From Truepera sp. (lineage in GTDB: Bacteria > Deinococcota > Deinococci > Deinococcales > Trueperaceae), in the NCBI GenBank assembly GCA_965218435.1, contig CBDCKW010000009.1, forward strand, positions 512,001-576,000: a DNA stretch of 64,000 nt. Reading direction: 5' to 3'. Below, piece by piece: positions 1 to 64,000 of the stretch. The position numbers and the translations under genes were made by a program. Position 1 is the stretch's first letter. The number at the start of each line of letters is the position of its first letter. The notes beneath the pieces were generated by a model that was given only the letters and a program-made list of their open reading frames with translations, was not told the origin of the DNA and did no database searches.

Positions 1-375
1 CGCCGGTTTGAGAGGATGATCGAACGGCGTGTTGACGCCCGTGGCGACTTCTCCGCTGTGTTACAGCGCCTCGCCGCGCTCCGCGCCCCGGCGGTCTTTT
101 TGCTCGAGGACGTCATGGTTGACACGAACCTAACCCGCGACCAGGTAATGATGACGCTGAACCTCCTCAGTGAAGCGCCCTTTCACCTCGTCAGCCGGGT
201 AGACAGCGGTGAGTTCTCTTTGCGGCAAGGTGTCTTTGAAAACTTGACGCAGCTTTCAGACTACGCGCTTTCGCTGACTGAGCGCCTGCCCGCACGCCGC
301 ACCGAACACGTACGCGGAAACGCCGCCCTCATCGAAGGATCGGCACCCACGGTCAGAAAGCCGGTGTCGTCTTAG
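1..375 (+). CDS. Hypothetical protein, probably the 3' part of a gene starting before the window
   Basis: Frame is open from base 1 (RRFERMIERR...) to TAG at 375; no clear RBS before ATG 16; no family recognised. Confidence 0.5.
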   Translation, partial: RRFERMIERRVDARGDFSAVLQRLAALRAPAVFLLEDVMVDTNLTRDQVMMTLNLLSEAPFHLVSRVDSGEFSLRQGVFENLTQLSDYALSLTERLPARRTEHVRGNAALIEGSAPTVRKPVSS

Positions 376-612
376 TCGGTTTGAGCTTGCTCGGTCTTAG
401 GTCAGTTGGACGCGTTTGCGGCACCTGAGAGAAGTCAGAAGTTGGCGGCTTGACTGAGAAACCAGTTTCGCTCACACATTTAAGGCGTAATGACATAGCA
501 TTTGTGGGATTGACACAAATATCATCCCAGAACACACGTGTTGGTCAGCGAAATCTATCTTGAGCGCGTTTCCAACCAGGTAATACCTGCCAAAAAAAGG
601 TAAACTGCGTAT

Positions 613-642
613 AAAAAAGCCCCTCAGGTGAGGGGCTTTTTT
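613..642. terminator. Bidirectional intrinsic terminator
   Basis: A6-GCCCCTC-aggt-GAGGGGC-T6 between convergent genes. Confidence 0.9.
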
Positions 643-680
643 ATGATTGTATAGGTTTGAGTACGTCGTTTAAGCGTAAC

Positions 681-1811
681 TTAGGGGCGGAAGTTAAAAC
701 CTGCGGCAACGGTCGGGTAGATGTCTTGGCTATACCCCGGAACGGTGATTGGATCGAAGTAGTAGTCGGCGGTACCTTCAACGAAGAAGGTGATCGGGCC
801 GTTGCCGAACTCTGCGCCGAGCAGCGCACCGGCAAACGGACCTTCGTTGACGCCCGAATTGAAGAGCACGTCGGCAAACTGATAACCGCCGCCGACCCCG
901 AGGTAAGCACTGACGCCGCCCGTACCGAGCGTATAGGTCAGGTGACCTGAAGTGGCGAGCGAACCGGATTGGATAAGAGACTGACGACCGTAGTCGGCTG
1001 CGGCGCGGATGCCAAAGCCGGAGACGATGTTGTCAATCCCGATTTTGACGCGGGGACGGAAACGGAGATTATCAACCGCATTGATTTCGTAAAACGAGCC
1101 GATACCGAGGTAGAACTTGCCGCGTGCGCTGCTGACGGCAACTGCCGCAGGAGCAGAGACCGGCGGCTTGACGGTGACTGCCGGTTCTTCGGGGGTCGGT
1201 GTTGGGGCAGCCGTACTCGCGCTGCCAAGTTGATTGCGGAGGTTGTTGACCTGCTTGTTAAGAGCTGTGACCTGCTCTTGCAGCGCAGTGACGTCGGGGC
1301 TGGGGGCGGTGGGTGCCGGAGCCTGCTCGAGTGCGGCGACGCGGCCTTCAAGCGCGGTCAGCGAATCGGCGAGGTTGCCTGAAGGTGCAGCCTGCTCGAG
1401 CGCGGTCACCCGTTTCGTCAATGCACTTAGGGCTTCGCCGCCTTTGGGGGCGTTCTCGAGGGCGCTAATCCGGTCGGTCAGTGAACCGAGTTGGTTTTGC
1501 AGTTCGGCAACCGCATTGTTGACTGTAGCCAAATCCTCTTCACTTAGGGCTTTGGCGGCAGCGTTGTTTTCGTCAATGACGCTGAGGAGGCGGCTGACGA
1601 CAAGCGCAGCCTGATAACGCGTGAAGGCTTCGTTGCCACGAAAGGTACCGTCCGGAAAGCCGTTGACGATCCCCAACTCGGCAAGTTGCGAGACCGCGTC
1701 GGCGGCGTAAGCGTCGGCGGGCACGTCGGGAAAGCTGTTCTGCGCGAGCGCCCCCCCTAGTGTTCCACCAAGTACAAGCACGGCGGCCGATGTAAGTAAA
1801 CCTTTTTTCAT
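681..1811 (-). CDS. SLH-domain envelope protein (SLH + coiled coil + small beta-barrel; SlpA/OmpM-like architecture)
   Basis: Signal peptide (ALA-Q); SLH motif FPDVP...GIVNGFPDGTFRG...TRYQAAL; heptad coiled coil; about 8 amphipathic C-terminal strands ending GFNFRP. Confidence 0.85.
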   Translation of the reverse strand: MKKGLLTSAAVLVLGGTLGGALAQNSFPDVPADAYAADAVSQLAELGIVNGFPDGTFRGNEAFTRYQAALVVSRLLSVIDENNAAAKALSEEDLATVNNAVAELQNQLGSLTDRISALENAPKGGEALSALTKRVTALEQAAPSGNLADSLTALEGRVAALEQAPAPTAPSPDVTALQEQVTALNKQVNNLRNQLGSASTAAPTPTPEEPAVTVKPPVSAPAAVAVSSARGKFYLGIGSFYEINAVDNLRFRPRVKIGIDNIVSGFGIRAAADYGRQSLIQSGSLATSGHLTYTLGTGGVSAYLGVGGGYQFADVLFNSGVNEGPFAGALLGAEFGNGPITFFVEGTADYYFDPITVPGYSQDIYPTVAAGFNFRP

Positions 1812-2067
1812 CTAGGACCTCTTTTCTGGTACCGAGTGTAACAGCCTCGGCCACTGCTGGGCAACACTACCGGTCTAACCGTACGGGCCTGCCGACCGAT
1901 AGTGAACTCAAAGGGTACGCTAGCAACCAGAGTACCCGCGTCACACTAACCTGCCCTACAAAAAGTATGATGAGTTCACCTTAATACCGAGCTGTCTCTA
2001 CCTTTAATAACTTCTTAAAGTCTGCTTAGAGGGTGACTTAACGCGTCAGGGACTACCGTCTTAAGCT

Positions 2068-2096
2068 AAAAAAGCGTGCGCTAGACGGCCCACGCT
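2068..2096 (-). terminator. Probable terminator of the suf operon
   Basis: AGCGTG...CACGCT stem followed by a T-run on the minus strand, just after the Rieske gene. Confidence 0.55.
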
Positions 2097-2116
2097 ATAA
2101 CTTGAACCAACCGCTG

Positions 2117-2434
2117 CTAAACTGTTTGAACCGAGACGAAGACGCGCCCGTCTCGAACCTCAGTTTGGTAAAGCTGGACTTTTTTAATCGCAGGCAGCGT
2201 CGCTTTGCCCGTTTCTAAGTTGAACTTCGCGCCGTGCCACTCGCACTTGACCGCGCCTTCTAAGAGCTCGCCGGTATGAAGTGGGTACTCGCGGTGAGTA
2301 CAGCGGTCGGCGAGCGCGTAGAACTGCCCGTCCTGATAGACGACGAGTACAGCTTCCCCCTCGACCTCTACAGAGCGCATCGAATCGTCGGGAAAGTCAC
2401 CCACAGCGCCGATATCGGTAAATGTCTCGGTCAT
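2117..2434 (-). CDS. Rieske [2Fe-2S] ferredoxin associated with suf
   Basis: CTH...CEWH Rieske ligands; last gene after sufD. Confidence 0.9.
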   Translation of the reverse strand: MTETFTDIGAVGDFPDDSMRSVEVEGEAVLVVYQDGQFYALADRCTHREYPLHTGELLEGAVKCEWHGAKFNLETGKATLPAIKKVQLYQTEVRDGRVFVSVQTV

Positions 2435-2486
2435 AAACAAGGGGACACAAGCGTTGCGTTATCGCTTGCTCGTCCGTCACTCCTTC

Positions 2487-3800
2487 CTAAAGCTTCTCGT
2501 CTACACCCGGTACCCCGAGCTTGGCCTGAACGATGCGTTCGACGTACTCGGCGACTTTGGGCAGCGTGACGCGGCTCGTAACTTCGTGCAAGAAGCCGGT
2601 GACGAGGACGTGTTCGGCGACTTCGGGCGCAAGGCCACGGCTCATCAGGTAAAACCGCTGGTCTTCAGGGACCGGCGAGGTCGTTGACCCGTGTGAACAG
2701 CGTACGTCGTTTGCGCCGATTTCTAGCTGCGGAATACTCACCGCGTCCGAGCCCGAATCGAGTAGCAGGTTGCGGTTCGTTTGGTAGGCGTCGGTCTTTT
2801 GTGCGCCCTCGTCTACTCGAATCATGCCCGAGTAAACCGCGGTCGAGCCGTCGCGCAAGGCACCCTTAAAGAGCAGGTCGCTGTGCGCGTGGTCGGCGTG
2901 GTGGTGCTGCAAGGTATACTGGTTGTAGTGCTGACCCTTGTCGGCAAAATAAAGTCCCAACATTTCAGACTCTGCGCCGGGACCGTCCATAACGCACTCG
3001 ACTTCGGCGCGGGCAGCGTCGGCCCCCAAAGAGACGGTGAGGGACTCGAGCCGACTGTTCCGGTCTAGCCGCGCTTTGATGCGGCTGATCTGCGCGACCG
3101 TCCGGCTCCAGTTTTGCAGCGACACGTAGCGCAAGTTCGCGCCGTCGCCCAAGATGATCTCGACCGACCCCGTGCTAAGGAGCCGTTCGCCGAACTCTTC
3201 AGAAGTGTATTCGTCAATAAACGTCGCTTTGGCGTTGGCACCCAGCACAATCAGCGTACGCGGCGCACTGAGGCCGCCCGCATCTGCTGAGTAAAACGCG
3301 CCTAGAGGTAGCGCAACCTCGGTATTTTTCGGCACGTATAAAAACGTCCCATTTTGCCACACCGCCGCGTTCAGCGCCGTGTATTTAGACTGCGTGGCGT
3401 TCACAACGCTGTAAAGGTACGTTTTCACGAGGTCTTCGTGCTCACGCAGCGCAGAGCGCAGGTCAGTAAAGATCACGCCTGCTTCGCTGATTTTCGAGTC
3501 GCGGTAGACAACCTCGCCGCCCTTGTAGACCAAGACGCCTTCAGCGTCGGAGTCGGTAATGCGCGTTTCGATGCGTTTAGAGACGTTGGTGTCCGCCGGC
3601 GCAGAGACGAGTTCTAAACCGTCTAACGCAAACCGCTTCATCTGCGTGTAACGCCAGTTTTCGTCGCGGTTGGTGGGAAAAGGCATCTTTTCAAAACTGC
3701 GGAGCGCCGCGCGGCGCTCGTCGGCGAGCCACGTAGGTTCATTGTTGTGCTTGACGATCCCCTCGATAACTTGGGGGGAAAGCGTTTGGGTTTGACTCAT
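2487..3800 (-). CDS. sufD: Fe-S cluster assembly protein SufD
   Basis: ENWRYT, QKTDAYQTNRNLLL, PQLEIGANDVRCSHG, FYLMSRG motifs. Confidence 0.95.
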   Translation of the reverse strand: MSQTQTLSPQVIEGIVKHNNEPTWLADERRAALRSFEKMPFPTNRDENWRYTQMKRFALDGLELVSAPADTNVSKRIETRITDSDAEGVLVYKGGEVVYRDSKISEAGVIFTDLRSALREHEDLVKTYLYSVVNATQSKYTALNAAVWQNGTFLYVPKNTEVALPLGAFYSADAGGLSAPRTLIVLGANAKATFIDEYTSEEFGERLLSTGSVEIILGDGANLRYVSLQNWSRTVAQISRIKARLDRNSRLESLTVSLGADAARAEVECVMDGPGAESEMLGLYFADKGQHYNQYTLQHHHADHAHSDLLFKGALRDGSTAVYSGMIRVDEGAQKTDAYQTNRNLLLDSGSDAVSIPQLEIGANDVRCSHGSTTSPVPEDQRFYLMSRGLAPEVAEHVLVTGFLHEVTSRVTLPKVAEYVERIVQAKLGVPGVDEKL

Positions 3801-4252
3801 AAAGTCCTTTCTTGGAGCAAAGCTTGGAGGCGGGTGGCGAGGGCGTTACGGGTAGTAAGCGGCACAATCTCGGCTTCGGGAATGCCTAAGTAATCGAAAA
3901 TGCGAGGCCCCTTTTTGTCGTCCGGCAACTCGACCATTCTTGGAATGACGTGAAAGTGAACATGCGAGTGCTCCACCTTTTCAGCAAATAAAACCGTGTA
4001 GGTTTTCACCGCGCCCGTCACCTCTTGCAGCGCCCTCGAGACACGGTGCAAAAACGGCCCAAAACTTGCAGTTTCAGCCTCGGTTAGTTCAGCAAAGCTC
4101 GCTACATGCCGCATTGAAACGACGACCAACCAACCTGGGAGTGAGGTATCAAACGCGTGAGCCACGCGCCAGTGCTCAGTTTCATAGACACGTTCACAGA
4201 GCGGTTCTTGGTGCCGGATGGCGGTGAGGTGGCAGGTCATGCAAGTTGTCAT
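3797..4252 (-). CDS. HIT family hydrolase
   Basis: N-terminal CxxC and the HVHFHVIPR histidine triad; its stop overlaps the sufD ATG. Confidence 0.9.
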   Translation of the reverse strand: MTTCMTCHLTAIRHQEPLCERVYETEHWRVAHAFDTSLPGWLVVVSMRHVASFAELTEAETASFGPFLHRVSRALQEVTGAVKTYTVLFAEKVEHSHVHFHVIPRMVELPDDKKGPRIFDYLGIPEAEIVPLTTRNALATRLQALLQERTL

Positions 4253-4261
4253 AAGAATGTC

Positions 4262-4519
4262 CTAACGTCGGTAGACATCTTTGCGGTGCGCGACTTTAAG
4301 GGCAGTAATCTCCTGCTTTGCCGCATCTACGTTGTAAACGACGCGGTAATCACCGATACGGACGCGGTAACTGGCTTCACCTACCAACTTTTTGCTAGGG
4401 ACGGCAGCGGGGTCGTTTTGCAGCTTAAGGAGTGCAGTGAGTATACGCCGCTGAACCTCAACTGGTAACGCTTGTAAATCTTTCTCCGCGCGTCTATCGA
4501 AATGGAGCGAATAGGCCAC
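4262..4519 (-). CDS. RelE/ParE family type II toxin
   Basis: 85 aa; YRVRIGDYRVVY...VAHRKDVYR RelE signature. Confidence 0.9.
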   Translation of the reverse strand: MAYSLHFDRRAEKDLQALPVEVQRRILTALLKLQNDPAAVPSKKLVGEASYRVRIGDYRVVYNVDAAKQEITALKVAHRKDVYRR

Positions 4520-4725
4520 TAAAGACCTAAACGCTCCTTCATCTCATCGAGTGAAATCGTCTCACCGTCACGTCTTTCGGCTAGAACTCGCCTGTGCCAC
4601 GCTTCCTCGAGCAACTCTTCGTACTCTTCAACGGTCAAAAGCACGTGGGTACGTTTACCCTCAGCATCCGTAAGGTAATGATGATGGTCGAGCGTGTTGT
4701 CAGGGGTTTCAAAGGTATCTGCCAT
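4519..4725 (-). CDS. Cognate antitoxin of the RelE toxin
   Basis: 68 aa, acidic (YLTDAEGKRTHVLLTVEEYEELLE...ETISLDEMKERLGL); stop overlaps the toxin start. Confidence 0.8.
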   Translation of the reverse strand: MADTFETPDNTLDHHHYLTDAEGKRTHVLLTVEEYEELLEEAWHRRVLAERRDGETISLDEMKERLGL

Positions 4726-4739
4726 AAATACTCGCCGGT

Positions 4740-6155
4740 TTAGCCGACTGACCCTTCCATCTCGAGTTCAATCAAACGGTTGAGTTCGACAGCGTACTCG
4801 AGCGGCAGTTCTTTGGCAACCGGCTCTAAAAACCCGCGAACGATCAGGGCGGCGGCTTCGGCTTGTTCCAACCCACGCGATTGCAGGTAAAAAATTTGCT
4901 CGTCGTTGAGTTTTGAAACCGACGCTTCGTGCCCGACGTGCGCCGTCTTCTCGTCAATCTGAATGTACGGATAAGTGTCCGTTTTGGCAGTGTCGTCTAG
5001 CAGCAGTGCGTCACACTCAACGTTGCTCCGGGCACCCGTCGCACCTTCATGAATCTCAACCAACCCACGGTATGAGCTGCGCCCGCCGTCTTTGGAGATA
5101 GACTTTGACACGACGCTGCTGCTCGTATGCGGCGCAGCGTGAACCATCTTCGCACCCGCGTCTTGGTGCTGCCCGTCACCGGCAAAGGCGATAGACAAAA
5201 CCTCGCCCCTTGCGCCCTCTTCCATCAGGTAGCAAGACGGGTACTTCATTGTCACCTTCGAGCCGAGGTTACCGTCGAGCCAGCCCATCGAGGCATTTTT
5301 GTAGACCAGCGCCCGCTGCGTCACGAGGTTGTAGACGTTGTGCGACCAGTTTTGAATCGTCGAGTAACGTACCTGGCTGCGCTCTTTGCAGATAATCTCG
5401 ATCACGCCCGAGTGAAACGAATCCGAGTTGTAGGTCGGGGCGGTGCAGCCTTCGATGTAGTGAAACTTCGAGCCTTCTTCACCGATAATCAGCGTCCGCT
5501 CAAACTGGCCCATGCTCTGCGCGTTGATTAAAAAGTACGCTTGCAGCGGCACCTCAACCTCGACACCTGCCGGAACGTAAACGAATGACCCACCCGACCA
5601 CGCGGCGGAGTTGACGGCGGCGAAATAGTTGTCTTCAGGTGGGACGACCGTCGCAAAGTGTTCCTTAAAAAGTTCTGGGTACTTCTGCACCGCCGAATCG
5701 GTGTCAGCGAAGATCACGCCCTTTTTCTCCCACTCTTCTTTAAGCGAGTGGTAGACCATTTCAGACTCGTACTGTGCGCCGACGCCTGCTAGGGCTTTTT
5801 GCTCAGCCTCGGGAATACCGAGTCTGCGGTAGGTTTCGCGGACCTCTTCGGGTACGTCGTCCCACGAGTTGGTTCCGGCTTTGTCTTGCGGGCGAATATA
5901 GAAGTAGATGTCGTCGAAGTTCAGGCGGCTGAGGTCGGGTCCCCACTTGGGACGGCCTTTTTTCTCGGCAATCTCGAGCGCCTTAAGCCGGAACTTGAGC
6001 ATCCATTCGGGCTCGTTTTTGTGATAAGAAATCTGCTCGATCACGCGGCGGTTAAGGCCCTTTTCAGAGCGGAAAAAGTATTCTTCGGGCAGGCTGAACT
6101 CGTACTGGCGTTCGTGCTGCATTCCTTGCAAATTGGTGCCTGATGTGTCGGCCAT
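4740..6155 (-). CDS. sufB: Fe-S cluster assembly protein SufB
   Basis: [50 protein letters not shown]. Confidence 0.97.
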
Positions 6156-6256
6156 AGTGTTGATATCTCCCTCAGTAATGCGTTGGTGTAGAGGCTGTTT
6201 TAGGTGTTTCCCGTTGAAGTGATGCGCCGCTAAGCTAAGGCTCGAGTCAATAGCCC

Positions 6257-7021
6257 TTACGCGCCGACCGCTTCTTGCTCCTCGCGGAGCCAGTCGTAAC
6301 CGCGTTCGTCAAGTTCCATCGCCAGCTCTTTGGGGCCTTCTTTAATGATTTTGCCCCGGTACATCACGTGGACTCTGTCGGGCACGATGTAGTTCAAGAG
6401 GCGCTGATAGTGCGTGATAACGAGCGCGCCGAACTCGGGGCCGCGCGCCGCGTTGACCCCTTGCGACACGACTTTAAGCGCGTCTACGTCTAAGCCCGAG
6501 TCGGTTTCGTCCAGCAGGGCGTATTTGGGCTCTAAAACCAGCAGTTGCAACACCTCACTGCGTTTCTTTTCGCCGCCGGAAAAGCCTTCGTTGAGGTAAC
6601 GCTCTAAAATGTTTTCGTCCCAGTGGAGTTCTTTAACGGCCTTTTGGACCTTGTTGTAAAAGTCCATCACACCGATTTCATCACCTTCGTTACGGCGAGC
6701 GTTAAGTGCCAACCGTAAAAAGTTCGCCATCGAGACGCCCGGCACCTCGACGGGATACTGAAACGCCAAGTAGACCCCGGCGCGGGCACGTTCGTCGGGT
6801 TCCAATTCTAAGACGCTCTCGCCGTCAATCAAAACCTCACCCTCAGTAACTTCGTAGGCCGGGTCACCGGCGATGACCTTAGAAAGCGTTGATTTACCCG
6901 AACCGTTGGGTCCCATCAGTGCGTGAACTTCGCCTTTAGGAATGACCAAATCAACGCCGCGCAGGATCGGGTCGCCGTTGATGGTGGCGTGAAGGTTACG
7001 AATTTCCAGCGTTTGACTCAT
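6257..7021 (-). CDS. sufC: Fe-S cluster assembly ATPase SufC
   Basis: [38 protein letters not shown]. Confidence 0.97.
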
Positions 7022-7071
7022 CTTGACCTCGCTTGTAATTGAGACGGTAACAGGGACTGCTCGAGCCCTTT

Positions 7072-7097
7072 TTAGGACTCATTCCGAATTAAGTATA
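7072..7097 (-). promoter_or_regulatory. suf promoter -10 (TATACT, 7092-7097) with an adjacent imperfect 17-bp palindrome, a candidate operator
   Basis: TTAGGACTCATTCCGAA at 7072-7088 is 12/17 self-complementary and covers the predicted transcription start. Confidence 0.5.
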
Positions 7098-7366
7098 CAC
7101 CGTGCGCCTATATGCGCCTAGTGTGCGGTTAGACAATCTATAGTAGTGGGGTAGGAATTAAAGCTTGGTCGGGTTGGAGACGTAGGTGAGGGATGAAAAC
7201 CGCCATTTGCAAAGAGCGTCAAATACAAGCAGCTCGAGCAAATTCATGAGCTTGTCTTCGGATACTAAAGTATCTGTGCTTGTCGCCACGCCGTAACTAT
7301 ACAAACGACCTTTTTTTCTACCGAGCTGCATAATTCCAAACAACGATTTAAGAAAGCTGCCAGAAC

Positions 7367-8299
7367 TTAGCTTGACAGTGCAGCTAACGTCTTCGCCAAG
7401 CGCATCCGGCGGAGCGCGAGTTCGTTGGGTAACACAGTTAGTGCCCGCGCGTAGGCTAACAGGTCGCGGTGTAGCCCGTAAAAAGTAAGCCGCTTTTCTT
7501 CCCACCGTGACAGTGCGCCGTAGCCCGCTAAAAAGGCGTCTCGGCAACCGTAAGCCTCGAGCTCAGGCAGCAGCGCGGCGAGGTCGGTCATGGGGTCGCT
7601 GCGGCGGGCGTCGCCAAAGTCGAGGGCGGCTACTACGTCGGCCCTCTCGAGGTCGTAGAGAAACGCGTTGAGTCCCGGATGACCGTGCGTCAGGGTAATC
7701 GGCGCGTCCCGGAGGAGCGACCGGCCCCGCGCTAGTGCTGAGACCAACTTGGGCGTATCGAGCATATAATCTTTGACCGCGAGACGTAGGGGCATCTTCC
7801 AAAGCGCGGCAAAGTCATCTTCCAAACGCACGCCGCTCGTCTCTGGGCAGGCGAGGTCTCCGGCTAGCTCAAAGCGGGTGCGGTGCAAAAAGCGTATGGC
7901 CGCGCCCCAAGCGGCGGCGATACGCTCAGACTCTGCCGAGCTGGGCTGCGGCCAAACGTCGGCTAGGGTTGGGACGTCCAGATATTGAGTGATGAGGTAA
8001 GGGTACTCGAGCCGCGTCAAACTCGTGTCGGCGCGCACGAGCGGCGTGCTAAACCCGCCTAGTAGCCCGATCGCAGCGGCGCAGCGTGCGACTCTCGGCT
8101 GGTCCGGCGCACGCTGGTTGATCCACAGCACCTGCTCCGCGCCCCCCTCGAGCTGCACATAATAGGCGGCGTCTAAAGGTTCGGCGGCGAGGCGTCGCCA
8201 TAGGCGGACCGGCGCACTAAAAACCCGCGTCAGACGTTCGGGTACATTTAGCGTACCGGCCACGCTGCGAGTCCGCTTGTGCGCTGCTAGCTGCGTCAT
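7367..8299 (-). CDS. Aminoglycoside phosphotransferase/choline kinase-like protein with a degenerate catalytic loop
   Basis: PYLITQY, LTHGHPGLNAFL, ALDFGDARRSDPMTDLA. Confidence 0.75.
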   Translation of the reverse strand: MTQLAAHKRTRSVAGTLNVPERLTRVFSAPVRLWRRLAAEPLDAAYYVQLEGGAEQVLWINQRAPDQPRVARCAAAIGLLGGFSTPLVRADTSLTRLEYPYLITQYLDVPTLADVWPQPSSAESERIAAAWGAAIRFLHRTRFELAGDLACPETSGVRLEDDFAALWKMPLRLAVKDYMLDTPKLVSALARGRSLLRDAPITLTHGHPGLNAFLYDLERADVVAALDFGDARRSDPMTDLAALLPELEAYGCRDAFLAGYGALSRWEEKRLTFYGLHRDLLAYARALTVLPNELALRRMRLAKTLAALSS

Positions 8300-8485
8300 T
8301 CGTTACCTGCTTTGTGCTGCCCGAACGTACTATACCTTTTTCAGCCCTTATTGTCAGCTACGGCTCCGGCTATAGAAACCTTAGGAATCTTGTGGAAACA
8401 CCCACGTCACCTCCTTGCCCTGACGATCAGGGTTGCAGCGCCGAAGCCCTGTGCTTTCTAGGCCCCATACGTTAGGCTCGAGGAC

Positions 8486-9736
8486 ATGAACATCTTTCAG
8501 GCCGCTGCGCTCCTCCTAAGCTTGACCGCATTTTTTGCTTACCTCAACGCGCGTTTTCTCAAACTGTCGCCCGCTGTGGGCAGCTTGCTGGTCTCGCTCG
8601 TCTTGTCGCTCGGGCTAATTCTTTTCGGCAGCACCGGCTTTGTCGGAAACGCCGAGAGTTTTTTGACGCAGCTCGACTTTAACGACCTGGTGCTTCAGGG
8701 ACTGCTGAGCTTTTTACTCTTTGCCGGTGCGCTCAATGTTGATTTAGGCCGCCTCAGCCGCCTCAAATGGCCGATCCTGACGCTGGCGACGGTGGGGGTT
8801 GTCCTGTCAACGCTGCTGGTCGGCACGGTCATGTTCTTTTTACTCGAGCTTGTGGGCTTTTCGGTGTCGTATCCTTACGCCCTGCTGTTCGGCGCACTGA
8901 TCTCACCGACCGACCCGATTGCTGTCATCTCAATCTTAAAACGTGCGGGCGTTCCCGAAGCGACCGAAACGCTCATTACCGGCGAATCACTTTTTAACGA
9001 TGGGGTGGGCGTCGTGGTGTTTAGTGTGCTCTTGGGCACAGCGGCTACCGGGGAGCACGGCGGCGGGGGCCTCGCCGGAGGGCTGCTATTGTTTGTCCAA
9101 GAAGCGGTTGGCGGCGTCGTGTTCGGTCTTGTGATAGGCTTTATCGCCTACCGGCTGCTTAAAAGTATTGACGACTACGCCGCCGAAATCTTGATTACGC
9201 TGGCGGTGGTTACCGGCGGCTACGCGCTGGCGCAGTCGCTGCACACGTCGGGGCCGCTGGCGGTCGTCGTCGCCGGGCTTTTTATCGGCAACCGGGGACG
9301 TATGTTTGCAATGTCGAAGACGACACGTGAACACCTAGACACCTTTTGGGAGCTGATTGACGAAATTTTGAACGCGGTGCTGTTCGTGCTGATCGGCCTC
9401 GAGCTGCTCGTTTTAGACTTTCGCCCGAGTTACCTCTGGGCAGTGCTGTTAGCGATTCCGGTGGTCCTCGGCGCACGCCTCATCAGCGTCAATATCCCGA
9501 TCAGTTTGTTTCGGCTCCGCCGGACCTTTCACCCCTACACGGTGCGGCTGATGGTCTGGGGCGGCCTCCGGGGTGGGATTTCGGTCGCGCTGGCACTCTC
9601 TCTCCCGCCGAGCCCCGAGCGTGACCTGCTGATTGCGCTGACCTACGGGGTGGTGGTGTTTTCGGTGCTGGTGCAGGGGCTCACCGTCGGCCGGGTGGCG
9701 CGGCGGGCCAAAGTCAGGGTCCTTAAGTCGAACTGA
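8486..9736 (+). CDS. Na+/H+ antiporter, CPA1 (NhaP-like)
   Basis: About 12 TM segments; SPTDPIAV, GESLFNDG, WGGLRGGISVALAL. Confidence 0.92.
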   Translation: MNIFQAAALLLSLTAFFAYLNARFLKLSPAVGSLLVSLVLSLGLILFGSTGFVGNAESFLTQLDFNDLVLQGLLSFLLFAGALNVDLGRLSRLKWPILTLATVGVVLSTLLVGTVMFFLLELVGFSVSYPYALLFGALISPTDPIAVISILKRAGVPEATETLITGESLFNDGVGVVVFSVLLGTAATGEHGGGGLAGGLLLFVQEAVGGVVFGLVIGFIAYRLLKSIDDYAAEILITLAVVTGGYALAQSLHTSGPLAVVVAGLFIGNRGRMFAMSKTTREHLDTFWELIDEILNAVLFVLIGLELLVLDFRPSYLWAVLLAIPVVLGARLISVNIPISLFRLRRTFHPYTVRLMVWGGLRGGISVALALSLPPSPERDLLIALTYGVVVFSVLVQGLTVGRVARRAKVRVLKSN

Positions 9737-9755
9737 GCTTACTCACGCTCCAGGA

Positions 9756-10190
9756 TTAAATAGCTAGGCGCTCTGCTAAAAACCGAATCGCTGCGCCGTA
9801 GCCGTAAAACCCGAGCCCGGTAATGGTGCCGATACAAACGGCAGACAGATACGAGTGATGCCGAAACGTTTCCCTAGCGTACACATTTGAGATATGCACT
9901 TCAACAGCGGGGAGGGCGACACCTGAAACCGCGTCGCGGAGGGCGACTGAAGTGTGCGTCAGTGCGCCGAGGTTTAAGACGAGTCCGGTCACGCCCTCGG
10001 CGGCGGCCCCGTGAAGCCACTCGAGCAAGACGCCCTCATGGTTACTCTGGCGGCAGACAACGTTTGTGCCAACTGCTTCGCCCCAGCGTTCACATTGAGC
10101 CTCGAGGTCAGCGAGCGTCGCGTGACCGTAAACTTCGGGTTCGCGTTGTCCGAGCAAATTCAGATTGGGGCCGTTCAAAACCAAAATCAT
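9756..10190 (-). CDS. aroQ: Type II 3-dehydroquinate dehydratase
   Basis: LNGPNLNLLGQREPEVYG, QSNHEG, EVHISN. Confidence 0.96.
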   Translation of the reverse strand: MILVLNGPNLNLLGQREPEVYGHATLADLEAQCERWGEAVGTNVVCRQSNHEGVLLEWLHGAAAEGVTGLVLNLGALTHTSVALRDAVSGVALPAVEVHISNVYARETFRHHSYLSAVCIGTITGLGFYGYGAAIRFLAERLAI

Positions 10191-10203
10191 ACAGGTTTTT
10201 TAA

Positions 10204-11271
10204 TCATACAGGTTCCTTGACGGCTTTTTGCAGATAAACCCAAGCAGCTTGTAGTTCGCTCTCTTGTACGTCGTCGGCTAAAAAAGGTTGACCGATGCGT
10301 TTTAAGAGTACCCACCGCTGTTTGCTCAGGTGTTTTTTGTCTCTGGCGATAAAGGGGAGAAGTGGGTCTAAAGGAATATCCGGCAGCGGAGTGGGATTGA
10401 CCCAACGTACAAACGCCCGCACGCGCCCGGTTTCGTCGGCGTAGCCTCTAGCAGCTGCGAGTTTGGTAGCAAAAAGCAGGCCGTAGGTTACCGCGTCGCC
10501 GTGTGACAGGGCGTGGTCGGTGTAAGCCTCGAGCGCGTGCGCTAACGTATGCCCTAAGTTGAGATAGGCCCGCCGTCCGCCTTCGCGTTCGTCCTCGGCT
10601 ACGATGTCGGCTTTGACTTTGACGGAACGGGCGATGGCAGCCTCTAAAAAGTCCGCAGGTCCATCACGGTGAAAGCGAGCATCTACAACGTCGTCTAACA
10701 GCTTCGGGTCAGCCAGCAGCCCGTGCTTAAACAGCTCGACTGCGCCCCCGCGAAACTCACGTTCGGGCAGCGTTGCTAGAGTTGAGACGTCCATCAGCAC
10801 GGCTTTGGGTTGCCAGAATGCGCCGACCAGGTTTTTACCTTCGGGTAGATTGACGCCGGTTTTGCCGCCGACCGACGCGTCAACCATGCCCAAAAGCGTG
10901 GTAGACAACGTATAAAAATCCAGCCCACGCATATAAGACGCAGCGACAAACCCGGCTAAATCGCTGACGACCCCGCCGCCTAAAGCGACGACTGCACTTT
11001 GCCGATTAAACCCGTCCTGGGCAAGCCGACTCAAAAGCGTCTCTAACGTGCCCAATGATTTGCTGTCTTCACTTGCCCGAACGGTGTAAAGAAATACTTG
11101 GCTATTGGCAGCCTCGAGACTCTTTTGCACTGTGTCTGCGTAAAGCGGCGCGACCTTCTCGTCACTGATGAGCGCCAGTCTAGGGGCAAGTATATAGTCG
11201 CCCGCGCGGGCCAGCACGCCAGCCTCGACCACCACGTCATACGGTGGCGTGAGCGCGACGGTCAGCTTCAC
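10204..11271 (-). CDS. aroB: 3-dehydroquinate synthase
   Basis: GGGVVSDLAGF, DASVGGKTG, LNLGHTLAHALE. Confidence 0.96.
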   Translation of the reverse strand: MKLTVALTPPYDVVVEAGVLARAGDYILAPRLALISDEKVAPLYADTVQKSLEAANSQVFLYTVRASEDSKSLGTLETLLSRLAQDGFNRQSAVVALGGGVVSDLAGFVAASYMRGLDFYTLSTTLLGMVDASVGGKTGVNLPEGKNLVGAFWQPKAVLMDVSTLATLPEREFRGGAVELFKHGLLADPKLLDDVVDARFHRDGPADFLEAAIARSVKVKADIVAEDEREGGRRAYLNLGHTLAHALEAYTDHALSHGDAVTYGLLFATKLAAARGYADETGRVRAFVRWVNPTPLPDIPLDPLLPFIARDKKHLSKQRWVLLKRIGQPFLADDVQESELQAAWVYLQKAVKEPV

Positions 11272-11834
11272 GCCCGCACCTCCTCAGCGGCTTCGCGCCA
11301 CGCCCAGAGCCTTTCGACGATCTCTTCTACGACGTCGGCAGATTGCCGCCCGTCGGTCGAGACTTTGAGGCTCGCCGCCGCGTCGTAGGCTGCGGCGCGG
11401 GCGTCAGTGAGTTCGCGGATACGTTCGACCGGGTTACCGATCTCTAAGAGCGGCCGTTTGTGCCGCCGCGTGCGTTTGTAGATGGTTTCAGGGCTCGCGC
11501 CGAGCACAATCACCGGCCCCCGGCTGAGGAGCATCTCGCGGTTCTCAGAGCGCATCACGGTGCCGCCGCCGGTGGAAATCACGACATCCTCGAGCCTCAG
11601 CGACCGCCTCACCACTTCGCTCTCGTACTCCCGGAAGACGGCCTCACCGTAGAGCTCAAAGAGGTCGGGAATCCGCAAACACGACACACGTTCGATCACC
11701 CGGTCGGTGTCAATAAAGTTGAGCCCGAGCCGCCGCGAGAGTTCCCACCCGATCCGGCTTTTACCGGTACCCATAAACCCGGCCAGCGCGACCCAGGTGA
11801 CGGGGCGCTCGAGCCGGTGGCGTCTGCCGTTCAC
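11268..11834 (-). CDS. aroK: Shikimate kinase
   Basis: GFMGTGKS, DTD, GEAVFREYE, STGGG, RPLL. Confidence 0.95.
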   Translation of the reverse strand: MNGRRHRLERPVTWVALAGFMGTGKSRIGWELSRRLGLNFIDTDRVIERVSCLRIPDLFELYGEAVFREYESEVVRRSLRLEDVVISTGGGTVMRSENREMLLSRGPVIVLGASPETIYKRTRRHKRPLLEIGNPVERIRELTDARAAAYDAAASLKVSTDGRQSADVVEEIVERLWAWREAAEEVRA

Positions 11835-11845
11835 GCGCTACGTCC

Positions 11846-13000
11846 CTAAAAAGCAGCGGCGTGGCGGCGGTGCGCCTCGGCGCGTTCTTTAATCTCACGT
11901 ACCGTGTCGGCCCCGAACTTTTCCATCACCGCGTCGGCCAGCACAAGGGCGCTCATCGCCAAGACAACGATTGAGGCGGCGGGCACGGCAGTCGTATCGC
12001 TCCGTTCACGGGCGGCGGCGGCGGCTTCGTGGGTGGTGACGTCAACGGTCGGGAGTGGCGTCATCAGCGTGGCAATGGGTTTCATCGCGGCCCGCACCAC
12101 GAGGTCTTCACCGGTAGTCATCCCGGCCTCGAGCCCCCCGGCTCGGTTCGTCTCACGGTAGTAGCCGCTCTCGCCGTGATAGATCGCGTCGTGAACCTGA
12201 CTGCCGGGGCTCATCGCAGCACTCCAACCGTCGCCGATTTCAACGCCTTTGATCGCCTGAATGCTCATCGCAGCCTGCGCCAAACGCCCGTCGAGTTTGC
12301 GGTCCCACTGCGTGTGGCTACCCAGACCCATCGGTAAGCCCCGAAACCGCGCTTCGACCACGCCGCCGAGGGTGTCGCCGTCTCGTTTAGCCTCATCAAT
12401 CCGGGTGATGATGCGAGCTTCAGCGTCTTTGTCAAAGGTGCGCAGCGGACTTTCGTCAAGCACCGCCAGATTATTCCAGTCGAGGTCACCATCGCACGGA
12501 ATGCCGCCCAGTGAGACCATCCGGGCACACGCTCTGACGCCGATGGTGTCTAAAATCTGCAGCGCCACTGCGCCCGCAGCGACGCGGCTAGCGGTTTCTC
12601 TAGCGGAGGCCCGCTCTAAAACGTCTCGCAAATCTTTGTGGTCGTATTTAACGCCGCCGGTCAGGTCGGCGTGACCGGGGCGGGCGGCGGTCAGCGCCTT
12701 TTTACGGGGTTCACCCCCCGGCAGAGGCGACATGATCTCAGTCCAGTTGCGCCAATCGCGGTTTTCAATCTGAAGGCTTAAGGGTGCGCCGGTCGTGCGT
12801 CCGGCTCGGACGCCGGAGAGGATGGCAGCACTGTCAGTTTCGATCACCATGCGGCGGCCGCGCCCGTAGCCCCCTTGACGGCGGCGAAGCCAGGGGTCAA
12901 TGTGGTCGCTGGCGACAAGCGGCAACCCCGCCGGAACACCGTCCAGCATGACGGTCAGAGCGGGGCCGTGGGACTCACCGGCGGAGAGAAATCTAAGCAT
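11846..13000 (-). CDS. aroC: Chorismate synthase
   Basis: GESHGPAL, RPGHAD, ERASARET, MKPIATL. Confidence 0.97.
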   Translation of the reverse strand: MLRFLSAGESHGPALTVMLDGVPAGLPLVASDHIDPWLRRRQGGYGRGRRMVIETDSAAILSGVRAGRTTGAPLSLQIENRDWRNWTEIMSPLPGGEPRKKALTAARPGHADLTGGVKYDHKDLRDVLERASARETASRVAAGAVALQILDTIGVRACARMVSLGGIPCDGDLDWNNLAVLDESPLRTFDKDAEARIITRIDEAKRDGDTLGGVVEARFRGLPMGLGSHTQWDRKLDGRLAQAAMSIQAIKGVEIGDGWSAAMSPGSQVHDAIYHGESGYYRETNRAGGLEAGMTTGEDLVVRAAMKPIATLMTPLPTVDVTTHEAAAAARERSDTTAVPAASIVVLAMSALVLADAVMEKFGADTVREIKERAEAHRRHAAAF

Positions 13001-13043
13001 AGTACGAGCTTAGCACGCCCCTTCCGGCGGGGATTTTTGGGGG

Positions 13044-14755
13044 TTACTCGAGCACGTTCGCGGTGACGATGACCAAAAGTTCGGTGCCGGTTTCGGAGTT
13101 GTTATTAGTTGAGAAAAGATTGCCAACAATAGGTACATCGCCGAGCACTGGAACTTTGCGTGTTGTATCGTTTACCTGGTTTTGTATCAGGCCGCCGAGC
13201 ACCACGGTTTGATTCGGGGCAAGTGTGACTCGCGAGGTTAGGTTACGAGTCTGAACATTGAGCAGCGCCGGATCAGTAATGTCGCCAAGTGGAGTGTCTA
13301 CTCGACCATTAATGTCTAGGATGACCTCGCCGTCGTTCGCAATCTGCGGGACGACGTTGACTTGTACACCGTACTCGATGGTGCGTTCGATGTTTTGAAG
13401 CGAACCGTTACCGGCAATGCTGATAAATAACGTACCACCCGATTGAATTTGAGCTTCACCGTTGTTGAGCACCGTTAAGTTACTATCATCAACTCTGCGG
13501 GCTAGGTTTTGGTTTTCATAAGCGTCAAGTACCGCACCCAGATTAAACCCACTTATCGCATTTTGAGCGTCAAAGACAAAGTTAAGTCCGTTGGTGCTGT
13601 CTCCACCGAAAAGGGTAGTGGTGAAGTTGCCAACCGCCGAGGTGAGGTCAATGCCTAAGCGTTTGGTTACGTCCGAGCTGACCTCTTGTATCCGTACCTG
13701 TACATTGACCTGCTTTTCAGGCTGGTCAAGCTCCCTAATAAGCCTTGCAATTTCTGTTTGAACTTTTTCGGAACCAAAAACAAGGATACGGTTCGTTCGA
13801 GGGTCTGGTGTTACTACCAGCTCACCTTCCGCAAAGCTTGCAGCTACTGCAGCCCGTCCAGATGTGCTAGGTGTAGAAACGCTAGCTGATGTATCACGAT
13901 TTGTTGTTGTCGCGGCACTGTCCCCCGAATTAGTTGCTGTGTTGCCTCCTGAAATAGTTGTTGTTGTAGCTGGTGTTCCAGGCAAGGCGGGTTGAGATGC
14001 TTGAAAGATAGTTGCTATATCTTCAGCCTTGGCATAAGAAAGTGCATAGACACGACGCACTTTTGTCTCGTTTACGGCATTGAAAGGTTTGAGTAACTTC
14101 GCTATGCGAGCTTGTTGGCTGACTGTGGCGCGGACTGACAGCGCACCCAGCTGACCAAAAGGAATTACAGTTATGTTGCTACCCCTTGGAAATTGACTGG
14201 TCAAGTAGGATGCTAGCTGACCAAGGGTACTATTGTTTCCAGACGCATTAGCATCGCTACTTGCATTAGGAATTCTATAGGTTCTCAAAACTGTTGGTTG
14301 CTTTGTGTCGTTCCGTTGCGGTTGTAACCCGGCGAGTGTTTCAGGCGGTCCGACCACGACGATATTGTCGCTGCGTAACACGTACTCGAGCCCGTTCAGC
14401 GTCAGCACAATATCCCACACCTCACGAAACGGTTTGGGCGCACCTAAGTTGTAGCGGCCCATCGTCTCGGGGGGATGCCCTGCGTAATCGCGCTCAGGCC
14501 CACCGAGCGGGCGAGCGCCTGAATCAGGGCGTCTAACGACTCTCCAGCGGGGCGGGTACTTAAGTCAACTTTTTGACTGAACTGCGGCGTGTCGGGCAGC
14601 GGCGCGAGCTGAACTTGTGCGGGTGCTGAGCTGGGCGCTGTTGGGGTTGTAGTTGGGGCAGGCGGTGTGCTTTGTGCCAAGGCAAAAGCGCACGCCAGCA
14701 CCGACAGGGCGAGTAGAACAGGACGGGGGGCGGGGGGAGCTGAAGGTCTTCTCAT
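13044..14755 (-). pseudogene. pilQ: Type IV pilus/competence secretin PilQ, split by a 1-nt frameshift in a C6 tract (14469-14474)
   Basis: ORF 14444-14755 carries the signal peptide and N-terminus; ORF 13044-14462 carries N-domains and the secretin domain (QVNVQVRIQEV, KVPVLGDVPIVGNLF); one extra C joins them (GIPPETMGRYNL). A sequencing error cannot be excluded. Confidence 0.8.
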
Positions 14756-14771
14756 CGCCCCCTAAGGGTAA

Positions 14772-15914
14772 TCAGGGGGTCATCAAGAGCGTGTGACGAA
14801 CGTCGTCCTCAGTAAACTGTGCGCCTCGGTTCGTGAGATTGGTGAGCGTGAGCTTGGTTCCCGGCAGCGCCTCGCCGAGCGCCAGCAACACGGGCGTCGT
14901 ACTGTCTCCTACGCGGAAAATCGCGGTACCGGTGGCCATCGCCGTAAAGTGAACTTGGAGCGAACTGAGGGCGCGGCTGACCCGGTTGCCGCCCAAAGAT
15001 GTGAAATTTCCGTCACTTGGCCCATTACCTGTACCAAGCCCCAACGCGGTGAGCCCGGAGCCGAGGGCGACTTGTTGGGCGCTGCTGGGGACAGGGGACG
15101 CCGCCGCTATGGGCGCGGTGCCTAAGGGGGTCAGGCTCGAGGGCGCACGAATCGCAGCGAGGGTGTTGGGAGAGGCCAAGTCACCGGGTTGGGTACTCTG
15201 CACGCCTATCGCGCGGCCTAAAGGATCAGTTTTCAGGTTACCGGTAGCGGTGGCAGGGATACGCAAGCTGGCTCCGAGGCTTTTCGGCAGGGTCGGGCGG
15301 GCTGCTCGAGCCGGAGGAACCGGCGCGGTCGGGCGCGGCGCAGGTGTGGCGGCAGCTGGTGCCGAGGGTACCGGAGCTGTCAGGGAGGACGTTGGGGGCG
15401 CAGCAACCGGGGGTTGAGGCAGCGCAGGTGGCGCGGCGACAGGAGGGGCTGGTGGGGGCGCGGGTTCGGCGGCTGGCGGGAGTAGCAGCGGTGAAAAAGG
15501 GTTGAGGGTGCTGTCACCGCTCCCGGTCACGGGTGCCGGAACCTTGATCTTAGCCTGCTTTTTAGGCGGTTCGGTGACGAGTAAGGGCAGCTCTTCAACG
15601 CCGACGTCGCGGGCGACCGCCGGGGTTTCAGGGTCGGGTAGCAGGGGCAGTGCGCCGCTGCTTACGTCTGTAGGTTCTGCAGGTGTAGGCTGCTCGCTCC
15701 CGTTCGGTAACAGCGGGAGCGCACCGTCACTGGCGCTCGGCTCGGCTGGTGCTGGGTCGGTCGGCGCTGGGTTGACCGGCTCTTTTGCAGTGTCGGCGGG
15801 GATATCTTGAGCAGGCGGGTCATTAGGTGTGGCGGCGAAGGTGACGCCGCAAGGTAAGGTGCCCAGCGAGACTGCTAAAACCGCCAAGAGAACCGTGCGG
15901 GTGAGGCGCATCAC
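14772..15914 (-). CDS. Proline-rich pilus/competence protein, PilW-like
   Basis: Lies between pilO and pilQ, as Thermus pilW does; signal peptide; NPFSPL motif; Pro/Ala-rich; small C-terminal beta domain. Confidence 0.65.
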   Translation of the reverse strand: MMRLTRTVLLAVLAVSLGTLPCGVTFAATPNDPPAQDIPADTAKEPVNPAPTDPAPAEPSASDGALPLLPNGSEQPTPAEPTDVSSGALPLLPDPETPAVARDVGVEELPLLVTEPPKKQAKIKVPAPVTGSGDSTLNPFSPLLLPPAAEPAPPPAPPVAAPPALPQPPVAAPPTSSLTAPVPSAPAAATPAPRPTAPVPPARAARPTLPKSLGASLRIPATATGNLKTDPLGRAIGVQSTQPGDLASPNTLAAIRAPSSLTPLGTAPIAAASPVPSSAQQVALGSGLTALGLGTGNGPSDGNFTSLGGNRVSRALSSLQVHFTAMATGTAIFRVGDSTTPVLLALGEALPGTKLTLTNLTNRGAQFTEDDVRHTLLMTP

Positions 15915-16597
15915 TGTACCTCCGTGTCTGAGGCGGGCGTGTCTGAGGCAGGCGTTTCCGGGGTCAAGGTGCCCTCGGCAGGTAGGGCGTCTGTGCCCGC
16001 GCCGGTATAAACGTAGACCGTAAAATCGTAAGACGCACTTAAGCTCGGGTCCGCGCCCCCATCGGTGGCGGCGTTTAGGCCGACGCGCTGCACGCGGGTA
16101 AAGCGGGGGAGCGCCTCCAACGCGCGTAAAAACCCGATCGTACGGGCGTAGTTGCCTTCGGTGGCGAGCGTAAAATTGAGCAACCTGACACCGGGCACGA
16201 CCTCGCTACCGGGGCCGCCGTTTTGCAGGCCCGTAAAACTCACTTTGGCGTCGCGGGCGGCGCTGCGCAGCTGATCGAGCAGCTCGGCCACTTCGTTTTC
16301 TTCGGGCAGTTGGGCCAAGAACACGTCACGCTCTTCTTTAAGCCGCGCGACCTCGGCGCGGAGTTCGGGCAGATTGGCTCTGGCGGAGCGGCCCAGCGCA
16401 ATGTCGGCCTCCAACGCCCCATTTTCGCTCCTCAACACCTCGAGTTGACCTTTGGTTGGTGTGTACAGATAAAAGTACCAGAGCATTCCGAGCAGTACCG
16501 ACACGCTGATGGCGACGAGCGCCAACTCGCGCCCGCGCAGCTTGAACCCGCCTGCACCGCTCGCACTCCCGGAGCCGAGTTTGGGTCCTGCCAGCAT
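15911..16597 (-). CDS. pilO: Type IVa pilus protein PilO
   Basis: N-terminal TM segment, coiled coil, LPEENEVAELL, GNYARTIGFLRALEALPRF. Confidence 0.9.
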   Translation of the reverse strand: MLAGPKLGSGSASGAGGFKLRGRELALVAISVSVLLGMLWYFYLYTPTKGQLEVLRSENGALEADIALGRSARANLPELRAEVARLKEERDVFLAQLPEENEVAELLDQLRSAARDAKVSFTGLQNGGPGSEVVPGVRLLNFTLATEGNYARTIGFLRALEALPRFTRVQRVGLNAATDGGADPSLSASYDFTVYVYTGAGTDALPAEGTLTPETPASDTPASDTEVQ

Positions 16598-17289
16598 TAT
16601 TCTCTCCCCCCGTTAGCGGCAGTCTGAGTTTCCGAGGGTGTACCGACCTGCGCAGCTTGTTCAGGTTTGGTGCCCTCTAACGGGGCTGCCCCAATCGTCA
16701 GGTTAAAATTGTAAAATTTCGTTTCCGGGTCTTGTGACAGGTCGCTAAACGACACGGCGAAATTGGGCGCGGCTTGCAGCTTGCGGAGGTAGTTGGCGAC
16801 GACCTCGGTGCTACCGGCAATCCCGGAAACGCTCATTTCAGCGACCGCTTGGAGCCCTTCGTACATCTCTGCGCCGACGGGTTGGGCACTCGCCGAGGGG
16901 TCGAGGGTGCGCATCTCGAGCGCGGTAAAGGCCATCCGCGAGGCGAGCTTGGGACCGGGCGCAGGGCGCGTTTCGAGCATGGCGTAAAGCTGCCGTGACC
17001 AGAAGATACGGCCCGTCCGCACGGTCTGCGCGACGGTTGAGATACCAGCGAGTTCGCCGCGTTCGGCCCCCAGCGCCGCCTGTTCGTCGACAAAAGGTTG
17101 CAGCACGGCCTTTTCATTACGCAGTTCGGCCCCTTGCTCGGTCAAGCGGCCCTTTTCGCTGGAGACCTGCATCTGTAAAAACCCGCAGGTCAGTAAGGTC
17201 ACAAGTGGCACCGCCACCGCGACCCCTTGCCACGGGTCGAAACTCCGGCCGCGGCGCAGCGTTTTAGGGAGGAGGTTGACGTTAATCAA
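16597..17289 (-). CDS. pilN: Type IVa pilus protein PilN
   Basis: INVNLLP N-terminal motif, TM segment, coiled coil. Confidence 0.9.
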   Translation of the reverse strand: MINVNLLPKTLRRGRSFDPWQGVAVAVPLVTLLTCGFLQMQVSSEKGRLTEQGAELRNEKAVLQPFVDEQAALGAERGELAGISTVAQTVRTGRIFWSRQLYAMLETRPAPGPKLASRMAFTALEMRTLDPSASAQPVGAEMYEGLQAVAEMSVSGIAGSTEVVANYLRKLQAAPNFAVSFSDLSQDPETKFYNFNLTIGAAPLEGTKPEQAAQVGTPSETQTAANGGRE

Positions 17290-18454
17290 GGCCGAGGGCT
17301 CCCCTTAAGGCGAGACCGAGCGGGACGCCGAACTCCGGCGCAATACTTTCTAAGTACGCCGCTTCGTACCGCTCCCCCTGAATAACGCTCAGCCAGGGAT
17401 TGCCGAACTCGACTTTGAAGCCGAGCGCACGGCCTATCGCCTGATCTAAACCGCGCAGTTTCGAGCCGCCGCCGGAAAGGTACATCTGGTTGATACTCGC
17501 GTCCCCCGACTGCACGCGAAAAAACTCCAAGCTGCGGCGAATCTCGGTGGTGAGGTCGTTTAAGGTTGGGCGCAGCGCCTCGTGCACCCGCACCGGCGAA
17601 AAGCGTTCGTTCTGGGTGTTGGTTGACAGTGACGCTTCAGTTTCACTCGGCATAATGGCGCTGCTGTGACCGATTTTGACCTCTTCGGCGGTGTCAAAAT
17701 CTAAACCGAACGCGCGTTGTAAGGCGCTGGTAAAGTCGTCGCCGGCGACGCCTAAGTTGCGGTTCATGACCACGCGTTCACCGCGTACCAGCGTGACGGT
17801 GCTTGACGACGCCCCGACCTCTAAAATCGCGCCGATCTCGCCCTCTTCGGTGTATTTTTCGTCAAAGATGGTCGTGCGGTTAAACTTTTCGCCTTGCAGG
17901 GACGCTTTGAGCGAGCGCAGCAGGGCAAATGGTTTGATGTCGATAACGGTGGGCTCGAGCCCCGCTTTTTTCAGCCCTTCAGTGAGCTGCGTCACTATAT
18001 CGAGGCGGGCGGCGGCGATGACGACTTCAACATCGCTGCCGTCGGCCACGTCGCCGGGGTTGTCTAAAATATAGTGATCCATCGCTACTTCGTCGAGTGG
18101 AAAAGGAATATACCGCTCCGCCTCCCAGGGAACAGCCTTCTCGAGCTCTTTTAAGGGCATTTTGGGAATGTGGATGTTGCGGGTGATCGCCAGGCGGTTA
18201 CTGACCGCGGTCACGACAAAGCGGCGGCTGATTCCAGCGTCCTTAAAGAGCGCGTCGAGTTCTTTGGCGAGCCCTTCAGGGTCAACGATCTGGTCGTCTT
18301 GTACCAAACCGGGGGGCAGGGGGCGCAGCGCGAGTGCCTCGAGCTTCGGCGGGGTGCCCTGCAGCTCAACCACCTTGAGGCTACTCGTCCCGATCTCGAG
18401 CCCGACCGCGACGGTTCGTGGATTAAAAAGACGTGTAAATGAAGACCAGTTCAT
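17282..18454 (-). CDS. pilM: Type IVa pilus protein PilM
   Basis: GLEIGTSSLKVVEL, EAERYIPF, EIRRSLEFF, LSGGGSKL, GLALRG. Confidence 0.95.
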   Translation of the reverse strand: MNWSSFTRLFNPRTVAVGLEIGTSSLKVVELQGTPPKLEALALRPLPPGLVQDDQIVDPEGLAKELDALFKDAGISRRFVVTAVSNRLAITRNIHIPKMPLKELEKAVPWEAERYIPFPLDEVAMDHYILDNPGDVADGSDVEVVIAAARLDIVTQLTEGLKKAGLEPTVIDIKPFALLRSLKASLQGEKFNRTTIFDEKYTEEGEIGAILEVGASSSTVTLVRGERVVMNRNLGVAGDDFTSALQRAFGLDFDTAEEVKIGHSSAIMPSETEASLSTNTQNERFSPVRVHEALRPTLNDLTTEIRRSLEFFRVQSGDASINQMYLSGGGSKLRGLDQAIGRALGFKVEFGNPWLSVIQGERYEAAYLESIAPEFGVPLGLALRGALGLD

Positions 18455-18831
18455 CGTGTTCCCTCCAGCACTACTGCTACGCTAACAGCTGCGCTCTGCC
18501 GGAGAGATAAAGATTTTCGCTTTTGGCTTTTGACGCCCACTGTAGCAGTCTTCACAAGTCAGGCCGGGTCACAGGGCACAAAAAAGCTGAAGTCAAGTCC
18601 TTCAGGGGGGCGCACGGTCTGAGCCGAACCGTTACCGCTACGCCGTAAAAGCGTTGAAGCACTACAAGCTTCACACTTTGGTCATAAAAACTGCGGTGGA
18701 GCCGACGAGCGAACTTTCTGCTTGCAAACCCTCTTTTTACGCGCCCCAGTTGCCACCGACACGTTCTATCCGTTTTATTAGAGCGTATAGTGACTATACC
18801 AACGCCCCCGGGCGTAGCTGCGGAGGTCGCA

Positions 18832-19767
18832 ATGCCAGAACAAATACCAGAGCAAACGATTGGAACACTGAGGGTTAAAACTGGGTTCGCCGAGATGTTT
18901 AAGGGCGGCGTCATTATGGACGTCGTAAACGCGGAACAGGCGCGGATTGCCGAAGACGCGGGCGCGACGGCGGTCATGGCCTTAGAGCGCGTTCCGGCAG
19001 ATATTCGCGCCCAAGGCGGCGTCGCCCGGATGTCCGACCCCGGCATGATCGAAGAGATTATCGGGACGGTGTCCATTCCGGTGATGGCGAAGGTGCGAAT
19101 CGGTCACTTTGTCGAAGCGCAAATCCTGCAGGCTCTGGGCGTTGACTTTATTGACGAATCTGAAGTCCTGACCCCCGCCGACGAAAACTTCCATGTGGAT
19201 AAGCACGCCTTTACCGTGCCGTTCGTCTGTGGTGCCAAAGATTTGGGCGAGGCGCTCCGGCGTATCGGCGAAGGTGCCACGATGATCCGCACCAAAGGTG
19301 AAGCCGGGACCGGCAACGTCGTCGAGGCGGTGCGGCACGCCCGCACGATTATGGGTGAAATCCGCCGGATTAAGTCCTTGCCCCGTGACGAGCTGATGAG
19401 CACTGCCAGGGACCTCCGCGCGCCTTACGAATTGGTCTTGTATATCCACGAACACGGCAAACTGCCGGTTGTCAACTTCGCAGCAGGCGGCGTCGCCACG
19501 CCCGCCGACGCCGCGCTGATGATGCAGCTCGGGATGGACGGCGTGTTCGTCGGCTCGGGTATCTTTAAGGCCGGGGCGACCCTGACGAGTGCTGAAGAGC
19601 GTAACCGCGCCCACGCGAGCCGCGCTAGAGCCATCGTCGAGGCGGTCACCCATTTCCAAGACCCTGACATCTTAGCCAAAGTGTCGCGTAACTTGGGTGA
19701 ACCGATGGTCGGCATCAACCTTGACACCTTAGCCGAGGGTGAGCTGATGGCGGCGCGGGGCTGGTAA
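18832..19767 (+). CDS. pdxS: Pyridoxal 5'-phosphate synthase lyase subunit
   Basis: [54 protein letters not shown] before ATG 18832. Confidence 0.97.
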
Positions 19768-19790
19768 TATACTGAAATTTGTTGAGCCAT

Positions 19791-19815
19791 AGGGCCGAGT
19801 TGCAACTCGGCCTTT
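19791..19815 (+). terminator. Intrinsic terminator after pdxS
   Basis: GGCCGAGT-tgca-ACTCGGCC followed by TTTGTT. Confidence 0.75.
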
Positions 19816-19994
19816 GTTGTACGGTTGTTGTACGACGACCCAAAATAGAGTTAAACGGCACACCCACGCAAACTGTGTGCAATTAGCAGGTACAAACGTC
19901 GTGGGCTGCCCCGCGCTGAACTGCTAAACTGATTTAACGGTCTACTCACGCTCTATAGCGGGATAGGTTTATAAAGTAGGTAGGGAGGCGTTCC

Positions 19995-20534
19995 ATGACG
20001 CGACGTTTGGCAAAACAGCCCATAAGAAAACAACCCTTAAAAAAACAGCTCCTAAGCAAACAACCTTTGAGAAAAGAACTAAGCTGGGTGCTACTTTGCA
20101 TCCTGTTAGGGTTTTGGAGCACCGGGTTTGCGCAAGACAATCCGGTTTCAGTACGGATCGAAGCGTATATCGTGTCGCAAGTAACCGCCGAAGACGGCAG
20201 CGTTACCGAACGTTTTAGCGAATCAACTACGGCGAGGCCGGGTCAAGTTGTCGAGTACCGAGTCTTTGCCACCAACAACGACGCGACGACCTTACCCGCA
20301 GAGTCGGTCAGTGTGCTTGGGCCGGTTCCGGACGGTTCAACCTACGTTGACGGTTCAGCAACGCCGACCTCGGAGCAGGTCCGCACCGAGTTTTCACTCG
20401 ACGGCAAAAATTTCAGCAAAACGCCTGAAACGACTGAAGGTGCGAGCGCCTACCGCGCGATTAAATGGACGCTGCTGGGGCAGCTCGAGCCCGGTCAAGA
20501 AGAGCGTTTTATCTACCGCGTAACCATCAACTAA
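19995..20534 (+). CDS. Secreted DUF11-like (Ig-fold) protein
   Basis: RBS GGGAGG; signal peptide (GFA-Q); ARPGQVVEYRV...GPVPDGSTYVDGSA...IKWTL...LEPGQ...YRVTIN. Confidence 0.75.
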   Translation: MTRRLAKQPIRKQPLKKQLLSKQPLRKELSWVLLCILLGFWSTGFAQDNPVSVRIEAYIVSQVTAEDGSVTERFSESTTARPGQVVEYRVFATNNDATTLPAESVSVLGPVPDGSTYVDGSATPTSEQVRTEFSLDGKNFSKTPETTEGASAYRAIKWTLLGQLEPGQEERFIYRVTIN

Positions 20535-20567
20535 ACCGTCAATGAAGCAGACGAACTTCGCAAACTG

Positions 20568-20588
20568 AGCCGGGGAAACCCGGCTTTC
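20568..20588 (+). terminator. Hairpin terminator
   Basis: AGCCGGG-gaaa-CCCGGCT-TT. Confidence 0.65.
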
Positions 20589-20604
20589 GTGTTACGTTAG
20601 CCTC

Positions 20605-20820
20605 GTGAAACCTAAAGCGCCCTCGGCTCGAAAGGTTTACCGCACGTTGATGGGCATTCTGGCTGCGGTGCTCCTACTGCTCTTTTTAGCCTGCATCATT
20701 CAGGGTGTACTCACGCTCTGCTTGTACGAAGACCTGACCGGTATCGGGCTGATGGTCGTAGGGGTGGTGCTCTACTTCAGCGGCGAACTCGCGCTCGCCG
20801 AACGCGAGGCGTCACGCTGA
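20605..20820 (+). CDS. Small two-TM membrane protein
   Basis: Two hydrophobic segments; leaderless-type -10 TACGTT 6 nt before GTG. Confidence 0.6.
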   Translation: MKPKAPSARKVYRTLMGILAAVLLLLFLACIIQGVLTLCLYEDLTGIGLMVVGVVLYFSGELALAEREASR

Positions 20821-20836
20821 GGGTTCACACTGGTCT

Positions 20837-21637
20837 CTAGCTGGACACCGCTTTAGGCGAGCGGACGCGCTGCGCGAGCTGCACCACCAAAAAAACCGCA
20901 GCCGCCGCCGCGCCTAAAACGAGTAGCGCCTCGTTGCCCCACTGCCGCACGGCAATTCCGAAAAAAGCCCAAACCAAAACGAGTGTGTAGGCGACGTCAC
21001 CGCGCCGCTGCAACATGGTGAGGCCGATAGCAGTTGCGGCGAGAACCACGACAAACGCCCAAAAAGGTGCGGCCCAGCCGCCGCGCACGCCGAGCGAGAG
21101 CAGGAGCACCGAAACGTTGGCAACCGTCGCCACGGTAATCCAGCCCAGATAGATACTAAATGGCAGCCGCACAGCCAACGCTTCCGCCCGGGTGACCTGA
21201 CTTTTACCGGTCTCTAAACGCTGATAAATAGCTACAAGCGTGCCTAAAAGCCCCAGCATCACGAGCATCGAAAGCGGAATCTGGAGAAAGTGCCACGCAA
21301 AAAGCCACGCGATGTTAAACGCACAGCTCACGATAAAGAGATAACCGAGTCGCCCTAGTCGCGGGTTATTGCGCTGTGCCGGTAACGCCTGATAGACGAC
21401 AAACACACCCAAAAGCAGATAGATCAGTCCCCAGATGGCAAAAACGTAACCAGCCGGGGTAAAGAGGCTCGGAAACGAGTCTGAAATCGCGCCGGTGGTG
21501 AGGCCGTTTAAGGGCAAGATGTTGGCGAGCGCGTTGACCAAAACAACCAAGACATACGCCACGATATTAAGGACAGGGAGCAGTCTCAAGCTGCGCTCAG
21601 GGGCTGACGACACGGTTACTGCGGGTGTAGCAGGCAT
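20837..21637 (-). CDS. TspO/MBR-related (tryptophan-rich sensory) membrane protein
   Basis: FTPAGYVFAIWGLIY, NIAWLFAWH, FSIYLGWITVATVAN. Confidence 0.8.
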   Translation of the reverse strand: MPATPAVTVSSAPERSLRLLPVLNIVAYVLVVLVNALANILPLNGLTTGAISDSFPSLFTPAGYVFAIWGLIYLLLGVFVVYQALPAQRNNPRLGRLGYLFIVSCAFNIAWLFAWHFLQIPLSMLVMLGLLGTLVAIYQRLETGKSQVTRAEALAVRLPFSIYLGWITVATVANVSVLLLSLGVRGGWAAPFWAFVVVLAATAIGLTMLQRRGDVAYTLVLVWAFFGIAVRQWGNEALLVLGAAAAAVFLVVQLAQRVRSPKAVSS

Positions 21638-21739
21638 AAACCCTCCTGTTGCGGCGCACGTGCGCCGCGTTTAACCCAGCATAGGGCGAACGTGCAAAAA
21701 AAACCACCGCAGGTCGCTGTAAATCGCCTCGAGTACGCT

Positions 21740-21762
21740 AAAAAGCTCCCCTCGGGAAGCTT
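21740..21762 (-). terminator. Probable terminator of the RND operon
   Basis: AAGCTTCCC-gag-GGGAGCTTTTT on the minus strand. Confidence 0.6.
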
Positions 21763-21777
21763 GATAAAAGGCTCAGC

Positions 21778-24700
21778 CTAAATCTGACTTTTGCCCAACG
21801 CGGGTGAGCGGCCTGAAGGTAACGGGGTGCGTTCGTCTTCTTTAATGACGTCACTAACTCTGTCCGGCTGAGCTGCACCGGCCTGGTCGCGTTCGTAGCG
21901 TTTGTGTTCAAACTGATAAAATGCCGCCGGGACGACGTAAAAGGTCAGGAGCGCCGAGGTCAAGACGCCGCCTAAAATGACTAAGCCGAGCGGATACCGA
22001 AACTCGCTGCCTTCGCCGAGACCTAGGAGCAGCGGCAAGCTGATCACCACGACCGTCGAGGTCGTCATCAAGATGGGGCGAAAACGCACGGTAGCCGCCT
22101 CGAGTAGCGCCTCACGCAGCGGTACCCCGCGTTTAGTCTCCGAAAGTGCAACGTCGAGGAGCAAGATCGCGTTTTTGGTCACCAGACCGATCAGCATCAC
22201 CACGCCCAAAATGCTGATGATGTCGAGCGAGGTGCCCGTAAAGTAAAAGAGCCAGACCGCCCCGACGAGGGCGAGCGGCACCGTCAGGAGGATATAAAGC
22301 GGGTACTTAAACGAGTTAAACTGACTGCCGATAGCGAGGTAGTTGAGCAGCAACGCCAGACCGAAGGCAATTGGCGCGTAATAGAGCAGGTCGCCTAAAA
22401 GGTCGAAGTTCGACCCTTGAATCTGGGAGACGCGGTTATCTAACACGCCTGCTCTCTGTAACCGCGTTTTGGCGGTCGCCGTCACCTGCGAGAGGTTGCT
22501 CCCCGGCGTCAGCTCGGCGCTCAGGGTCGCGCTGTACGCTTGGTCGGAGCGGTTGATGGTCGCGGGCGCAGACCCCGACTTAAAGCTGCCGAGAGCGGAC
22601 AGCGGCAGGCTGCTCTGCAACGCCGGAGCCTGAATCGGTAAGCTTAAGAGGCTCTGTTCGTCACGGATTAAAAGTGGATCGGCGCGAACCCGAATCGGGG
22701 TTTCGTCGCCGCCTTGCCGCAACCGGCCCGCCTCACTGCCAACGTTATACGCCGAAAGCGTATTAAAGATGTCGCTGTTCGTCAAACCGGTGCCGTCGAG
22801 CTGCGCGGGGTTGACGACGAAGACGCGTTCGTCGGTGGTGCTCGACAAGTCCGAAGTCACATTACGCAGCCCCGGCACCTTTTCCAGCACGGTTTGCGCT
22901 TTTTCGCTCCGCTTACGGAGCAGATTCAGGTCGGTTGAACCGAGTGACAGGGTGTAACCGGTGCCTCCGGGTGGCCCGCCGGAGCCCTCGTTGCTGAGGT
23001 TGAGTTCAGCTTCGGGGAAGGGCTTAAGGACTTTGTTGAGTTCTTTCTCGAGCGCCACAATCGATTCTGTCGTGTCGAGGGTGCGCTCATCTTTGGGAAC
23101 GAGTTGGACGCTTAGGTCAGCCCGTTCGGACGAGGAGCCGCCCAACACGTCCCCTGCACCCACCGTGACCTGCACGGTATCAACTTCAGGGTCGTTTAAG
23201 AGCCGGTTTTCCAACCTGCCCGCAACGCGGTTCGTCTGGTTGAGGCTGGTGCCAGGGGGAAGCTCGAGCGTCCCGCCAATTAGACCCGAGTCGTCCGGGG
23301 GCTGAAAGTTAAAGCCGATCTTGGGAAAAACCCAAAAGAGGCTGCCGAAAAGTGCAACTGAAATCCCCAGCACCAGCCATGCATGTGACAACACAAACCG
23401 CAGCGAACGGACGTAGCCGCGTCTGGCCCCGCCCACCAAAAAGTTGCCGGTGCGGTAGAGCCCTAAGGCCAACACGCCGAGCACGTAGAGTACGAGCCGG
23501 ACAAGGTAACGGAGTAAAAAGAGCGCGACCGGTACAGCTAACAGCCACAGCAGCATGAGGGGTTGCTGCGGTGCGAGGCGGAGGTATATGGCCGCGCCCA
23601 CCCCGACGATCACGACCCAAAACCACACCCGGCGGAGGTTACGAACGCCCCAACGTGCGTCGATGCCGAACTTACGCGCTGCGCCGCCGAGTTCGCGGGG
23701 ACCGGGGGGGAGTGGGTCGGGGGAGAGGGCCAAACGGACGGTTAAAAAGAACATCGCCTCGAGGTACGAGAAAGCGACGGCGGCGGCCATCGTCACACCG
23801 AACTGCTGAAAAAACTGGCCGATCACACCCGGCAACAGTGAAATCGGGATAAAGACCGCGAGCAGTGAGAGCGTCGCGGCGAGTACGGCAGTGCTGACCT
23901 CACCCGCGCCTTTAATCACCGAATCGCGCCGGGACATCCCCTCTTCGCGGTAGCGGTCAATATTTTCGGCGACGACAATCGCGTCGTCAACGACCAGACC
24001 GATAGCTACGGTGATCGCCAAGAGCGTGATGATGTTAAAGGTAAAACCGAAAAAATTGATGATAATGAGTGCGCCTGCGATCGAAACCGGAATCGCCAGC
24101 ACCACGGCGAGCACCGACCCTAACCGCCCGGTAAAGAGCAAAACGATCAGCGATACGGCAAAGGCCGCCAACACCGTTTCGGTCAGCGTGTCGTTGACGC
24201 TCGAGGCCACAAACACCGACGAGTCCCCGACGATTTCAGTACGGTAGCCTTTGGGTAGTTTGAAGTCAGCCAGCGTTTTGCGCAGGTTGCTCGCCGCAGC
24301 AACCGAGTTTTCCCCTGAAAGCTTGCGCACGTCTAAGAGCACCACCGGTTCGCCGTTAAGCCGCGCGTAGGTGGTCTGATCTTCAGACGCGTCGCGCACT
24401 GTAGCGACGTCCCCAACCCGGACGCCCCTGGCCGAATCAACCCGAATCTGCTCGATGTTGCGGAGGTTTGAGGGCGTCGCCCGCCCCGCTAACAGCAGCC
24501 GGTTGTCCGAAACCGTCAGGCTCCCGGCGGATTTGTCTACTGCCGACGCACCGATCGCGCCGGTCACGGCTTGCGGCGTCAGGCCATATGAGTTGAGCTG
24601 CGCCGGATCGAGCAAGACCTGAATTTCACGCGCCGAGGGGCCGACCACCGACACGTCAGCTACGCCGTCAACGCGGCGTAGGACGGGTTGCAATTCGTCT

Positions 24701-25176
24701 TCGGCAAACTTTTGGATGGTACTCAGGCCGACCCCCGGCGCAGCGACGGCGACGCTCAAGATAGGCTGGTCGGACGGGTCGAACTTCTGCACGTTCGGCG
24801 TGTCGGCACCGTCGGGCAAAAGTGACGCGACGGCGTTGACGCGTCCACTTACGTCAATGGCCGCTTCATTGACGTCAACATCTGCGTCAAACTGAGCGAT
24901 GACGAAACTAAAGCCTTCGTTCGAGACCGAGGTGACCGAGCTGATCCCCGGCAGTGTAGCGAGTTGTCCCTCTAAAGGTTCAGACACGCTGCGCGCGACT
25001 TCCTCTGGCCCTGCGCCCTGATACTGCGTGGTCACGGCGACGACTGGAATTTCAATCTCAGGTAAGAGGTCAATCCCAACGTTGAGTGCGCTGATCACGC
25101 CAAACAGCACGAGTGCGCCGAAAACGCTAAAGGTCAAGACATAATTGTCAACAAAAAACTGAATCAGCCTCTTCAT
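21778..25176 (-). CDS. RND efflux permease (AcrB/HAE1-like)
   Basis: GLVVDDAIVVAENI, GLVTKNAILL, RFRPILMT; two large periplasmic loops. Confidence 0.95.
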   Translation of the reverse strand: MKRLIQFFVDNYVLTFSVFGALVLFGVISALNVGIDLLPEIEIPVVAVTTQYQGAGPEEVARSVSEPLEGQLATLPGISSVTSVSNEGFSFVIAQFDADVDVNEAAIDVSGRVNAVASLLPDGADTPNVQKFDPSDQPILSVAVAAPGVGLSTIQKFAEDELQPVLRRVDGVADVSVVGPSAREIQVLLDPAQLNSYGLTPQAVTGAIGASAVDKSAGSLTVSDNRLLLAGRATPSNLRNIEQIRVDSARGVRVGDVATVRDASEDQTTYARLNGEPVVLLDVRKLSGENSVAAASNLRKTLADFKLPKGYRTEIVGDSSVFVASSVNDTLTETVLAAFAVSLIVLLFTGRLGSVLAVVLAIPVSIAGALIIINFFGFTFNIITLLAITVAIGLVVDDAIVVAENIDRYREEGMSRRDSVIKGAGEVSTAVLAATLSLLAVFIPISLLPGVIGQFFQQFGVTMAAAVAFSYLEAMFFLTVRLALSPDPLPPGPRELGGAARKFGIDARWGVRNLRRVWFWVVIVGVGAAIYLRLAPQQPLMLLWLLAVPVALFLLRYLVRLVLYVLGVLALGLYRTGNFLVGGARRGYVRSLRFVLSHAWLVLGISVALFGSLFWVFPKIGFNFQPPDDSGLIGGTLELPPGTSLNQTNRVAGRLENRLLNDPEVDTVQVTVGAGDVLGGSSSERADLSVQLVPKDERTLDTTESIVALEKELNKVLKPFPEAELNLSNEGSGGPPGGTGYTLSLGSTDLNLLRKRSEKAQTVLEKVPGLRNVTSDLSSTTDERVFVVNPAQLDGTGLTNSDIFNTLSAYNVGSEAGRLRQGGDETPIRVRADPLLIRDEQSLLSLPIQAPALQSSLPLSALGSFKSGSAPATINRSDQAYSATLSAELTPGSNLSQVTATAKTRLQRAGVLDNRVSQIQGSNFDLLGDLLYYAPIAFGLALLLNYLAIGSQFNSFKYPLYILLTVPLALVGAVWLFYFTGTSLDIISILGVVMLIGLVTKNAILLLDVALSETKRGVPLREALLEAATVRFRPILMTTSTVVVISLPLLLGLGEGSEFRYPLGLVILGGVLTSALLTFYVVPAAFYQFEHKRYERDQAGAAQPDRVSDVIKEDERTPLPSGRSPALGKSQI

Positions 25177-26441
25177 ACGCCGCCTCCTAAAGTCGTAGCA
25201 TTTGTCTGGCCCTCACCCAAAACCTCGACCGGGGTACCGGGATTGAGGTCGGCGGGCAGGGGGTAGATCACGCGTGCGCCTTCACTAAGCCCGGACACCG
25301 CGACCTGTGCGCCGCCTTCGCTGAGCAGGTTGACGCGTACCTCTCTGGCGCGGCCCCCCTGCGCGACCAACACGCTGACTTGGCCGCCGTTTTGCCGAAG
25401 TGCGCCGCTTGGAATCAAGATGCCTTTGGCTAACACGAGCTGATAGTCAAACTGCGTGACCGTCCCGTTGGGAATCGGCGTGTCGGACGGATAGATGTTG
25501 GCCTGAACCTCGACCAACCGGCCGCCTTGCGTCTGCGAGGTCTGCGTGACCTGCGCAGCGTAGTCGAGACCGTTATACGGCAGCCAGATACGGCCCTGCT
25601 GAAGTAGCCGCTGCGCGTCTTCGGGAGCAACACTGAAACTGGCAAGCTGCCGGTCGGTGCTGACCAGACGAAACGCAGGGCTGCCTGCACCGATAAACTC
25701 GCCCTCTTCAACCAACACCTCAGCGACCTCACCCGCGTAAGGGGCGGTCAGTTTGGCGTCGGCAAGGCTTTGTTGCGCCTGCGCGACCTGCGTTTGGGCT
25801 TGCTGCACCTGCAAACGCAACAGTTCCAAATCTTCTTCCGGTGCACGTTGGCTCTGGTCGGCAGCGGCTTGAGCTTGTAAAAGTGTCGTCTGCGCCTGCT
25901 CGAGCCCCACCTTGAGCTGGTCAAAGTCATTCTGTGAAATCCCGCCTGCTGCTAAGAGCGACTGACCCTCGGTAAACCGCTGTTTAGCAATGGTTAAACT
26001 CGTCTGCGCAGCCTGAAGCCCCGCGTCACTCTGTGCGGTGTTAAGGCCGCTCGAGCGTTCGGCACTTTGCAGGTTGACCCGGGCGGTTTGGAGTGACAGC
26101 TGCGCGTTGTCGAGCCCGAGCTGAAGCGCGTCGTCGTCGAGTTGAATCACGACCTGACCGGCTTTAACCTGTGCGCCGCTCCGGGCGAGAATCTGTTTAA
26201 CCTGGCCGGTCGTCCCGGCGGACACCTGACTCTCTTGGAGCGGCTCAATCGTCGCCGAGGCGCTCCGGGTCACGCTCAGCGTCCCGGTTTTGGCCCGAAT
26301 TACCCGGACACTGCGGCTCAGTTGGGACTGGCTTTGGGTTTGAGTCTGGCTCGAGCCAGTGGTACTGTCCTGGGCTTTGACCGCACACGCGGCGAGCGGG
26401 AGCAGGGCGAGGAGGATAGGTAGGGCAGTGCGGGCGTTCAT
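25173..26441 (-). CDS. RND periplasmic adaptor (MFP), lipoprotein
   Basis: Lipobox LAAC; lipoyl halves GQVKQIL...VKAGQ and LTAPYAGEV; long alpha-hairpin. Confidence 0.92.
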   Translation of the reverse strand: MNARTALPILLALLPLAACAVKAQDSTTGSSQTQTQSQSQLSRSVRVIRAKTGTLSVTRSASATIEPLQESQVSAGTTGQVKQILARSGAQVKAGQVVIQLDDDALQLGLDNAQLSLQTARVNLQSAERSSGLNTAQSDAGLQAAQTSLTIAKQRFTEGQSLLAAGGISQNDFDQLKVGLEQAQTTLLQAQAAADQSQRAPEEDLELLRLQVQQAQTQVAQAQQSLADAKLTAPYAGEVAEVLVEEGEFIGAGSPAFRLVSTDRQLASFSVAPEDAQRLLQQGRIWLPYNGLDYAAQVTQTSQTQGGRLVEVQANIYPSDTPIPNGTVTQFDYQLVLAKGILIPSGALRQNGGQVSVLVAQGGRAREVRVNLLSEGGAQVAVSGLSEGARVIYPLPADLNPGTPVEVLGEGQTNATTLGGGV

Positions 26442-27496
26442 GTGGGTCTCCCGGCGGCTGTGGCTAGGTCGGTGCTGCTAAACGGACTCCCGAGTGGCAC
26501 GAGGCTGCCGGTTTGCAGCGCGAGCAGCGCGTTTAAGTAGTCGCTCCGGGCGCTCTCTGCCGCGAGTTCAGCTTGCAAAGTCGTAAGCTGCGCCTGGTCA
26601 AACTCAATCTGGGAGATGAGCCCGCCGCTCAGCCGCTGCTGCTGGGTGCGCAGCCTTACCTGGGCATTTTGCAACGCGCTGAGGTTTAGCCGTAAGGTCG
26701 CGCGGGCGTTTTGGGCCTGGGTGTAGAGGTTACGCACCTGCAACCGAAAGCTCCGCTGCGCGTCCGCTAAGGCGCTCTCCGCGCTCGCCCGCTGGCTCCG
26801 GGCGGTGTCGATCTGGGCTTGGGCCGCGTACAGCGGGTCTAAGACGTCGGTCCCTAGTTGGGCGAGGGCGGCTTGCTGTTTGACGCTGAGTAGGTCGGGA
26901 TGGCGTTCGGCACTCCTAAGGGCGGCGTCTAAGGGCGGCAGCTCGGGCAACACCCCCTCGGGAACCGCCTCGAGGTCACCGGCGGCAACCTCTTCACCTG
27001 AAACGCTCGTAAAGTTGTTGAGCGCCAGTGCTTGCGCGTCCATGGCGGCGCGAAGGCCGTTTTGCGCCTGGTCGAGTGACGCCTGCGCGTCGTCCAGGTC
27101 GAGCCGGGTGGCGCTGCCGTTCTCGAGGCGTATCTTGGCGACCCTCAGCGAACGGCGGCTCACGTCTAAACTCTTCTGAGCCAGCTCAACCTGGGCGTTC
27201 GCGCCCAGCACGCCTGTATAGGCGCTTGTGAGGTCCCCGGCGGCGGTGTAACGGGTGCGCTCGAGGCTCGCTTGGGCGAGCGCCAACCGCTGCTCGGCCT
27301 GCAAGGTGTCGGCGCGTACGGCGAGTGGGTCTCGCTTTACCCGGTCCAAGTTTGCTTGTGCGTCTTTAAGTTCAGTCTGCGCGGTGACGACGCCGCTACG
27401 CGTCGAGGTGCGTGCTAGCGTTTGCGTCAAGGTGAGCGCGTAGGCGTTGGCGGCTAAGAGCGTCAGCAGCGTGAGGATAAATAAACGGCGTCTCAT
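26438..27496 (-). CDS. TolC/OMF-family paralogue, apparently all alpha-helical
   Basis: Signal peptide; two OMF helical repeats (RLENGSATRLDL, RLSGGLISQIEF); no amphipathic beta-hairpins seen. Confidence 0.8.
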   Translation of the reverse strand: MRRRLFILTLLTLLAANAYALTLTQTLARTSTRSGVVTAQTELKDAQANLDRVKRDPLAVRADTLQAEQRLALAQASLERTRYTAAGDLTSAYTGVLGANAQVELAQKSLDVSRRSLRVAKIRLENGSATRLDLDDAQASLDQAQNGLRAAMDAQALALNNFTSVSGEEVAAGDLEAVPEGVLPELPPLDAALRSAERHPDLLSVKQQAALAQLGTDVLDPLYAAQAQIDTARSQRASAESALADAQRSFRLQVRNLYTQAQNARATLRLNLSALQNAQVRLRTQQQRLSGGLISQIEFDQAQLTTLQAELAAESARSDYLNALLALQTGSLVPLGSPFSSTDLATAAGRPT

Positions 27497-28950
27497 CGTA
27501 GGGTCTCCGAAGGGGGCAACGCGTAAAGCTGATAAAGGTCTAAGAGGGCGCTCAGGGTGGTGAGTTCGCTGCTGCGGCGCTGCAAATCAGCTTGTAACAG
27601 GTCTAAAAGTGAGGTCTGAGTCTCGAGCGGGGTGCTTAAGCCCAAATCCAAACGGGTGACGTTTTCTTGATAGGTCGTGCGGGCGTTTTGAAAGGTGAGA
27701 CGGTCGAGCGCCGCGTTTTGCGCTGCTTTGGTGTAGGCCGCTCTCGAGGTCGTCTCTTGCAACGCCCCGCCCTGCTGCGCCGCCTGTAAACTCGCCTGCG
27801 CCGCCGCCGCCTGACGTTTGACGGCGTTTAACGCGTCGAGCGCCCCGACTGAAATCTTTGCTGAAACGCCGAGTTGCAGGGTGCCGTTGACGGCACTTTG
27901 CGGCAAGGTGCGGCCCGGGTCGCGGTACGAAAAGCCGACGCTCGGTTGCAGCGTCCGCGATTCCAACGAGGCGGTCACCGTCGAATAATCCGAGACGTTC
28001 CACGCGTAGCTCGCCGAGGCGACGGGGAGGATTTCACGCTGCGCCGCTGAAATCTGCAGCGCGGCGAGCTGCGTCTGCAGCTGCGTCTGCGTCACACTGA
28101 GGGGCGTACGCGGCCCCGGAGGGGTGAGACTAGCGAGCGCCTGATAGCTCGGCGCTGGAACGTCGCCGACTAAACTTTGCAAGTTAAGGCGCGCACTTTC
28201 TGCGTCCAGCTGCGCGTTACTTAAAGCGGTCCGCGCTGAGAGCAGCGCAGCTTCGGCGTCGCGGAGATCACGCCTGTTCGCGGCCCCTTTGCGTACTCGC
28301 AACCGGGCCGCTTCCAGGCCCTGCGTCGCCGCGGCGACGCCCTCTTGCGAAAGTCTGACCGAGCGTTCGGCGAGCCGTGCTTGCAAGGCCGCGACGAGCG
28401 CCCGCGCTTCTAAACCCGTTCGCGCGTTGCTGAGGTCGAGCTGGCTCGTTTGCAGCTCAATCCGGCGCTGCGTCAACAAGTCGGCGGTGTCACCAAACGG
28501 AAAAGGCCGAAACACCAGCGTCGCCCCGAGCTGATAGCCCGTTTCGGAGATGGCCGTACCCAAGTCGCCTGCGCCGGGAGCCGCGCCCGGACCGGTGGGA
28601 TCAGTGGGAACTTGAGCCGGGTTCAGTCCTGTCAGCGAGTCGTCTAACGCAAAGCGGCTATAACCGCCGGTCGCCTCGAGCGACACCGGGTCGCGCGCCG
28701 CCCGCAGTTGCAACTGCGCAGCCTCGAGCCCTGCTTGCGCCGCGAGCAACTCGGGATTGCCCCCGAGTGCTCCTAAAAAGCGTGTCAGCGACTGCTCGGC
28801 CTGAGACTGTTTGGCCTGAGACTGCTTAGTTTGAGACTGCACGGGGGTAGCGGCGGGCTGAATAGCTTGCGCTGCGGCGAGCGGCGCACTTAGCAGCGTC
28901 GCCGCGCCTAAAAAAGATAAGTCTCGCCTGAAGCGGCGTAAAACGGTCAT
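27493..28950 (-). CDS. TolC/OMF-family outer membrane factor
   Basis: RBS GGAGGA before ATG 28950; NPELLAA, RVRKGAANRRDL, RLDLGLSTPLE; amphipathic beta strands present. Confidence 0.85.
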   Translation of the reverse strand: MTVLRRFRRDLSFLGAATLLSAPLAAAQAIQPAATPVQSQTKQSQAKQSQAEQSLTRFLGALGGNPELLAAQAGLEAAQLQLRAARDPVSLEATGGYSRFALDDSLTGLNPAQVPTDPTGPGAAPGAGDLGTAISETGYQLGATLVFRPFPFGDTADLLTQRRIELQTSQLDLSNARTGLEARALVAALQARLAERSVRLSQEGVAAATQGLEAARLRVRKGAANRRDLRDAEAALLSARTALSNAQLDAESARLNLQSLVGDVPAPSYQALASLTPPGPRTPLSVTQTQLQTQLAALQISAAQREILPVASASYAWNVSDYSTVTASLESRTLQPSVGFSYRDPGRTLPQSAVNGTLQLGVSAKISVGALDALNAVKRQAAAAQASLQAAQQGGALQETTSRAAYTKAAQNAALDRLTFQNARTTYQENVTRLDLGLSTPLETQTSLLDLLQADLQRRSSELTTLSALLDLYQLYALPPSETLR

Positions 28951-29380
28951 AATCCTCCGAAGCACCCCCTGATTGTAGAGGTCTGACGCGCGTGGTGTCT
29001 GCAGTACACGCGCTCATTCTTATCAGTTTGAACGGGCGCTGTTAACAAGCAGCGTAGGTTAGGTTAAGTCGCGGTTAAGAAGCTGGCGTTACTAGGTTTT
29101 TCGCCCGTCGCTGACGGGTCTTCCGTAGGGCGAAACCCTGCTTACTAAAGATACCGCAGCGGCGTGTATTTATGACGTCGGGTGCTTGACTGTTTTGGGC
29201 CTTGACCACGGAGAAAACAACAGTAGAAACCCCCGAGAAAACTGTAGTGAAAACTGTTTCGGCACGACCGGAAGATCTGAAAGCATAAAAATTCAAACGC
29301 GCTGCCGAGCAAATCCTGCTAGAGTGCGTTAGTTATATGCGAAGCTACAACCACACCTACGGCACGCTGAAGGGATTTTT

Positions 29381-31624
29381 ATGAAACTTGTCCGTCCCAG
29401 TCTACTCGTCTTGACACCGCTGGTGTTGACGCTCTCTCTGGGCGCTGCGTCCGCGCAGAACACCGCGAACACGGGGCCAAAGGGAAATCTAAGCGCGGCG
29501 ATCCGCACGCTGAGCACTCGCCTAAATAACGCCAAACCGACGCCCACCGAACTCGAGCAGCTCAGCACCTTACAAACGCGGCTAGACACACTGACCCAAG
29601 CCACTGAAAACGCTCAAAACGCCGCCGTAGCGGACGCAAAGCAAGCTCTGACGCAAGCACAAAACGCGCGTAACGCGGCGCAAACCCGCAGCGAAACCCT
29701 GCAAAAGAACTTGAGCGCGGCGCAAGCTCAGGTGCAAAAGCTAAGTGCCTCGCTGACAAACGCTCAAACCCGAGCCAAAGACAATCAGACCCAAAACGAC
29801 ACCTTGACCCAGCAGCTTTCGGCGGCCAAAGAGCAGCAGAACCAGCTGCAAACTCAGCTACAAGAAGCACAAAATCAGTTGAGCCAGGTTCAAACTCGGG
29901 TCAAAACGCTGCAAGGGAACCTCGAGACCGCACAAAACCAGGCGGCAGAGCGCCAGACGCAAAACGAGCAGCTGAGCACCCGGTTGCAACAGTCAAACTC
30001 TCAAGGAGAAACCCGCCAGCGTAGTCTCGAGGCCGCCCAAAACCAGATCGAAAAGCTGAACGCTGAGCTTAAAACTGCTCAAAATAACGCTAAAACTGCG
30101 CAGGACAACGCGGCGCAGCAAAAAAACCAACTCGGTACGGTGACCCAGCAACTCGAGACGACTCAAAACCAAGTTAAAGAGCAGGGCACGCAGAACAATA
30201 CGCTGACCCAGCAGTTAAACACGGTCAAAGCGCAGCAGAGCCAGCTGCAAACGCGACTTCAAGATGCGCAAACCCAGGTGCAACAGCTGACGACAAACTT
30301 AAAGACGGCGGAGCAGCAAGCCGAGCAGCGCGGCACTCAAAATGAGCAGTTGACCAACCGTTTGAGCACCGCTCAACAAAGAGTTCAAACACTGACCGGA
30401 AACTTACAAACGGCTCAGGATCAGCAGGGAACGTTGCAAAACCAACTGCAAGCGGCTCAAACCCAGGTGCAACAGGCTAACGCCAACCTCAAAACGGCCC
30501 GGAATCAAGCGAGTGAACGTCAGGCGCAAAATGAAGCTTTAACGAAGCAGCTCTCAGCTGCGAAGGCGCAGCAGAGCCAACTGCAAACGCAACGTAAAGA
30601 CGCGCAGGCCCAGGTGCAAAAGCTGACTGCCGACCTCAAAACGGCGCAAACTCAGGCCAGCGAACGTCAAACCCAAAACGAAGACTTGACCAAGCAGCTC
30701 CAAGGGGCCAAAACGCAGCAGAATCAGCTGCAAACTCAGCTGAGCGAAGCTCAAAACCGGGTTAAAACGCTGACCACAAACCTCGAGACCACGCGAAATC
30801 AAGCCAGCGAACGCCAAACGCGAAATGAAACTCTGACCCAGCAGCTACAAGCCGCCAAAGAACAGACCACCAAGCTGCAGAGCAACCTGGCCGATACTCA
30901 AACACGTGTCAAAATGCTGAACAACCAGCTGGAGCAAGCGCAGGGCGCACGCGATACGTTTCAAACGAACCTGCAGCAAGCTAAAAATGCCCAAGAAAAC
31001 GTCTCCCAAAAGTTAAACAGTGCGCAGACTCAACTTCAACAGGCGCAGGGAACACTCAAAACGACGCAAACCCAATTGCAACAGGCAAAAACTCAGGTGC
31101 AAACCGCCCAGAGCAACCTGCAAACCAAAGACCAACAGCTGACCGAGGCGCAGGCGCAGCTCAAAACCGCTCAGCAGAAAAACAGTACGCTCAATCAGCG
31201 AGTTACGAACCTCAATAACGAACGCGAGACCTTGGCGCAGCAGCTGAGCGCCGCGACGGGTGCAAGCCAGTCACAACTCTTAAAGCCGGTTGAGGCGCAG
31301 CTGAAAGACGCCCGCGCCCGTGCGGCAACCCTTTCGGAGCAATTCAGCAAGTTTTTAGTGGTTTCGCCGAGCCTAGCTGAACTCAGTGACGCACAGCGAA
31401 ACACTTACAACTCGCTGCGGCAGAACCTCAAACGGACGCAAGAAAACGTCGCGCGGCTTACGGGCGCGCAGGCGGCCTATACCGTCCGCTCCGGCGATTC
31501 GCTTTCAAATATCGCGCTGACCTTTTACGGTGACGGCAACCGCTGGCCCGACATCTTAGCGGCGAACCGTTACCTCGCGAACGCCAAGTACCCTGACATC
31601 GGGACGGTCCTCGTTATCCCGTAA
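29381..31624 (+). CDS. Secreted long coiled-coil protein with a C-terminal LysM domain
   Basis: Signal peptide (ASA-Q); about 600 aa of Q/T/A/L heptads; YTVRSGDSLSNIA...WPDILAAN...IGTVLVIP LysM. Confidence 0.9.
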   Translation: MKLVRPSLLVLTPLVLTLSLGAASAQNTANTGPKGNLSAAIRTLSTRLNNAKPTPTELEQLSTLQTRLDTLTQATENAQNAAVADAKQALTQAQNARNAAQTRSETLQKNLSAAQAQVQKLSASLTNAQTRAKDNQTQNDTLTQQLSAAKEQQNQLQTQLQEAQNQLSQVQTRVKTLQGNLETAQNQAAERQTQNEQLSTRLQQSNSQGETRQRSLEAAQNQIEKLNAELKTAQNNAKTAQDNAAQQKNQLGTVTQQLETTQNQVKEQGTQNNTLTQQLNTVKAQQSQLQTRLQDAQTQVQQLTTNLKTAEQQAEQRGTQNEQLTNRLSTAQQRVQTLTGNLQTAQDQQGTLQNQLQAAQTQVQQANANLKTARNQASERQAQNEALTKQLSAAKAQQSQLQTQRKDAQAQVQKLTADLKTAQTQASERQTQNEDLTKQLQGAKTQQNQLQTQLSEAQNRVKTLTTNLETTRNQASERQTRNETLTQQLQAAKEQTTKLQSNLADTQTRVKMLNNQLEQAQGARDTFQTNLQQAKNAQENVSQKLNSAQTQLQQAQGTLKTTQTQLQQAKTQVQTAQSNLQTKDQQLTEAQAQLKTAQQKNSTLNQRVTNLNNERETLAQQLSAATGASQSQLLKPVEAQLKDARARAATLSEQFSKFLVVSPSLAELSDAQRNTYNSLRQNLKRTQENVARLTGAQAAYTVRSGDSLSNIALTFYGDGNRWPDILAANRYLANAKYPDIGTVLVIP
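30446..30886 (+). repeat. Three tandem 147-bp (49-aa) coding repeats
   Basis: Units start at 30446, 30593 and 30740 (e.g. LKTARNQASERQAQNEALTKQL / LKTAQTQASERQTQNEDLTKQL); more degenerate copies lie upstream. Confidence 0.85.
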
Positions 31625-31686
31625 AAAACGAGCGTCAAAGCCAGCTAAAGAGGCCGCATCCGGTCTCTTTATTTTTGGGCTCCAGG

Positions 31687-32604
31687 TTAAACTTTGGGGT
31701 AAAACGCTGCAAGTTCAGCGCGTGTAGGCGGGTCGGCACCGGGCCGCGTACAGTTAAGCGCCGCCGCCGCCGCCGCAAAAGCAAGCGCGTCTTGCCATAC
31801 GGTGTCCGGCAGCGCAGCCAAGCCGGTCGTTTCGCCCGTCTCGAGCAGTCTGACGAGCAGCGCACCCATAAAAGTATCGCCCGCACCGACGGTATCGGCA
31901 ACCTCAACTTGGGGAATGGGCACCTCGAGCCGTCCCTGGGAACGCAGCAGCACCGTGCGGGCACCGCCCTGTGTGACGATTACCGCTTCGGGACCTCGGC
32001 CTAACCAGTTCTCTGCCTCAGCCAGCGGGTCAGCGCCCGGGTAGAGCCACCCTAAGTCTTGCGAACTCACCTTGACGAGACGGCTGAGGTTTAGGGCAGT
32101 CTCGAGTAGGGGCTCGTAAGCGTCCCGGCTGGGTATCAGCGCCGGTCTGATATTGGGATCGAAGACGGTGCAGCGTTCTTGGTGTGCAGCCAGCGTCTCT
32201 AAAATCGCAGTAGCGCCGGGTTCACGTACCAGGCTCAGCGAGCTGAACGCCAAAAACCGGGTTTCGTCGGGCAGCTTGGGACGAGGGTGAGGATCATAGC
32301 GTGTATAGAGGTCGCCGACGAAGGTAAAGTCCACATCACCGCCCGACTCGGCGACAAACGCCAGCGCCGAGGGTGCGTCGTCTCTTACGATCAGCGAGCG
32401 GTCTACACCGTTGGCCTCGAGGTGTTCTAAAATCGCTTCACCGAAGAGGTCGCGCGACACTTGTGAGGCGAGAGCCACCGGGGTGCCCAGCCGCGCCACC
32501 GCCAGACTCACGTTGAGCGGACTGCCGCCGACAAAACCCTGAAACGCCAATGGGCCGGTCGCCTTAAAATCAATCAGAGCTTCACCGAAACAGACGATGT
32601 TCAT
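31687..32604 (-). CDS. PfkB family carbohydrate kinase (fructokinase-like)
   Basis: GEALID, GGSPLNV, FDPNIRP, DTVGAGDTF. Confidence 0.92.
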   Translation of the reverse strand: MNIVCFGEALIDFKATGPLAFQGFVGGSPLNVSLAVARLGTPVALASQVSRDLFGEAILEHLEANGVDRSLIVRDDAPSALAFVAESGGDVDFTFVGDLYTRYDPHPRPKLPDETRFLAFSSLSLVREPGATAILETLAAHQERCTVFDPNIRPALIPSRDAYEPLLETALNLSRLVKVSSQDLGWLYPGADPLAEAENWLGRGPEAVIVTQGGARTVLLRSQGRLEVPIPQVEVADTVGAGDTFMGALLVRLLETGETTGLAALPDTVWQDALAFAAAAAALNCTRPGADPPTRAELAAFYPKV

Positions 32605-32750
32605 AGCTTGAGAGAGATAACTGTAGTAGGGTTGGTCATCGTAAGCGCAGCCTACCGCAAACTATCTTCTCTGAAAAGTCAGGCCAGCGCGTCACTATTT
32701 TGCTCAGACCCTATCTCAAGTAAGGTTGTAACGGGGCGGCCGAAGCCGTT

Positions 32751-33911
32751 TTAACGTTCGGAGAGCGCAGGATTGCGTTCAGCGGCCTGGGGCAGGGTGC
32801 GGCGGCGTGGTGGCGGCAGCGTGCCGAGCCTTAGCCTGTGCTGAACCGGCGCAGGGTGCGTCACGCTCGTTTGGGCCGGAGTACGGTCACAGACCGCTTC
32901 GTAAGCGTCCAAGGTTTTTAGCGCGATAGTGTCCCAACTCAGGTCGCTCAGCGTAAGCGCGGGGCGCGGTTCGGCGGCCCACTCGAGGGCGTGGCGGAGC
33001 GTCTCAGCGGTCAGGTCGCCCTGAAACGTCTTGACCCATTTGTGTCCGGCGTACCGCTGCAGGTCACTCATCGCGCCACGCGCCGGGACGAGCGCCGGGA
33101 CGTCAAACGAAAGCGAAAGCACCGCGCTCGACGAATTGAGAATGTCTTTGTAAGGTAGCGCCATCAGGTTGCTCGCACGCAGATAAAGCTGCAGGTCGTC
33201 GTCGGGGACGAACTCGAGCACGAGTTTTACCCGTGGGTCGTCGCCCGCCGCGTCCCGGAGTTCGTCCCGGAGCCACGCGTCTTTAGTGCGCCCGACGATC
33301 AAGAGGGCGAGGTCACCCTCGGGAAGTTGCCGGAAGGTGCGGACGAGGTGAGGGACATTTTTATACGCGCGGATATGACCGGTAAAACTGACCACGCGGG
33401 CGCTCTGCGAAAGGCCCAGCGCCCGCCGCGCTGAAGCCGGTGTGACGGTGTCTTGATAGTAGCCCCGGTAGTGACCGAGTGGCACGATAAAAGACGGGAG
33501 CTTTTTAAGCTGCGGAAACCGCGCTTCGGCCAGCTCGCGTCCGTCCGGGCTCAGCGCAATCCAGCCGTCTAGGAGCCGCGTAAACTGCCGCCAGAAGTGA
33601 GGCTCGAGGTGAGGGTGCCTGCCTTCATGCTGCTTTAAGTTGTGCGCCGTCCAGATGATTTTAGTGCCGCGCATCCTGGCCGCGTGCATCTCGGTTAAAA
33701 GCCGGGTCGCCTGCGCACCGGCCCAAAAAGGATTGGGGTCGATCAGCCGGTTTTCGGGCCAGTGCATGTGCCATACATCGAAAGACTTTTTAACCGGTGC
33801 ATAAGCTGAAAAGTCGGTCACGTCCACGTCCAGCTGCTCTAGGTGTGTATAAAGCTGCGTAATGTACGGTTGCTGAACGTAGTGAAGGCCGGGCCAGGCG
33901 AGAACGCGCAT
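32751..33911 (-). CDS. Glycosyltransferase, GT-B/family 4-like
   Basis: HMHWPE, IWTAHNL, GHIRAYKNV, LPYKDILNSSSAVL; start taken at MRVLAWP. Confidence 0.85.
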   Translation of the reverse strand: MRVLAWPGLHYVQQPYITQLYTHLEQLDVDVTDFSAYAPVKKSFDVWHMHWPENRLIDPNPFWAGAQATRLLTEMHAARMRGTKIIWTAHNLKQHEGRHPHLEPHFWRQFTRLLDGWIALSPDGRELAEARFPQLKKLPSFIVPLGHYRGYYQDTVTPASARRALGLSQSARVVSFTGHIRAYKNVPHLVRTFRQLPEGDLALLIVGRTKDAWLRDELRDAAGDDPRVKLVLEFVPDDDLQLYLRASNLMALPYKDILNSSSAVLSLSFDVPALVPARGAMSDLQRYAGHKWVKTFQGDLTAETLRHALEWAAEPRPALTLSDLSWDTIALKTLDAYEAVCDRTPAQTSVTHPAPVQHRLRLGTLPPPRRRTLPQAAERNPALSER

Positions 33912-34192
33912 ATCTGAAGATACTACACGATGTAAATAATTCACGTGACGACTGACTACAGTGATTTGTAAAAAACTTCCTATCGTAGCCTCAGCGTGTG
34001 TGCTAACTTCCCGTCGGCAAGTTGAACCAGCTTGACAACGCTGAAGAACGCGCCGCCTAAACTTCAAAAAAGTCATTCGCTTACCGGGGCGTAACCTTTG
34101 CTTTAAGCTTTTTACGGTCTACGCGCACTCACTGGAGCTCTGAGCGGCAGGAAATGACCGCTAACTGCCCCGCTGAAGAGCCCAAGCTCCGC

Positions 34193-36217
34193 TCAGTCGC
34201 CTTGGACCCGTGGTACCGAGGTACGCTGAGCTGCGCCGTCTTGATGCTGATACTGCAGTTCGTAGAGCTTACGGTAGTAACCGCCCTGCGCTAAGAGTTC
34301 AAAATGGTTGCCCTGCTCGAGTAACTGCCCTTTTTTCATCACCATAATCCGGTCAACGTTTTGAATGGTAGACAAGCGGTGCGCGATGATGATGCTCGTG
34401 CGGCCCTGCATGAGTTTTTCTAACGCGTCTTGAATCAGTTCTTCGGTCTCGGTGTCAACGTTGGCGGTCGCCTCGTCTAACACCAGCAAAATATCCGGGT
34501 TTTGTACCAAAGCCCTAGCAAAGGCGATGAGCTGCTTTTGCCCGGTGGAAAAACCCGCGCCGCGCTCACGTACCGGCGTGTCGTAGCCTTGCGGTAAACG
34601 TTCGATAAAGCTGTGTGCGTTGACGAACTTGGCGGCTTCGGTCACGCGCTCTAAGGAGATACTCGGGTCGTTTAAGGTGATGTTGCTGCGCACCGTGCCA
34701 CTAAATAAAAACGGGTCTTGCAAGACGATGCCGACGTGCCGCCGAAGCTCGATCTGGTCATAGTCTTTGACATCTTTACCGTCTAACAGGATGCGGCCCC
34801 GCTGCACGTCGTAAAACCGGCTCACGAGGCTGATGATGGTGGTTTTGCCTGCGCCAGTATGCCCGACAAACGCCACCGACTCCCCCGGTTGGATCGTAAA
34901 GTCGAGGTCGCGCAGCACCCACTCGTCCTCGTTATAAGCGAACGAGACATGATCAAAGGTCACCTCACCGCGAAAGCCGGATTCAAAGGTGTCGGCGTCT
35001 AACTCGGACATAATCTCTTCAGGCGTGTCTAAAAGCCCAAAAATCCGCTCCGCCGAGGCGGTTGCCGCCTGCAAGATGTTAAAGCGGTCACTCAAATTTT
35101 GAATCGGGCGGAAAAAATCTTGTGAATACTGCAAAAAGGCGGTCAACAGGCCGATGGTAATCACGCCGCCCGCACCTGGAGCCGTGCCGGTCAGCTGCGC
35201 CGTACCGTAGTAAAGAATCAGCGAGACCGAGACCGCACTGGTCAGCTGCACCACCGGAAAAAAGAGGCTGAACCAACGGACCTGTTCGGCGTAGGCGTCG
35301 AGCAGGTCCAGGTTAATACGGTCGAACTCGCGCTCGTTACGCCGTTCACGGTTAAAGAGCTGCACCGTTTTCATCCCCGAGAGGTTTTCAGACAAGTAGG
35401 CGTTTGACTTCGAGGTGCGCAGCCGCACAGCCCGGAACGCGTCGCGGATGCGGCTACGGACGTAGTTGAGGACGAAATACAACACGGGCATCACTGCGAG
35501 CGTAATCAGCGCAAGCTGCCAGTTGATGGTAAACATATAGACCATTAGACCGACTAACAACCCAACGTCGGCGATAATGCCGACCACGCCGTCTACCACG
35601 GCTTGCTGGATCGCCTCGATGTCGCTCGTGACTCTCGTAATCAGGCGTCCGACCGGGGTACGGTCGAAAAAACCCATGTGGAGCCGCTGCACTTTGCTAA
35701 AAATCTCGCTGCGAATATCAAAAATCACGTGTTGACCGAGCCAGTTGACCAGGTAGGTGTAGCCGTAGCGCAGGGCGAAATTGAGCACCCTAAGGCCCAT
35801 ATAGACGAGGACCAGCGTTACCACACCGCTGTAGCGGGCGCTTTCACTGAGGGCAGTATAGGGCGCGTTTACCGGTTTGAGATACCGGTCAATTCCCAGG
35901 GTAATCAGGTAAGGAAACACCGGAACGACGGCGCTATAGATAAGAAGCAGCGCGATGGCCCCAAAGACGTGCGTGCGGTAAGGGCGTAAGTAGCGCAAAA
36001 GCCGCCTCGAGATACCCCCACTCAGGCCCCGATCAACCGCTTCACCCTCTTCGTCAAAACGTCCTTCGCGCCGGAGCGCCTTAACCTTACCTGCCCGCGT
36101 TTGCCGCGCCTGCCGTTTGGCTTCTCTAATGTCGTAGTGGTCTATGTTCTGCACTGTTACGTTCTGCGCTGTATTGTTGTTCTGCACTGTATCCACCGTC
36201 ACCTCATTACGCGGCAT
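34193..36217 (-). CDS. ABC exporter half-transporter (TMD+NBD) of a heterodimer
   Basis: GHTGAGKT, degenerate signature FSTGQKQ, LDEATAN, IAHRLST. Confidence 0.93.
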   Translation of the reverse strand: MPRNEVTVDTVQNNNTAQNVTVQNIDHYDIREAKRQARQTRAGKVKALRREGRFDEEGEAVDRGLSGGISRRLLRYLRPYRTHVFGAIALLLIYSAVVPVFPYLITLGIDRYLKPVNAPYTALSESARYSGVVTLVLVYMGLRVLNFALRYGYTYLVNWLGQHVIFDIRSEIFSKVQRLHMGFFDRTPVGRLITRVTSDIEAIQQAVVDGVVGIIADVGLLVGLMVYMFTINWQLALITLAVMPVLYFVLNYVRSRIRDAFRAVRLRTSKSNAYLSENLSGMKTVQLFNRERRNEREFDRINLDLLDAYAEQVRWFSLFFPVVQLTSAVSVSLILYYGTAQLTGTAPGAGGVITIGLLTAFLQYSQDFFRPIQNLSDRFNILQAATASAERIFGLLDTPEEIMSELDADTFESGFRGEVTFDHVSFAYNEDEWVLRDLDFTIQPGESVAFVGHTGAGKTTIISLVSRFYDVQRGRILLDGKDVKDYDQIELRRHVGIVLQDPFLFSGTVRSNITLNDPSISLERVTEAAKFVNAHSFIERLPQGYDTPVRERGAGFSTGQKQLIAFARALVQNPDILLVLDEATANVDTETEELIQDALEKLMQGRTSIIIAHRLSTIQNVDRIMVMKKGQLLEQGNHFELLAQGGYYRKLYELQYQHQDGAAQRTSVPRVQGD

Positions 36218-38048
36218 CTAAAGACGCCTCGAGCTGTTGCCTCTCATTGATGTCGGCGTACCAGCCGCCCGCTGCGACGAGTTCGGCGTGTGACCCCTTC
36301 TCGACCACCCGGCCCTCGTCTAACACCAAGATAAAGTCGGTGCCTTCAAACGCCGTCACGCGGTGCCCGACGATCAGGCTGGTGCGTCCCTTCGTGACGT
36401 GCTCGAGGTTGTCCAAAATCAGCGCCTCGGTTTGCGTGTCCACAGCCGATAAAGCGTCGTCTAAGATTAAAATACTCGGCTCGCGAACAATCGCCCTGGC
36501 CATCGCCGTGCGCTGCCTTTGTCCCCCCGAAAGCGTCACGCCGCGCTCCCCCAGTGAGGTGTCGTACCCTTGCGGAAAGTCTTCCACGTCACCGGCAAGC
36601 TGAACCAACTGCGCCACCCGCTGCGCGTGCGCCCGCGTGTCTTCCGGCGTTTCTTCAGGTACGCCGTAGGTGATATTTTCAGCAATTGTGTCGGAAAATA
36701 AAAACGGCTCTTGCGGGACCAAACCGATATTTTCACGTAAAACCTCGACCGGGTAACGTTTGATATTGACGCCGTCAATCAGAACTTCGCCCTCGTCCGG
36801 GTCAATCAACCGAGTAATCAGGTTGACGACCAGCGTTTTGCCCGACCCCGTATGACCGGTCAAGCCGACCTTGGCCCCCGCCGGAATCTTAAAGCTTACG
36901 TTGTCTAGCGCAGCCACCTCACCAAACCGAACGGTGACGTTCCTAAACTCGACGGCTCCCCGCACCGTTTTCAAGCTAAAATCGGTGTCGGCGTTGTCCA
37001 TCACACTTGGCTGAGCGTCTAAAATCTCCCGAAGTCTTCCCCACGAGGTAAAGCCGCGCTGCGCCATCGACGCAATCCAACCGAGCGCCAAAATCGGCCA
37101 CTGTATCTGCAAAAATAAAAACAAAAAGTCGATAAAGCCGCCGATGTTAAAGGTGCCGGTAAGAATTGCCCGGCCACCAAAGAGTAGCAGTACCGACACG
37201 GTGAGGCCGAACAGCATTTCCATGAGCGGAAAAAGCGGCCCGTCGGCTTTGGTCAGCGACAAATTACGGCGAATAAACTCGTTATTGAGTGCGCCGAAGC
37301 GTTCAGTTTCACGGGCCTCGATGCCGAAGCCCTTGACGACCCGGATGCCACTAAAGTTTTCTTGCGCCATCGCCGACACGTCCGAAAGCTGCGCCTGCAC
37401 CGCTTCGTAGCGCCGGATCACAACGCGGAGCAAGATAAAAAAGCTGAGCGTAATCAGCGGCACGATAATGAGCGTCAGCAACGCCAGATTCGCGTCCAGG
37501 GCGAACATCCGCCAGAAGGTAAAACTGAGGAGTAGAAGTGTGTTGAGGCCCTGAAAAATCCCGACGCCGATAAACTGCCGTACGGCGTTTAGGTCCGCAG
37601 TCAGCCGCGCCATCAGGTCGCCGACGCGGGTGTCGTCGTAATAGTCGGTGCCCAGACGGGTAAAGTGCGCGAAGAGGTCGCGGCGGATATCGAATTGAAT
37701 CTCCCACGAGGCGTTAAGCATCAAGCGGCGCACAACGATCATAGCGATTGACGCGACAACCGCCAGCCCCAAAACCGCAAAAACGTAAATCCAAACCGAC
37801 CCGACCGGTGGATTTTGCAGGCGGGTATAAACCTCAGAAAGTGAACCGGCTCCAGCAAAAATCGCGTGGATAAAAGCCCAGGGTGTGCTGAGCGTAACGT
37901 TGCCCGCTTCAAATGCGGCGGCGGCAGCGCCGATGACACGCGGCGTTTGCACAAACGCGGCGCTGTAAATGACGAGCATCACCGCGCCGAGCGAAAACGC
38001 GACCGGATAACGGCGGACGTAATGAAAAAGGTCTTTTAAGGTCTGCAC
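36207..38048 (-). CDS. ABC exporter half-transporter of a heterodimer (TmrAB-like pair)
   Basis: GHTGSGKT, LSGGQRQR, Walker B LDDALSAVD (E to D). Confidence 0.93.
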   Translation of the reverse strand: MQTLKDLFHYVRRYPVAFSLGAVMLVIYSAAFVQTPRVIGAAAAAFEAGNVTLSTPWAFIHAIFAGAGSLSEVYTRLQNPPVGSVWIYVFAVLGLAVVASIAMIVVRRLMLNASWEIQFDIRRDLFAHFTRLGTDYYDDTRVGDLMARLTADLNAVRQFIGVGIFQGLNTLLLLSFTFWRMFALDANLALLTLIIVPLITLSFFILLRVVIRRYEAVQAQLSDVSAMAQENFSGIRVVKGFGIEARETERFGALNNEFIRRNLSLTKADGPLFPLMEMLFGLTVSVLLLFGGRAILTGTFNIGGFIDFLFLFLQIQWPILALGWIASMAQRGFTSWGRLREILDAQPSVMDNADTDFSLKTVRGAVEFRNVTVRFGEVAALDNVSFKIPAGAKVGLTGHTGSGKTLVVNLITRLIDPDEGEVLIDGVNIKRYPVEVLRENIGLVPQEPFLFSDTIAENITYGVPEETPEDTRAHAQRVAQLVQLAGDVEDFPQGYDTSLGERGVTLSGGQRQRTAMARAIVREPSILILDDALSAVDTQTEALILDNLEHVTKGRTSLIVGHRVTAFEGTDFILVLDEGRVVEKGSHAELVAAGGWYADINERQQLEASLDAA

Positions 38049-38412
38049 AGCGGCCCTCCTGCAAGCAAGACCTAAGCTAACACAACCTCCAAAATGAGAG
38101 TTGTTTCGCCCTTACATGTGGTCTAAAGCTGGTCTATAAGGTGAATGTACTGAGATTGTGGTTTTGTGCGAGGTAGGGAGCGAGAAGTAGAAAGTAAGAT
38201 TTTATTGACCTTCTAAGTTTAGCGAAAGTCATGGAGTACGGAGGAGTAGAGATTAAGAAGCAAGAAAATAGCAGCCGAACAGCGAAGCTGGCGTTTTTCA
38301 CTTGCTTGAAGCTTGGTACAAAAGCAAACGTCAACCCAACCTACTAAAGTATCGGTCACAGCTTGATGATGTGTGACGATCTGAACAGGCGTCAAGCTAG
38401 TGCTAGATGGGC

Positions 38413-39579
38413 TCAGGGTAAAACCCTAGCCACCAAAAACTTGAGGTAGCGCCCTTCAGGGAATCCTGCCGGAACCGGATGGTCAGGAGCGTGGCCTGCT
38501 TCGTGAATAACTTGGGCGCGGACTCCCGCGTAAGCGGCTGCCTCACCTAAAACGCGGCGAAAGTCCTCGGGTGAGACCTGCGCGGTGCAGCTCGCGGTGG
38601 CTAAAAAACCGCCCGGTGAAACGCAGCGCAGCGCCTGCGCGTTGAGTTTGCCGTAGGCGCGGAGCGCCGCGAACCGGCTTTTTTTGTTACGGGCCAGCGT
38701 GGGCGGGTCGAGCACCACCACGTCGAATTTTTCTTTGCGCTTTGTATATTCAGTAAGCAGCGAAAACACGTCGGTACTTAAAAACGTATGGGCGTCCGGG
38801 TTGAAACCGTTGAGGGCAAAGTTGCGTTTGGCGTCTTCGGTCGCGGCCGGGGCGATATCTACACTCGTCACGTGCGCCGCCCCACCCCGGAGCGCGTAGA
38901 GCGAAAACGCGCCGGTATAGCTGAACAAATTAAGCACACGCTTGCCCGCCGCAAACCGGGAAAGTGTCTGCCGGTTGTCGCGGTGGTCTAAAAAAAGGCC
39001 GGTTTTCTGCCCGTCGTAAAGGTTGGCGAGAAGCTTGATTCCGTTTTCCTGAACCGTGACTTCAGGCGGCGGCAGTTGGCCCCACAAGGCGCGTGTTTCG
39101 CCGGAATCCCTCGAGACCACCCCGCGCAACTTGAGTGACGCACCTACAGCTTTGGCAACTTCGGGTACGAGCGCCGCCACACTTTCCGAATAGCTTTTTA
39201 GGACGGCAAACCGTTCGTAGCGGTCAACCGTAAGCCCCGGTAAAAAGTCGCCTTCGCCGTACACGAGGCGGCAAGTGTTGGTCTCCGCACCGATAGTCTG
39301 TGTGCGCAGCGTCAAGGCGTCTCTTACTCGGTTTTCAATCCACTTGCCCCCTAGCGGCTCACTCCCCAAAAGCCGCACCGCAATCTGCCCCTCGGCGTCA
39401 AAAAGTCCGTAAGCCTCGGCGCTACCGGCTCTGACCCTTACCCAGTCACCCGTTTGTAACGTGTGTTTAGACAAATGATTGCGGTAAACCCACGGATGAC
39501 CCGACTTTAAGGCGGTTTCTAAGCCGGGGTCTAAGATGAGGACTGCTGAGCTAAGGGGCACTGTTAGAAGTGGGGCCAC
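38413..39579 (-). CDS. RlmI-like 23S rRNA m5C methyltransferase
   Basis: PUA-like GHPWVY, GQKTGLFLD, NLFSYTGAF, LDPP, SCT, YLK. Confidence 0.88.
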   Translation of the reverse strand: MAPLLTVPLSSAVLILDPGLETALKSGHPWVYRNHLSKHTLQTGDWVRVRAGSAEAYGLFDAEGQIAVRLLGSEPLGGKWIENRVRDALTLRTQTIGAETNTCRLVYGEGDFLPGLTVDRYERFAVLKSYSESVAALVPEVAKAVGASLKLRGVVSRDSGETRALWGQLPPPEVTVQENGIKLLANLYDGQKTGLFLDHRDNRQTLSRFAAGKRVLNLFSYTGAFSLYALRGGAAHVTSVDIAPAATEDAKRNFALNGFNPDAHTFLSTDVFSLLTEYTKRKEKFDVVVLDPPTLARNKKSRFAALRAYGKLNAQALRCVSPGGFLATASCTAQVSPEDFRRVLGEAAAYAGVRAQVIHEAGHAPDHPVPAGFPEGRYLKFLVARVLP

Positions 39580-39605
39580 TCCTCAGCTTAACGAATCGCC
39601 AGCCG

Positions 39606-40343
39606 CTAGTAGTCGGTCCGGTTGACGTACCCGCTTGAGCCCCCGTACGAGACGATCTGCCCCGCACCCGCGACGACCACCGCGTTTTCCGGTATATCTT
39701 TAACCACCACACAGTTCACGCCAATCGCTGCATGATCCCCGACTTTTACCCCGCCGATAATTTTGGCACCCGGTCCGATAAAGACGTTATCTCCAATTTG
39801 CGGCGTTCCCTGACGCGCACCCCGGTTCGACTGCCCAATGGTTACGCCGTTACCGAGGTTGCAGTTTTTACCGATCACAGCGCGGCTATTGATGACAATA
39901 TCGCCGAGATGCTCCAAAAAGAGCCCCGGTCCAATCTTGGTCGTGGGCGGAATCCAAACCCCGTGCTTGTGCTGATAGTGATGGTAAACAGTCCGTACTA
40001 AGGGATAGAGGGTACGGCGCAGTACCGGACGCGCTCGGCAAAAGCTCGTCGTGCGGAGCCAAAACATATGCTTAAAACCCATATCGGTGGCGAGCGCCTT
40101 GACAAAAACGTTGAACCCTGAAGCTCCGGTTTTGCGGTAAAGGTCGGCACGTACCAGCTGCCGGTAAGCAGAAAAGCTCGGGGCGGCTGAGCTGGCTGCT
40201 CGAGCGGTGCCCGGCTGAACAGTTTTAGGTTCGGGCGTAGGAAGTAGGGGGGTACTATACCCTAGACCATGCCCATATCTACCCCGAGGTACCTGCAACT
40301 GCGGGGCTGCGGGGTGAGTTTCACCTGCTTGTACTTTAGCCAT
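39606..40343 (-). CDS. Serine acetyltransferase-like hexapeptide acyltransferase (WcaB/CysE-like)
   Basis: IGPGLFLEH, IGKNCNLGNGVTIG, PQIGDNVFIGPGAKIIG. Confidence 0.8.
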   Translation of the reverse strand: MAKVQAGETHPAAPQLQVPRGRYGHGLGYSTPLLPTPEPKTVQPGTARAASSAAPSFSAYRQLVRADLYRKTGASGFNVFVKALATDMGFKHMFWLRTTSFCRARPVLRRTLYPLVRTVYHHYQHKHGVWIPPTTKIGPGLFLEHLGDIVINSRAVIGKNCNLGNGVTIGQSNRGARQGTPQIGDNVFIGPGAKIIGGVKVGDHAAIGVNCVVVKDIPENAVVVAGAGQIVSYGGSSGYVNRTDY

Positions 40344-40478
40344 ACCGTTACCTTAGCAACTCGAGACTTTTTTTACAAAAAAGCTGTCACACTATCCTCG
40401 GTTCAGCCGTGAAGTGCAATTTTACACATGAGTCTCTGGTACCGGTCCTCTGTACTGGGCTTATGCAAACTTTACGCG

Positions 40479-41192
40479 TCAGCTTTGCAGCTCAGCCCGG
40501 TTGTCAGCTAACTGTTTGGCCTGCGCTAAAACCGCGTCGAACATCGCCGGCGTCAGTTTGCCCGTGTTGGTATTTTGCAAACTCACGTGGTAGCTGTCGA
40601 GCAGCGGCAACACACCCTTGCCAAACGTATGCAGCGCACCGTGAGAAAATTTGTAGGCGACTTTGGTCAATTGGTAACCTTGACGTTGCAACAGCTCAAG
40701 GTAACTGTTATGGGCAATTTTGCCAAGTGCCAAGACCACCCTAAGCTCCGGCAACCCCGCAAAATCTCGTTCCAACCAGCTCTGACAGTTTGCTAGCTCG
40801 CCTCTAGTCGGCTTGTTACCGGGCGGCGCACAGCGGGCGGCTGCGCTGATAAACACATCTTTAAGCGTCAGACCGTCGTCTAAGCTTTGTGCCAGAGGCT
40901 GATTTGCCAAACCGACGCGGTAAAGCGCCGGATAGAGAAACCCCCCCGAGCCGTCGCCGGTAAACATCCGGCCTGTCCGGTTTGAACCGTGCGCACCGGG
41001 GGCGAGACCTAAGAGCAAAATACGCGCGTCCGGGTCACCGAAGCCGGGAACCGGACGACCCCAGTACGGTTCATTTCGGTAGCTGCGGCGTTTTTCCCTT
41101 GCAACGGTTTCGCGGTGGGCAACCAGCCTCGGGCAACGGGTACAGGTCAGCAGCGCGTCCGGGGCCGGGTCGTAGCTTTTAGCCTTAGCCAA
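40479..41192 (-). CDS. Uracil-DNA glycosylase family 5 (UDGb), Fe-S cluster type
   Basis: CTRCPRL, GLAPGAHGSNRTGRMFTGD, RCAPPGNKP, SYHVSLQNTNTG. Confidence 0.9.
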   Translation of the reverse strand: MAKAKSYDPAPDALLTCTRCPRLVAHRETVAREKRRSYRNEPYWGRPVPGFGDPDARILLLGLAPGAHGSNRTGRMFTGDGSGGFLYPALYRVGLANQPLAQSLDDGLTLKDVFISAAARCAPPGNKPTRGELANCQSWLERDFAGLPELRVVLALGKIAHNSYLELLQRQGYQLTKVAYKFSHGALHTFGKGVLPLLDSYHVSLQNTNTGKLTPAMFDAVLAQAKQLADNRAELQS

Positions 41193-42345
41193 GCCCCAAC
41201 CCGGTTTTCAACCTTGCCAACGCCTCGTCTACAATCGCTGCTGAAGTTGCAAAGTTAAGCCGTGCAAAGCCCGCTCCGCCGGGGCCGTAAGGCGGCCCTT
41301 CGTTGAGCCCGACGCCGCACGCTAAGAGTTTCTCGTATAAACCGTCACCTAAGCCTAGACTGCTGAGCTCGAGCCACGCCAGATACGTTCCTTCCGGCGC
41401 TGCGTAACGACCGTCCGGCAAGTAGGTCTCAGCAAACTTCGTCACCCGGTTACGGTTACTCTGCAAATACTCCAAAGCGCCCGACAGCCACGCGCCGCCC
41501 CCCTTATAGGCCGCCTTCGCCGCTGTTTGCGCCATCACGTTGGGCGGCGTGACGAGCCCCGCACCCACCCGTTTGAGTCGGTCACGAAGCGCCGCGTTTT
41601 GCGTGATGACAAAGCCGACCTTAAGCCCCGCGATATTAAATGTCTTCGTCGGTCCCAACAGCGTCACCGTGCGCTCTGCAATTTCATCACTCAGCGACGC
41701 AAAGGGAATGTGCTGCTGACCGGGATAGACGAGGTCGCTGTGCAGTTCATCCGAAACAACCCATAAGCGGTGACGGAGGACGATCTCAGCTAGCGCCTCG
41801 AGTTCACTCCGCTCGAACACGCGCCCGGTTGGATTGTGCGGGTTGCAGATCATCAGCAGGCGGGTTTCGGGCGTAATAGCCTCTTCCAAGCCCGCTAAAT
41901 CCATCTCCCAACGCGACCCCGACCAGACCAGCGGGCTGTACTGCGCCGTCCGTCCGGTGTCGTTCACCGCCGAGATAAAGGGCGGATAGATGGGCGTTTG
42001 TAAGAGCACCCCTTCGCCCGCCGACGCGCACGCCAGCGCACCCAGATAAAGCCCCGGTACGATGCCGTGAACCGGCATGATGTCGTCCTCTTGAACCTGC
42101 CAGCCGTGCCGCTCACTCAGCCACATGGCGAGCGCCTCACGCAATCCCGGCTCACCCGTCGCGTAACCCGTCGGATAGCCTAAATTGCCACCCCGGGCGC
42201 GTTCAGCCAACGCCTGTGTAATCACGTCGGCGGGTGGGAAATCCATGTCGGCCACCCAGAGCGGCAACACGTCACCCTCATAATGCGTCCACTTCATACA
42301 GTTTTTTTCACGCATCGCCTTTATGGTCACGTCAAAAGAGGTCAT
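41185..42345 (-). CDS. MalY/PatB family PLP-dependent C-S lyase
   Basis: LPLWVADMDF, CNPHNPTG, SDELHSDL, PTKTFNIAGL; leaderless start at 42345. Confidence 0.92.
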   Translation of the reverse strand: MTSFDVTIKAMREKNCMKWTHYEGDVLPLWVADMDFPPADVITQALAERARGGNLGYPTGYATGEPGLREALAMWLSERHGWQVQEDDIMPVHGIVPGLYLGALACASAGEGVLLQTPIYPPFISAVNDTGRTAQYSPLVWSGSRWEMDLAGLEEAITPETRLLMICNPHNPTGRVFERSELEALAEIVLRHRLWVVSDELHSDLVYPGQQHIPFASLSDEIAERTVTLLGPTKTFNIAGLKVGFVITQNAALRDRLKRVGAGLVTPPNVMAQTAAKAAYKGGGAWLSGALEYLQSNRNRVTKFAETYLPDGRYAAPEGTYLAWLELSSLGLGDGLYEKLLACGVGLNEGPPYGPGGAGFARLNFATSAAIVDEALARLKTGLGLG

Positions 42346-42378
42346 GAGCATAAGTGTAACAGCCGCTAGACTGCCCTT

Positions 42379-43353
42379 ATGAAACTTCACGTGAACGTGC
42401 CCGAGTGGGCCGCCGCCATCGTCTCCGACCTGACCGATATGGACCGGAATCCGCACCCGGTAGACGCCCGTAAAGTCTCGAGCTTCGCTCTCGAGTTACC
42501 CGACGACGTGTATTTCGAGTACGCCTTTTTAGACGAAGCAAGCAAGATGCGTGCCGATCCCGAGCGCGAAGAACGCGCCGACAACCCCTGGTATAAAGAA
42601 GTCAGGGCCGTTTACGGCCCTGAGTATTACCCCAATCCTTACGCCGACCCTGATGAGCTGCCGACCGGGGAGACGAAGAGATTGAGGCTCGAGTCCCGCC
42701 ACCTAAATCAGACCAAACGTGTCAGTATCTACACGCCTAAAGGTTACGAAGACGAGCCCTTACCCACTGTTTACGTGCAAGACGGCGTGGCGCTGTACCG
42801 CTACGTCAAACTGCACCTGATCTTAGAAAACCTGTTGCGGGACGGCCTGGTACGTCCGGCGCAGCTGGTATTTCTCGAGCCCACCGACCGCACGCAAGAG
42901 TACGGCTTTAACGACCTCTATCAAAAATTTGTTTTAGAGGAAGCCCTTCTGGAAGTTGAGCAAACTGTTGCTGTCACGGACGAGCGAATTGCGTTAGGTG
43001 CAAGCTTAGGTGGCCTTGCCAGTGTGCTTTTAGCTCTAAATGACCCCAACTTATTTCGCGCCGTGGTGACGTTTTCGGGGGCCTTTTTGGGCTCCCCGGA
43101 TGACAGAGACTTTTACCGCAGCGAGCAGTCGTGGGTGCTGGATGAGCTTAAGAAACGGGACACGTTGCCGCTGCGTTTTTACACCGAAGTCGGAACCCTG
43201 GAGTGGCTTACGGACATCAACCGTAAAGTGGCTCGAGTCCTAGACGAAAGAGGCTATGAACACGTTTACGCCGAGCGCAGTGCGGGGCACAACTGGACGA
43301 ACTGGAAAAACGGCTTTCAGGGAGCGTTGACGTTTGCGTTAGCCGTAAAATAA
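42379..43353 (+). CDS. Putative esterase (Fes-like alpha/beta hydrolase)
   Basis: GASLGG nucleophile elbow, QDG, GHNWTNW. Confidence 0.85.
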   Translation: MKLHVNVPEWAAAIVSDLTDMDRNPHPVDARKVSSFALELPDDVYFEYAFLDEASKMRADPEREERADNPWYKEVRAVYGPEYYPNPYADPDELPTGETKRLRLESRHLNQTKRVSIYTPKGYEDEPLPTVYVQDGVALYRYVKLHLILENLLRDGLVRPAQLVFLEPTDRTQEYGFNDLYQKFVLEEALLEVEQTVAVTDERIALGASLGGLASVLLALNDPNLFRAVVTFSGAFLGSPDDRDFYRSEQSWVLDELKKRDTLPLRFYTEVGTLEWLTDINRKVARVLDERGYEHVYAERSAGHNWTNWKNGFQGALTFALAVK

Positions 43354-43357
43354 ATTG

Positions 43358-43681
43358 ATGGGCGAAGTTGTGCTGACAATCCACGATGACCTGAAACTCG
43401 TCCGGCAGCTTGTATTAGGCGGTTTGGGTGACGCTCCGGCAAGGGTGTACTTATTCGGCTCACGCGCCACCGGAAACGCTCGCCCCGCCTCGGATATTGA
43501 CGTGGCGGTGTGGCCCCTCGCTGAGTTGCCGGTTGGGACACTCGCACTCATCCGTGAAGCCTTAGAAGAAAGTCTGATTCCGTTCACCGTAGACCTTGTA
43601 GATTTATGCAATACCGATGACGCGTTTCGGGCTCGAGTCCTGGCCGAAGGGATAGCGTGGCACGAACCCAAGAACGCTTAG
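43358..43681 (+). CDS. Minimal nucleotidyltransferase (MNT) antitoxin
   Basis: YLFGS-x10-DID intact; VDLVDL; overlaps the HEPN gene. Confidence 0.9.
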   Translation: MGEVVLTIHDDLKLVRQLVLGGLGDAPARVYLFGSRATGNARPASDIDVAVWPLAELPVGTLALIREALEESLIPFTVDLVDLCNTDDAFRARVLAEGIAWHEPKNA

Positions 43682-44052
43682 CCGTTGCCCGTAAAGCACT
43701 CGGGACATTGCAAACACTGCTGCTTACAGACGTGACAGATGTCGTCAGAGACGCAGCGATTCAGCGGTTTGAGTACAGCTTTGAAGCGACCTGGAAGGTG
43801 GCGCAGGCATATTTATCTGAAGTCGAGGGGTTGGGGGCCGCGTCACCTCGAGCAACGATTCGCGCGTCTCTCGAAGTTGGCATGCTGGACGAAACCGCCA
43901 CCCGCCTTGCCCTCAAAATGGTTGACGACCGTTTGAGCGTTCACACCTATAACGAAGCGTTGGCTGAAGCAATTTTTGACCGACTCGGCGAACACGCACA
44001 GGTGATGGCGGTGTGGCTTGACGTGATGGAACACAATGTTGAGGAATCCTAG
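43657..44052 (+). CDS. HEPN (HI0074-type) toxin with a shortened R-x3-H motif
   Basis: RDAAIQRFEYSFEATWK, SPRATIR, DDRLSVHTYNE. Confidence 0.85.
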   Translation: MARTQERLAVARKALGTLQTLLLTDVTDVVRDAAIQRFEYSFEATWKVAQAYLSEVEGLGAASPRATIRASLEVGMLDETATRLALKMVDDRLSVHTYNEALAEAIFDRLGEHAQVMAVWLDVMEHNVEES

Positions 44053-44104
44053 TTATCTTTCTTTCGTACAGCCTAAGACCTCTTCACCGCGCTAAACTAA
44101 GCTT

Positions 44105-44303
44105 ATGACGCAAACCTTAAAAGCTCGAGGCTCTCCCCGAACCGCTGCAAAAAGAGGTTGAGGACTTCGTTGACTCTTTGCTGTCCAAACGTGCCGCAGC
44201 GCAGCCAAAAGGGGTTTCTTTTTCTTGGGCCGGGGGTTTGCGCGATTTGAAGGACGGAACGACTTCTGTTGATTTGCAGCATCAGGCTTCGGAGTGGCGC
44301 TAG
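44105..44303 (+). pseudogene. DUF2281-like antitoxin, frameshifted at about 44120
   Basis: Leaderless ATG MTQTL; after a frame change it reads KLEALPEPLQKEVEDFVDSLL...WAGGLRDL...TSVDLQHQASEWR*; absent from the ORF track. Confidence 0.7.
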
Positions 44304-44352
44304 GTGGTTCCAAAAAAAGACGCGCTCTATAACGAAAACTCTCGAGCTTGAT

Positions 44353-44615
44353 ATGGGACGCTATGACGAGCTGCTCTTTCAAGTGCTTAGAGGTACTTCA
44401 GACGCCAACATCACGTTTAGAGACCTAATCACCTGCTCAGCTACCTAGGATTTGGCGAGAGGGTACGCGGTAGCCACCATATTTTTAGACGCGCAGGTGT
44501 CGAAGAACGTATCAACTTGCAACGAGACGGCAGCCAAGCTAAGCCGTATCAGGTGAAGCAGGTTCGCGCCGTTATTGTTAAGTACGGTTTAGGAGGAGAC
44601 GATGCTGAAGTATGA
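44353..44615 (+). pseudogene. hicA: HicA toxin, frameshifted at about 44430
   Basis: MGRYDELLFQVLRGTSDANITFRDL / HLLSYLGFGERVRGSHHIFRRAGVEERINLQRDGSQAKPYQVKQVR; overlaps the hicB start. Confidence 0.85.
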
Positions 44616-44814
44616 AGTCATCATTTTTTGGAGCAATGACGATGACGCCTTTATCGCCGAGGTTCCTGAACTGCCGGGGTGCGCGGCTCACGGTGACACG
44701 CCCGAAGCTGCGCTGAGCCAAGCGCAAGAAGCGATGCAGCTCTCCCTCGAGACCGCCCAAGGATTCGGCGATCCTATCCCGGAGCCCAAAGGCCGCCGCT
44801 TGCTGTTCGCTTAA
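44602..44814 (+). CDS. hicB: HicB family antitoxin
   Basis: YEVIIFWSNDDDAFIAEVPELPGCAAHGDTPEAAL...PIPEPKGR; RBS AGGAGG. Confidence 0.92.
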   Translation: MLKYEVIIFWSNDDDAFIAEVPELPGCAAHGDTPEAALSQAQEAMQLSLETAQGFGDPIPEPKGRRLLFA

Positions 44815-44912
44815 TGTCTCTGCAACTCATCAGTCAGTACCAAGCGAAGCTCGAGCGTCTCATCGCTTACGGCGGTTCCCGCACTAAAAACCTCCGTGCC
44901 GAAGAAATATAG
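44814..44912 (+). pseudogene. N-terminal remnant of a type ISP-like R-M (N6 DNA methylase) gene
   Basis: ATG overlaps the hicB TAA; MSLQLISQYQAKLERLIAYGGSR resembles the N-terminus of this family as recalled; the sequence then runs into a terminator. Confidence 0.6.
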
Positions 44913-44920
44913 GCACGGAA
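44886..44920 (-). terminator. Terminator of the lipoprotein gene
   Basis: TCCGTGCC...GGCACGGA stem followed by GGTTTTT on the minus strand. Confidence 0.65.
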
Positions 44921-44945
44921 GAAACAACACTTTGTGCAGATAATA

Positions 44946-46121
44946 TCAGTACGTTCCAGAGGCTGTAGCAATAACGTAAGCGCCTGACGACGAAGTTTCT
45001 TTGTAGATATTGCCCCGCTTGTAGATGCGAACGGTCACTTCGCCCCGATTACACTGATTTTGTGCGCTGATGTACAAGAAGGTGCCTCTACGAACGCCGC
45101 TCTCAACGGTGTAGACATAGCCGTTACCAAAGTCGCGCTGAGCGGTTCCGCCGTCTGCTGTGGCGTAGGTTGTCAAAACGCGCCCACAATCTGAGTTGAC
45201 CCAATATCGCAAGGCTGCTTCTTGAGGCTCCGGTGGTTTGGGGTCTTGTACCATTATCTTTACACTCGCGTCATCACTCCCGTCGGTATTGGTCGCCGTG
45301 AGCGTGTAAGTTGTAGATTTTCCTGGTTTAACCGCGACATCCGAGCCTGTCACTTTGCCTACATCAGGAGAGATGCTCAAGGTATCTGCATCATCAACAT
45401 TCCAGCTCAAGGTAACTGAGTCGCCGGTTTCGATTGACCCCAAGCTCGCCGTGAAGCTGTTGATGACGGGAGGCTTTAAGACAGGCTCTGGGTCAGTAGG
45501 TGGAGTCGGCGGTGTCGGGTCGTTCGGCGGGGTGGGCTCAGTTGGAGGGGTTGGCGTTGTTGGCGGTTCAACCGGTGCCGGTTGTAAGGCCCTTGCTTCA
45601 CCCATGCGAGTCGCTAAGATATAACCTTCTATAAATGCATCTGAGCTGTCCAGCATCTCGCCGGACCCCTCGATGACTTGTCTACCTTGCGAATCTGTAG
45701 CGGCCATATTGTCCGTATCGTCGCCGGTAAAGAACAATTCACCATCAAGTATGGACACTGATAGTGCCACTCTGCCGGAGCTATATTTGAAGTCTCCAAT
45801 AAGACCAAAACCTTTTGTGGTAGCGCCACTGACGTAATCGCATACGGTACTGCTTTGGCAGACTATTGCCAAGCCAGCTCCCCGAGTAATCCCATCGGAA
45901 GTCACCTCACGGGTGATGTTAAGTGCATAGGTGGAAACCTCACCACTTGCGCTCGAGACAAAAGAAACACGCCACTCGCCTGCAAACGGTATGGCGTTAG
46001 GATCGTTGGGTGTTTCCGAGGGTGAGCTGGTTGGCGGCTCTTCTGGTGGTGTGGGTATATCAGTCTGACTGCCGCACGCGGCGAGTAAAAAAACGAAGGC
46101 CAAGGGCAAAACTCGTCTCAT
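44946..46121 (-). CDS. Multi-domain lipoprotein (beta-rich domain, Pro-rich linker, Ig/PKD-like domain, small C-terminal beta domain)
   Basis: RBS AGGAGA; lipobox LAAC; PVINSFTAS...VTLSWNV...TTYTLTATN. Confidence 0.8.
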   Translation of the reverse strand: MRRVLPLAFVFLLAACGSQTDIPTPPEEPPTSSPSETPNDPNAIPFAGEWRVSFVSSASGEVSTYALNITREVTSDGITRGAGLAIVCQSSTVCDYVSGATTKGFGLIGDFKYSSGRVALSVSILDGELFFTGDDTDNMAATDSQGRQVIEGSGEMLDSSDAFIEGYILATRMGEARALQPAPVEPPTTPTPPTEPTPPNDPTPPTPPTDPEPVLKPPVINSFTASLGSIETGDSVTLSWNVDDADTLSISPDVGKVTGSDVAVKPGKSTTYTLTATNTDGSDDASVKIMVQDPKPPEPQEAALRYWVNSDCGRVLTTYATADGGTAQRDFGNGYVYTVESGVRRGTFLYISAQNQCNRGEVTVRIYKRGNIYKETSSSGAYVIATASGTY

Positions 46122-46212
46122 CAGTCTCCTCTTATACTGTTCCAAAATTTGGAACGGCAAAACCTGCGCCACTACATCCCCGTTGTTAGTATCCGCAGGG
46201 AAATAATACCTT

Positions 46213-46659
46213 ATGAGTGGTAGCTGGCGTAAAGATGAGTTGGCGTGGAATCAAAGGTTACTTGAGCTGCATCTGAACTTTGAAACGGTAGAGCCGTATC
46301 CGCTTCACAGAACTGATTTGCCGAACGTCAAAAATCCTAAGGCGAAACTCAAAGCAGACAAGGCGGCGGGTGACATCATCCTTGATACTCAGACGACGCT
46401 TTCCGGGGTTCCGGCGGCGGCGTGGGATTATAAGTTGAGGAGTAGGTCGGGGCTCGAGTGGGTTCTGGAGCGGTACAAAGAGCGGGTCCCGAAGGAAGGC
46501 CATAGGCATACGCCGAAAGATAAAACGGTGGCGGAGCGGTTTAATACCTACCGGTTTGCGGACTATAAAGAGGAGGTGATTTTGCTTTTACGGCGGGTGT
46601 GTGCGGTGAGTGTGGCAACTGAGAAAATTGTAGGGGAGATGGCGAGCGTAAACGAGTAA
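46213..46659 (+). pseudogene. C-terminal remnant of a type ISP-like R-M enzyme (specificity domain)
   Basis: LLELHLNFETVEPYPL, AWDYKL-RSGLEWVL, ERFNTYRFADYKEEVILLLRRVCAVSV. Confidence 0.75.
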
Positions 46660-46668
46660 ACTAACTTT

Positions 46669-47088
46669 ATGCCGCTAAAGTTGGACAAAAAAGCAATAAC
46701 GGATTTTTTGAGGGCGCATCAGAGTGAACTGCGTGGTTTGGGCGTCTCACGTTTAGGTTTGTTCGGTTCGTTCGTAAGGGATGAAGCAACATCGGAAAGT
46801 GATGTAGATATTCTCGTTGAATTTGAGGCGGGCAAAAAGAGCTTTGCGGCGTTTATAGAGTTGGCGTTTTGGCTCGAGGACGCCCTGCAGCGACCTGTCG
46901 AACTCGTGACACCTGAATCGCTGAGTCCTTATCTGGCACCTCATATTTTGCCTACGGTTGAGTATGTGTTTGAATCTCAAGACGTTATCCTTCACCGTCT
47001 CAGGGCGCGTTATCAAGATATTTCGGGCAGCTTGGCAACTGAGCTTTTAGCAGAGCGACGTGTTGAGGCGGGGCTCGAGCACAAATAA
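46669..47088 (+). CDS. Orphan MNT nucleotidyltransferase with an unrelated C-terminal tail
   Basis: LFGSFVRDEATSESDVDILVEF; no HEPN gene follows. Confidence 0.85.
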   Translation: MPLKLDKKAITDFLRAHQSELRGLGVSRLGLFGSFVRDEATSESDVDILVEFEAGKKSFAAFIELAFWLEDALQRPVELVTPESLSPYLAPHILPTVEYVFESQDVILHRLRARYQDISGSLATELLAERRVEAGLEHK

Positions 47089-47136
47089 ACCCGTCTCACC
47101 CTAACTTTCTACTCGGGCGTGAGCTACCATAAGCCT

Positions 47137-48558
47137 ATGGACAATTCCGACAACACCATAGACAACATCTTTGAGAACCGCGACTACCGCACCGAGAAAG
47201 ACACAATGGGCGAAATCCGGGTCCCAGTGGACGTGTACTGGGGCGCACAGACGCAGCGGAGCTTGGAGAACTTCAAAATCGGCGGACAAAAGATGCCCTT
47301 AGAGGTCATCCACGCTTTCGCCGTCCTTAAAAAAGCTGCTGCTCTCACCAACGCCGAGCTGGGCGTGTTGCCACAAGACAAAGCCGACATCATCGCCCAA
47401 GTCTGTGACGAGATGTTAGCGGGGCAACACGACGAGCAGTTTCCGCTGGTGGTGTGGCAGACGGGCTCAGGCACGCAGTCGAACATGAACGTCAACGAGG
47501 TCGTGTCGAACCGGGCGATTGAGCTTTTGGGCGGCGACATCGGGTCACAGACGCCGATTCATCCGAACGACGACGTAAACAGATCACAATCTAGTAATGA
47601 TACCTTTCCGACAGCCATGTCTATCGCCGCATACACTGCTATCGCCCAAGGGACGCTGCCGGGTGTCCGGGTGTTGCAAAAGACCTTGGCCGACAAAGCC
47701 GAAGCGTTTAACGAGATTGTCAAAATCGGCCGCACGCACCTGATGGACGCGACGCCGCTCACGTTGGGCCAAGAGCTGTCGGGCTACGCGGCACAGCTTA
47801 CGAAGAGCATCCAAGCCGTCGAAAATACGCTGCCGCACCTCGCCGAACTCGCGCTTGGCGGGACGGCGGTCGGGACCGGACTGAACGCACCTGAAGGCTT
47901 TGCTGAACGTGTCGCCGAGGTGATTGCCGAACTGACCGGCAAGCCGTTCGTTACCGCCGAAAATAAGTTCGAGGCGCTCTCTGCTCATGACGCGGTGGTC
48001 GAGGCGTCGGGTGCCCTCAAGCGGCTCGCTGTCAGCTTGATGCACATTGCCAACAACATGCGTTTGTTAGCCTCCGGGCCGCGCTGCGGTATCGGAGAAA
48101 TCACCATTCCGGCGAATGAACCGGGCAGCTCGATTATGCCCGGAAAGGTCAACCCGACGCAGGCCGAAGCCATGACGATGGTCTGTGCTCAGGCGATTGG
48201 CTGTGACGCGGCGATTACGGTAGCCGGAACGCACGGGCACTTTCAGCTCAACGTCTTTAAGCCGGTGATGATCTATAACCTCTTGCTGTCGGCGCAGCTT
48301 TTAGGTGACGCCTGCCGCTCGTTTAACGATAACTGTGCGGTCGGGATTGAGCCCAACGAAACCCGGATTCGTGAACACCTCAACAATTCGCTGATGCTGG
48401 TGACGGCGCTCAACACCCATATCGGCTACTACAAAGCCGCGCAGATTGCCAAAACCGCGCACGCAGAGAACTTGACCTTAAAAGAGGCGGCGGTCAAGTT
48501 GGGACACCTGTCTGAAGCGGAGTTTGACGAGTTGGTGGTGCCGGAGAAAATGGTCTAG
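47137..48558 (+). CDS. fumC: Class II fumarate hydratase
   Basis: [37 protein letters not shown]. Confidence 0.97.
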
Positions 48559-48559
48559 C

Positions 48560-49048
48560 ATGATCGAACTGCTACCGATGACGAAGGACGAGTTTGAGGG
48601 GTATTTAGCCGGAGCGATAAAAAACTACGCCGACGAAAAGGTCAAGGCGGGCAATTGGCCTGCTGAAGGTGCGCTCGAGAGCTCAGAACGCGACTATCTC
48701 AGCTTGCTTCCTAAAGGCGTCGCCTCAAAAGACCAGCACCTGTTTTCGCTTAAAGATACAGCGACCGGTCAAAACGCCGGGATGATCTGGTTTGCGGTTC
48801 GAGAACAAGCTGGACAGCAAACCGCCTTTATCTACGACTTTTCTGTTGACGAAGCGTTTCGGGGAAAAGGTTATGGCCAGGGGGCGCTGAGGGGCCTCGA
48901 GCAAAAAGTTAAAGCTCTAGGCGTTACGTCTATTTCGCTGCATGTGTTTGGTCATAACCGCGCGGCCTGGGCGCTTTACGAAAAGCTTGGTTACGAAGTC
49001 ACCAACGTCAATATGACCAAGCGGATAGGAGCAATAAGTACCGAGTGA
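48560..49048 (+). CDS. GNAT N-acetyltransferase
   Basis: FRGKGYG acetyl-CoA motif, LHVFGHNRAA-ALYEKLGY. Confidence 0.9.
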   Translation: MIELLPMTKDEFEGYLAGAIKNYADEKVKAGNWPAEGALESSERDYLSLLPKGVASKDQHLFSLKDTATGQNAGMIWFAVREQAGQQTAFIYDFSVDEAFRGKGYGQGALRGLEQKVKALGVTSISLHVFGHNRAAWALYEKLGYEVTNVNMTKRIGAISTE

Positions 49049-49082
49049 CGAGGCTTTAAGCTTTTACTCATTGCTCACCACT

Positions 49083-49772
49083 TTACTTCCTCTGATCAAT
49101 CCGCTCGGCGTCTTGCGGAATATCACGGAGTTCGGCGGGGTCTAGGCCGGTGTCGAGCTGGTAGTCTTGAAACTTGAGCTCGGCCAAAGAGTCGCCGCTG
49201 CGCTGGACAAAGGTCATCGTTTCAGGGAGCCACTGATTATCTAAAATCGTCGCGTTCACGTAGCCGATGTTGGCCCCTTTGTCGAGGTTGTCAAAACGCA
49301 GATTATAAACCGGGCCGTCCGGTGAGTCTTTGTAGCCCTTGACGGTCGCTTTCCAGTTGTCCGAGCTAAAAAAGTTGCCTAAGTCGGGGGTCAAGTTGAT
49401 ACTGCCCTGCGCCGCATCCTGAGGCAACAGGCCGCCCAAAGCCTCGGGATCGTTCGCATTTAGAATGGTGATCTGGTTGGTGACGAAAAGATAGTTGTAA
49501 ACCGTTCTACCGTCTACGATGATAAAGTTGTCGGCTAGCGCGTCGGGTTGGTTAAAGTAGGCTCTGGCAAGCTCTTGGCCGGGGATAAACTGAATGTCAA
49601 CATCAAGTGTGATCTTTTGCCCATCGGTATCAAAGAGCGTCCCGGTCAAACGGAAGCTGGCGTCCTGGAGCGAGTTGCTCTTCGCCTCGAGCTTTCCTAA
49701 AACTTCGTTGGCGCTCAGGTTCTGGGCGAAGGCGAAAGGTACGAGTAGGGTTAGGGTTAAAATCCACTTCAT
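49083..49772 (-). CDS. LolA-like outer membrane lipoprotein carrier
   Basis: Signal peptide; PDALADNFIIVDGRTVYNYLFVTNQI; beta-rich. Confidence 0.7.
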   Translation of the reverse strand: MKWILTLTLLVPFAFAQNLSANEVLGKLEAKSNSLQDASFRLTGTLFDTDGQKITLDVDIQFIPGQELARAYFNQPDALADNFIIVDGRTVYNYLFVTNQITILNANDPEALGGLLPQDAAQGSINLTPDLGNFFSSDNWKATVKGYKDSPDGPVYNLRFDNLDKGANIGYVNATILDNQWLPETMTFVQRSGDSLAELKFQDYQLDTGLDPAELRDIPQDAERIDQRK

Positions 49773-50049
49773 CAGGGTCTCCTCGAGGGTTGGCTATGGA
49801 CGGTTGGGTGGTTGCGCACTGCTCTACACTACCGCACACGCATAGGTCAAAGAGGTATGGCTCACGCCGCTAAAGCTTAGATGAGCTTACGTTAAAGAGG
49901 TGCTAAACGCCTCTGCGCAGCGACATGAAGGTGCGTTTAGGACCTGCACACGCGAGCTTTTGCAATCGGTGTGCTAGCCTCACGTCGTCAATGTTTAAGG
50001 GTAAGCTGCAATAAAGTAAGAACTTGACACGAATATGAGAGGAGAAAAG

Positions 50050-51297
50050 ATGCGTACTTTAGCCTTTTTGGGGTTGATAGGACTGTTGCCGGTCGTGCAG
50101 GCGCAGGGGGCGGTACTGAGCCCCGAAGCGATTGTCGTCAATCCGGTACCGGCTTATGAAGTTCAGGTGTCCACGCAAGACCTTGACGGCAATACGAAGA
50201 CGAACTTCGCCGTCGGTGAGGCCATCCGCGTAAGTGTAAGGGTTACCGAAGACGCCTACGTGTACCTGTTTGACGTTCGTTCAGACGGTTCGATCAACCA
50301 GATTTTACCGAACAGATACGACGCGAACGGTCAAAACAACTTCGTCCGGGCAGACGAGACGAAGTACTTTCCGCCGGAAGGGGCACAGTACAATTTTACG
50401 GCTGCGGCACCGGCAGGGGTAGATAAGGTGATCGCAGTCGCGAGTCAGACGCCGCTTGACACGTCAACTTTAGCAACCTTTCAGCAAGACCCGAATTTTG
50501 CCTCGAGCAACCTCGGCGAACAAGATTTTGCCGAAGGGCTCTCGGTCATCGTTCGGCCCTTGCCGCAAAACGATTGGGTCACCGACACTGTGCTGGTCTA
50601 CGTCGGCGGGGCCGAGGCTCCGGCTCAGACGCAGCAAGTCGGTACCATCACCGTAACGTCCGACCCGGTTGGGGCGAGAGTTCTCATTGACGACCTGGCT
50701 GTCGGGACGACGCCGCTGCGTTACAGCGTGCTGAGCGGAACCCACCGCGTCCGGGTTGAGGCCGAGGGCTACAGCACCTTTGAGACGAACCTGGACGTGG
50801 TCGCGGGTGAAACCAGAGGGGTGCAAACGACGCTGCAAGCAGAACAGCCCGCGCAACCACTGGGTCAAGCCGGGTTTGACAGCACGCCGAGCGGCGCAGA
50901 GGTCTATGTTGACGGGCAACTCGTCGGGACGACGCCGATGACTAACGTCCGCCTTACAGCCGGAGAGCATCAGGCACGGTTTGTGCTAGACAGCGTTGGC
51001 GAAGATACCATCACCTTTACGGTGAGAGCAGGCAGCTATCAGAATGTCAGCGGGGTTTTGCAAGCTCAGCAGGGGACCTTGGAGCTGACCGGCAACGTCG
51101 GCGGGGCGAACGTCTTTATCGACGGGTCGCGTGCCGGAACGATTCCCAACGGTAGCGGCCGCCTCAGTTTTGATAATCTCTCACCGGGCAAGCACGAGAT
51201 TACGGTGACCGCGCCGGGGTACAGCACCTTCGTCGGCGAGTTTGAGATTTTAGCGGGGCAAGCGACGTCTTTAACGGTGTCACAGAGGAGTCGCTAA
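50050..51297 (+). CDS. DUF4384 + PEGA-repeat envelope protein
   Basis: DAYVYLFDVRSDGSINQILPN; repeats of SxPxGAxVxIDG...GTTP. Confidence 0.85.
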   Translation: MRTLAFLGLIGLLPVVQAQGAVLSPEAIVVNPVPAYEVQVSTQDLDGNTKTNFAVGEAIRVSVRVTEDAYVYLFDVRSDGSINQILPNRYDANGQNNFVRADETKYFPPEGAQYNFTAAAPAGVDKVIAVASQTPLDTSTLATFQQDPNFASSNLGEQDFAEGLSVIVRPLPQNDWVTDTVLVYVGGAEAPAQTQQVGTITVTSDPVGARVLIDDLAVGTTPLRYSVLSGTHRVRVEAEGYSTFETNLDVVAGETRGVQTTLQAEQPAQPLGQAGFDSTPSGAEVYVDGQLVGTTPMTNVRLTAGEHQARFVLDSVGEDTITFTVRAGSYQNVSGVLQAQQGTLELTGNVGGANVFIDGSRAGTIPNGSGRLSFDNLSPGKHEITVTAPGYSTFVGEFEILAGQATSLTVSQRSR

Positions 51298-51366
51298 GGC
51301 CGGTACTGAAGCCTACGCTGAGGTTAGGGCGACGGGAATAGCGAGCGCCGCGTTAGACTAGCCCTC

Positions 51367-52122
51367 ATGTCCGCTTCTGAACGTGCCGCGCTACCTGAGT
51401 CCGTCACTGCTGTTGTCCTCGGTGGGGGCGGCGGTGACGCACTGTCTCAGGCAGCGGGGGTCTCAGCCAAAGCCTTGGTGCTGTTTAGGGGTCAACCGCT
51501 CGTCTCCTATGTGCTGGGGGCTTTGTGCCAGAGTGCTAAAGTCGAGCGTATTGTCTACGTCGGTGAAGCGACCCCCGCCATTACTGCGCAGACCGCGCAG
51601 GTTTTACCCGCCGGAGAAACCTTCATGCAGAGCTTTTCGGTCGGCCTCGAGGCGGCCCTGGCCCTTGCTCCAAGGAGCCTGGTGCTCGTCACGACTGCCG
51701 ACTTACCGTGGCTCCGCGCGGCAGTTTTAGACGACTTTTTGGCGGCTGCTGCGGGCGCGGCGCTCACTTATCCGGTTGTCCGCAAAGAAACGGCGTTAGC
51801 ACAGTTTCCCGAACAGCAGCGCACCTTCGTCAAACTCAAAGATGGACGCTTTACCGGCGGCAACCTGATGCTTTTATCACCTGAAATGGTCCCGATTTTG
51901 TTGCCTTTTACCGAGCGCGCCTATCAGGGCCGTAAAAATCCGCTGGCGTTAGCAAGGCTTTTCGGCTTCGACTTTATCGTCAAACTAGCCGCCGGACAGC
52001 TGAGCCTGCGGGCGATTGAGGCGCGGGCTACGCGTATTTTGGGCTTGCCGGTCAGGGCGCTCGAGACGCCCCACGCCAGCATCGGCGCAGATGTAGACAA
52101 ACCGGAGCATTTAAGGGAGTAA
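51367..52122 (+). CDS. MobA-like NTP transferase domain protein
   Basis: AVVLGGG, KALV, TADLP, ADVDKPEH. Confidence 0.8.
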   Translation: MSASERAALPESVTAVVLGGGGGDALSQAAGVSAKALVLFRGQPLVSYVLGALCQSAKVERIVYVGEATPAITAQTAQVLPAGETFMQSFSVGLEAALALAPRSLVLVTTADLPWLRAAVLDDFLAAAAGAALTYPVVRKETALAQFPEQQRTFVKLKDGRFTGGNLMLLSPEMVPILLPFTERAYQGRKNPLALARLFGFDFIVKLAAGQLSLRAIEARATRILGLPVRALETPHASIGADVDKPEHLRE

Positions 52123-52124
52123 GG

Positions 52125-52652
52125 GTGGCCTATTCGGTATCGTTATGGTTTGACGAAGGTGCAGAAAGGCAGATTCAGTTTGTTTGGCAGAGCTTGGCTG
52201 ATACAGGCGTAGACAAGACGTTTGCAAATGGCCCGATTCGGCCCCATGTCACGCTGGCGCACGGGTTGGAGCTGGACTTTAATCTTTTTGTCGCAACTTT
52301 GCGGGAGAGGCTCGAGACTCAACCCACCTTTGACCTGACCTTTACCAGCCTCGGACTGTTCGACTCAGGGATTCTCTATCTGGCGGCGCGGATGACCCAG
52401 ACGCTCTGGACGCTGCACCGTGATGTGGCGGCGCTAGCAGAGGCGCAAGGAGGGGGCTCGAGCCTCTACTACCGCCCCGACTTTTGGACGCCGCACTGCA
52501 CGCTCGCCGTAAACTTGACGCCGGAAGCGACCTTAGAAGCTGTGCGTATCTGCCAAAAGGTGACACCCGTTTCTGCCTCAGTCACACGCGTCGGCATCAT
52601 TGAAAACTCGAGTGAATGGGAGCTTTTAGCCCTGCCCCTGGCTGTAGTCTAA
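52125..52652 (+). CDS. 2H phosphoesterase (2'-5' RNA ligase family)
   Basis: Paired motifs PHVTLA and PHCTLA. Confidence 0.85.
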   Translation: MAYSVSLWFDEGAERQIQFVWQSLADTGVDKTFANGPIRPHVTLAHGLELDFNLFVATLRERLETQPTFDLTFTSLGLFDSGILYLAARMTQTLWTLHRDVAALAEAQGGGSSLYYRPDFWTPHCTLAVNLTPEATLEAVRICQKVTPVSASVTRVGIIENSSEWELLALPLAVV

Positions 52653-53468
52653 AAGCCCTTCGCGCATCTTGTTGGACACATCGGGGTCATCGTTATACTT
52701 TTGTGCAACTTCTTTGATGTCGTAAAAATCCCGAATCTTTTCAAACGGCAGCGTCGTATCGATCCAGCCCCGGCGGTAGAGAAGCCGGTCGGAAAGGCCG
52801 GGTAAAACCTGCTCGGGCCGCCACCAACCAAACGAACCGGGCCGCGCGTGGTCGGCGTGGAGGCCCAGCAGATTGGTACAGTTGCGGCTGATGGAGTTGT
52901 AAAAGCGGGGCTGCTCGCGCAAGATATTTGCCTCGTGGAATACATTGCGGAGCATCTTCCGGGCTTCGTGGGGGGGCATCGTCAGCGGGTAGAGGTAGAC
53001 GTTGTGGTCTTGATACACCGCCCGCCGCAAGATGAAGTCGCGTTCGTCGCCGAGCGTATAGATGAGTTCAAAGTTGTTAAACATACCGCGCAAGATGTCG
53101 TAGGATTCACCCTCCAAGACCCGCGCTTCGGCTGAAAAAGCCAGATAGTCGCCACTCCCAAACTCGAAACTGACGAAGGTATGGGCGATGGCTTCAATCC
53201 GGCTAAACGATTCGACGACGAACCAGACGCGCTTTAGCTTGCTCAGGTCGTACTCGCGGTCGTCCCACCGCCCTACAAACGGGGTTCCCGGCGCACCGTA
53301 ACGGATATTGCGTACGTCGTGGACGAGCACCTTGTCACCGTCAAAGTCTATTCGGGGCGGACGAACGAGGTCAGTACGCCACGCCCGGTCGTTGGTCGGA
53401 CGGTTTAAGTTGACTAAAAAAGCGAGAAGTACACCCAAAATAATCAGGTAAAAAATGGCGAGGAACAT
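52626..53468 (-). CDS. DUF4105-family membrane-anchored protein
   Basis: N-terminal TM segment; AHTFVSFEF, DERD, YNSISRNCT. Confidence 0.75.
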   Translation of the reverse strand: MFLAIFYLIILGVLLAFLVNLNRPTNDRAWRTDLVRPPRIDFDGDKVLVHDVRNIRYGAPGTPFVGRWDDREYDLSKLKRVWFVVESFSRIEAIAHTFVSFEFGSGDYLAFSAEARVLEGESYDILRGMFNNFELIYTLGDERDFILRRAVYQDHNVYLYPLTMPPHEARKMLRNVFHEANILREQPRFYNSISRNCTNLLGLHADHARPGSFGWWRPEQVLPGLSDRLLYRRGWIDTTLPFEKIRDFYDIKEVAQKYNDDPDVSNKMREGLLDYSQGQG

Positions 53469-53632
53469 AAACGCAGTGTACCGGCTAGAAGGTAGGGGAG
53501 AACACGCGTGGGGTAGCTGCTTCGCCCTTACACTGCCCTGAGCATAAGGTGCAAAGCTGCAGGCTGGAAACGCTCGAGCGGGTTGTCAAGGTGGCGGGGG
53601 CGTCTAGAGCGCAACTAGAGATGAGGAGAGAC

Positions 53633-54814
53633 GTGAATATCGCAGTTTTGCTTCATAGCGGTGCGGGCGGCAGCGGGGTCGTCGCGACCGAAGTCGGGGT
53701 CGGGTTGGCGCGGCAGGGCCACACGGTTCACTTTGTGGCGAGCAGCGTCCCCTTTCGCCTGAGCGAGCACGGCCACCCGAACATCTATTTTCATCAAGTT
53801 GAGAGCATGTCGTATCCGCTCTTTGACGCGCCCCTGACGACCCTCGCCGAAGCGTCTAAACTCGCTGAGGTCATCGAAGAAAACGGGATTGACATTATCC
53901 ACGCACACTACGCCATCCCGCACGCGGCAGCAGCCATTCTCGCGCGTGATATGGCGAAGGTGCCGGTGCCCCCGGCGGTCGTTACCACTTTGCACGGCAC
54001 CGACGTGACGCTCGTCGGGCTCGACCGTGCGTATTTGCGTACGACCCAGTACTCCATTGAGCATTCCGACGCGGTAACAGCGGTCAGTCATTACCTCGCG
54101 GGCTACACCTACGCTGAAATGGGCGTGAAGCGTGATATCGCAGTCGTTCCCAACGCAGTAGACAGCGAGCGGTTTACCCCGAACGGGTCGCCGGAGTTGC
54201 GTCTGCGGTACGCGCACCCGGAAGAGAAGCTCTTAACGCACGTGTCGAACTTTCGCTCGGTGAAACGCGTTGAAGATGTAGTGCAGGTGTTTGCGGAGGT
54301 CTCGAGCGAAACCGGTGCACGCCTTTTAATGATCGGCGACGGTCCCGACCGACCCAAGGCGTTCGAGCTGGCCTCGAAACTCGGGGTTGGTGGGCGCGTG
54401 GCGTTTTTGGGGTCGTTTCCGCGGATTGAGAGCATCTTAGCCATCAGCGACCTGTTTTTGTTGCCGAGCAGCGAAGAGTCGTTTGGGCTGGCAGCTTTAG
54501 AGGCGATGGCGTCCGGCGTGCCGGTCGTGGCCACCCGGATTGGTGGGATACCAGAAGTTGTCGTGGACGGCAAAACCGGCTATTTGTGCGCTCTGGGCGA
54601 TACGGCGGGGATGGCGAACGCGGCGCTGACGCTTCTGAAAAACCCTAGCTTACACGAGACGTTTTCGCACGCGGCTCGGGCTCGAGCCGTCGGTGTCTTT
54701 AGCGAAGCACACGTGTTGCCGCTCTACCTCGAGACTTACGAACGCGCGATCTCGTCACGGCTCCGCAAATCCTCACCTGAAATTTCACCTGAGACTTCAC
54801 TGAGCGGCAGATAG
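53633..54814 (+). CDS. bshA: N-acetyl-alpha-D-glucosaminyl L-malate synthase (bacillithiol)
   Basis: GGSGVVATE, HAHYAIPHA, TTLHGTD, HVSNFRSVKR, ESFGLAALEAM. Confidence 0.93.
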   Translation: MNIAVLLHSGAGGSGVVATEVGVGLARQGHTVHFVASSVPFRLSEHGHPNIYFHQVESMSYPLFDAPLTTLAEASKLAEVIEENGIDIIHAHYAIPHAAAAILARDMAKVPVPPAVVTTLHGTDVTLVGLDRAYLRTTQYSIEHSDAVTAVSHYLAGYTYAEMGVKRDIAVVPNAVDSERFTPNGSPELRLRYAHPEEKLLTHVSNFRSVKRVEDVVQVFAEVSSETGARLLMIGDGPDRPKAFELASKLGVGGRVAFLGSFPRIESILAISDLFLLPSSEESFGLAALEAMASGVPVVATRIGGIPEVVVDGKTGYLCALGDTAGMANAALTLLKNPSLHETFSHAARARAVGVFSEAHVLPLYLETYERAISSRLRKSSPEISPETSLSGR

Positions 54815-55785
54815 GGCGTCGCGTCAAGCCCCATACCCCCTTTAGCCCCTAAACCGGCCTCCAACCGGGCGTGCGCAGCCAGCGCAATCATTGCGCCGTT
54901 GTCGGTTGCGAGTGCTAAGGGCGGGACCCGCACGTCAAGCCCGGTCTTTGCAAAACGTTCGCGTAACCTCTTATTGGCCGCCACCCCACCCGCGACGACG
55001 AGCGTCTTGTAGCCCGTAGCAGCGGTGGCCCGGAGCGTCGTCTGTACGAGGCTCTCAACGACGATCTGTTCAAAACTTGCTGCCACATCTTCTTTAGGGG
55101 CGTCCGGTTGACGTTGTAACAGCACCGACACGGCGGTTTTAAGACCGCTGAATGAAAAATCAAACCCTTTTTGACCTTTGAGCGGCAGCGTAAAAGGAAA
55201 CGTGTCCGGGTCGCCGGTTTCGGCCAGACGGCCCAGCGCCGCTCCACCCGGATACCCGAGACCCAAAAGCCGCGCGGCTTTGTCAAACGCTTCCCCGGCG
55301 GCGTCGTCGCGGCTGCGGCCCAACTCTCGGTAGTCGCCCCACGCCCGCACGTCAAAAAGGCTCGTGTGCCCACCCGACGCGATGAGGCATAAAAACGGTG
55401 GTTTGGTGTCTCCTTCAGCAAGGCTCGAGGCAATGTGGCCCTCGAGGTGGTGCACCGGCACGAACGGCAAGCCCCGAGCCCAAGCCAGCCCCTTAGCGTA
55501 GGCCAGACCGACCAGCAGTGCCCCGACCAGACCGGGACCGTAGGTCGCCGCGATGTGCGTCACGTCATCCAGCGTCACCTCAGCCTCAGCCAGCGCCTGT
55601 TGAAACACAGTATCTATCACCGCCAAGTGCTCACGGCTTGCCTGCTCAGGCATCACGCCGCCGAACGCTGCGTGCAGCGCGGTTTGCGACGCGACCACGT
55701 TAGCGATAACGCGGCCACCCCGGACGACGCCGACGCCGGTATCGTCACACGAGGTGTCTATCCCTAAAATGATGCGTTCGTTCAC
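54736..55785 (-). CDS. tsaD: tRNA N6-threonylcarbamoyltransferase
   Basis: GIDTSCDDT, GPGL, HHLEGH, SGGHT, DDAAGEAFDK, TDNGAMIA. Confidence 0.96.
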   Translation of the reverse strand: MNERIILGIDTSCDDTGVGVVRGGRVIANVVASQTALHAAFGGVMPEQASREHLAVIDTVFQQALAEAEVTLDDVTHIAATYGPGLVGALLVGLAYAKGLAWARGLPFVPVHHLEGHIASSLAEGDTKPPFLCLIASGGHTSLFDVRAWGDYRELGRSRDDAAGEAFDKAARLLGLGYPGGAALGRLAETGDPDTFPFTLPLKGQKGFDFSFSGLKTAVSVLLQRQPDAPKEDVAASFEQIVVESLVQTTLRATAATGYKTLVVAGGVAANKRLRERFAKTGLDVRVPPLALATDNGAMIALAAHARLEAGLGAKGGMGLDATPYLPLSEVSGEISGEDLRSRDEIARS

Positions 55786-55838
55786 GTGGCCAGCCTAGCA
55801 TTGACGCCCCTGCAAACCCGTATTGCTAGACTTGTAGG

Positions 55839-56957
55839 GTGAGTTTTGCTAAAACCTTAAAACGCTACCATGCGTTGGAGTCTAGGTATCTAGGGTGGGC
55901 GCGTTACGCCGTCAAGCCCGGTCTGCGCGGATATCCACTCCATCCCGGCGTTGCCTTGCTGCTCGCCAAGGCCGACCTAGAGACGGGCATACTGATTGAC
56001 GCCACCGGCTCAGGTGGACTCCTCGCGCTGGCCGCAACCGCTGAGCGGAAGGTGGTGCTCGAGACTTCTAAAGCCGCCCTTCTCTGTGCCGCCTGGACCT
56101 TTACTGACTCGGGCGTGGATTCTGACACGCAGATTGTCGCCGGTGCGCCGTGGGACGCGCCCGCTGGCACGGCTGACCTTATCGCGCTCGCGCCGCCGAC
56201 CGACCGGGGGAGTAGGCGCGTCCTAGCTGAACTGGCCGGTGCGCACGCGGCGCTTAAACCGGGAGGTTCGGCCCTGATTGTCATGCACAAAGACCAGGGC
56301 GCAAAACGCTACGAAAAGGAAGCTGCAAAGCTGTTCGGTGCGCTGAGCGTGCTCGCTAAAGACGGCGGCTGGCGGCTCGTCCGGGCCAAAAAAGTTAGAG
56401 CTGAAGGGCTCGAGGTTTTCCCTTTACAGTTTTCTGTCGCCGAGCTGAACTTACAAGCCGACCCCGGTGTGTTCGCCGCCGGAAAGCTCGACCCTGGTAC
56501 GGCGCGGTTTCTGGGCGCGGTGCGGCTCTCGGAGTTCGCCGGTCAGCGGGTGCTCGAGCTCGGCTCCGGTTACGGCGTCATCGCCCTCAAAGCGTCGCTG
56601 GCCGGGGCCGCTGTCACGGCTACCGACGACGATTTGTTAGCTGTGCGCAGCACCCACCGCAACGCGGCGCACTACGGCGCGGACGTGCGCACCCTGCACT
56701 CGGACGTAGATTCCGAGTTGCAAAACGAAACTTTTGACGCCGTGCTGATGAACCCACCCTTTCACGTCGGTAAACAGGTCGTGCTGGACGTGCCGAACGC
56801 GTTTTTAGCGGCGGCGTATGAGCGGCTAAAGCCCGGTGGCACGCTGACGCTGGTGGCGAATAAGGCGCTGCCATACGAGCGGGAGCTGACAGGGTTCTCG
56901 AGCTGGCAGACACTTTTTTCAGACAATCAGTTTAAGATTTTACACGCAGTACGCTGA
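55839..56957 (+). CDS. RsmC-like class I SAM methyltransferase
   Basis: PGVFAAGKLDPGT, LELGSGYG, MNPPFH. Confidence 0.82.
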   Translation: MSFAKTLKRYHALESRYLGWARYAVKPGLRGYPLHPGVALLLAKADLETGILIDATGSGGLLALAATAERKVVLETSKAALLCAAWTFTDSGVDSDTQIVAGAPWDAPAGTADLIALAPPTDRGSRRVLAELAGAHAALKPGGSALIVMHKDQGAKRYEKEAAKLFGALSVLAKDGGWRLVRAKKVRAEGLEVFPLQFSVAELNLQADPGVFAAGKLDPGTARFLGAVRLSEFAGQRVLELGSGYGVIALKASLAGAAVTATDDDLLAVRSTHRNAAHYGADVRTLHSDVDSELQNETFDAVLMNPPFHVGKQVVLDVPNAFLAAAYERLKPGGTLTLVANKALPYERELTGFSSWQTLFSDNQFKILHAVR

Positions 56958-56967
56958 GGAGGCACAG

Positions 56968-57639
56968 ATGATCGCAAAACATCGCTCAAAAGCCTGGTAC
57001 GCAAATCTGGCCGCTGAAACTGGCGTCTACGAGTACCCGTGGACGCAGGTGCTGAGTGCGCCTAGTGGTGAAGAGCTTTTTGACGCACTGTTGGAAAACC
57101 TGCTGACGCCTGAGCTGAGGGTGCTCGAGGCCGGATGCGGTCATGGCCGAGACGCCAAACGGTACGCGCCCAGGGTTCAAAGTTATACCGGTTATGATTT
57201 CACTCCCGCTTATATTGAACGTGCTGGGAAAGATGTGCCCCAAGCCGAGTTTGTGGTGTGGGACTCGAGCCGTGAACCTCTGCCGGAGCATTTCAAAAAG
57301 CGTTTTAACTTGGTGGTTTCGCGGCGCGGCCCTACGAGTGTGATTCCGCACTTGCCGGAATTATGTGTTCCTGACGCCCAGGTTCTCTGTATCCATCCCG
57401 AAAGCGGCGCAGCACGTGTTACGGAGCGGCTGGCACAAGCAGGTTTAGAACCGGAGGCCGAGTGGCACGTCCGCGTCAGAGGATTTTTGCCGACGCAACA
57501 AGATTTCGTTGCTTATCGGCAGTTTCATGGTGATGAGCGCACTTTAGAAGAGCTTGATGCAGAGTGGGACGAGGGTAAGGAGGCTGAGGGATTTCCTCTG
57601 GAGGAGCAGCGGTATCTTTATCTGCTGCGTATGCCGTAA
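56968..57639 (+). CDS. Class I SAM-dependent methyltransferase
   Basis: VLEAGCGHG, GYDF, SRRGP. Confidence 0.82.
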   Translation: MIAKHRSKAWYANLAAETGVYEYPWTQVLSAPSGEELFDALLENLLTPELRVLEAGCGHGRDAKRYAPRVQSYTGYDFTPAYIERAGKDVPQAEFVVWDSSREPLPEHFKKRFNLVVSRRGPTSVIPHLPELCVPDAQVLCIHPESGAARVTERLAQAGLEPEAEWHVRVRGFLPTQQDFVAYRQFHGDERTLEELDAEWDEGKEAEGFPLEEQRYLYLLRMP

Positions 57640-57789
57640 TTGGCACACAGTGTTTGCTTTTAGCTGCAGTGCAGAGGTTAACAAGGTCGGTGGTTCGGGC
57701 TAAAGCTATTCGGCATCTATTAGATGTTCAGCCGTCTTTAACTAACGGCAATATAACGCACTGGTGCCAGGGCTATTCAAGCGTCTAAA

Positions 57790-58179
57790 CTACCAGCACG
57801 AGATAGGAAAAACCTTAAAAGCTGGGTCTTGACTGAGCAGGGTTACACCCTCTGGCAGCGCAGGCGCTGCCAGCATCCGGTCGAAAGAGTCTTTGTGCGG
57901 GGCCTCGAGCCTCCCTGCTAGGCGCACGTGCGAACCTCGTATCGGCAGCTCTTGTGCGCCGAGTTGGAGCAAAAACCCTTCGTAAAGCTCATCATCCAAA
58001 AAGGGTGCAACTTCGGGCCATTTGCCCAGATAGTGCTTGATGCTCATCTCCCAAATACAGACTGCGCTAATTAGCAAAGTGTTTGCCGAGTTGCTCAAAC
58101 GTAAACGTGCTGTAGCGCCAAGCCTAGTAGGGTCACCGACTGCTCAGGCGAACGTATGGGTATCAAGCAGGTAGCGCAC
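57790..58179 (-). pseudogene. vapC: VapC/PIN toxin with a nonsense codon at position 12 (58144-58146)
   Basis: Frame from GTG reads MRYLLDTHTFA*AVGDP...ISAVCIWEMSIK...HKDSFDRML. Confidence 0.85.
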
Positions 58180-58198
58180 CTAAGTATTTGTTCAGTGT

Positions 58199-58426
58199 TT
58201 ATTTGCCGTAAAACGTCGCTATAACTTCGTCGTCGGTGGGCTCGAGCAAGTTACTCTCAAAATGGATGGGATAAAAACCTAAGCTGCGCTTTTGCGGTAA
58301 GCCCAAACCGGTAAGTTTCGCTATAGGTTTGCCGTAACGAGAGATGATGATCTCTTCGCCGCTGCTGACCTGCTCGATAAGTTCAGAGAGCTGCGCTTTC
58401 ACCTCGTGCAAGTTGAGCGTCTTCAC
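58199..58426 (-). CDS. Phd/YefM-type antitoxin
   Basis: LNLHEVKAQLSELIEQVSSGEEIIISRYGKPIAKL. Confidence 0.9.
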   Translation of the reverse strand: MKTLNLHEVKAQLSELIEQVSSGEEIIISRYGKPIAKLTGLGLPQKRSLGFYPIHFESNLLEPTDDEVIATFYGK

Positions 58427-58576
58427 ATAGCCTAAACAACCTGGTCTAAAAACGCAATCTCTACAAGCGTTGATACCCTTTGCCGGGACGTAGCTCGGGC
58501 ACCCCCGCTCCTGCTAACCCCATAAAACCTCGAGCAGTTTGCCGAAGCTGACGTCGGCGTTGCCCCGGCTACCTTT

Positions 58577-60052
58577 CTAAGCGTGTCCCAACGCTGCTTT
58601 AACCTCAGCCACTTCATCCCACGGGAGCGTTTCGTGACGGCGCTCGAGCGTCGTTTCGTGCCCTTTGCCCGTAAGTAGCACCAGGTCACCCGGTTCGGCG
58701 AGGGCCAGTGCCTGCCGGATCGCTTCACGCCGGTCGGGAACGACGAAGAATGTCTTGCCTTCGCCGCCGCCGCCGCCCTTTGCACCTTCGGCGAGCTGCG
58801 CCAAGATGCTCTGCGCGTCTTCCGAACGCGAGTCCTCTTCGGTAAAAACGGCGAGGTCGGCGTTGCGGGCGGCACTCTCACCTAAAGGTATGCGTTTGCC
58901 GGGGTCACGCTCGCCGGCTGCACCGACGACGACGATCAGCCGCCCCGACACCTGGGGCCGCACGGCCTGCAGCGCCTTAGTCAGGGCCGGGGGCGTATGG
59001 GCAAAATCCACCACGACTGTAAACGGCCCCTGCTGCACGACCTGCATCCGCCCGGGAACGCCGGGGAAGGTGGCCAACCGCCGAAGCAGCACGCCGGTAG
59101 ACATGCCTGTTTCAGCCGCGGCTGCAAGTGCAGCCAGCGCGTTTAGGACGTTGTAACGCCCGACCATCGGTAACGACGCCTCAAAGCGGGCACCGCGGAG
59201 CTCGAGTAGCCACGCCAGTCTGCCGGGAAGCTCCCGCACCTCAGCTGCGCGCCACACCGCCCCGTCAGCCGTGCCGTAACTGATACTCCGCGCCGCCCGC
59301 TGCGCAAAAAAACGGTACTCCGGGTCATCAAAGTTAAGGACGCTGACGCGGGCACGGTCAATGAGCTGCAACTTAGCCTCACGGTAGGCGGCCATCGTCC
59401 CGTGAAAGTCCAGGTGTTCGGGCGTGAGGTTCGTCCACACCCCGACGTCGTAGTCCACCTCATCGAGGCGGCGCTGCGCAAACCCGTGTGAACTCGATTC
59501 GATCACGGCGTAGCGGCAGCCGGCCTCGACAAACTGTGCGAGTAATCCTTGAACGACGGGCGCTTCGGGCGTCGTAAAGTGGCCGGGAAACGTCAGCGTC
59601 TCGCCCCGGACCTTGACCCCGGCGGTTGACAAGAGCCCGGTCGGAAGCTCGGCTGAGAGCAGATGATAGAGAAGATGGGCCGTCGTGGTTTTGCCGTCGG
59701 TACCGGTTACGCCCAGCGTATAGAGTTTTTGTGAAGGGTGGTCGTACAGCGTGGCCGAGAGCTTCGCTAAGGCCACCTTATCGTCGGGCACATAGATGTA
59801 CGGGACCGCGTAAATCCAGGGAAACGTCTCTTGTTCTTGAGGCAGCGCGGTTCCGACCACGGCGACCGCGCCTTGTGAAATCGCCCGTTCCGCGAAGCGG
59901 TGACCGTCGAGTGCGCCGCCCCGCCTCGCTACAAAAACCGAGGGGATACCCGTTTCTAAGTCGCGGGTGTCTTGCGACACGCGCAGCACATCGGTGTCGG
60001 GCAGTGTTAGGCGTAACCCGAGCGCGTTACGAACCAGCTTTGAGAGCTTCAT
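58577..60052 (-). CDS. murE: UDP-MurNAc-tripeptide synthetase
   Basis: GVTGTDGKTTT, TTPE, ESSSHG, EHLDFHG, VDFAHTP, GKGHE. Confidence 0.95.
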   Translation of the reverse strand: MKLSKLVRNALGLRLTLPDTDVLRVSQDTRDLETGIPSVFVARRGGALDGHRFAERAISQGAVAVVGTALPQEQETFPWIYAVPYIYVPDDKVALAKLSATLYDHPSQKLYTLGVTGTDGKTTTAHLLYHLLSAELPTGLLSTAGVKVRGETLTFPGHFTTPEAPVVQGLLAQFVEAGCRYAVIESSSHGFAQRRLDEVDYDVGVWTNLTPEHLDFHGTMAAYREAKLQLIDRARVSVLNFDDPEYRFFAQRAARSISYGTADGAVWRAAEVRELPGRLAWLLELRGARFEASLPMVGRYNVLNALAALAAAAETGMSTGVLLRRLATFPGVPGRMQVVQQGPFTVVVDFAHTPPALTKALQAVRPQVSGRLIVVVGAAGERDPGKRIPLGESAARNADLAVFTEEDSRSEDAQSILAQLAEGAKGGGGGEGKTFFVVPDRREAIRQALALAEPGDLVLLTGKGHETTLERRHETLPWDEVAEVKAALGHA

Positions 60053-60230
60053 GCTGCCGACCTTTGACACCCCATCTGCTGCACACCTTGGTAGCTCATA
60101 GCTGTTTCACGCATCTATCTCAGCTAGTATAGTCGCCCTGTCAAAAAATATCACGAGTCGTGCCGTGTGCGGTAGCTGTCAGCCGAGTCACGTCGCTTTG
60201 ACGATGAGACGCGTGTCTCGAGCTCCCGTG

Positions 60231-60854
60231 CTAGGGCGATAAGATCGGTTCGGCGAGGTAGGGGCGTAGTCGTGCGAGCAGCTCCTCGAGAGCGGCCTCG
60301 TCGTGAACGAAGTCGAGGGCGTCGGCGTCCAGCACGACTTTGGGCGAAAGGTCGTACGCCGTAAACCAGCGTTCGTAAAGCGCCTCTAGTTGGAGCAAGT
60401 ACGCGTCTGAGAGCGCCGCCTCGTAGCTGCGCCCGCGCAGCGCGATGTGGCGGCGCAAGGTCGGCAGTGACGCCCGCAGGTAGATGAGCAGGTCGGGGGG
60501 CCGGAGCACGTCCCGGACAGCCTCAACCAGCGCGCTGTAGACGCTGAAGTCGCGGGCGTCCAGCACGCCCGTCTCGAAAAGATTACGGGCAAAGACCTCG
60601 GCGTCTTCGTAGAGTGTCCGGTCTTGAATCACGCGGCGGCCCGGATTGACCTGCGAAACGTGCTGTGCCAAACGTTTGGTTAAAAAGAACAGCTGTGAGT
60701 GAAACGCGTAACGCGGCATATCGGCGTAAAAATCGGCTAGATAGGGGTTTTCATCTACGGCTTCAAACACGGGCTCGAGTGCAAAACTCGTGGCCAAAAC
60801 CTCGGTTAAACTCGACTTCCCCGCCCCGATATTGCCAGCTACGGCGACAAACAT
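60231..60854 (-). CDS. Deoxynucleoside kinase
   Basis: GNIGAGKSS, NPYLADFY, QDRTLYED, RGRSYE. Confidence 0.93.
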   Translation of the reverse strand: MFVAVAGNIGAGKSSLTEVLATSFALEPVFEAVDENPYLADFYADMPRYAFHSQLFFLTKRLAQHVSQVNPGRRVIQDRTLYEDAEVFARNLFETGVLDARDFSVYSALVEAVRDVLRPPDLLIYLRASLPTLRRHIALRGRSYEAALSDAYLLQLEALYERWFTAYDLSPKVVLDADALDFVHDEAALEELLARLRPYLAEPILSP

Positions 60855-60867
60855 CAAAGGGTCCGCA

Positions 60868-61470
60868 TCAGGCCACCTGAACGCGGCGAAGAACGTCAGC
60901 CAAAACCTTTTCGCGGTCGCTTGTAGACCCTACAAAATCGTACTCGGCGGCCTCGAGCACCAAAAGCGGCGCGTCGTAGGTTTCAAAAAAGCGGTCGTAG
61001 GCGCTGCTCAGGCGCTCTAGATAGTCCGCTTCAATCGCCCGTTCAAAGGGCCGTCCCCGCTGCGCGATACGCTGCAAAAGCAGTTCCGGCGACGCCCGCA
61101 GATAGACCGTCAGGTCGGGACGTGGGGCCTTCGGGCTCAGCTGCGCGTAAAGGGTCTCGTAAAGCCGCCACTCGTCGCCTTTGAGGTTAAGTGAAGCGAA
61201 GATAAAGTCTTTGTCGAAGAGATAGTCAGATACGGTTGCGTCGTAAAAAAGTGAGCCCTGCACTAGTTCTTGGAGCTGCTTGTAGCGCGAGAGCAAAAAA
61301 AACGTCTGGGCGCTTAAGGCGTAGCGGTTGGGGTCGCCGTAAAACCCGGCTAAAAAGGGATTTTCTGTGGCAACCTCGAGCACCAGCCGCGCCCCGAGTT
61401 CGGCGGCTAACAAGCGGCTCAAACTGGTTTTTCCGGCTCCTATCGGGCCTTCGGTAACGATAAGTGGCAT
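60868..61470 (-). CDS. Deoxynucleoside kinase (second of a tandem pair)
   Basis: EGPIGAGKTS, SDYLFDKD, RGRPFE; RBS GGAGGA before ATG 61470. Confidence 0.93.
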   Translation of the reverse strand: MPLIVTEGPIGAGKTSLSRLLAAELGARLVLEVATENPFLAGFYGDPNRYALSAQTFFLLSRYKQLQELVQGSLFYDATVSDYLFDKDFIFASLNLKGDEWRLYETLYAQLSPKAPRPDLTVYLRASPELLLQRIAQRGRPFERAIEADYLERLSSAYDRFFETYDAPLLVLEAAEYDFVGSTSDREKVLADVLRRVQVA

Positions 61471-61709
61471 GACGTACTCCTCCGTAAAATAGGGTTGGTT
61501 CTTTAGGAGATAACGGGTCAAACGCGACAAGCGTCCCAAGTATACCCGGCTCGGCGTGTACTCCTGCGCGGTTCGTTTTTACAGCTGGATTTTGGGAAAG
61601 CTGAAGGTGAAAGTCTTCACTTCGGCGCAGCGCTTAAGCCGGAGTTAAGTTTTACGCGCTTTACTAACCGAACTTTCCCTCTAATAGAGGTCTAAAAAGG
61701 CGGTGGCAG

Positions 61710-62165
61710 GTGGACAGCGTACAGTACCGGGCGGTTAGCGCCGCACCCTCTGCGCGTCAGTGCGCTCGGCTCGCCGCCGCGCTCGGTGTCGAGCGGCGCA
61801 CGCTGGCGCAAGTCTTAGCCGGAGCGCAGCACAACCTGTACCACCTTCGCACTATGACGCTCGCCGACTTAGGGGCGCTCAACGTTACGCTCCGCGACGC
61901 TGAGCGCATCTTTTATCTAGTGCAGTGGGAACGGCTACAGGCCCACCTCGAGCAGTGCGAAACGCTTCCGCAAGAGGATTTGGGGCCACTTTTAGAAACG
62001 CTTACCCCGATTTTTGACCGGCACTTCAGCCGTAACATCCGCTTAAACGAAACGCTTTTGGCGCTCTACCGCACCGAATTCGGGACTCGTAAAGCTGTGC
62101 GCCCGAGCCCGCTGCCTTCCTCTCCGACGCGGCGGTTTTTACACTGGTTAAGTTTTTATCTGTAG
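61710..62165 (+). CDS. Hypothetical protein
   Basis: 151-aa ORF filling the gap, with host-like codons. Confidence 0.55.
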   Translation: MDSVQYRAVSAAPSARQCARLAAALGVERRTLAQVLAGAQHNLYHLRTMTLADLGALNVTLRDAERIFYLVQWERLQAHLEQCETLPQEDLGPLLETLTPIFDRHFSRNIRLNETLLALYRTEFGTRKAVRPSPLPSSPTRRFLHWLSFYL

Positions 62166-62241
62166 TAGGATAATCTGGTTTGAGACGGCCTTCTAAGGGT
62201 ACCGGGCAGCTCGACCTCAGTTGCTTGGCTTAAACCCACAG

Positions 62242-62270
62242 TTGACAAGCCTCTCCGACCCGGCTACTCT
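62242..62270 (+). promoter_or_regulatory. Sigma70-type promoter
   Basis: TTGACA-N17-TACTCT. Confidence 0.8.
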
Positions 62271-62279
62271 GAACGCATC

Positions 62280-62297
62280 ATGATAACCACCGCCTAA
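62280..62297 (+). other. Candidate leader peptide MITTA*
   Basis: ATG 9 nt after the -10; its 3' end is complementary to the MFS ribosome-binding region. Confidence 0.55.
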
Positions 62298-62415
62298 CTT
62301 AAGCGACCTCGAGCCATTTACAACTTATTGACATCATTTACAGCTGTAGCGCGGCGATGTGCCCGCGTCTTGGCAAAGCTGGGGTGTAGACCTCATCTTA
62401 GTTGGGCGGTACATT

Positions 62416-63630
62416 TTGTCTCCACGTTTGCAGTTTCCTCTGTCGTCTTACACCGTCTATCTCGTCTTGGCAGGGGCAACGGCTTTTTCCTTGACGGTTT
62501 TCGGTACCTTGTCGTCGGTTTACCGGCTTCAAACAGCCGGCCTGAGTCCGTTTCAACTCGTGCTGATCGGGACGGTGCTCGAGCTGAGCGTTTTTGTCTT
62601 CGAGGTGCCGACCGGTATCGTCGCCGACCTTTACAGCCGCCGCCGCTCAGTGATTATCGGCATGTTTTTGATTGGCGCGGGGTTTGTGCTCGAGGGCCTC
62701 TTGCCGGTATTCGCCACCATGCTCGTCGCGCAGGTCATCTGGGGCGTCGGCGCAACCTTCGAGAGCGGCGCAACCGAAGCCTGGATCGCCGACGAACTCG
62801 GCGCGGAACGGGTTGGCGCAGCATATCTTCGGGCGGTACAGGTCGGACAACTTGCCTCACTCGGTGGGATTGCCGTCGCCGTGGCCCTCGGCAGCATCTA
62901 CCTCGGGTTACCGCTCGTCGTCGGTGGGGTCGGCTTTTTCATGGTTGGTATGTTCTTGCTGCGCTTTATGCGCGAACACGGCTTTAGCCCTGCAGACAGA
63001 ACCGCTCACCCACTCGCTGCGATGGGGGAGACGCTGCAGAAGGGTCTGACCCTCGTCCGGCGAAACTCAACCTTGCTTACAATTCTCGTCATTACCGGCA
63101 TTTTAGGCGCGTCGTCGGAAACGTTCGACCGGCTCTGGGAGGCGCGTGTGTTACGACTCGGCCTGCCCGGTTTGGACGCACTTCCCGATATAGCTTGGTT
63201 CGGTCTGATCAGCGCCGGGGCGATGCTGTTGGCCTTGCTCGCCACCGAAGGGGTACGGCGCTACACAGACCGAGGCCCGCGTTTTACGGTGAAACTGCTC
63301 GCGGGTATCAGCACCTTGCTGATGCTGAGCGTCATTGGCTTTGGTCTAGCCGGTAATTTCGCGGTAGCTCTGGCTTTTTACTGGGCGTCGTACCTGCTGA
63401 GGCGGGTGAACGCACCCCTTTTTGCGGCGTGGCTGAACGGGTACTTGGAGCCTCAAACTCGAGCCACCGTTTTCTCGCTCAACAGCCAGACCGACGCGCT
63501 CGGGCAGATTGCCGGGGGGCCACTTTTGGGTCTTTTGGCTAATGTGTCGCTACGCGGTGCGTTCGGGGCAGCCGGGGTGTTGCTGCTTCCGGCGGTGCTC
63601 CTCTACTGGCGACTGTTGCATAAGACTTAG
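62416..63630 (+). CDS. MFS efflux transporter, TetA(P)/Tet(40)-like
   Basis: LSPFQLVLIGTVLELSVFVFEVPTGIVADLYSRRRSVIIG...AQVIWGVGATFESGATEAWIADE resembles TetA(P) as recalled; TTG start inferred. Confidence 0.85.
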   Translation: MSPRLQFPLSSYTVYLVLAGATAFSLTVFGTLSSVYRLQTAGLSPFQLVLIGTVLELSVFVFEVPTGIVADLYSRRRSVIIGMFLIGAGFVLEGLLPVFATMLVAQVIWGVGATFESGATEAWIADELGAERVGAAYLRAVQVGQLASLGGIAVAVALGSIYLGLPLVVGGVGFFMVGMFLLRFMREHGFSPADRTAHPLAAMGETLQKGLTLVRRNSTLLTILVITGILGASSETFDRLWEARVLRLGLPGLDALPDIAWFGLISAGAMLLALLATEGVRRYTDRGPRFTVKLLAGISTLLMLSVIGFGLAGNFAVALAFYWASYLLRRVNAPLFAAWLNGYLEPQTRATVFSLNSQTDALGQIAGGPLLGLLANVSLRGAFGAAGVLLLPAVLLYWRLLHKT

Positions 63631-63746
63631 CGGCTAAGTGTTTTCGGGATTCTCAAGACTAAACATATAGATCGCCTTTTCAAAGCAAAAACTACACTTG
63701 TTATAGTTGTGGCTAGTTAAAGGCCATTAGCAGCGAAGGGTAAACT

Positions 63747-64000
63747 ATGGAAGTTATAGACAGAGATCAAGGTATTACGGAATCTCTAAAAGCAGGATTA
63801 GACGCCGGTCTTTTCCAGATAGACGAAGAGCAGAAGTATCTAACCTACCTCAAGGCAGGCGAAAAAAAGCGCCTTGCCAACCCGGAAGAACCCGTCCGCG
63901 CTGAAGCATATATGAAGCTCGTCCTCGAGTACCACTATCCTGCTAAGCGCCTCAGCCTAGAAGTGCCCGTCAAGATGGGTTCGGACACACGCCGCGCGGA
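63747..64000 (+). CDS. R-M protein with an HsdR_N-type N-terminal domain (truncated by the window end)
   Basis: NPEEPVRAEAYMKLVLEYHYPAKRLSLEVPVKMGSDTRRA; lower GC than flanks. Confidence 0.75.
   Translation, partial: MEVIDRDQGITESLKAGLDAGLFQIDEEQKYLTYLKAGEKKRLANPEEPVRAEAYMKLVLEYHYPAKRLSLEVPVKMGSDTRRA

Follow-up and report, generated by a model that had tools for sequence, protein, structure and literature searches.

Known Chi sites are non-palindromic and strand-polarised. Known DNA uptake sequences are 9-12 bases long, and those of Neisseria and Pasteurellaceae (DUS/USS) are abundant and alter protein sequence in competent hosts. To our knowledge, no function has been proven for highly iterated palindromes since HIP1 was described. 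Chi is AGCGG for AddAB of Bacillus subtilis and GCTGGTGG for RecBCD of Escherichia coli (PMC5101192, PMC3784561, PMC3321194, PMC4614115), and known Chi is G-rich with a 3′ GxGG core according to parts of PMC3321194 and PMC4614115. In cyanobacteria, HIP1 (GCGATCGC) and alternate HIPs are hyper-abundant, conserved palindromes that occur in all frames and between genes, often together with an orphan methylase (PMC4390886, PMC5861425).

The palindrome CTCGAG of the Truepera genome described here (G000) resembles Chi in that it is a short over-represented chromosomal word in an AddAB host, scarce in recent arrivals and variable in phages, and in that the AddB of this genome retains the Chi-reading motifs. 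On the other hand, it is a perfect palindrome without strand polarity, it reaches densities of 6/kb, the base after it is mostly C, and its recognition is putative. It shares with HIP1 the all-frame and intergenic hyper-abundance, the conservation, an orphan methylase in many though not all lineages, and the GC ends of its preferred octamer (GCTCGAGC), but belongs to another phylum and sequence, with a six-base core, and the CGATCG core of GCGATCGC is depleted in G000 (O/E 0.15). The O/E of HIP1 is 15-300, compared with 5-8 for CTCGAG in G000 (77 in genome G028, with masking); moreover, the methylation known from relatives is of the m6A type, whereas Elhai's model invokes G-meC, and the candidate methylases fall in three unrelated families. 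CTCGAG is possibly a palindromic two-way Chi site of Deinococcota AddAB, with methylases in a secondary, protective role, a reading proposed tentatively and at somewhat less than an even chance. No paper describing the CTCGAG excess or a Deinococcota Chi was found in the literature outside subscription journals, REBASE and bioRxiv supplements.

Abundance in all reading frames

The initial annotation of the window (a 64,000-nt stretch of contig C9) described CTCGAG as a HIP1-like mark with about 120 copies where about 20 were expected. The count is 128 dispersed copies (103..63929, strandless; 2.0/kb), compared with a mean of 20.75 and a maximum of 36 in 100 dinucleotide shuffles; all eight example positions were confirmed, while the last site, at 63924, lies slightly beyond the claimed end of 63463. 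The copies prefer G on the 5′ and C on the 3′ side. The genome-wide character of the mark was likewise borne out, with 9,883 copies in 4.81 Mb (2.06/kb, or one per ~490 bases). Under Markov models of orders 0 to 4 the O/E is 6.7, 6.1, 5.2, 3.4 and 1.2, respectively, with inflation at orders 3-4 from sub-words of CTCGAG itself. Masking CTCGAG during training gives 7.5, and the figure for G000 is put at 5.2-8.3. At order 2, CTCGAG is the sole hexamer palindrome of 64 with an O/E above 1.13, and most others are depleted (GGCGCC, 0.02).

The densest 1 kb on C9 holds eight sites, and no cluster was found at the GC-skew minimum, by which the origin was placed, or elsewhere on C9. This differs from a Dam/CcrM-type origin mark and from Nocardia, in which CTCGAG clusters at oriC according to part of PMC4752239; that part describes these clusters and not a Deinococcota-wide genomic excess. 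The strand split of the flank variants is 0.485-0.512, without bias between replichores defined from GC skew only.

With regard to reading frames, the 4,084 genes of G000 were compared with 10 within-gene synonymous shuffles, which gave 6,342 observed versus 2,008 shuffled sites in frame 0, 506 versus 76 in frame 1, and 1,310 versus 256 in frame 2; the intergenic O/E is 5.9. A Leu-Glu or codon-pair artefact is ruled out by this 3-7-fold excess in each frame, in agreement with the earlier claim that no dipeptide effect is involved: the excess neither falls to an O/E near 1 after correction nor is confined to the Leu-Glu frame. In the window, 86, 5 and 14 sites lie in frames 0, 1 and 2, and 23 lie outside called genes, the calls being incomplete (the caller missed ORF 42379-43353, for instance). 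Two of the frame examples hold, both on the forward strand: GCT-CGA-GTC at 43232..43237 is in frame 1 of that missed, esterase-like ORF, and GCC-TCG-AGC at 50502..50507 is in frame 2 of a PEGA-domain ORF (50035-51297). A third, at 43632, is in frame 1 of a short and uncertain gene call.

It is very improbable that the excess has no function and reflects a palindrome that long-standing methylation exempted from restriction avoidance, together with Leu-Glu codon habits. Such an origin fits Thermus-like genomes (g23) and high-GC f1 genomes, whose CTCGAG counts come close to or fall short of codon expectation, but it cannot yield the per-frame excess in G000, the 77-fold excess in G028 with changed proteins, or the conservation and repulsion described below. 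It is refuted for G000 and for f5, the most extreme lineage (6 CTCGAG/kb), and possible for g23.

Conservation and spacing of sites

CTCGAG is conserved in two relatives of G000. Where amino acids are unchanged between G000 and G005, CTC is kept in 82% versus 59% and GAG in 95% versus 60% of cases (odds ratio 13.8), and non-coding hexamers are conserved at 46-53% versus 25-27%. Conservation in orthologues, which had been proposed as a check, thus exceeds codon conservation in frames 0 and 2 and in non-coding DNA, while it is weak in frame 1, whose sites are poorly conserved as whole hexamers (7/23 and 4/32).

Leu-Glu is written as CTCGAG in 51% of cases at 25-100 bp from another site and in 60% at 200 bp or more (0/1,000 permutations), and the steady rise with distance was absent in six control codon pairs. 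The sites are spread very evenly, with a variance/mean of 0.88-1.1, the lowest among 17 abundant hexamers, and short-range repulsion reaches ~70 bp in G028. A repair halo was rejected, as synonymous divergence is not lowered beyond 10 bp from the sites. Resident DNA is richer in CTCGAG than recent acquisitions: the fraction of Leu-Glu written in this way is 0.29-0.44 in low-GC3 genes versus 0.54 overall, and six multi-copy IS-like genes contain no CTCGAG in 5.3 kb.

The even spread, the footprint-like repulsion and the conservation are also what a binding site of a chromosome-organising protein might produce, as in the reading of HIP1 by Xu et al., with loss in Deinococcus. HIP periodicity lies at 10-90 kb; the 72-kb peak seen here (simple periodogram, p 0.044) points weakly in the same direction but is marginal. 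There is no candidate protein, small plasmids and one Thermus phage exceed host or genus density, and density spans 0.6-6.5/kb, so that this explanation appears rather improbable.

Methylases, uptake and mobile elements

The initial annotation suggested a search for an orphan methyltransferase of the XhoI/PaeR7I type. An orphan adenine methyltransferase, whose CTCGAG specificity is putative, is encoded outside the window (C9:3672240-3673934), but it is not of that type. Searches of G000 for an XhoI-type system by tblastn with a verified XhoI-family protein and by Pfam (the latter with no control) were blank, and a P-type methylase is absent from this genome. Site avoidance near 72 non-Deinococcota homologues gave no signal for the specificity of the G000 enzyme, with the outlier locus L158 kept in the pool. 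The methylase at C9:575747, immediately beyond the window end, was rejected as a writer, being of type I-like architecture (an HsdR-N/M fusion accompanied by an S subunit).

In an Elhai-type ratchet, an orphan m6A methylase would mark CTCGAG and direct mismatch repair, and new sites would go on being fixed until little DNA was left far from a site. Such saturation predicts site repulsion (PMC4390886, section 3.4). Active orphan m6A methylases of this very motif occur in three Deinococcota, Meiothermus ruber, M. chliarophilus and Marinithermus (M.Mru1279II, M.Mch9957IV and M.Mhy14884I), with 94-99.5% of sites methylated according to part of PMC4752239 (supplements S3/S4). In addition, all 18 g26 genomes carry a G000-type (14) or XhoI-type (4) enzyme, and the G000 enzyme has lost the nuclease partner that G005 retains at the same locus. 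However, no shared methylase was found in three f5 genomes examined, at 6 CTCGAG/kb, and the three methylase families are absent in 12 f5, 4 g45 and 13 of 15 f3 genomes. A. silvanus has no CTCGAG among its 5 listed methylome motifs, yet shows a 2.4-3.1-fold excess on plasmids, and there is no excess in the non-Deinococcota hosts of the G000-type enzyme (O/E 0.84-1.17). Synonymous divergence, as noted above, also speaks against the ratchet.

Thermus-like genomes purge TCGA except within CTCGAG. An M.TaqI orthologue was present in 30 of 30 sampled g23 genomes, in which CTCGAC occurs 6-66 times per strand and CTCGAG 1,455-2,803 times; TaqI-type hosts gather no other TCGA sites, which counts against the ratchet. 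In G095 (360 kb), 386 of 413 TCGA sites sit inside CTCGAG. This retention is counted in favour of the Chi reading. Against the Chi reading, coding CTCGAG in G095 stands at half of the codon-shuffle expectation (209 versus 407), which is sparing and not enrichment; a CTCGAG methylase that once protected the sites could account for it.

If molecular drive had built up CTCGAG as a DNA uptake sequence, this would agree with the pilM-N-O-(unannotated ORF)-Q type IV pilus operon in the window (13044..18454, reverse strand), which is of interest here only as a route for outside DNA to AddAB, with ComEC in G000, with G007, which has neither ComEC nor an excess, and with the doubling of Leu-Glu in f5 proteins. 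CTCGAG shares with DUS/USS its abundance, its effect on protein sequence and a competent host. As a six-base palindrome, it is nevertheless unlike the 9-12 base uptake sequences, one f2 genome with ComEC has only 0.03 CTCGAG/kb, and part of PMC6561018 reports DNA uptake without apparent specificity in the studied relative T. thermophilus.

The annotation had envisaged a marking system for methylation-directed repair, recombination or uptake. Among these, recombination is favoured by the tests. Methylation as the cause is weakened because f5 genomes lack the three methylase families, A. silvanus has its excess, and TaqI-type hosts keep only CTCGAG, which leaves the ratchet unlikely. Uptake is weakened because the f2 genome has ComEC without the motif and T. 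thermophilus was reported without uptake specificity, and it is doubtful as an explanation.

Plasmids and phages also carry the motif. The small plasmids C6 and C8 contain 5.0 and 3.25 CTCGAG/kb, and phages MMP17 and phiMa contain 2.6 and 2.3/kb, which resembles the occurrence of Chi in lambdoid phages as treated in part of PMC3784561. The densities of IN93 and Riverbug do not exceed expectation, and there are six sites in the 50 kb of P23-45, a phage with its own RecB-family exonuclease. Chi would be rich in phages that depend on the recombination of their host and poor in those with a replacement for it; the present sample covers five phages with mostly unannotated genes.

AddAB as candidate reader across the order

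G000 encodes real AddAB, with addB at C9:3363359-3365677 and addA at C9:3359875-3362589, both outside the window. The top five PDB matches of the AddB model (pLDDT 85) are all B. subtilis AddB (E ~1e-25). In that protein, motifs Ia, Ib and II hold Chi-reading residues, according to parts of PMC3321194 and PMC4614115, and these motifs are conserved in sequence across the order (L-P-x-Q-R, Q68, D-G-F/Y-R); the residues were mapped onto B. subtilis AddB by motif spacing; no alignment with the sequence of solved AddB came out of a profile search. Fold and motif conservation suggest that AddB may read CTCGAG. It was also reported, in parts of PMC9751324 and PMC11143384, that AddAB of T. thermophilus strongly limits incoming DNA, lowering transformation ~100-fold; no Chi sequence for it is named in these parts.

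In a survey of 201 genomes of the order, CTCGAG density was at least 0.63/kb in 141 of 143 genomes outside the Deinococcus-like family (f2) and at most 0.27/kb in all 58 genomes within it. A full AddA orthologue (E ≤ 1e-50, a cut-off picked after the gap was seen) occurred in 140 of the 143 and in none of the 58, and AddB in 30 of 32 versus 0 of 5 genomes. The two genomes outside f2 that fall below this density are G007 and G140. G007 (Trueperaceae) lacks both AddA and AddB and shows no excess in sampled coding DNA (22 sites versus 19.9 expected), although it is small and also without ComEC. The AddB of G140 carries changes in motif II and in the L-P of motif Ia, which is invariant elsewhere, and 28 sites were found versus 26.2 expected. 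Because its presence tracks AddAB better than any methylase, CTCGAG is taken as a candidate two-way "self" signal. NucS was rejected as a correlate, being present in one f2 and one f5 genome and absent in two enriched genomes.

Against the Chi reading, the link with AddAB is mainly one evolutionary loss, in f2, and other f2 losses fit equally. G104 lacks AddA and AddB yet has 1.1 CTCGAG/kb. AddAB is also not sufficient for the excess, as many carriers show little: the combined ratio is below 2 in 32 of 59 f1 genomes, and in many of them CTCGAG is no commoner than CTCGAC. Strong excess in f1 goes with methylase presence (23/34 versus 4/25, kin not being independent).

If CTCGAG is Chi, AddAB would stop degrading a broken or incoming DNA end at the motif from either direction, which would lead to recombination. 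Fragments or chromosome copies with a site would survive resection and be copied, so that sites would accumulate through biased conversion in transformation and repair; selection may also add sites, with a lower gain beside an existing one. Plasmids and some phages would copy the mark and escape AddAB. Methylases of CTCGAG or TCGA, repeatedly left by restriction systems, may have been kept because without them XhoI/TaqI-type enzymes could cut at thousands of sites, and the motif would have been abandoned when Deinococcus lost AddAB.

What is new is that a likely reader of CTCGAG, AddAB, is named together with a recognition sequence proposed for it and a tractable host, and hence can be tested. 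If true, a highly iterated palindrome would gain a known reader and serve as a model for the HIP1 question, and it would be explained why the signature spans the order and was lost in Deinococcus. A two-way Chi would suit genomes without gene-strand bias (49% of G000 genes are on the leading strand), and transformation of Thermus and its relatives might give higher yields with XhoI sites added to the DNA. Should the reading be wrong, there is still a real, conserved and unexplained mark whose distribution has been mapped. In one lineage, conversion drive may have raised CTCGAG to one per 160 bases and rewritten proteins. The 77-fold excess in G028, obtained with masking, is accompanied by changed proteins, and the Leu-Glu O/E in f5 proteins is 2.07 versus 1.15 over 63 orthologue pairs.

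Enrichment and placement of CTCGAG in the source genome

The palindrome CTCGAG occurs at 128 sites in the window, against 20.75 expected from shuffles, and 9,883 times in the whole Truepera sp. genome (G000, 4.81 Mb). Its genomic observed/expected ratio (O/E) is 5.2 under a Markov model of order 2, rather than near 1, and it is the sole enriched hexamer palindrome. The excess is real. When frames were counted on de novo gene calls made for this analysis and compared with synonymous shuffles, enrichment was 3.2-, 6.7- and 5.1-fold; in intergenic DNA it was 5.9-fold, and CTC-GAG is the codon choice for 53% of Leu-Glu pairs. The initial annotation, which had tallied about 120 sites and described an iterated palindrome across the window, present in all three frames and between genes, is thus borne out. 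Other palindromes are extremely avoided (GGCGCC, O/E 0.02; GGGCCC, 0.03; TTTAAA, 0.04; AGGCCT, 0.07).

Conservation in orthologues, proposed in the same annotation as a check, was also found. In 299 orthologues from the related genome G005, with amino acids unchanged, CTC was kept in 82% of cases inside the motif vs 59% outside, and GAG in 95% vs 60%, while 260 of 319 motif pairs were retained in G004. Non-coding sites were conserved at about twice background (17/37 and 18/34), and frame-1 sites weakly, in small numbers; no zone of lowered divergence around the sites extended past 10 bp. The sites also repel one another: Leu-Glu is written as the motif in 51% of cases at 25-100 bp from a neighbouring site and in 60% at distances of at least 200 bp, an effect matched by 0 of 1,000 permutations. 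That CTCGAG is without function appears very improbable.

Along contig C9, which carries the window at 512001-576000, CTCGAG density is flat, with no cluster at the origin and no strand polarity detected. Binding by a chromosome protein is a rather doubtful explanation. Six multi-copy IS-like genes contain no site, and two small plasmids are richer in sites than the chromosome. Contigs C6 and C8 each consist of a repeated unit, of 13.0 kb or 10.5 kb, which points to small plasmids whose assembly went round the circle more than once. Gene orientation on C9 is unbiased (49% leading), and its most skewed hexamer is GGGGAG, which we take to be KOPS-like.

Distribution across the order

CTCGAG, CTCCAG and CTCGAC were counted in one set of 201 genomes of the order, with family and genus labels inferred by the analysis. 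CTCGAG reaches at most 0.27/kb in the Deinococcus-like family f2 (58 genomes) and at least 0.63/kb in 141 of the 143 genomes outside it. Family f5 (12 genomes) carries 4.3-6.5/kb. In a 398-kb sample of G028, O/E is 77 with the motif left out of Markov training, and Leu-Glu is doubled in the proteins; in the sample of this genome (L263-L282), CCTCGAGG is almost missing (1.1% of sites) despite CTCGAG at 6.2/kb, and transition neighbours of the motif are enriched 1.75-2.65-fold. The excess in family f1 is uneven, the combined ratio being below 2-fold in 32 of 59 genomes. In the Thermus-like genus g23 (30 genomes), TCGA is purged almost entirely save within CTCGAG, which itself stands at half its codon expectation; 386 of 413 TCGA sites in G095 fall in the motif. 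A locus titled Myxococcota (L158) holds 45 sites vs 8.3 expected and is either mis-binned or from a further lineage with the excess.

Among five phages, CTCGAG is strongly enriched in MMP17 and phiMa, contains 23 of 25 TCGA in Riverbug and 4 of 4 in IN93, and is avoided in P23-45. In the last, a Thermus phage (L328), CTGCAG is over-represented (O/E 5.3).

Methylases and the motif

G000 encodes an orphan N6 methylase (L014:4241-5935) within a housekeeping operon; site avoidance around homologues outside Deinococcota gave no signal of its specificity. Its relatives elsewhere come with a nuclease-like partner, kept in G005 and lost in G000. The G005 gene behind the methylase (L023:866-1534) is intact, encodes 222 aa and is missing at the same G000 locus; such a partner was seen in 69 of 160 clustered methylase loci, with only a weak PADLOC match to REase_II. 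Orthologues of the methylase occur in 30 of 59 f1 genomes and 14 of 18 genomes of genus g26, the remaining four of which have an XhoI/PaeR7I-family enzyme, and g23 genomes have M.TaqI orthologues.

CTCGAG methylation in relatives is real, active orphan m6A CTCGAG methylases having been reported in three Deinococcota by Blow et al. (PMC4752239). The link to methyltransferases suggested by the initial annotation holds in part, through these enzymes and, as a candidate, the G000 orphan. Blow et al. list no CTCGAG methylase for M. silvanus (PMC4752239), whose plasmids nonetheless show a 2.4-3.1-fold excess. None of the three methylase families searched was found in f5, genus g45 or 13 of 15 genomes of family f3, nor was a close methylase common to three f5 genomes. 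Since the excess persists there and on the silvanus plasmids, methylation does not look necessary for it, and a methylation ratchet is an unlikely explanation.

Two further features were noted. A type I-like restriction locus lies just past the window end (L013:3747-7360; HsdR-N fused to an N6 methylase, then an S subunit), and a lone Type ISP C-terminal specificity fragment, a remnant in appearance, lies beside a small nucleotidyltransferase gene at window positions 46213-47088.

AddAB and a candidate Chi-like role

The reading we tentatively prefer, as a possibility suggested by sequence, is that CTCGAG is a palindromic Chi. Starting from a broken or incoming end, the helicase-nuclease AddAB would degrade DNA up to a CTCGAG on either strand; site-carrying DNA would survive and be copied, so that the motif would accumulate. 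The gain from a new site would shrink near existing ones, and methylases may be retained as armour for the sites. What was observed for CTCGAG comprises sequence patterns and co-distribution only, from which we infer recognition, drive and protection. The motif behaves like cyanobacterial HIP1 in pattern, yet is not HIP1 (PMC4390886, PMC5861425). Unlike described Chi sites it is palindromic, and it lacks their GxGG feature; because it departs in both respects, it is not classed as a proven Chi. Further comparison literature includes PMC3784561, PMC5101192, PMC6561018, PMC8112702 and bioRxiv 10.64898/2026.06.24.734251. No published account of a CTCGAG excess or of a Deinococcota Chi was found in the literature searched.

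Both AddA and AddB are encoded by G000, and the best match of the predicted AddB model is B. subtilis AddB; a metallophosphoesterase gene lies between addB and addA (L292:8586-9398). AddA orthologues were found in 140 of 143 non-f2 genomes and 0 of 58 f2 genomes; of the genomes examined for AddB, 30 of 32 outside f2 had it, as against 0 of 5 within f2. The two low-motif genomes outside f2 are G007, which has neither AddAB nor ComEC, and G140, whose AddB is off consensus at motifs Ia and II. G104 is a counter-example, keeping CTCGAG with AddAB missing; G177, a fragmented assembly, misses only AddA. The Chi-reading AddB motifs, mapped onto B. subtilis by spacing and partly on the presumed B. subtilis motif, are conserved across the order with residues differing from those of B. 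subtilis. In that species, Chi is read by particular AddB motifs (PMC3321194, PMC4614115). In published work, Deinococcus likewise lacks addAB, and in Thermus the enzyme destroys DNA that enters the cell (PMC9751324, PMC11143384). A drive through DNA uptake, as the force behind the motif, is distinctly improbable.

Plasmid-borne AddAB was represented by an AddB homologue on Oceanithermus plasmid NC_014753.1 (53802-56108) and a second AddA on a small contig of G045 (C2:51136-53775). Finally, window positions 62359-63630 encode an MFS transporter similar to TetA(P) (287 bits, under the cut-off of 750).
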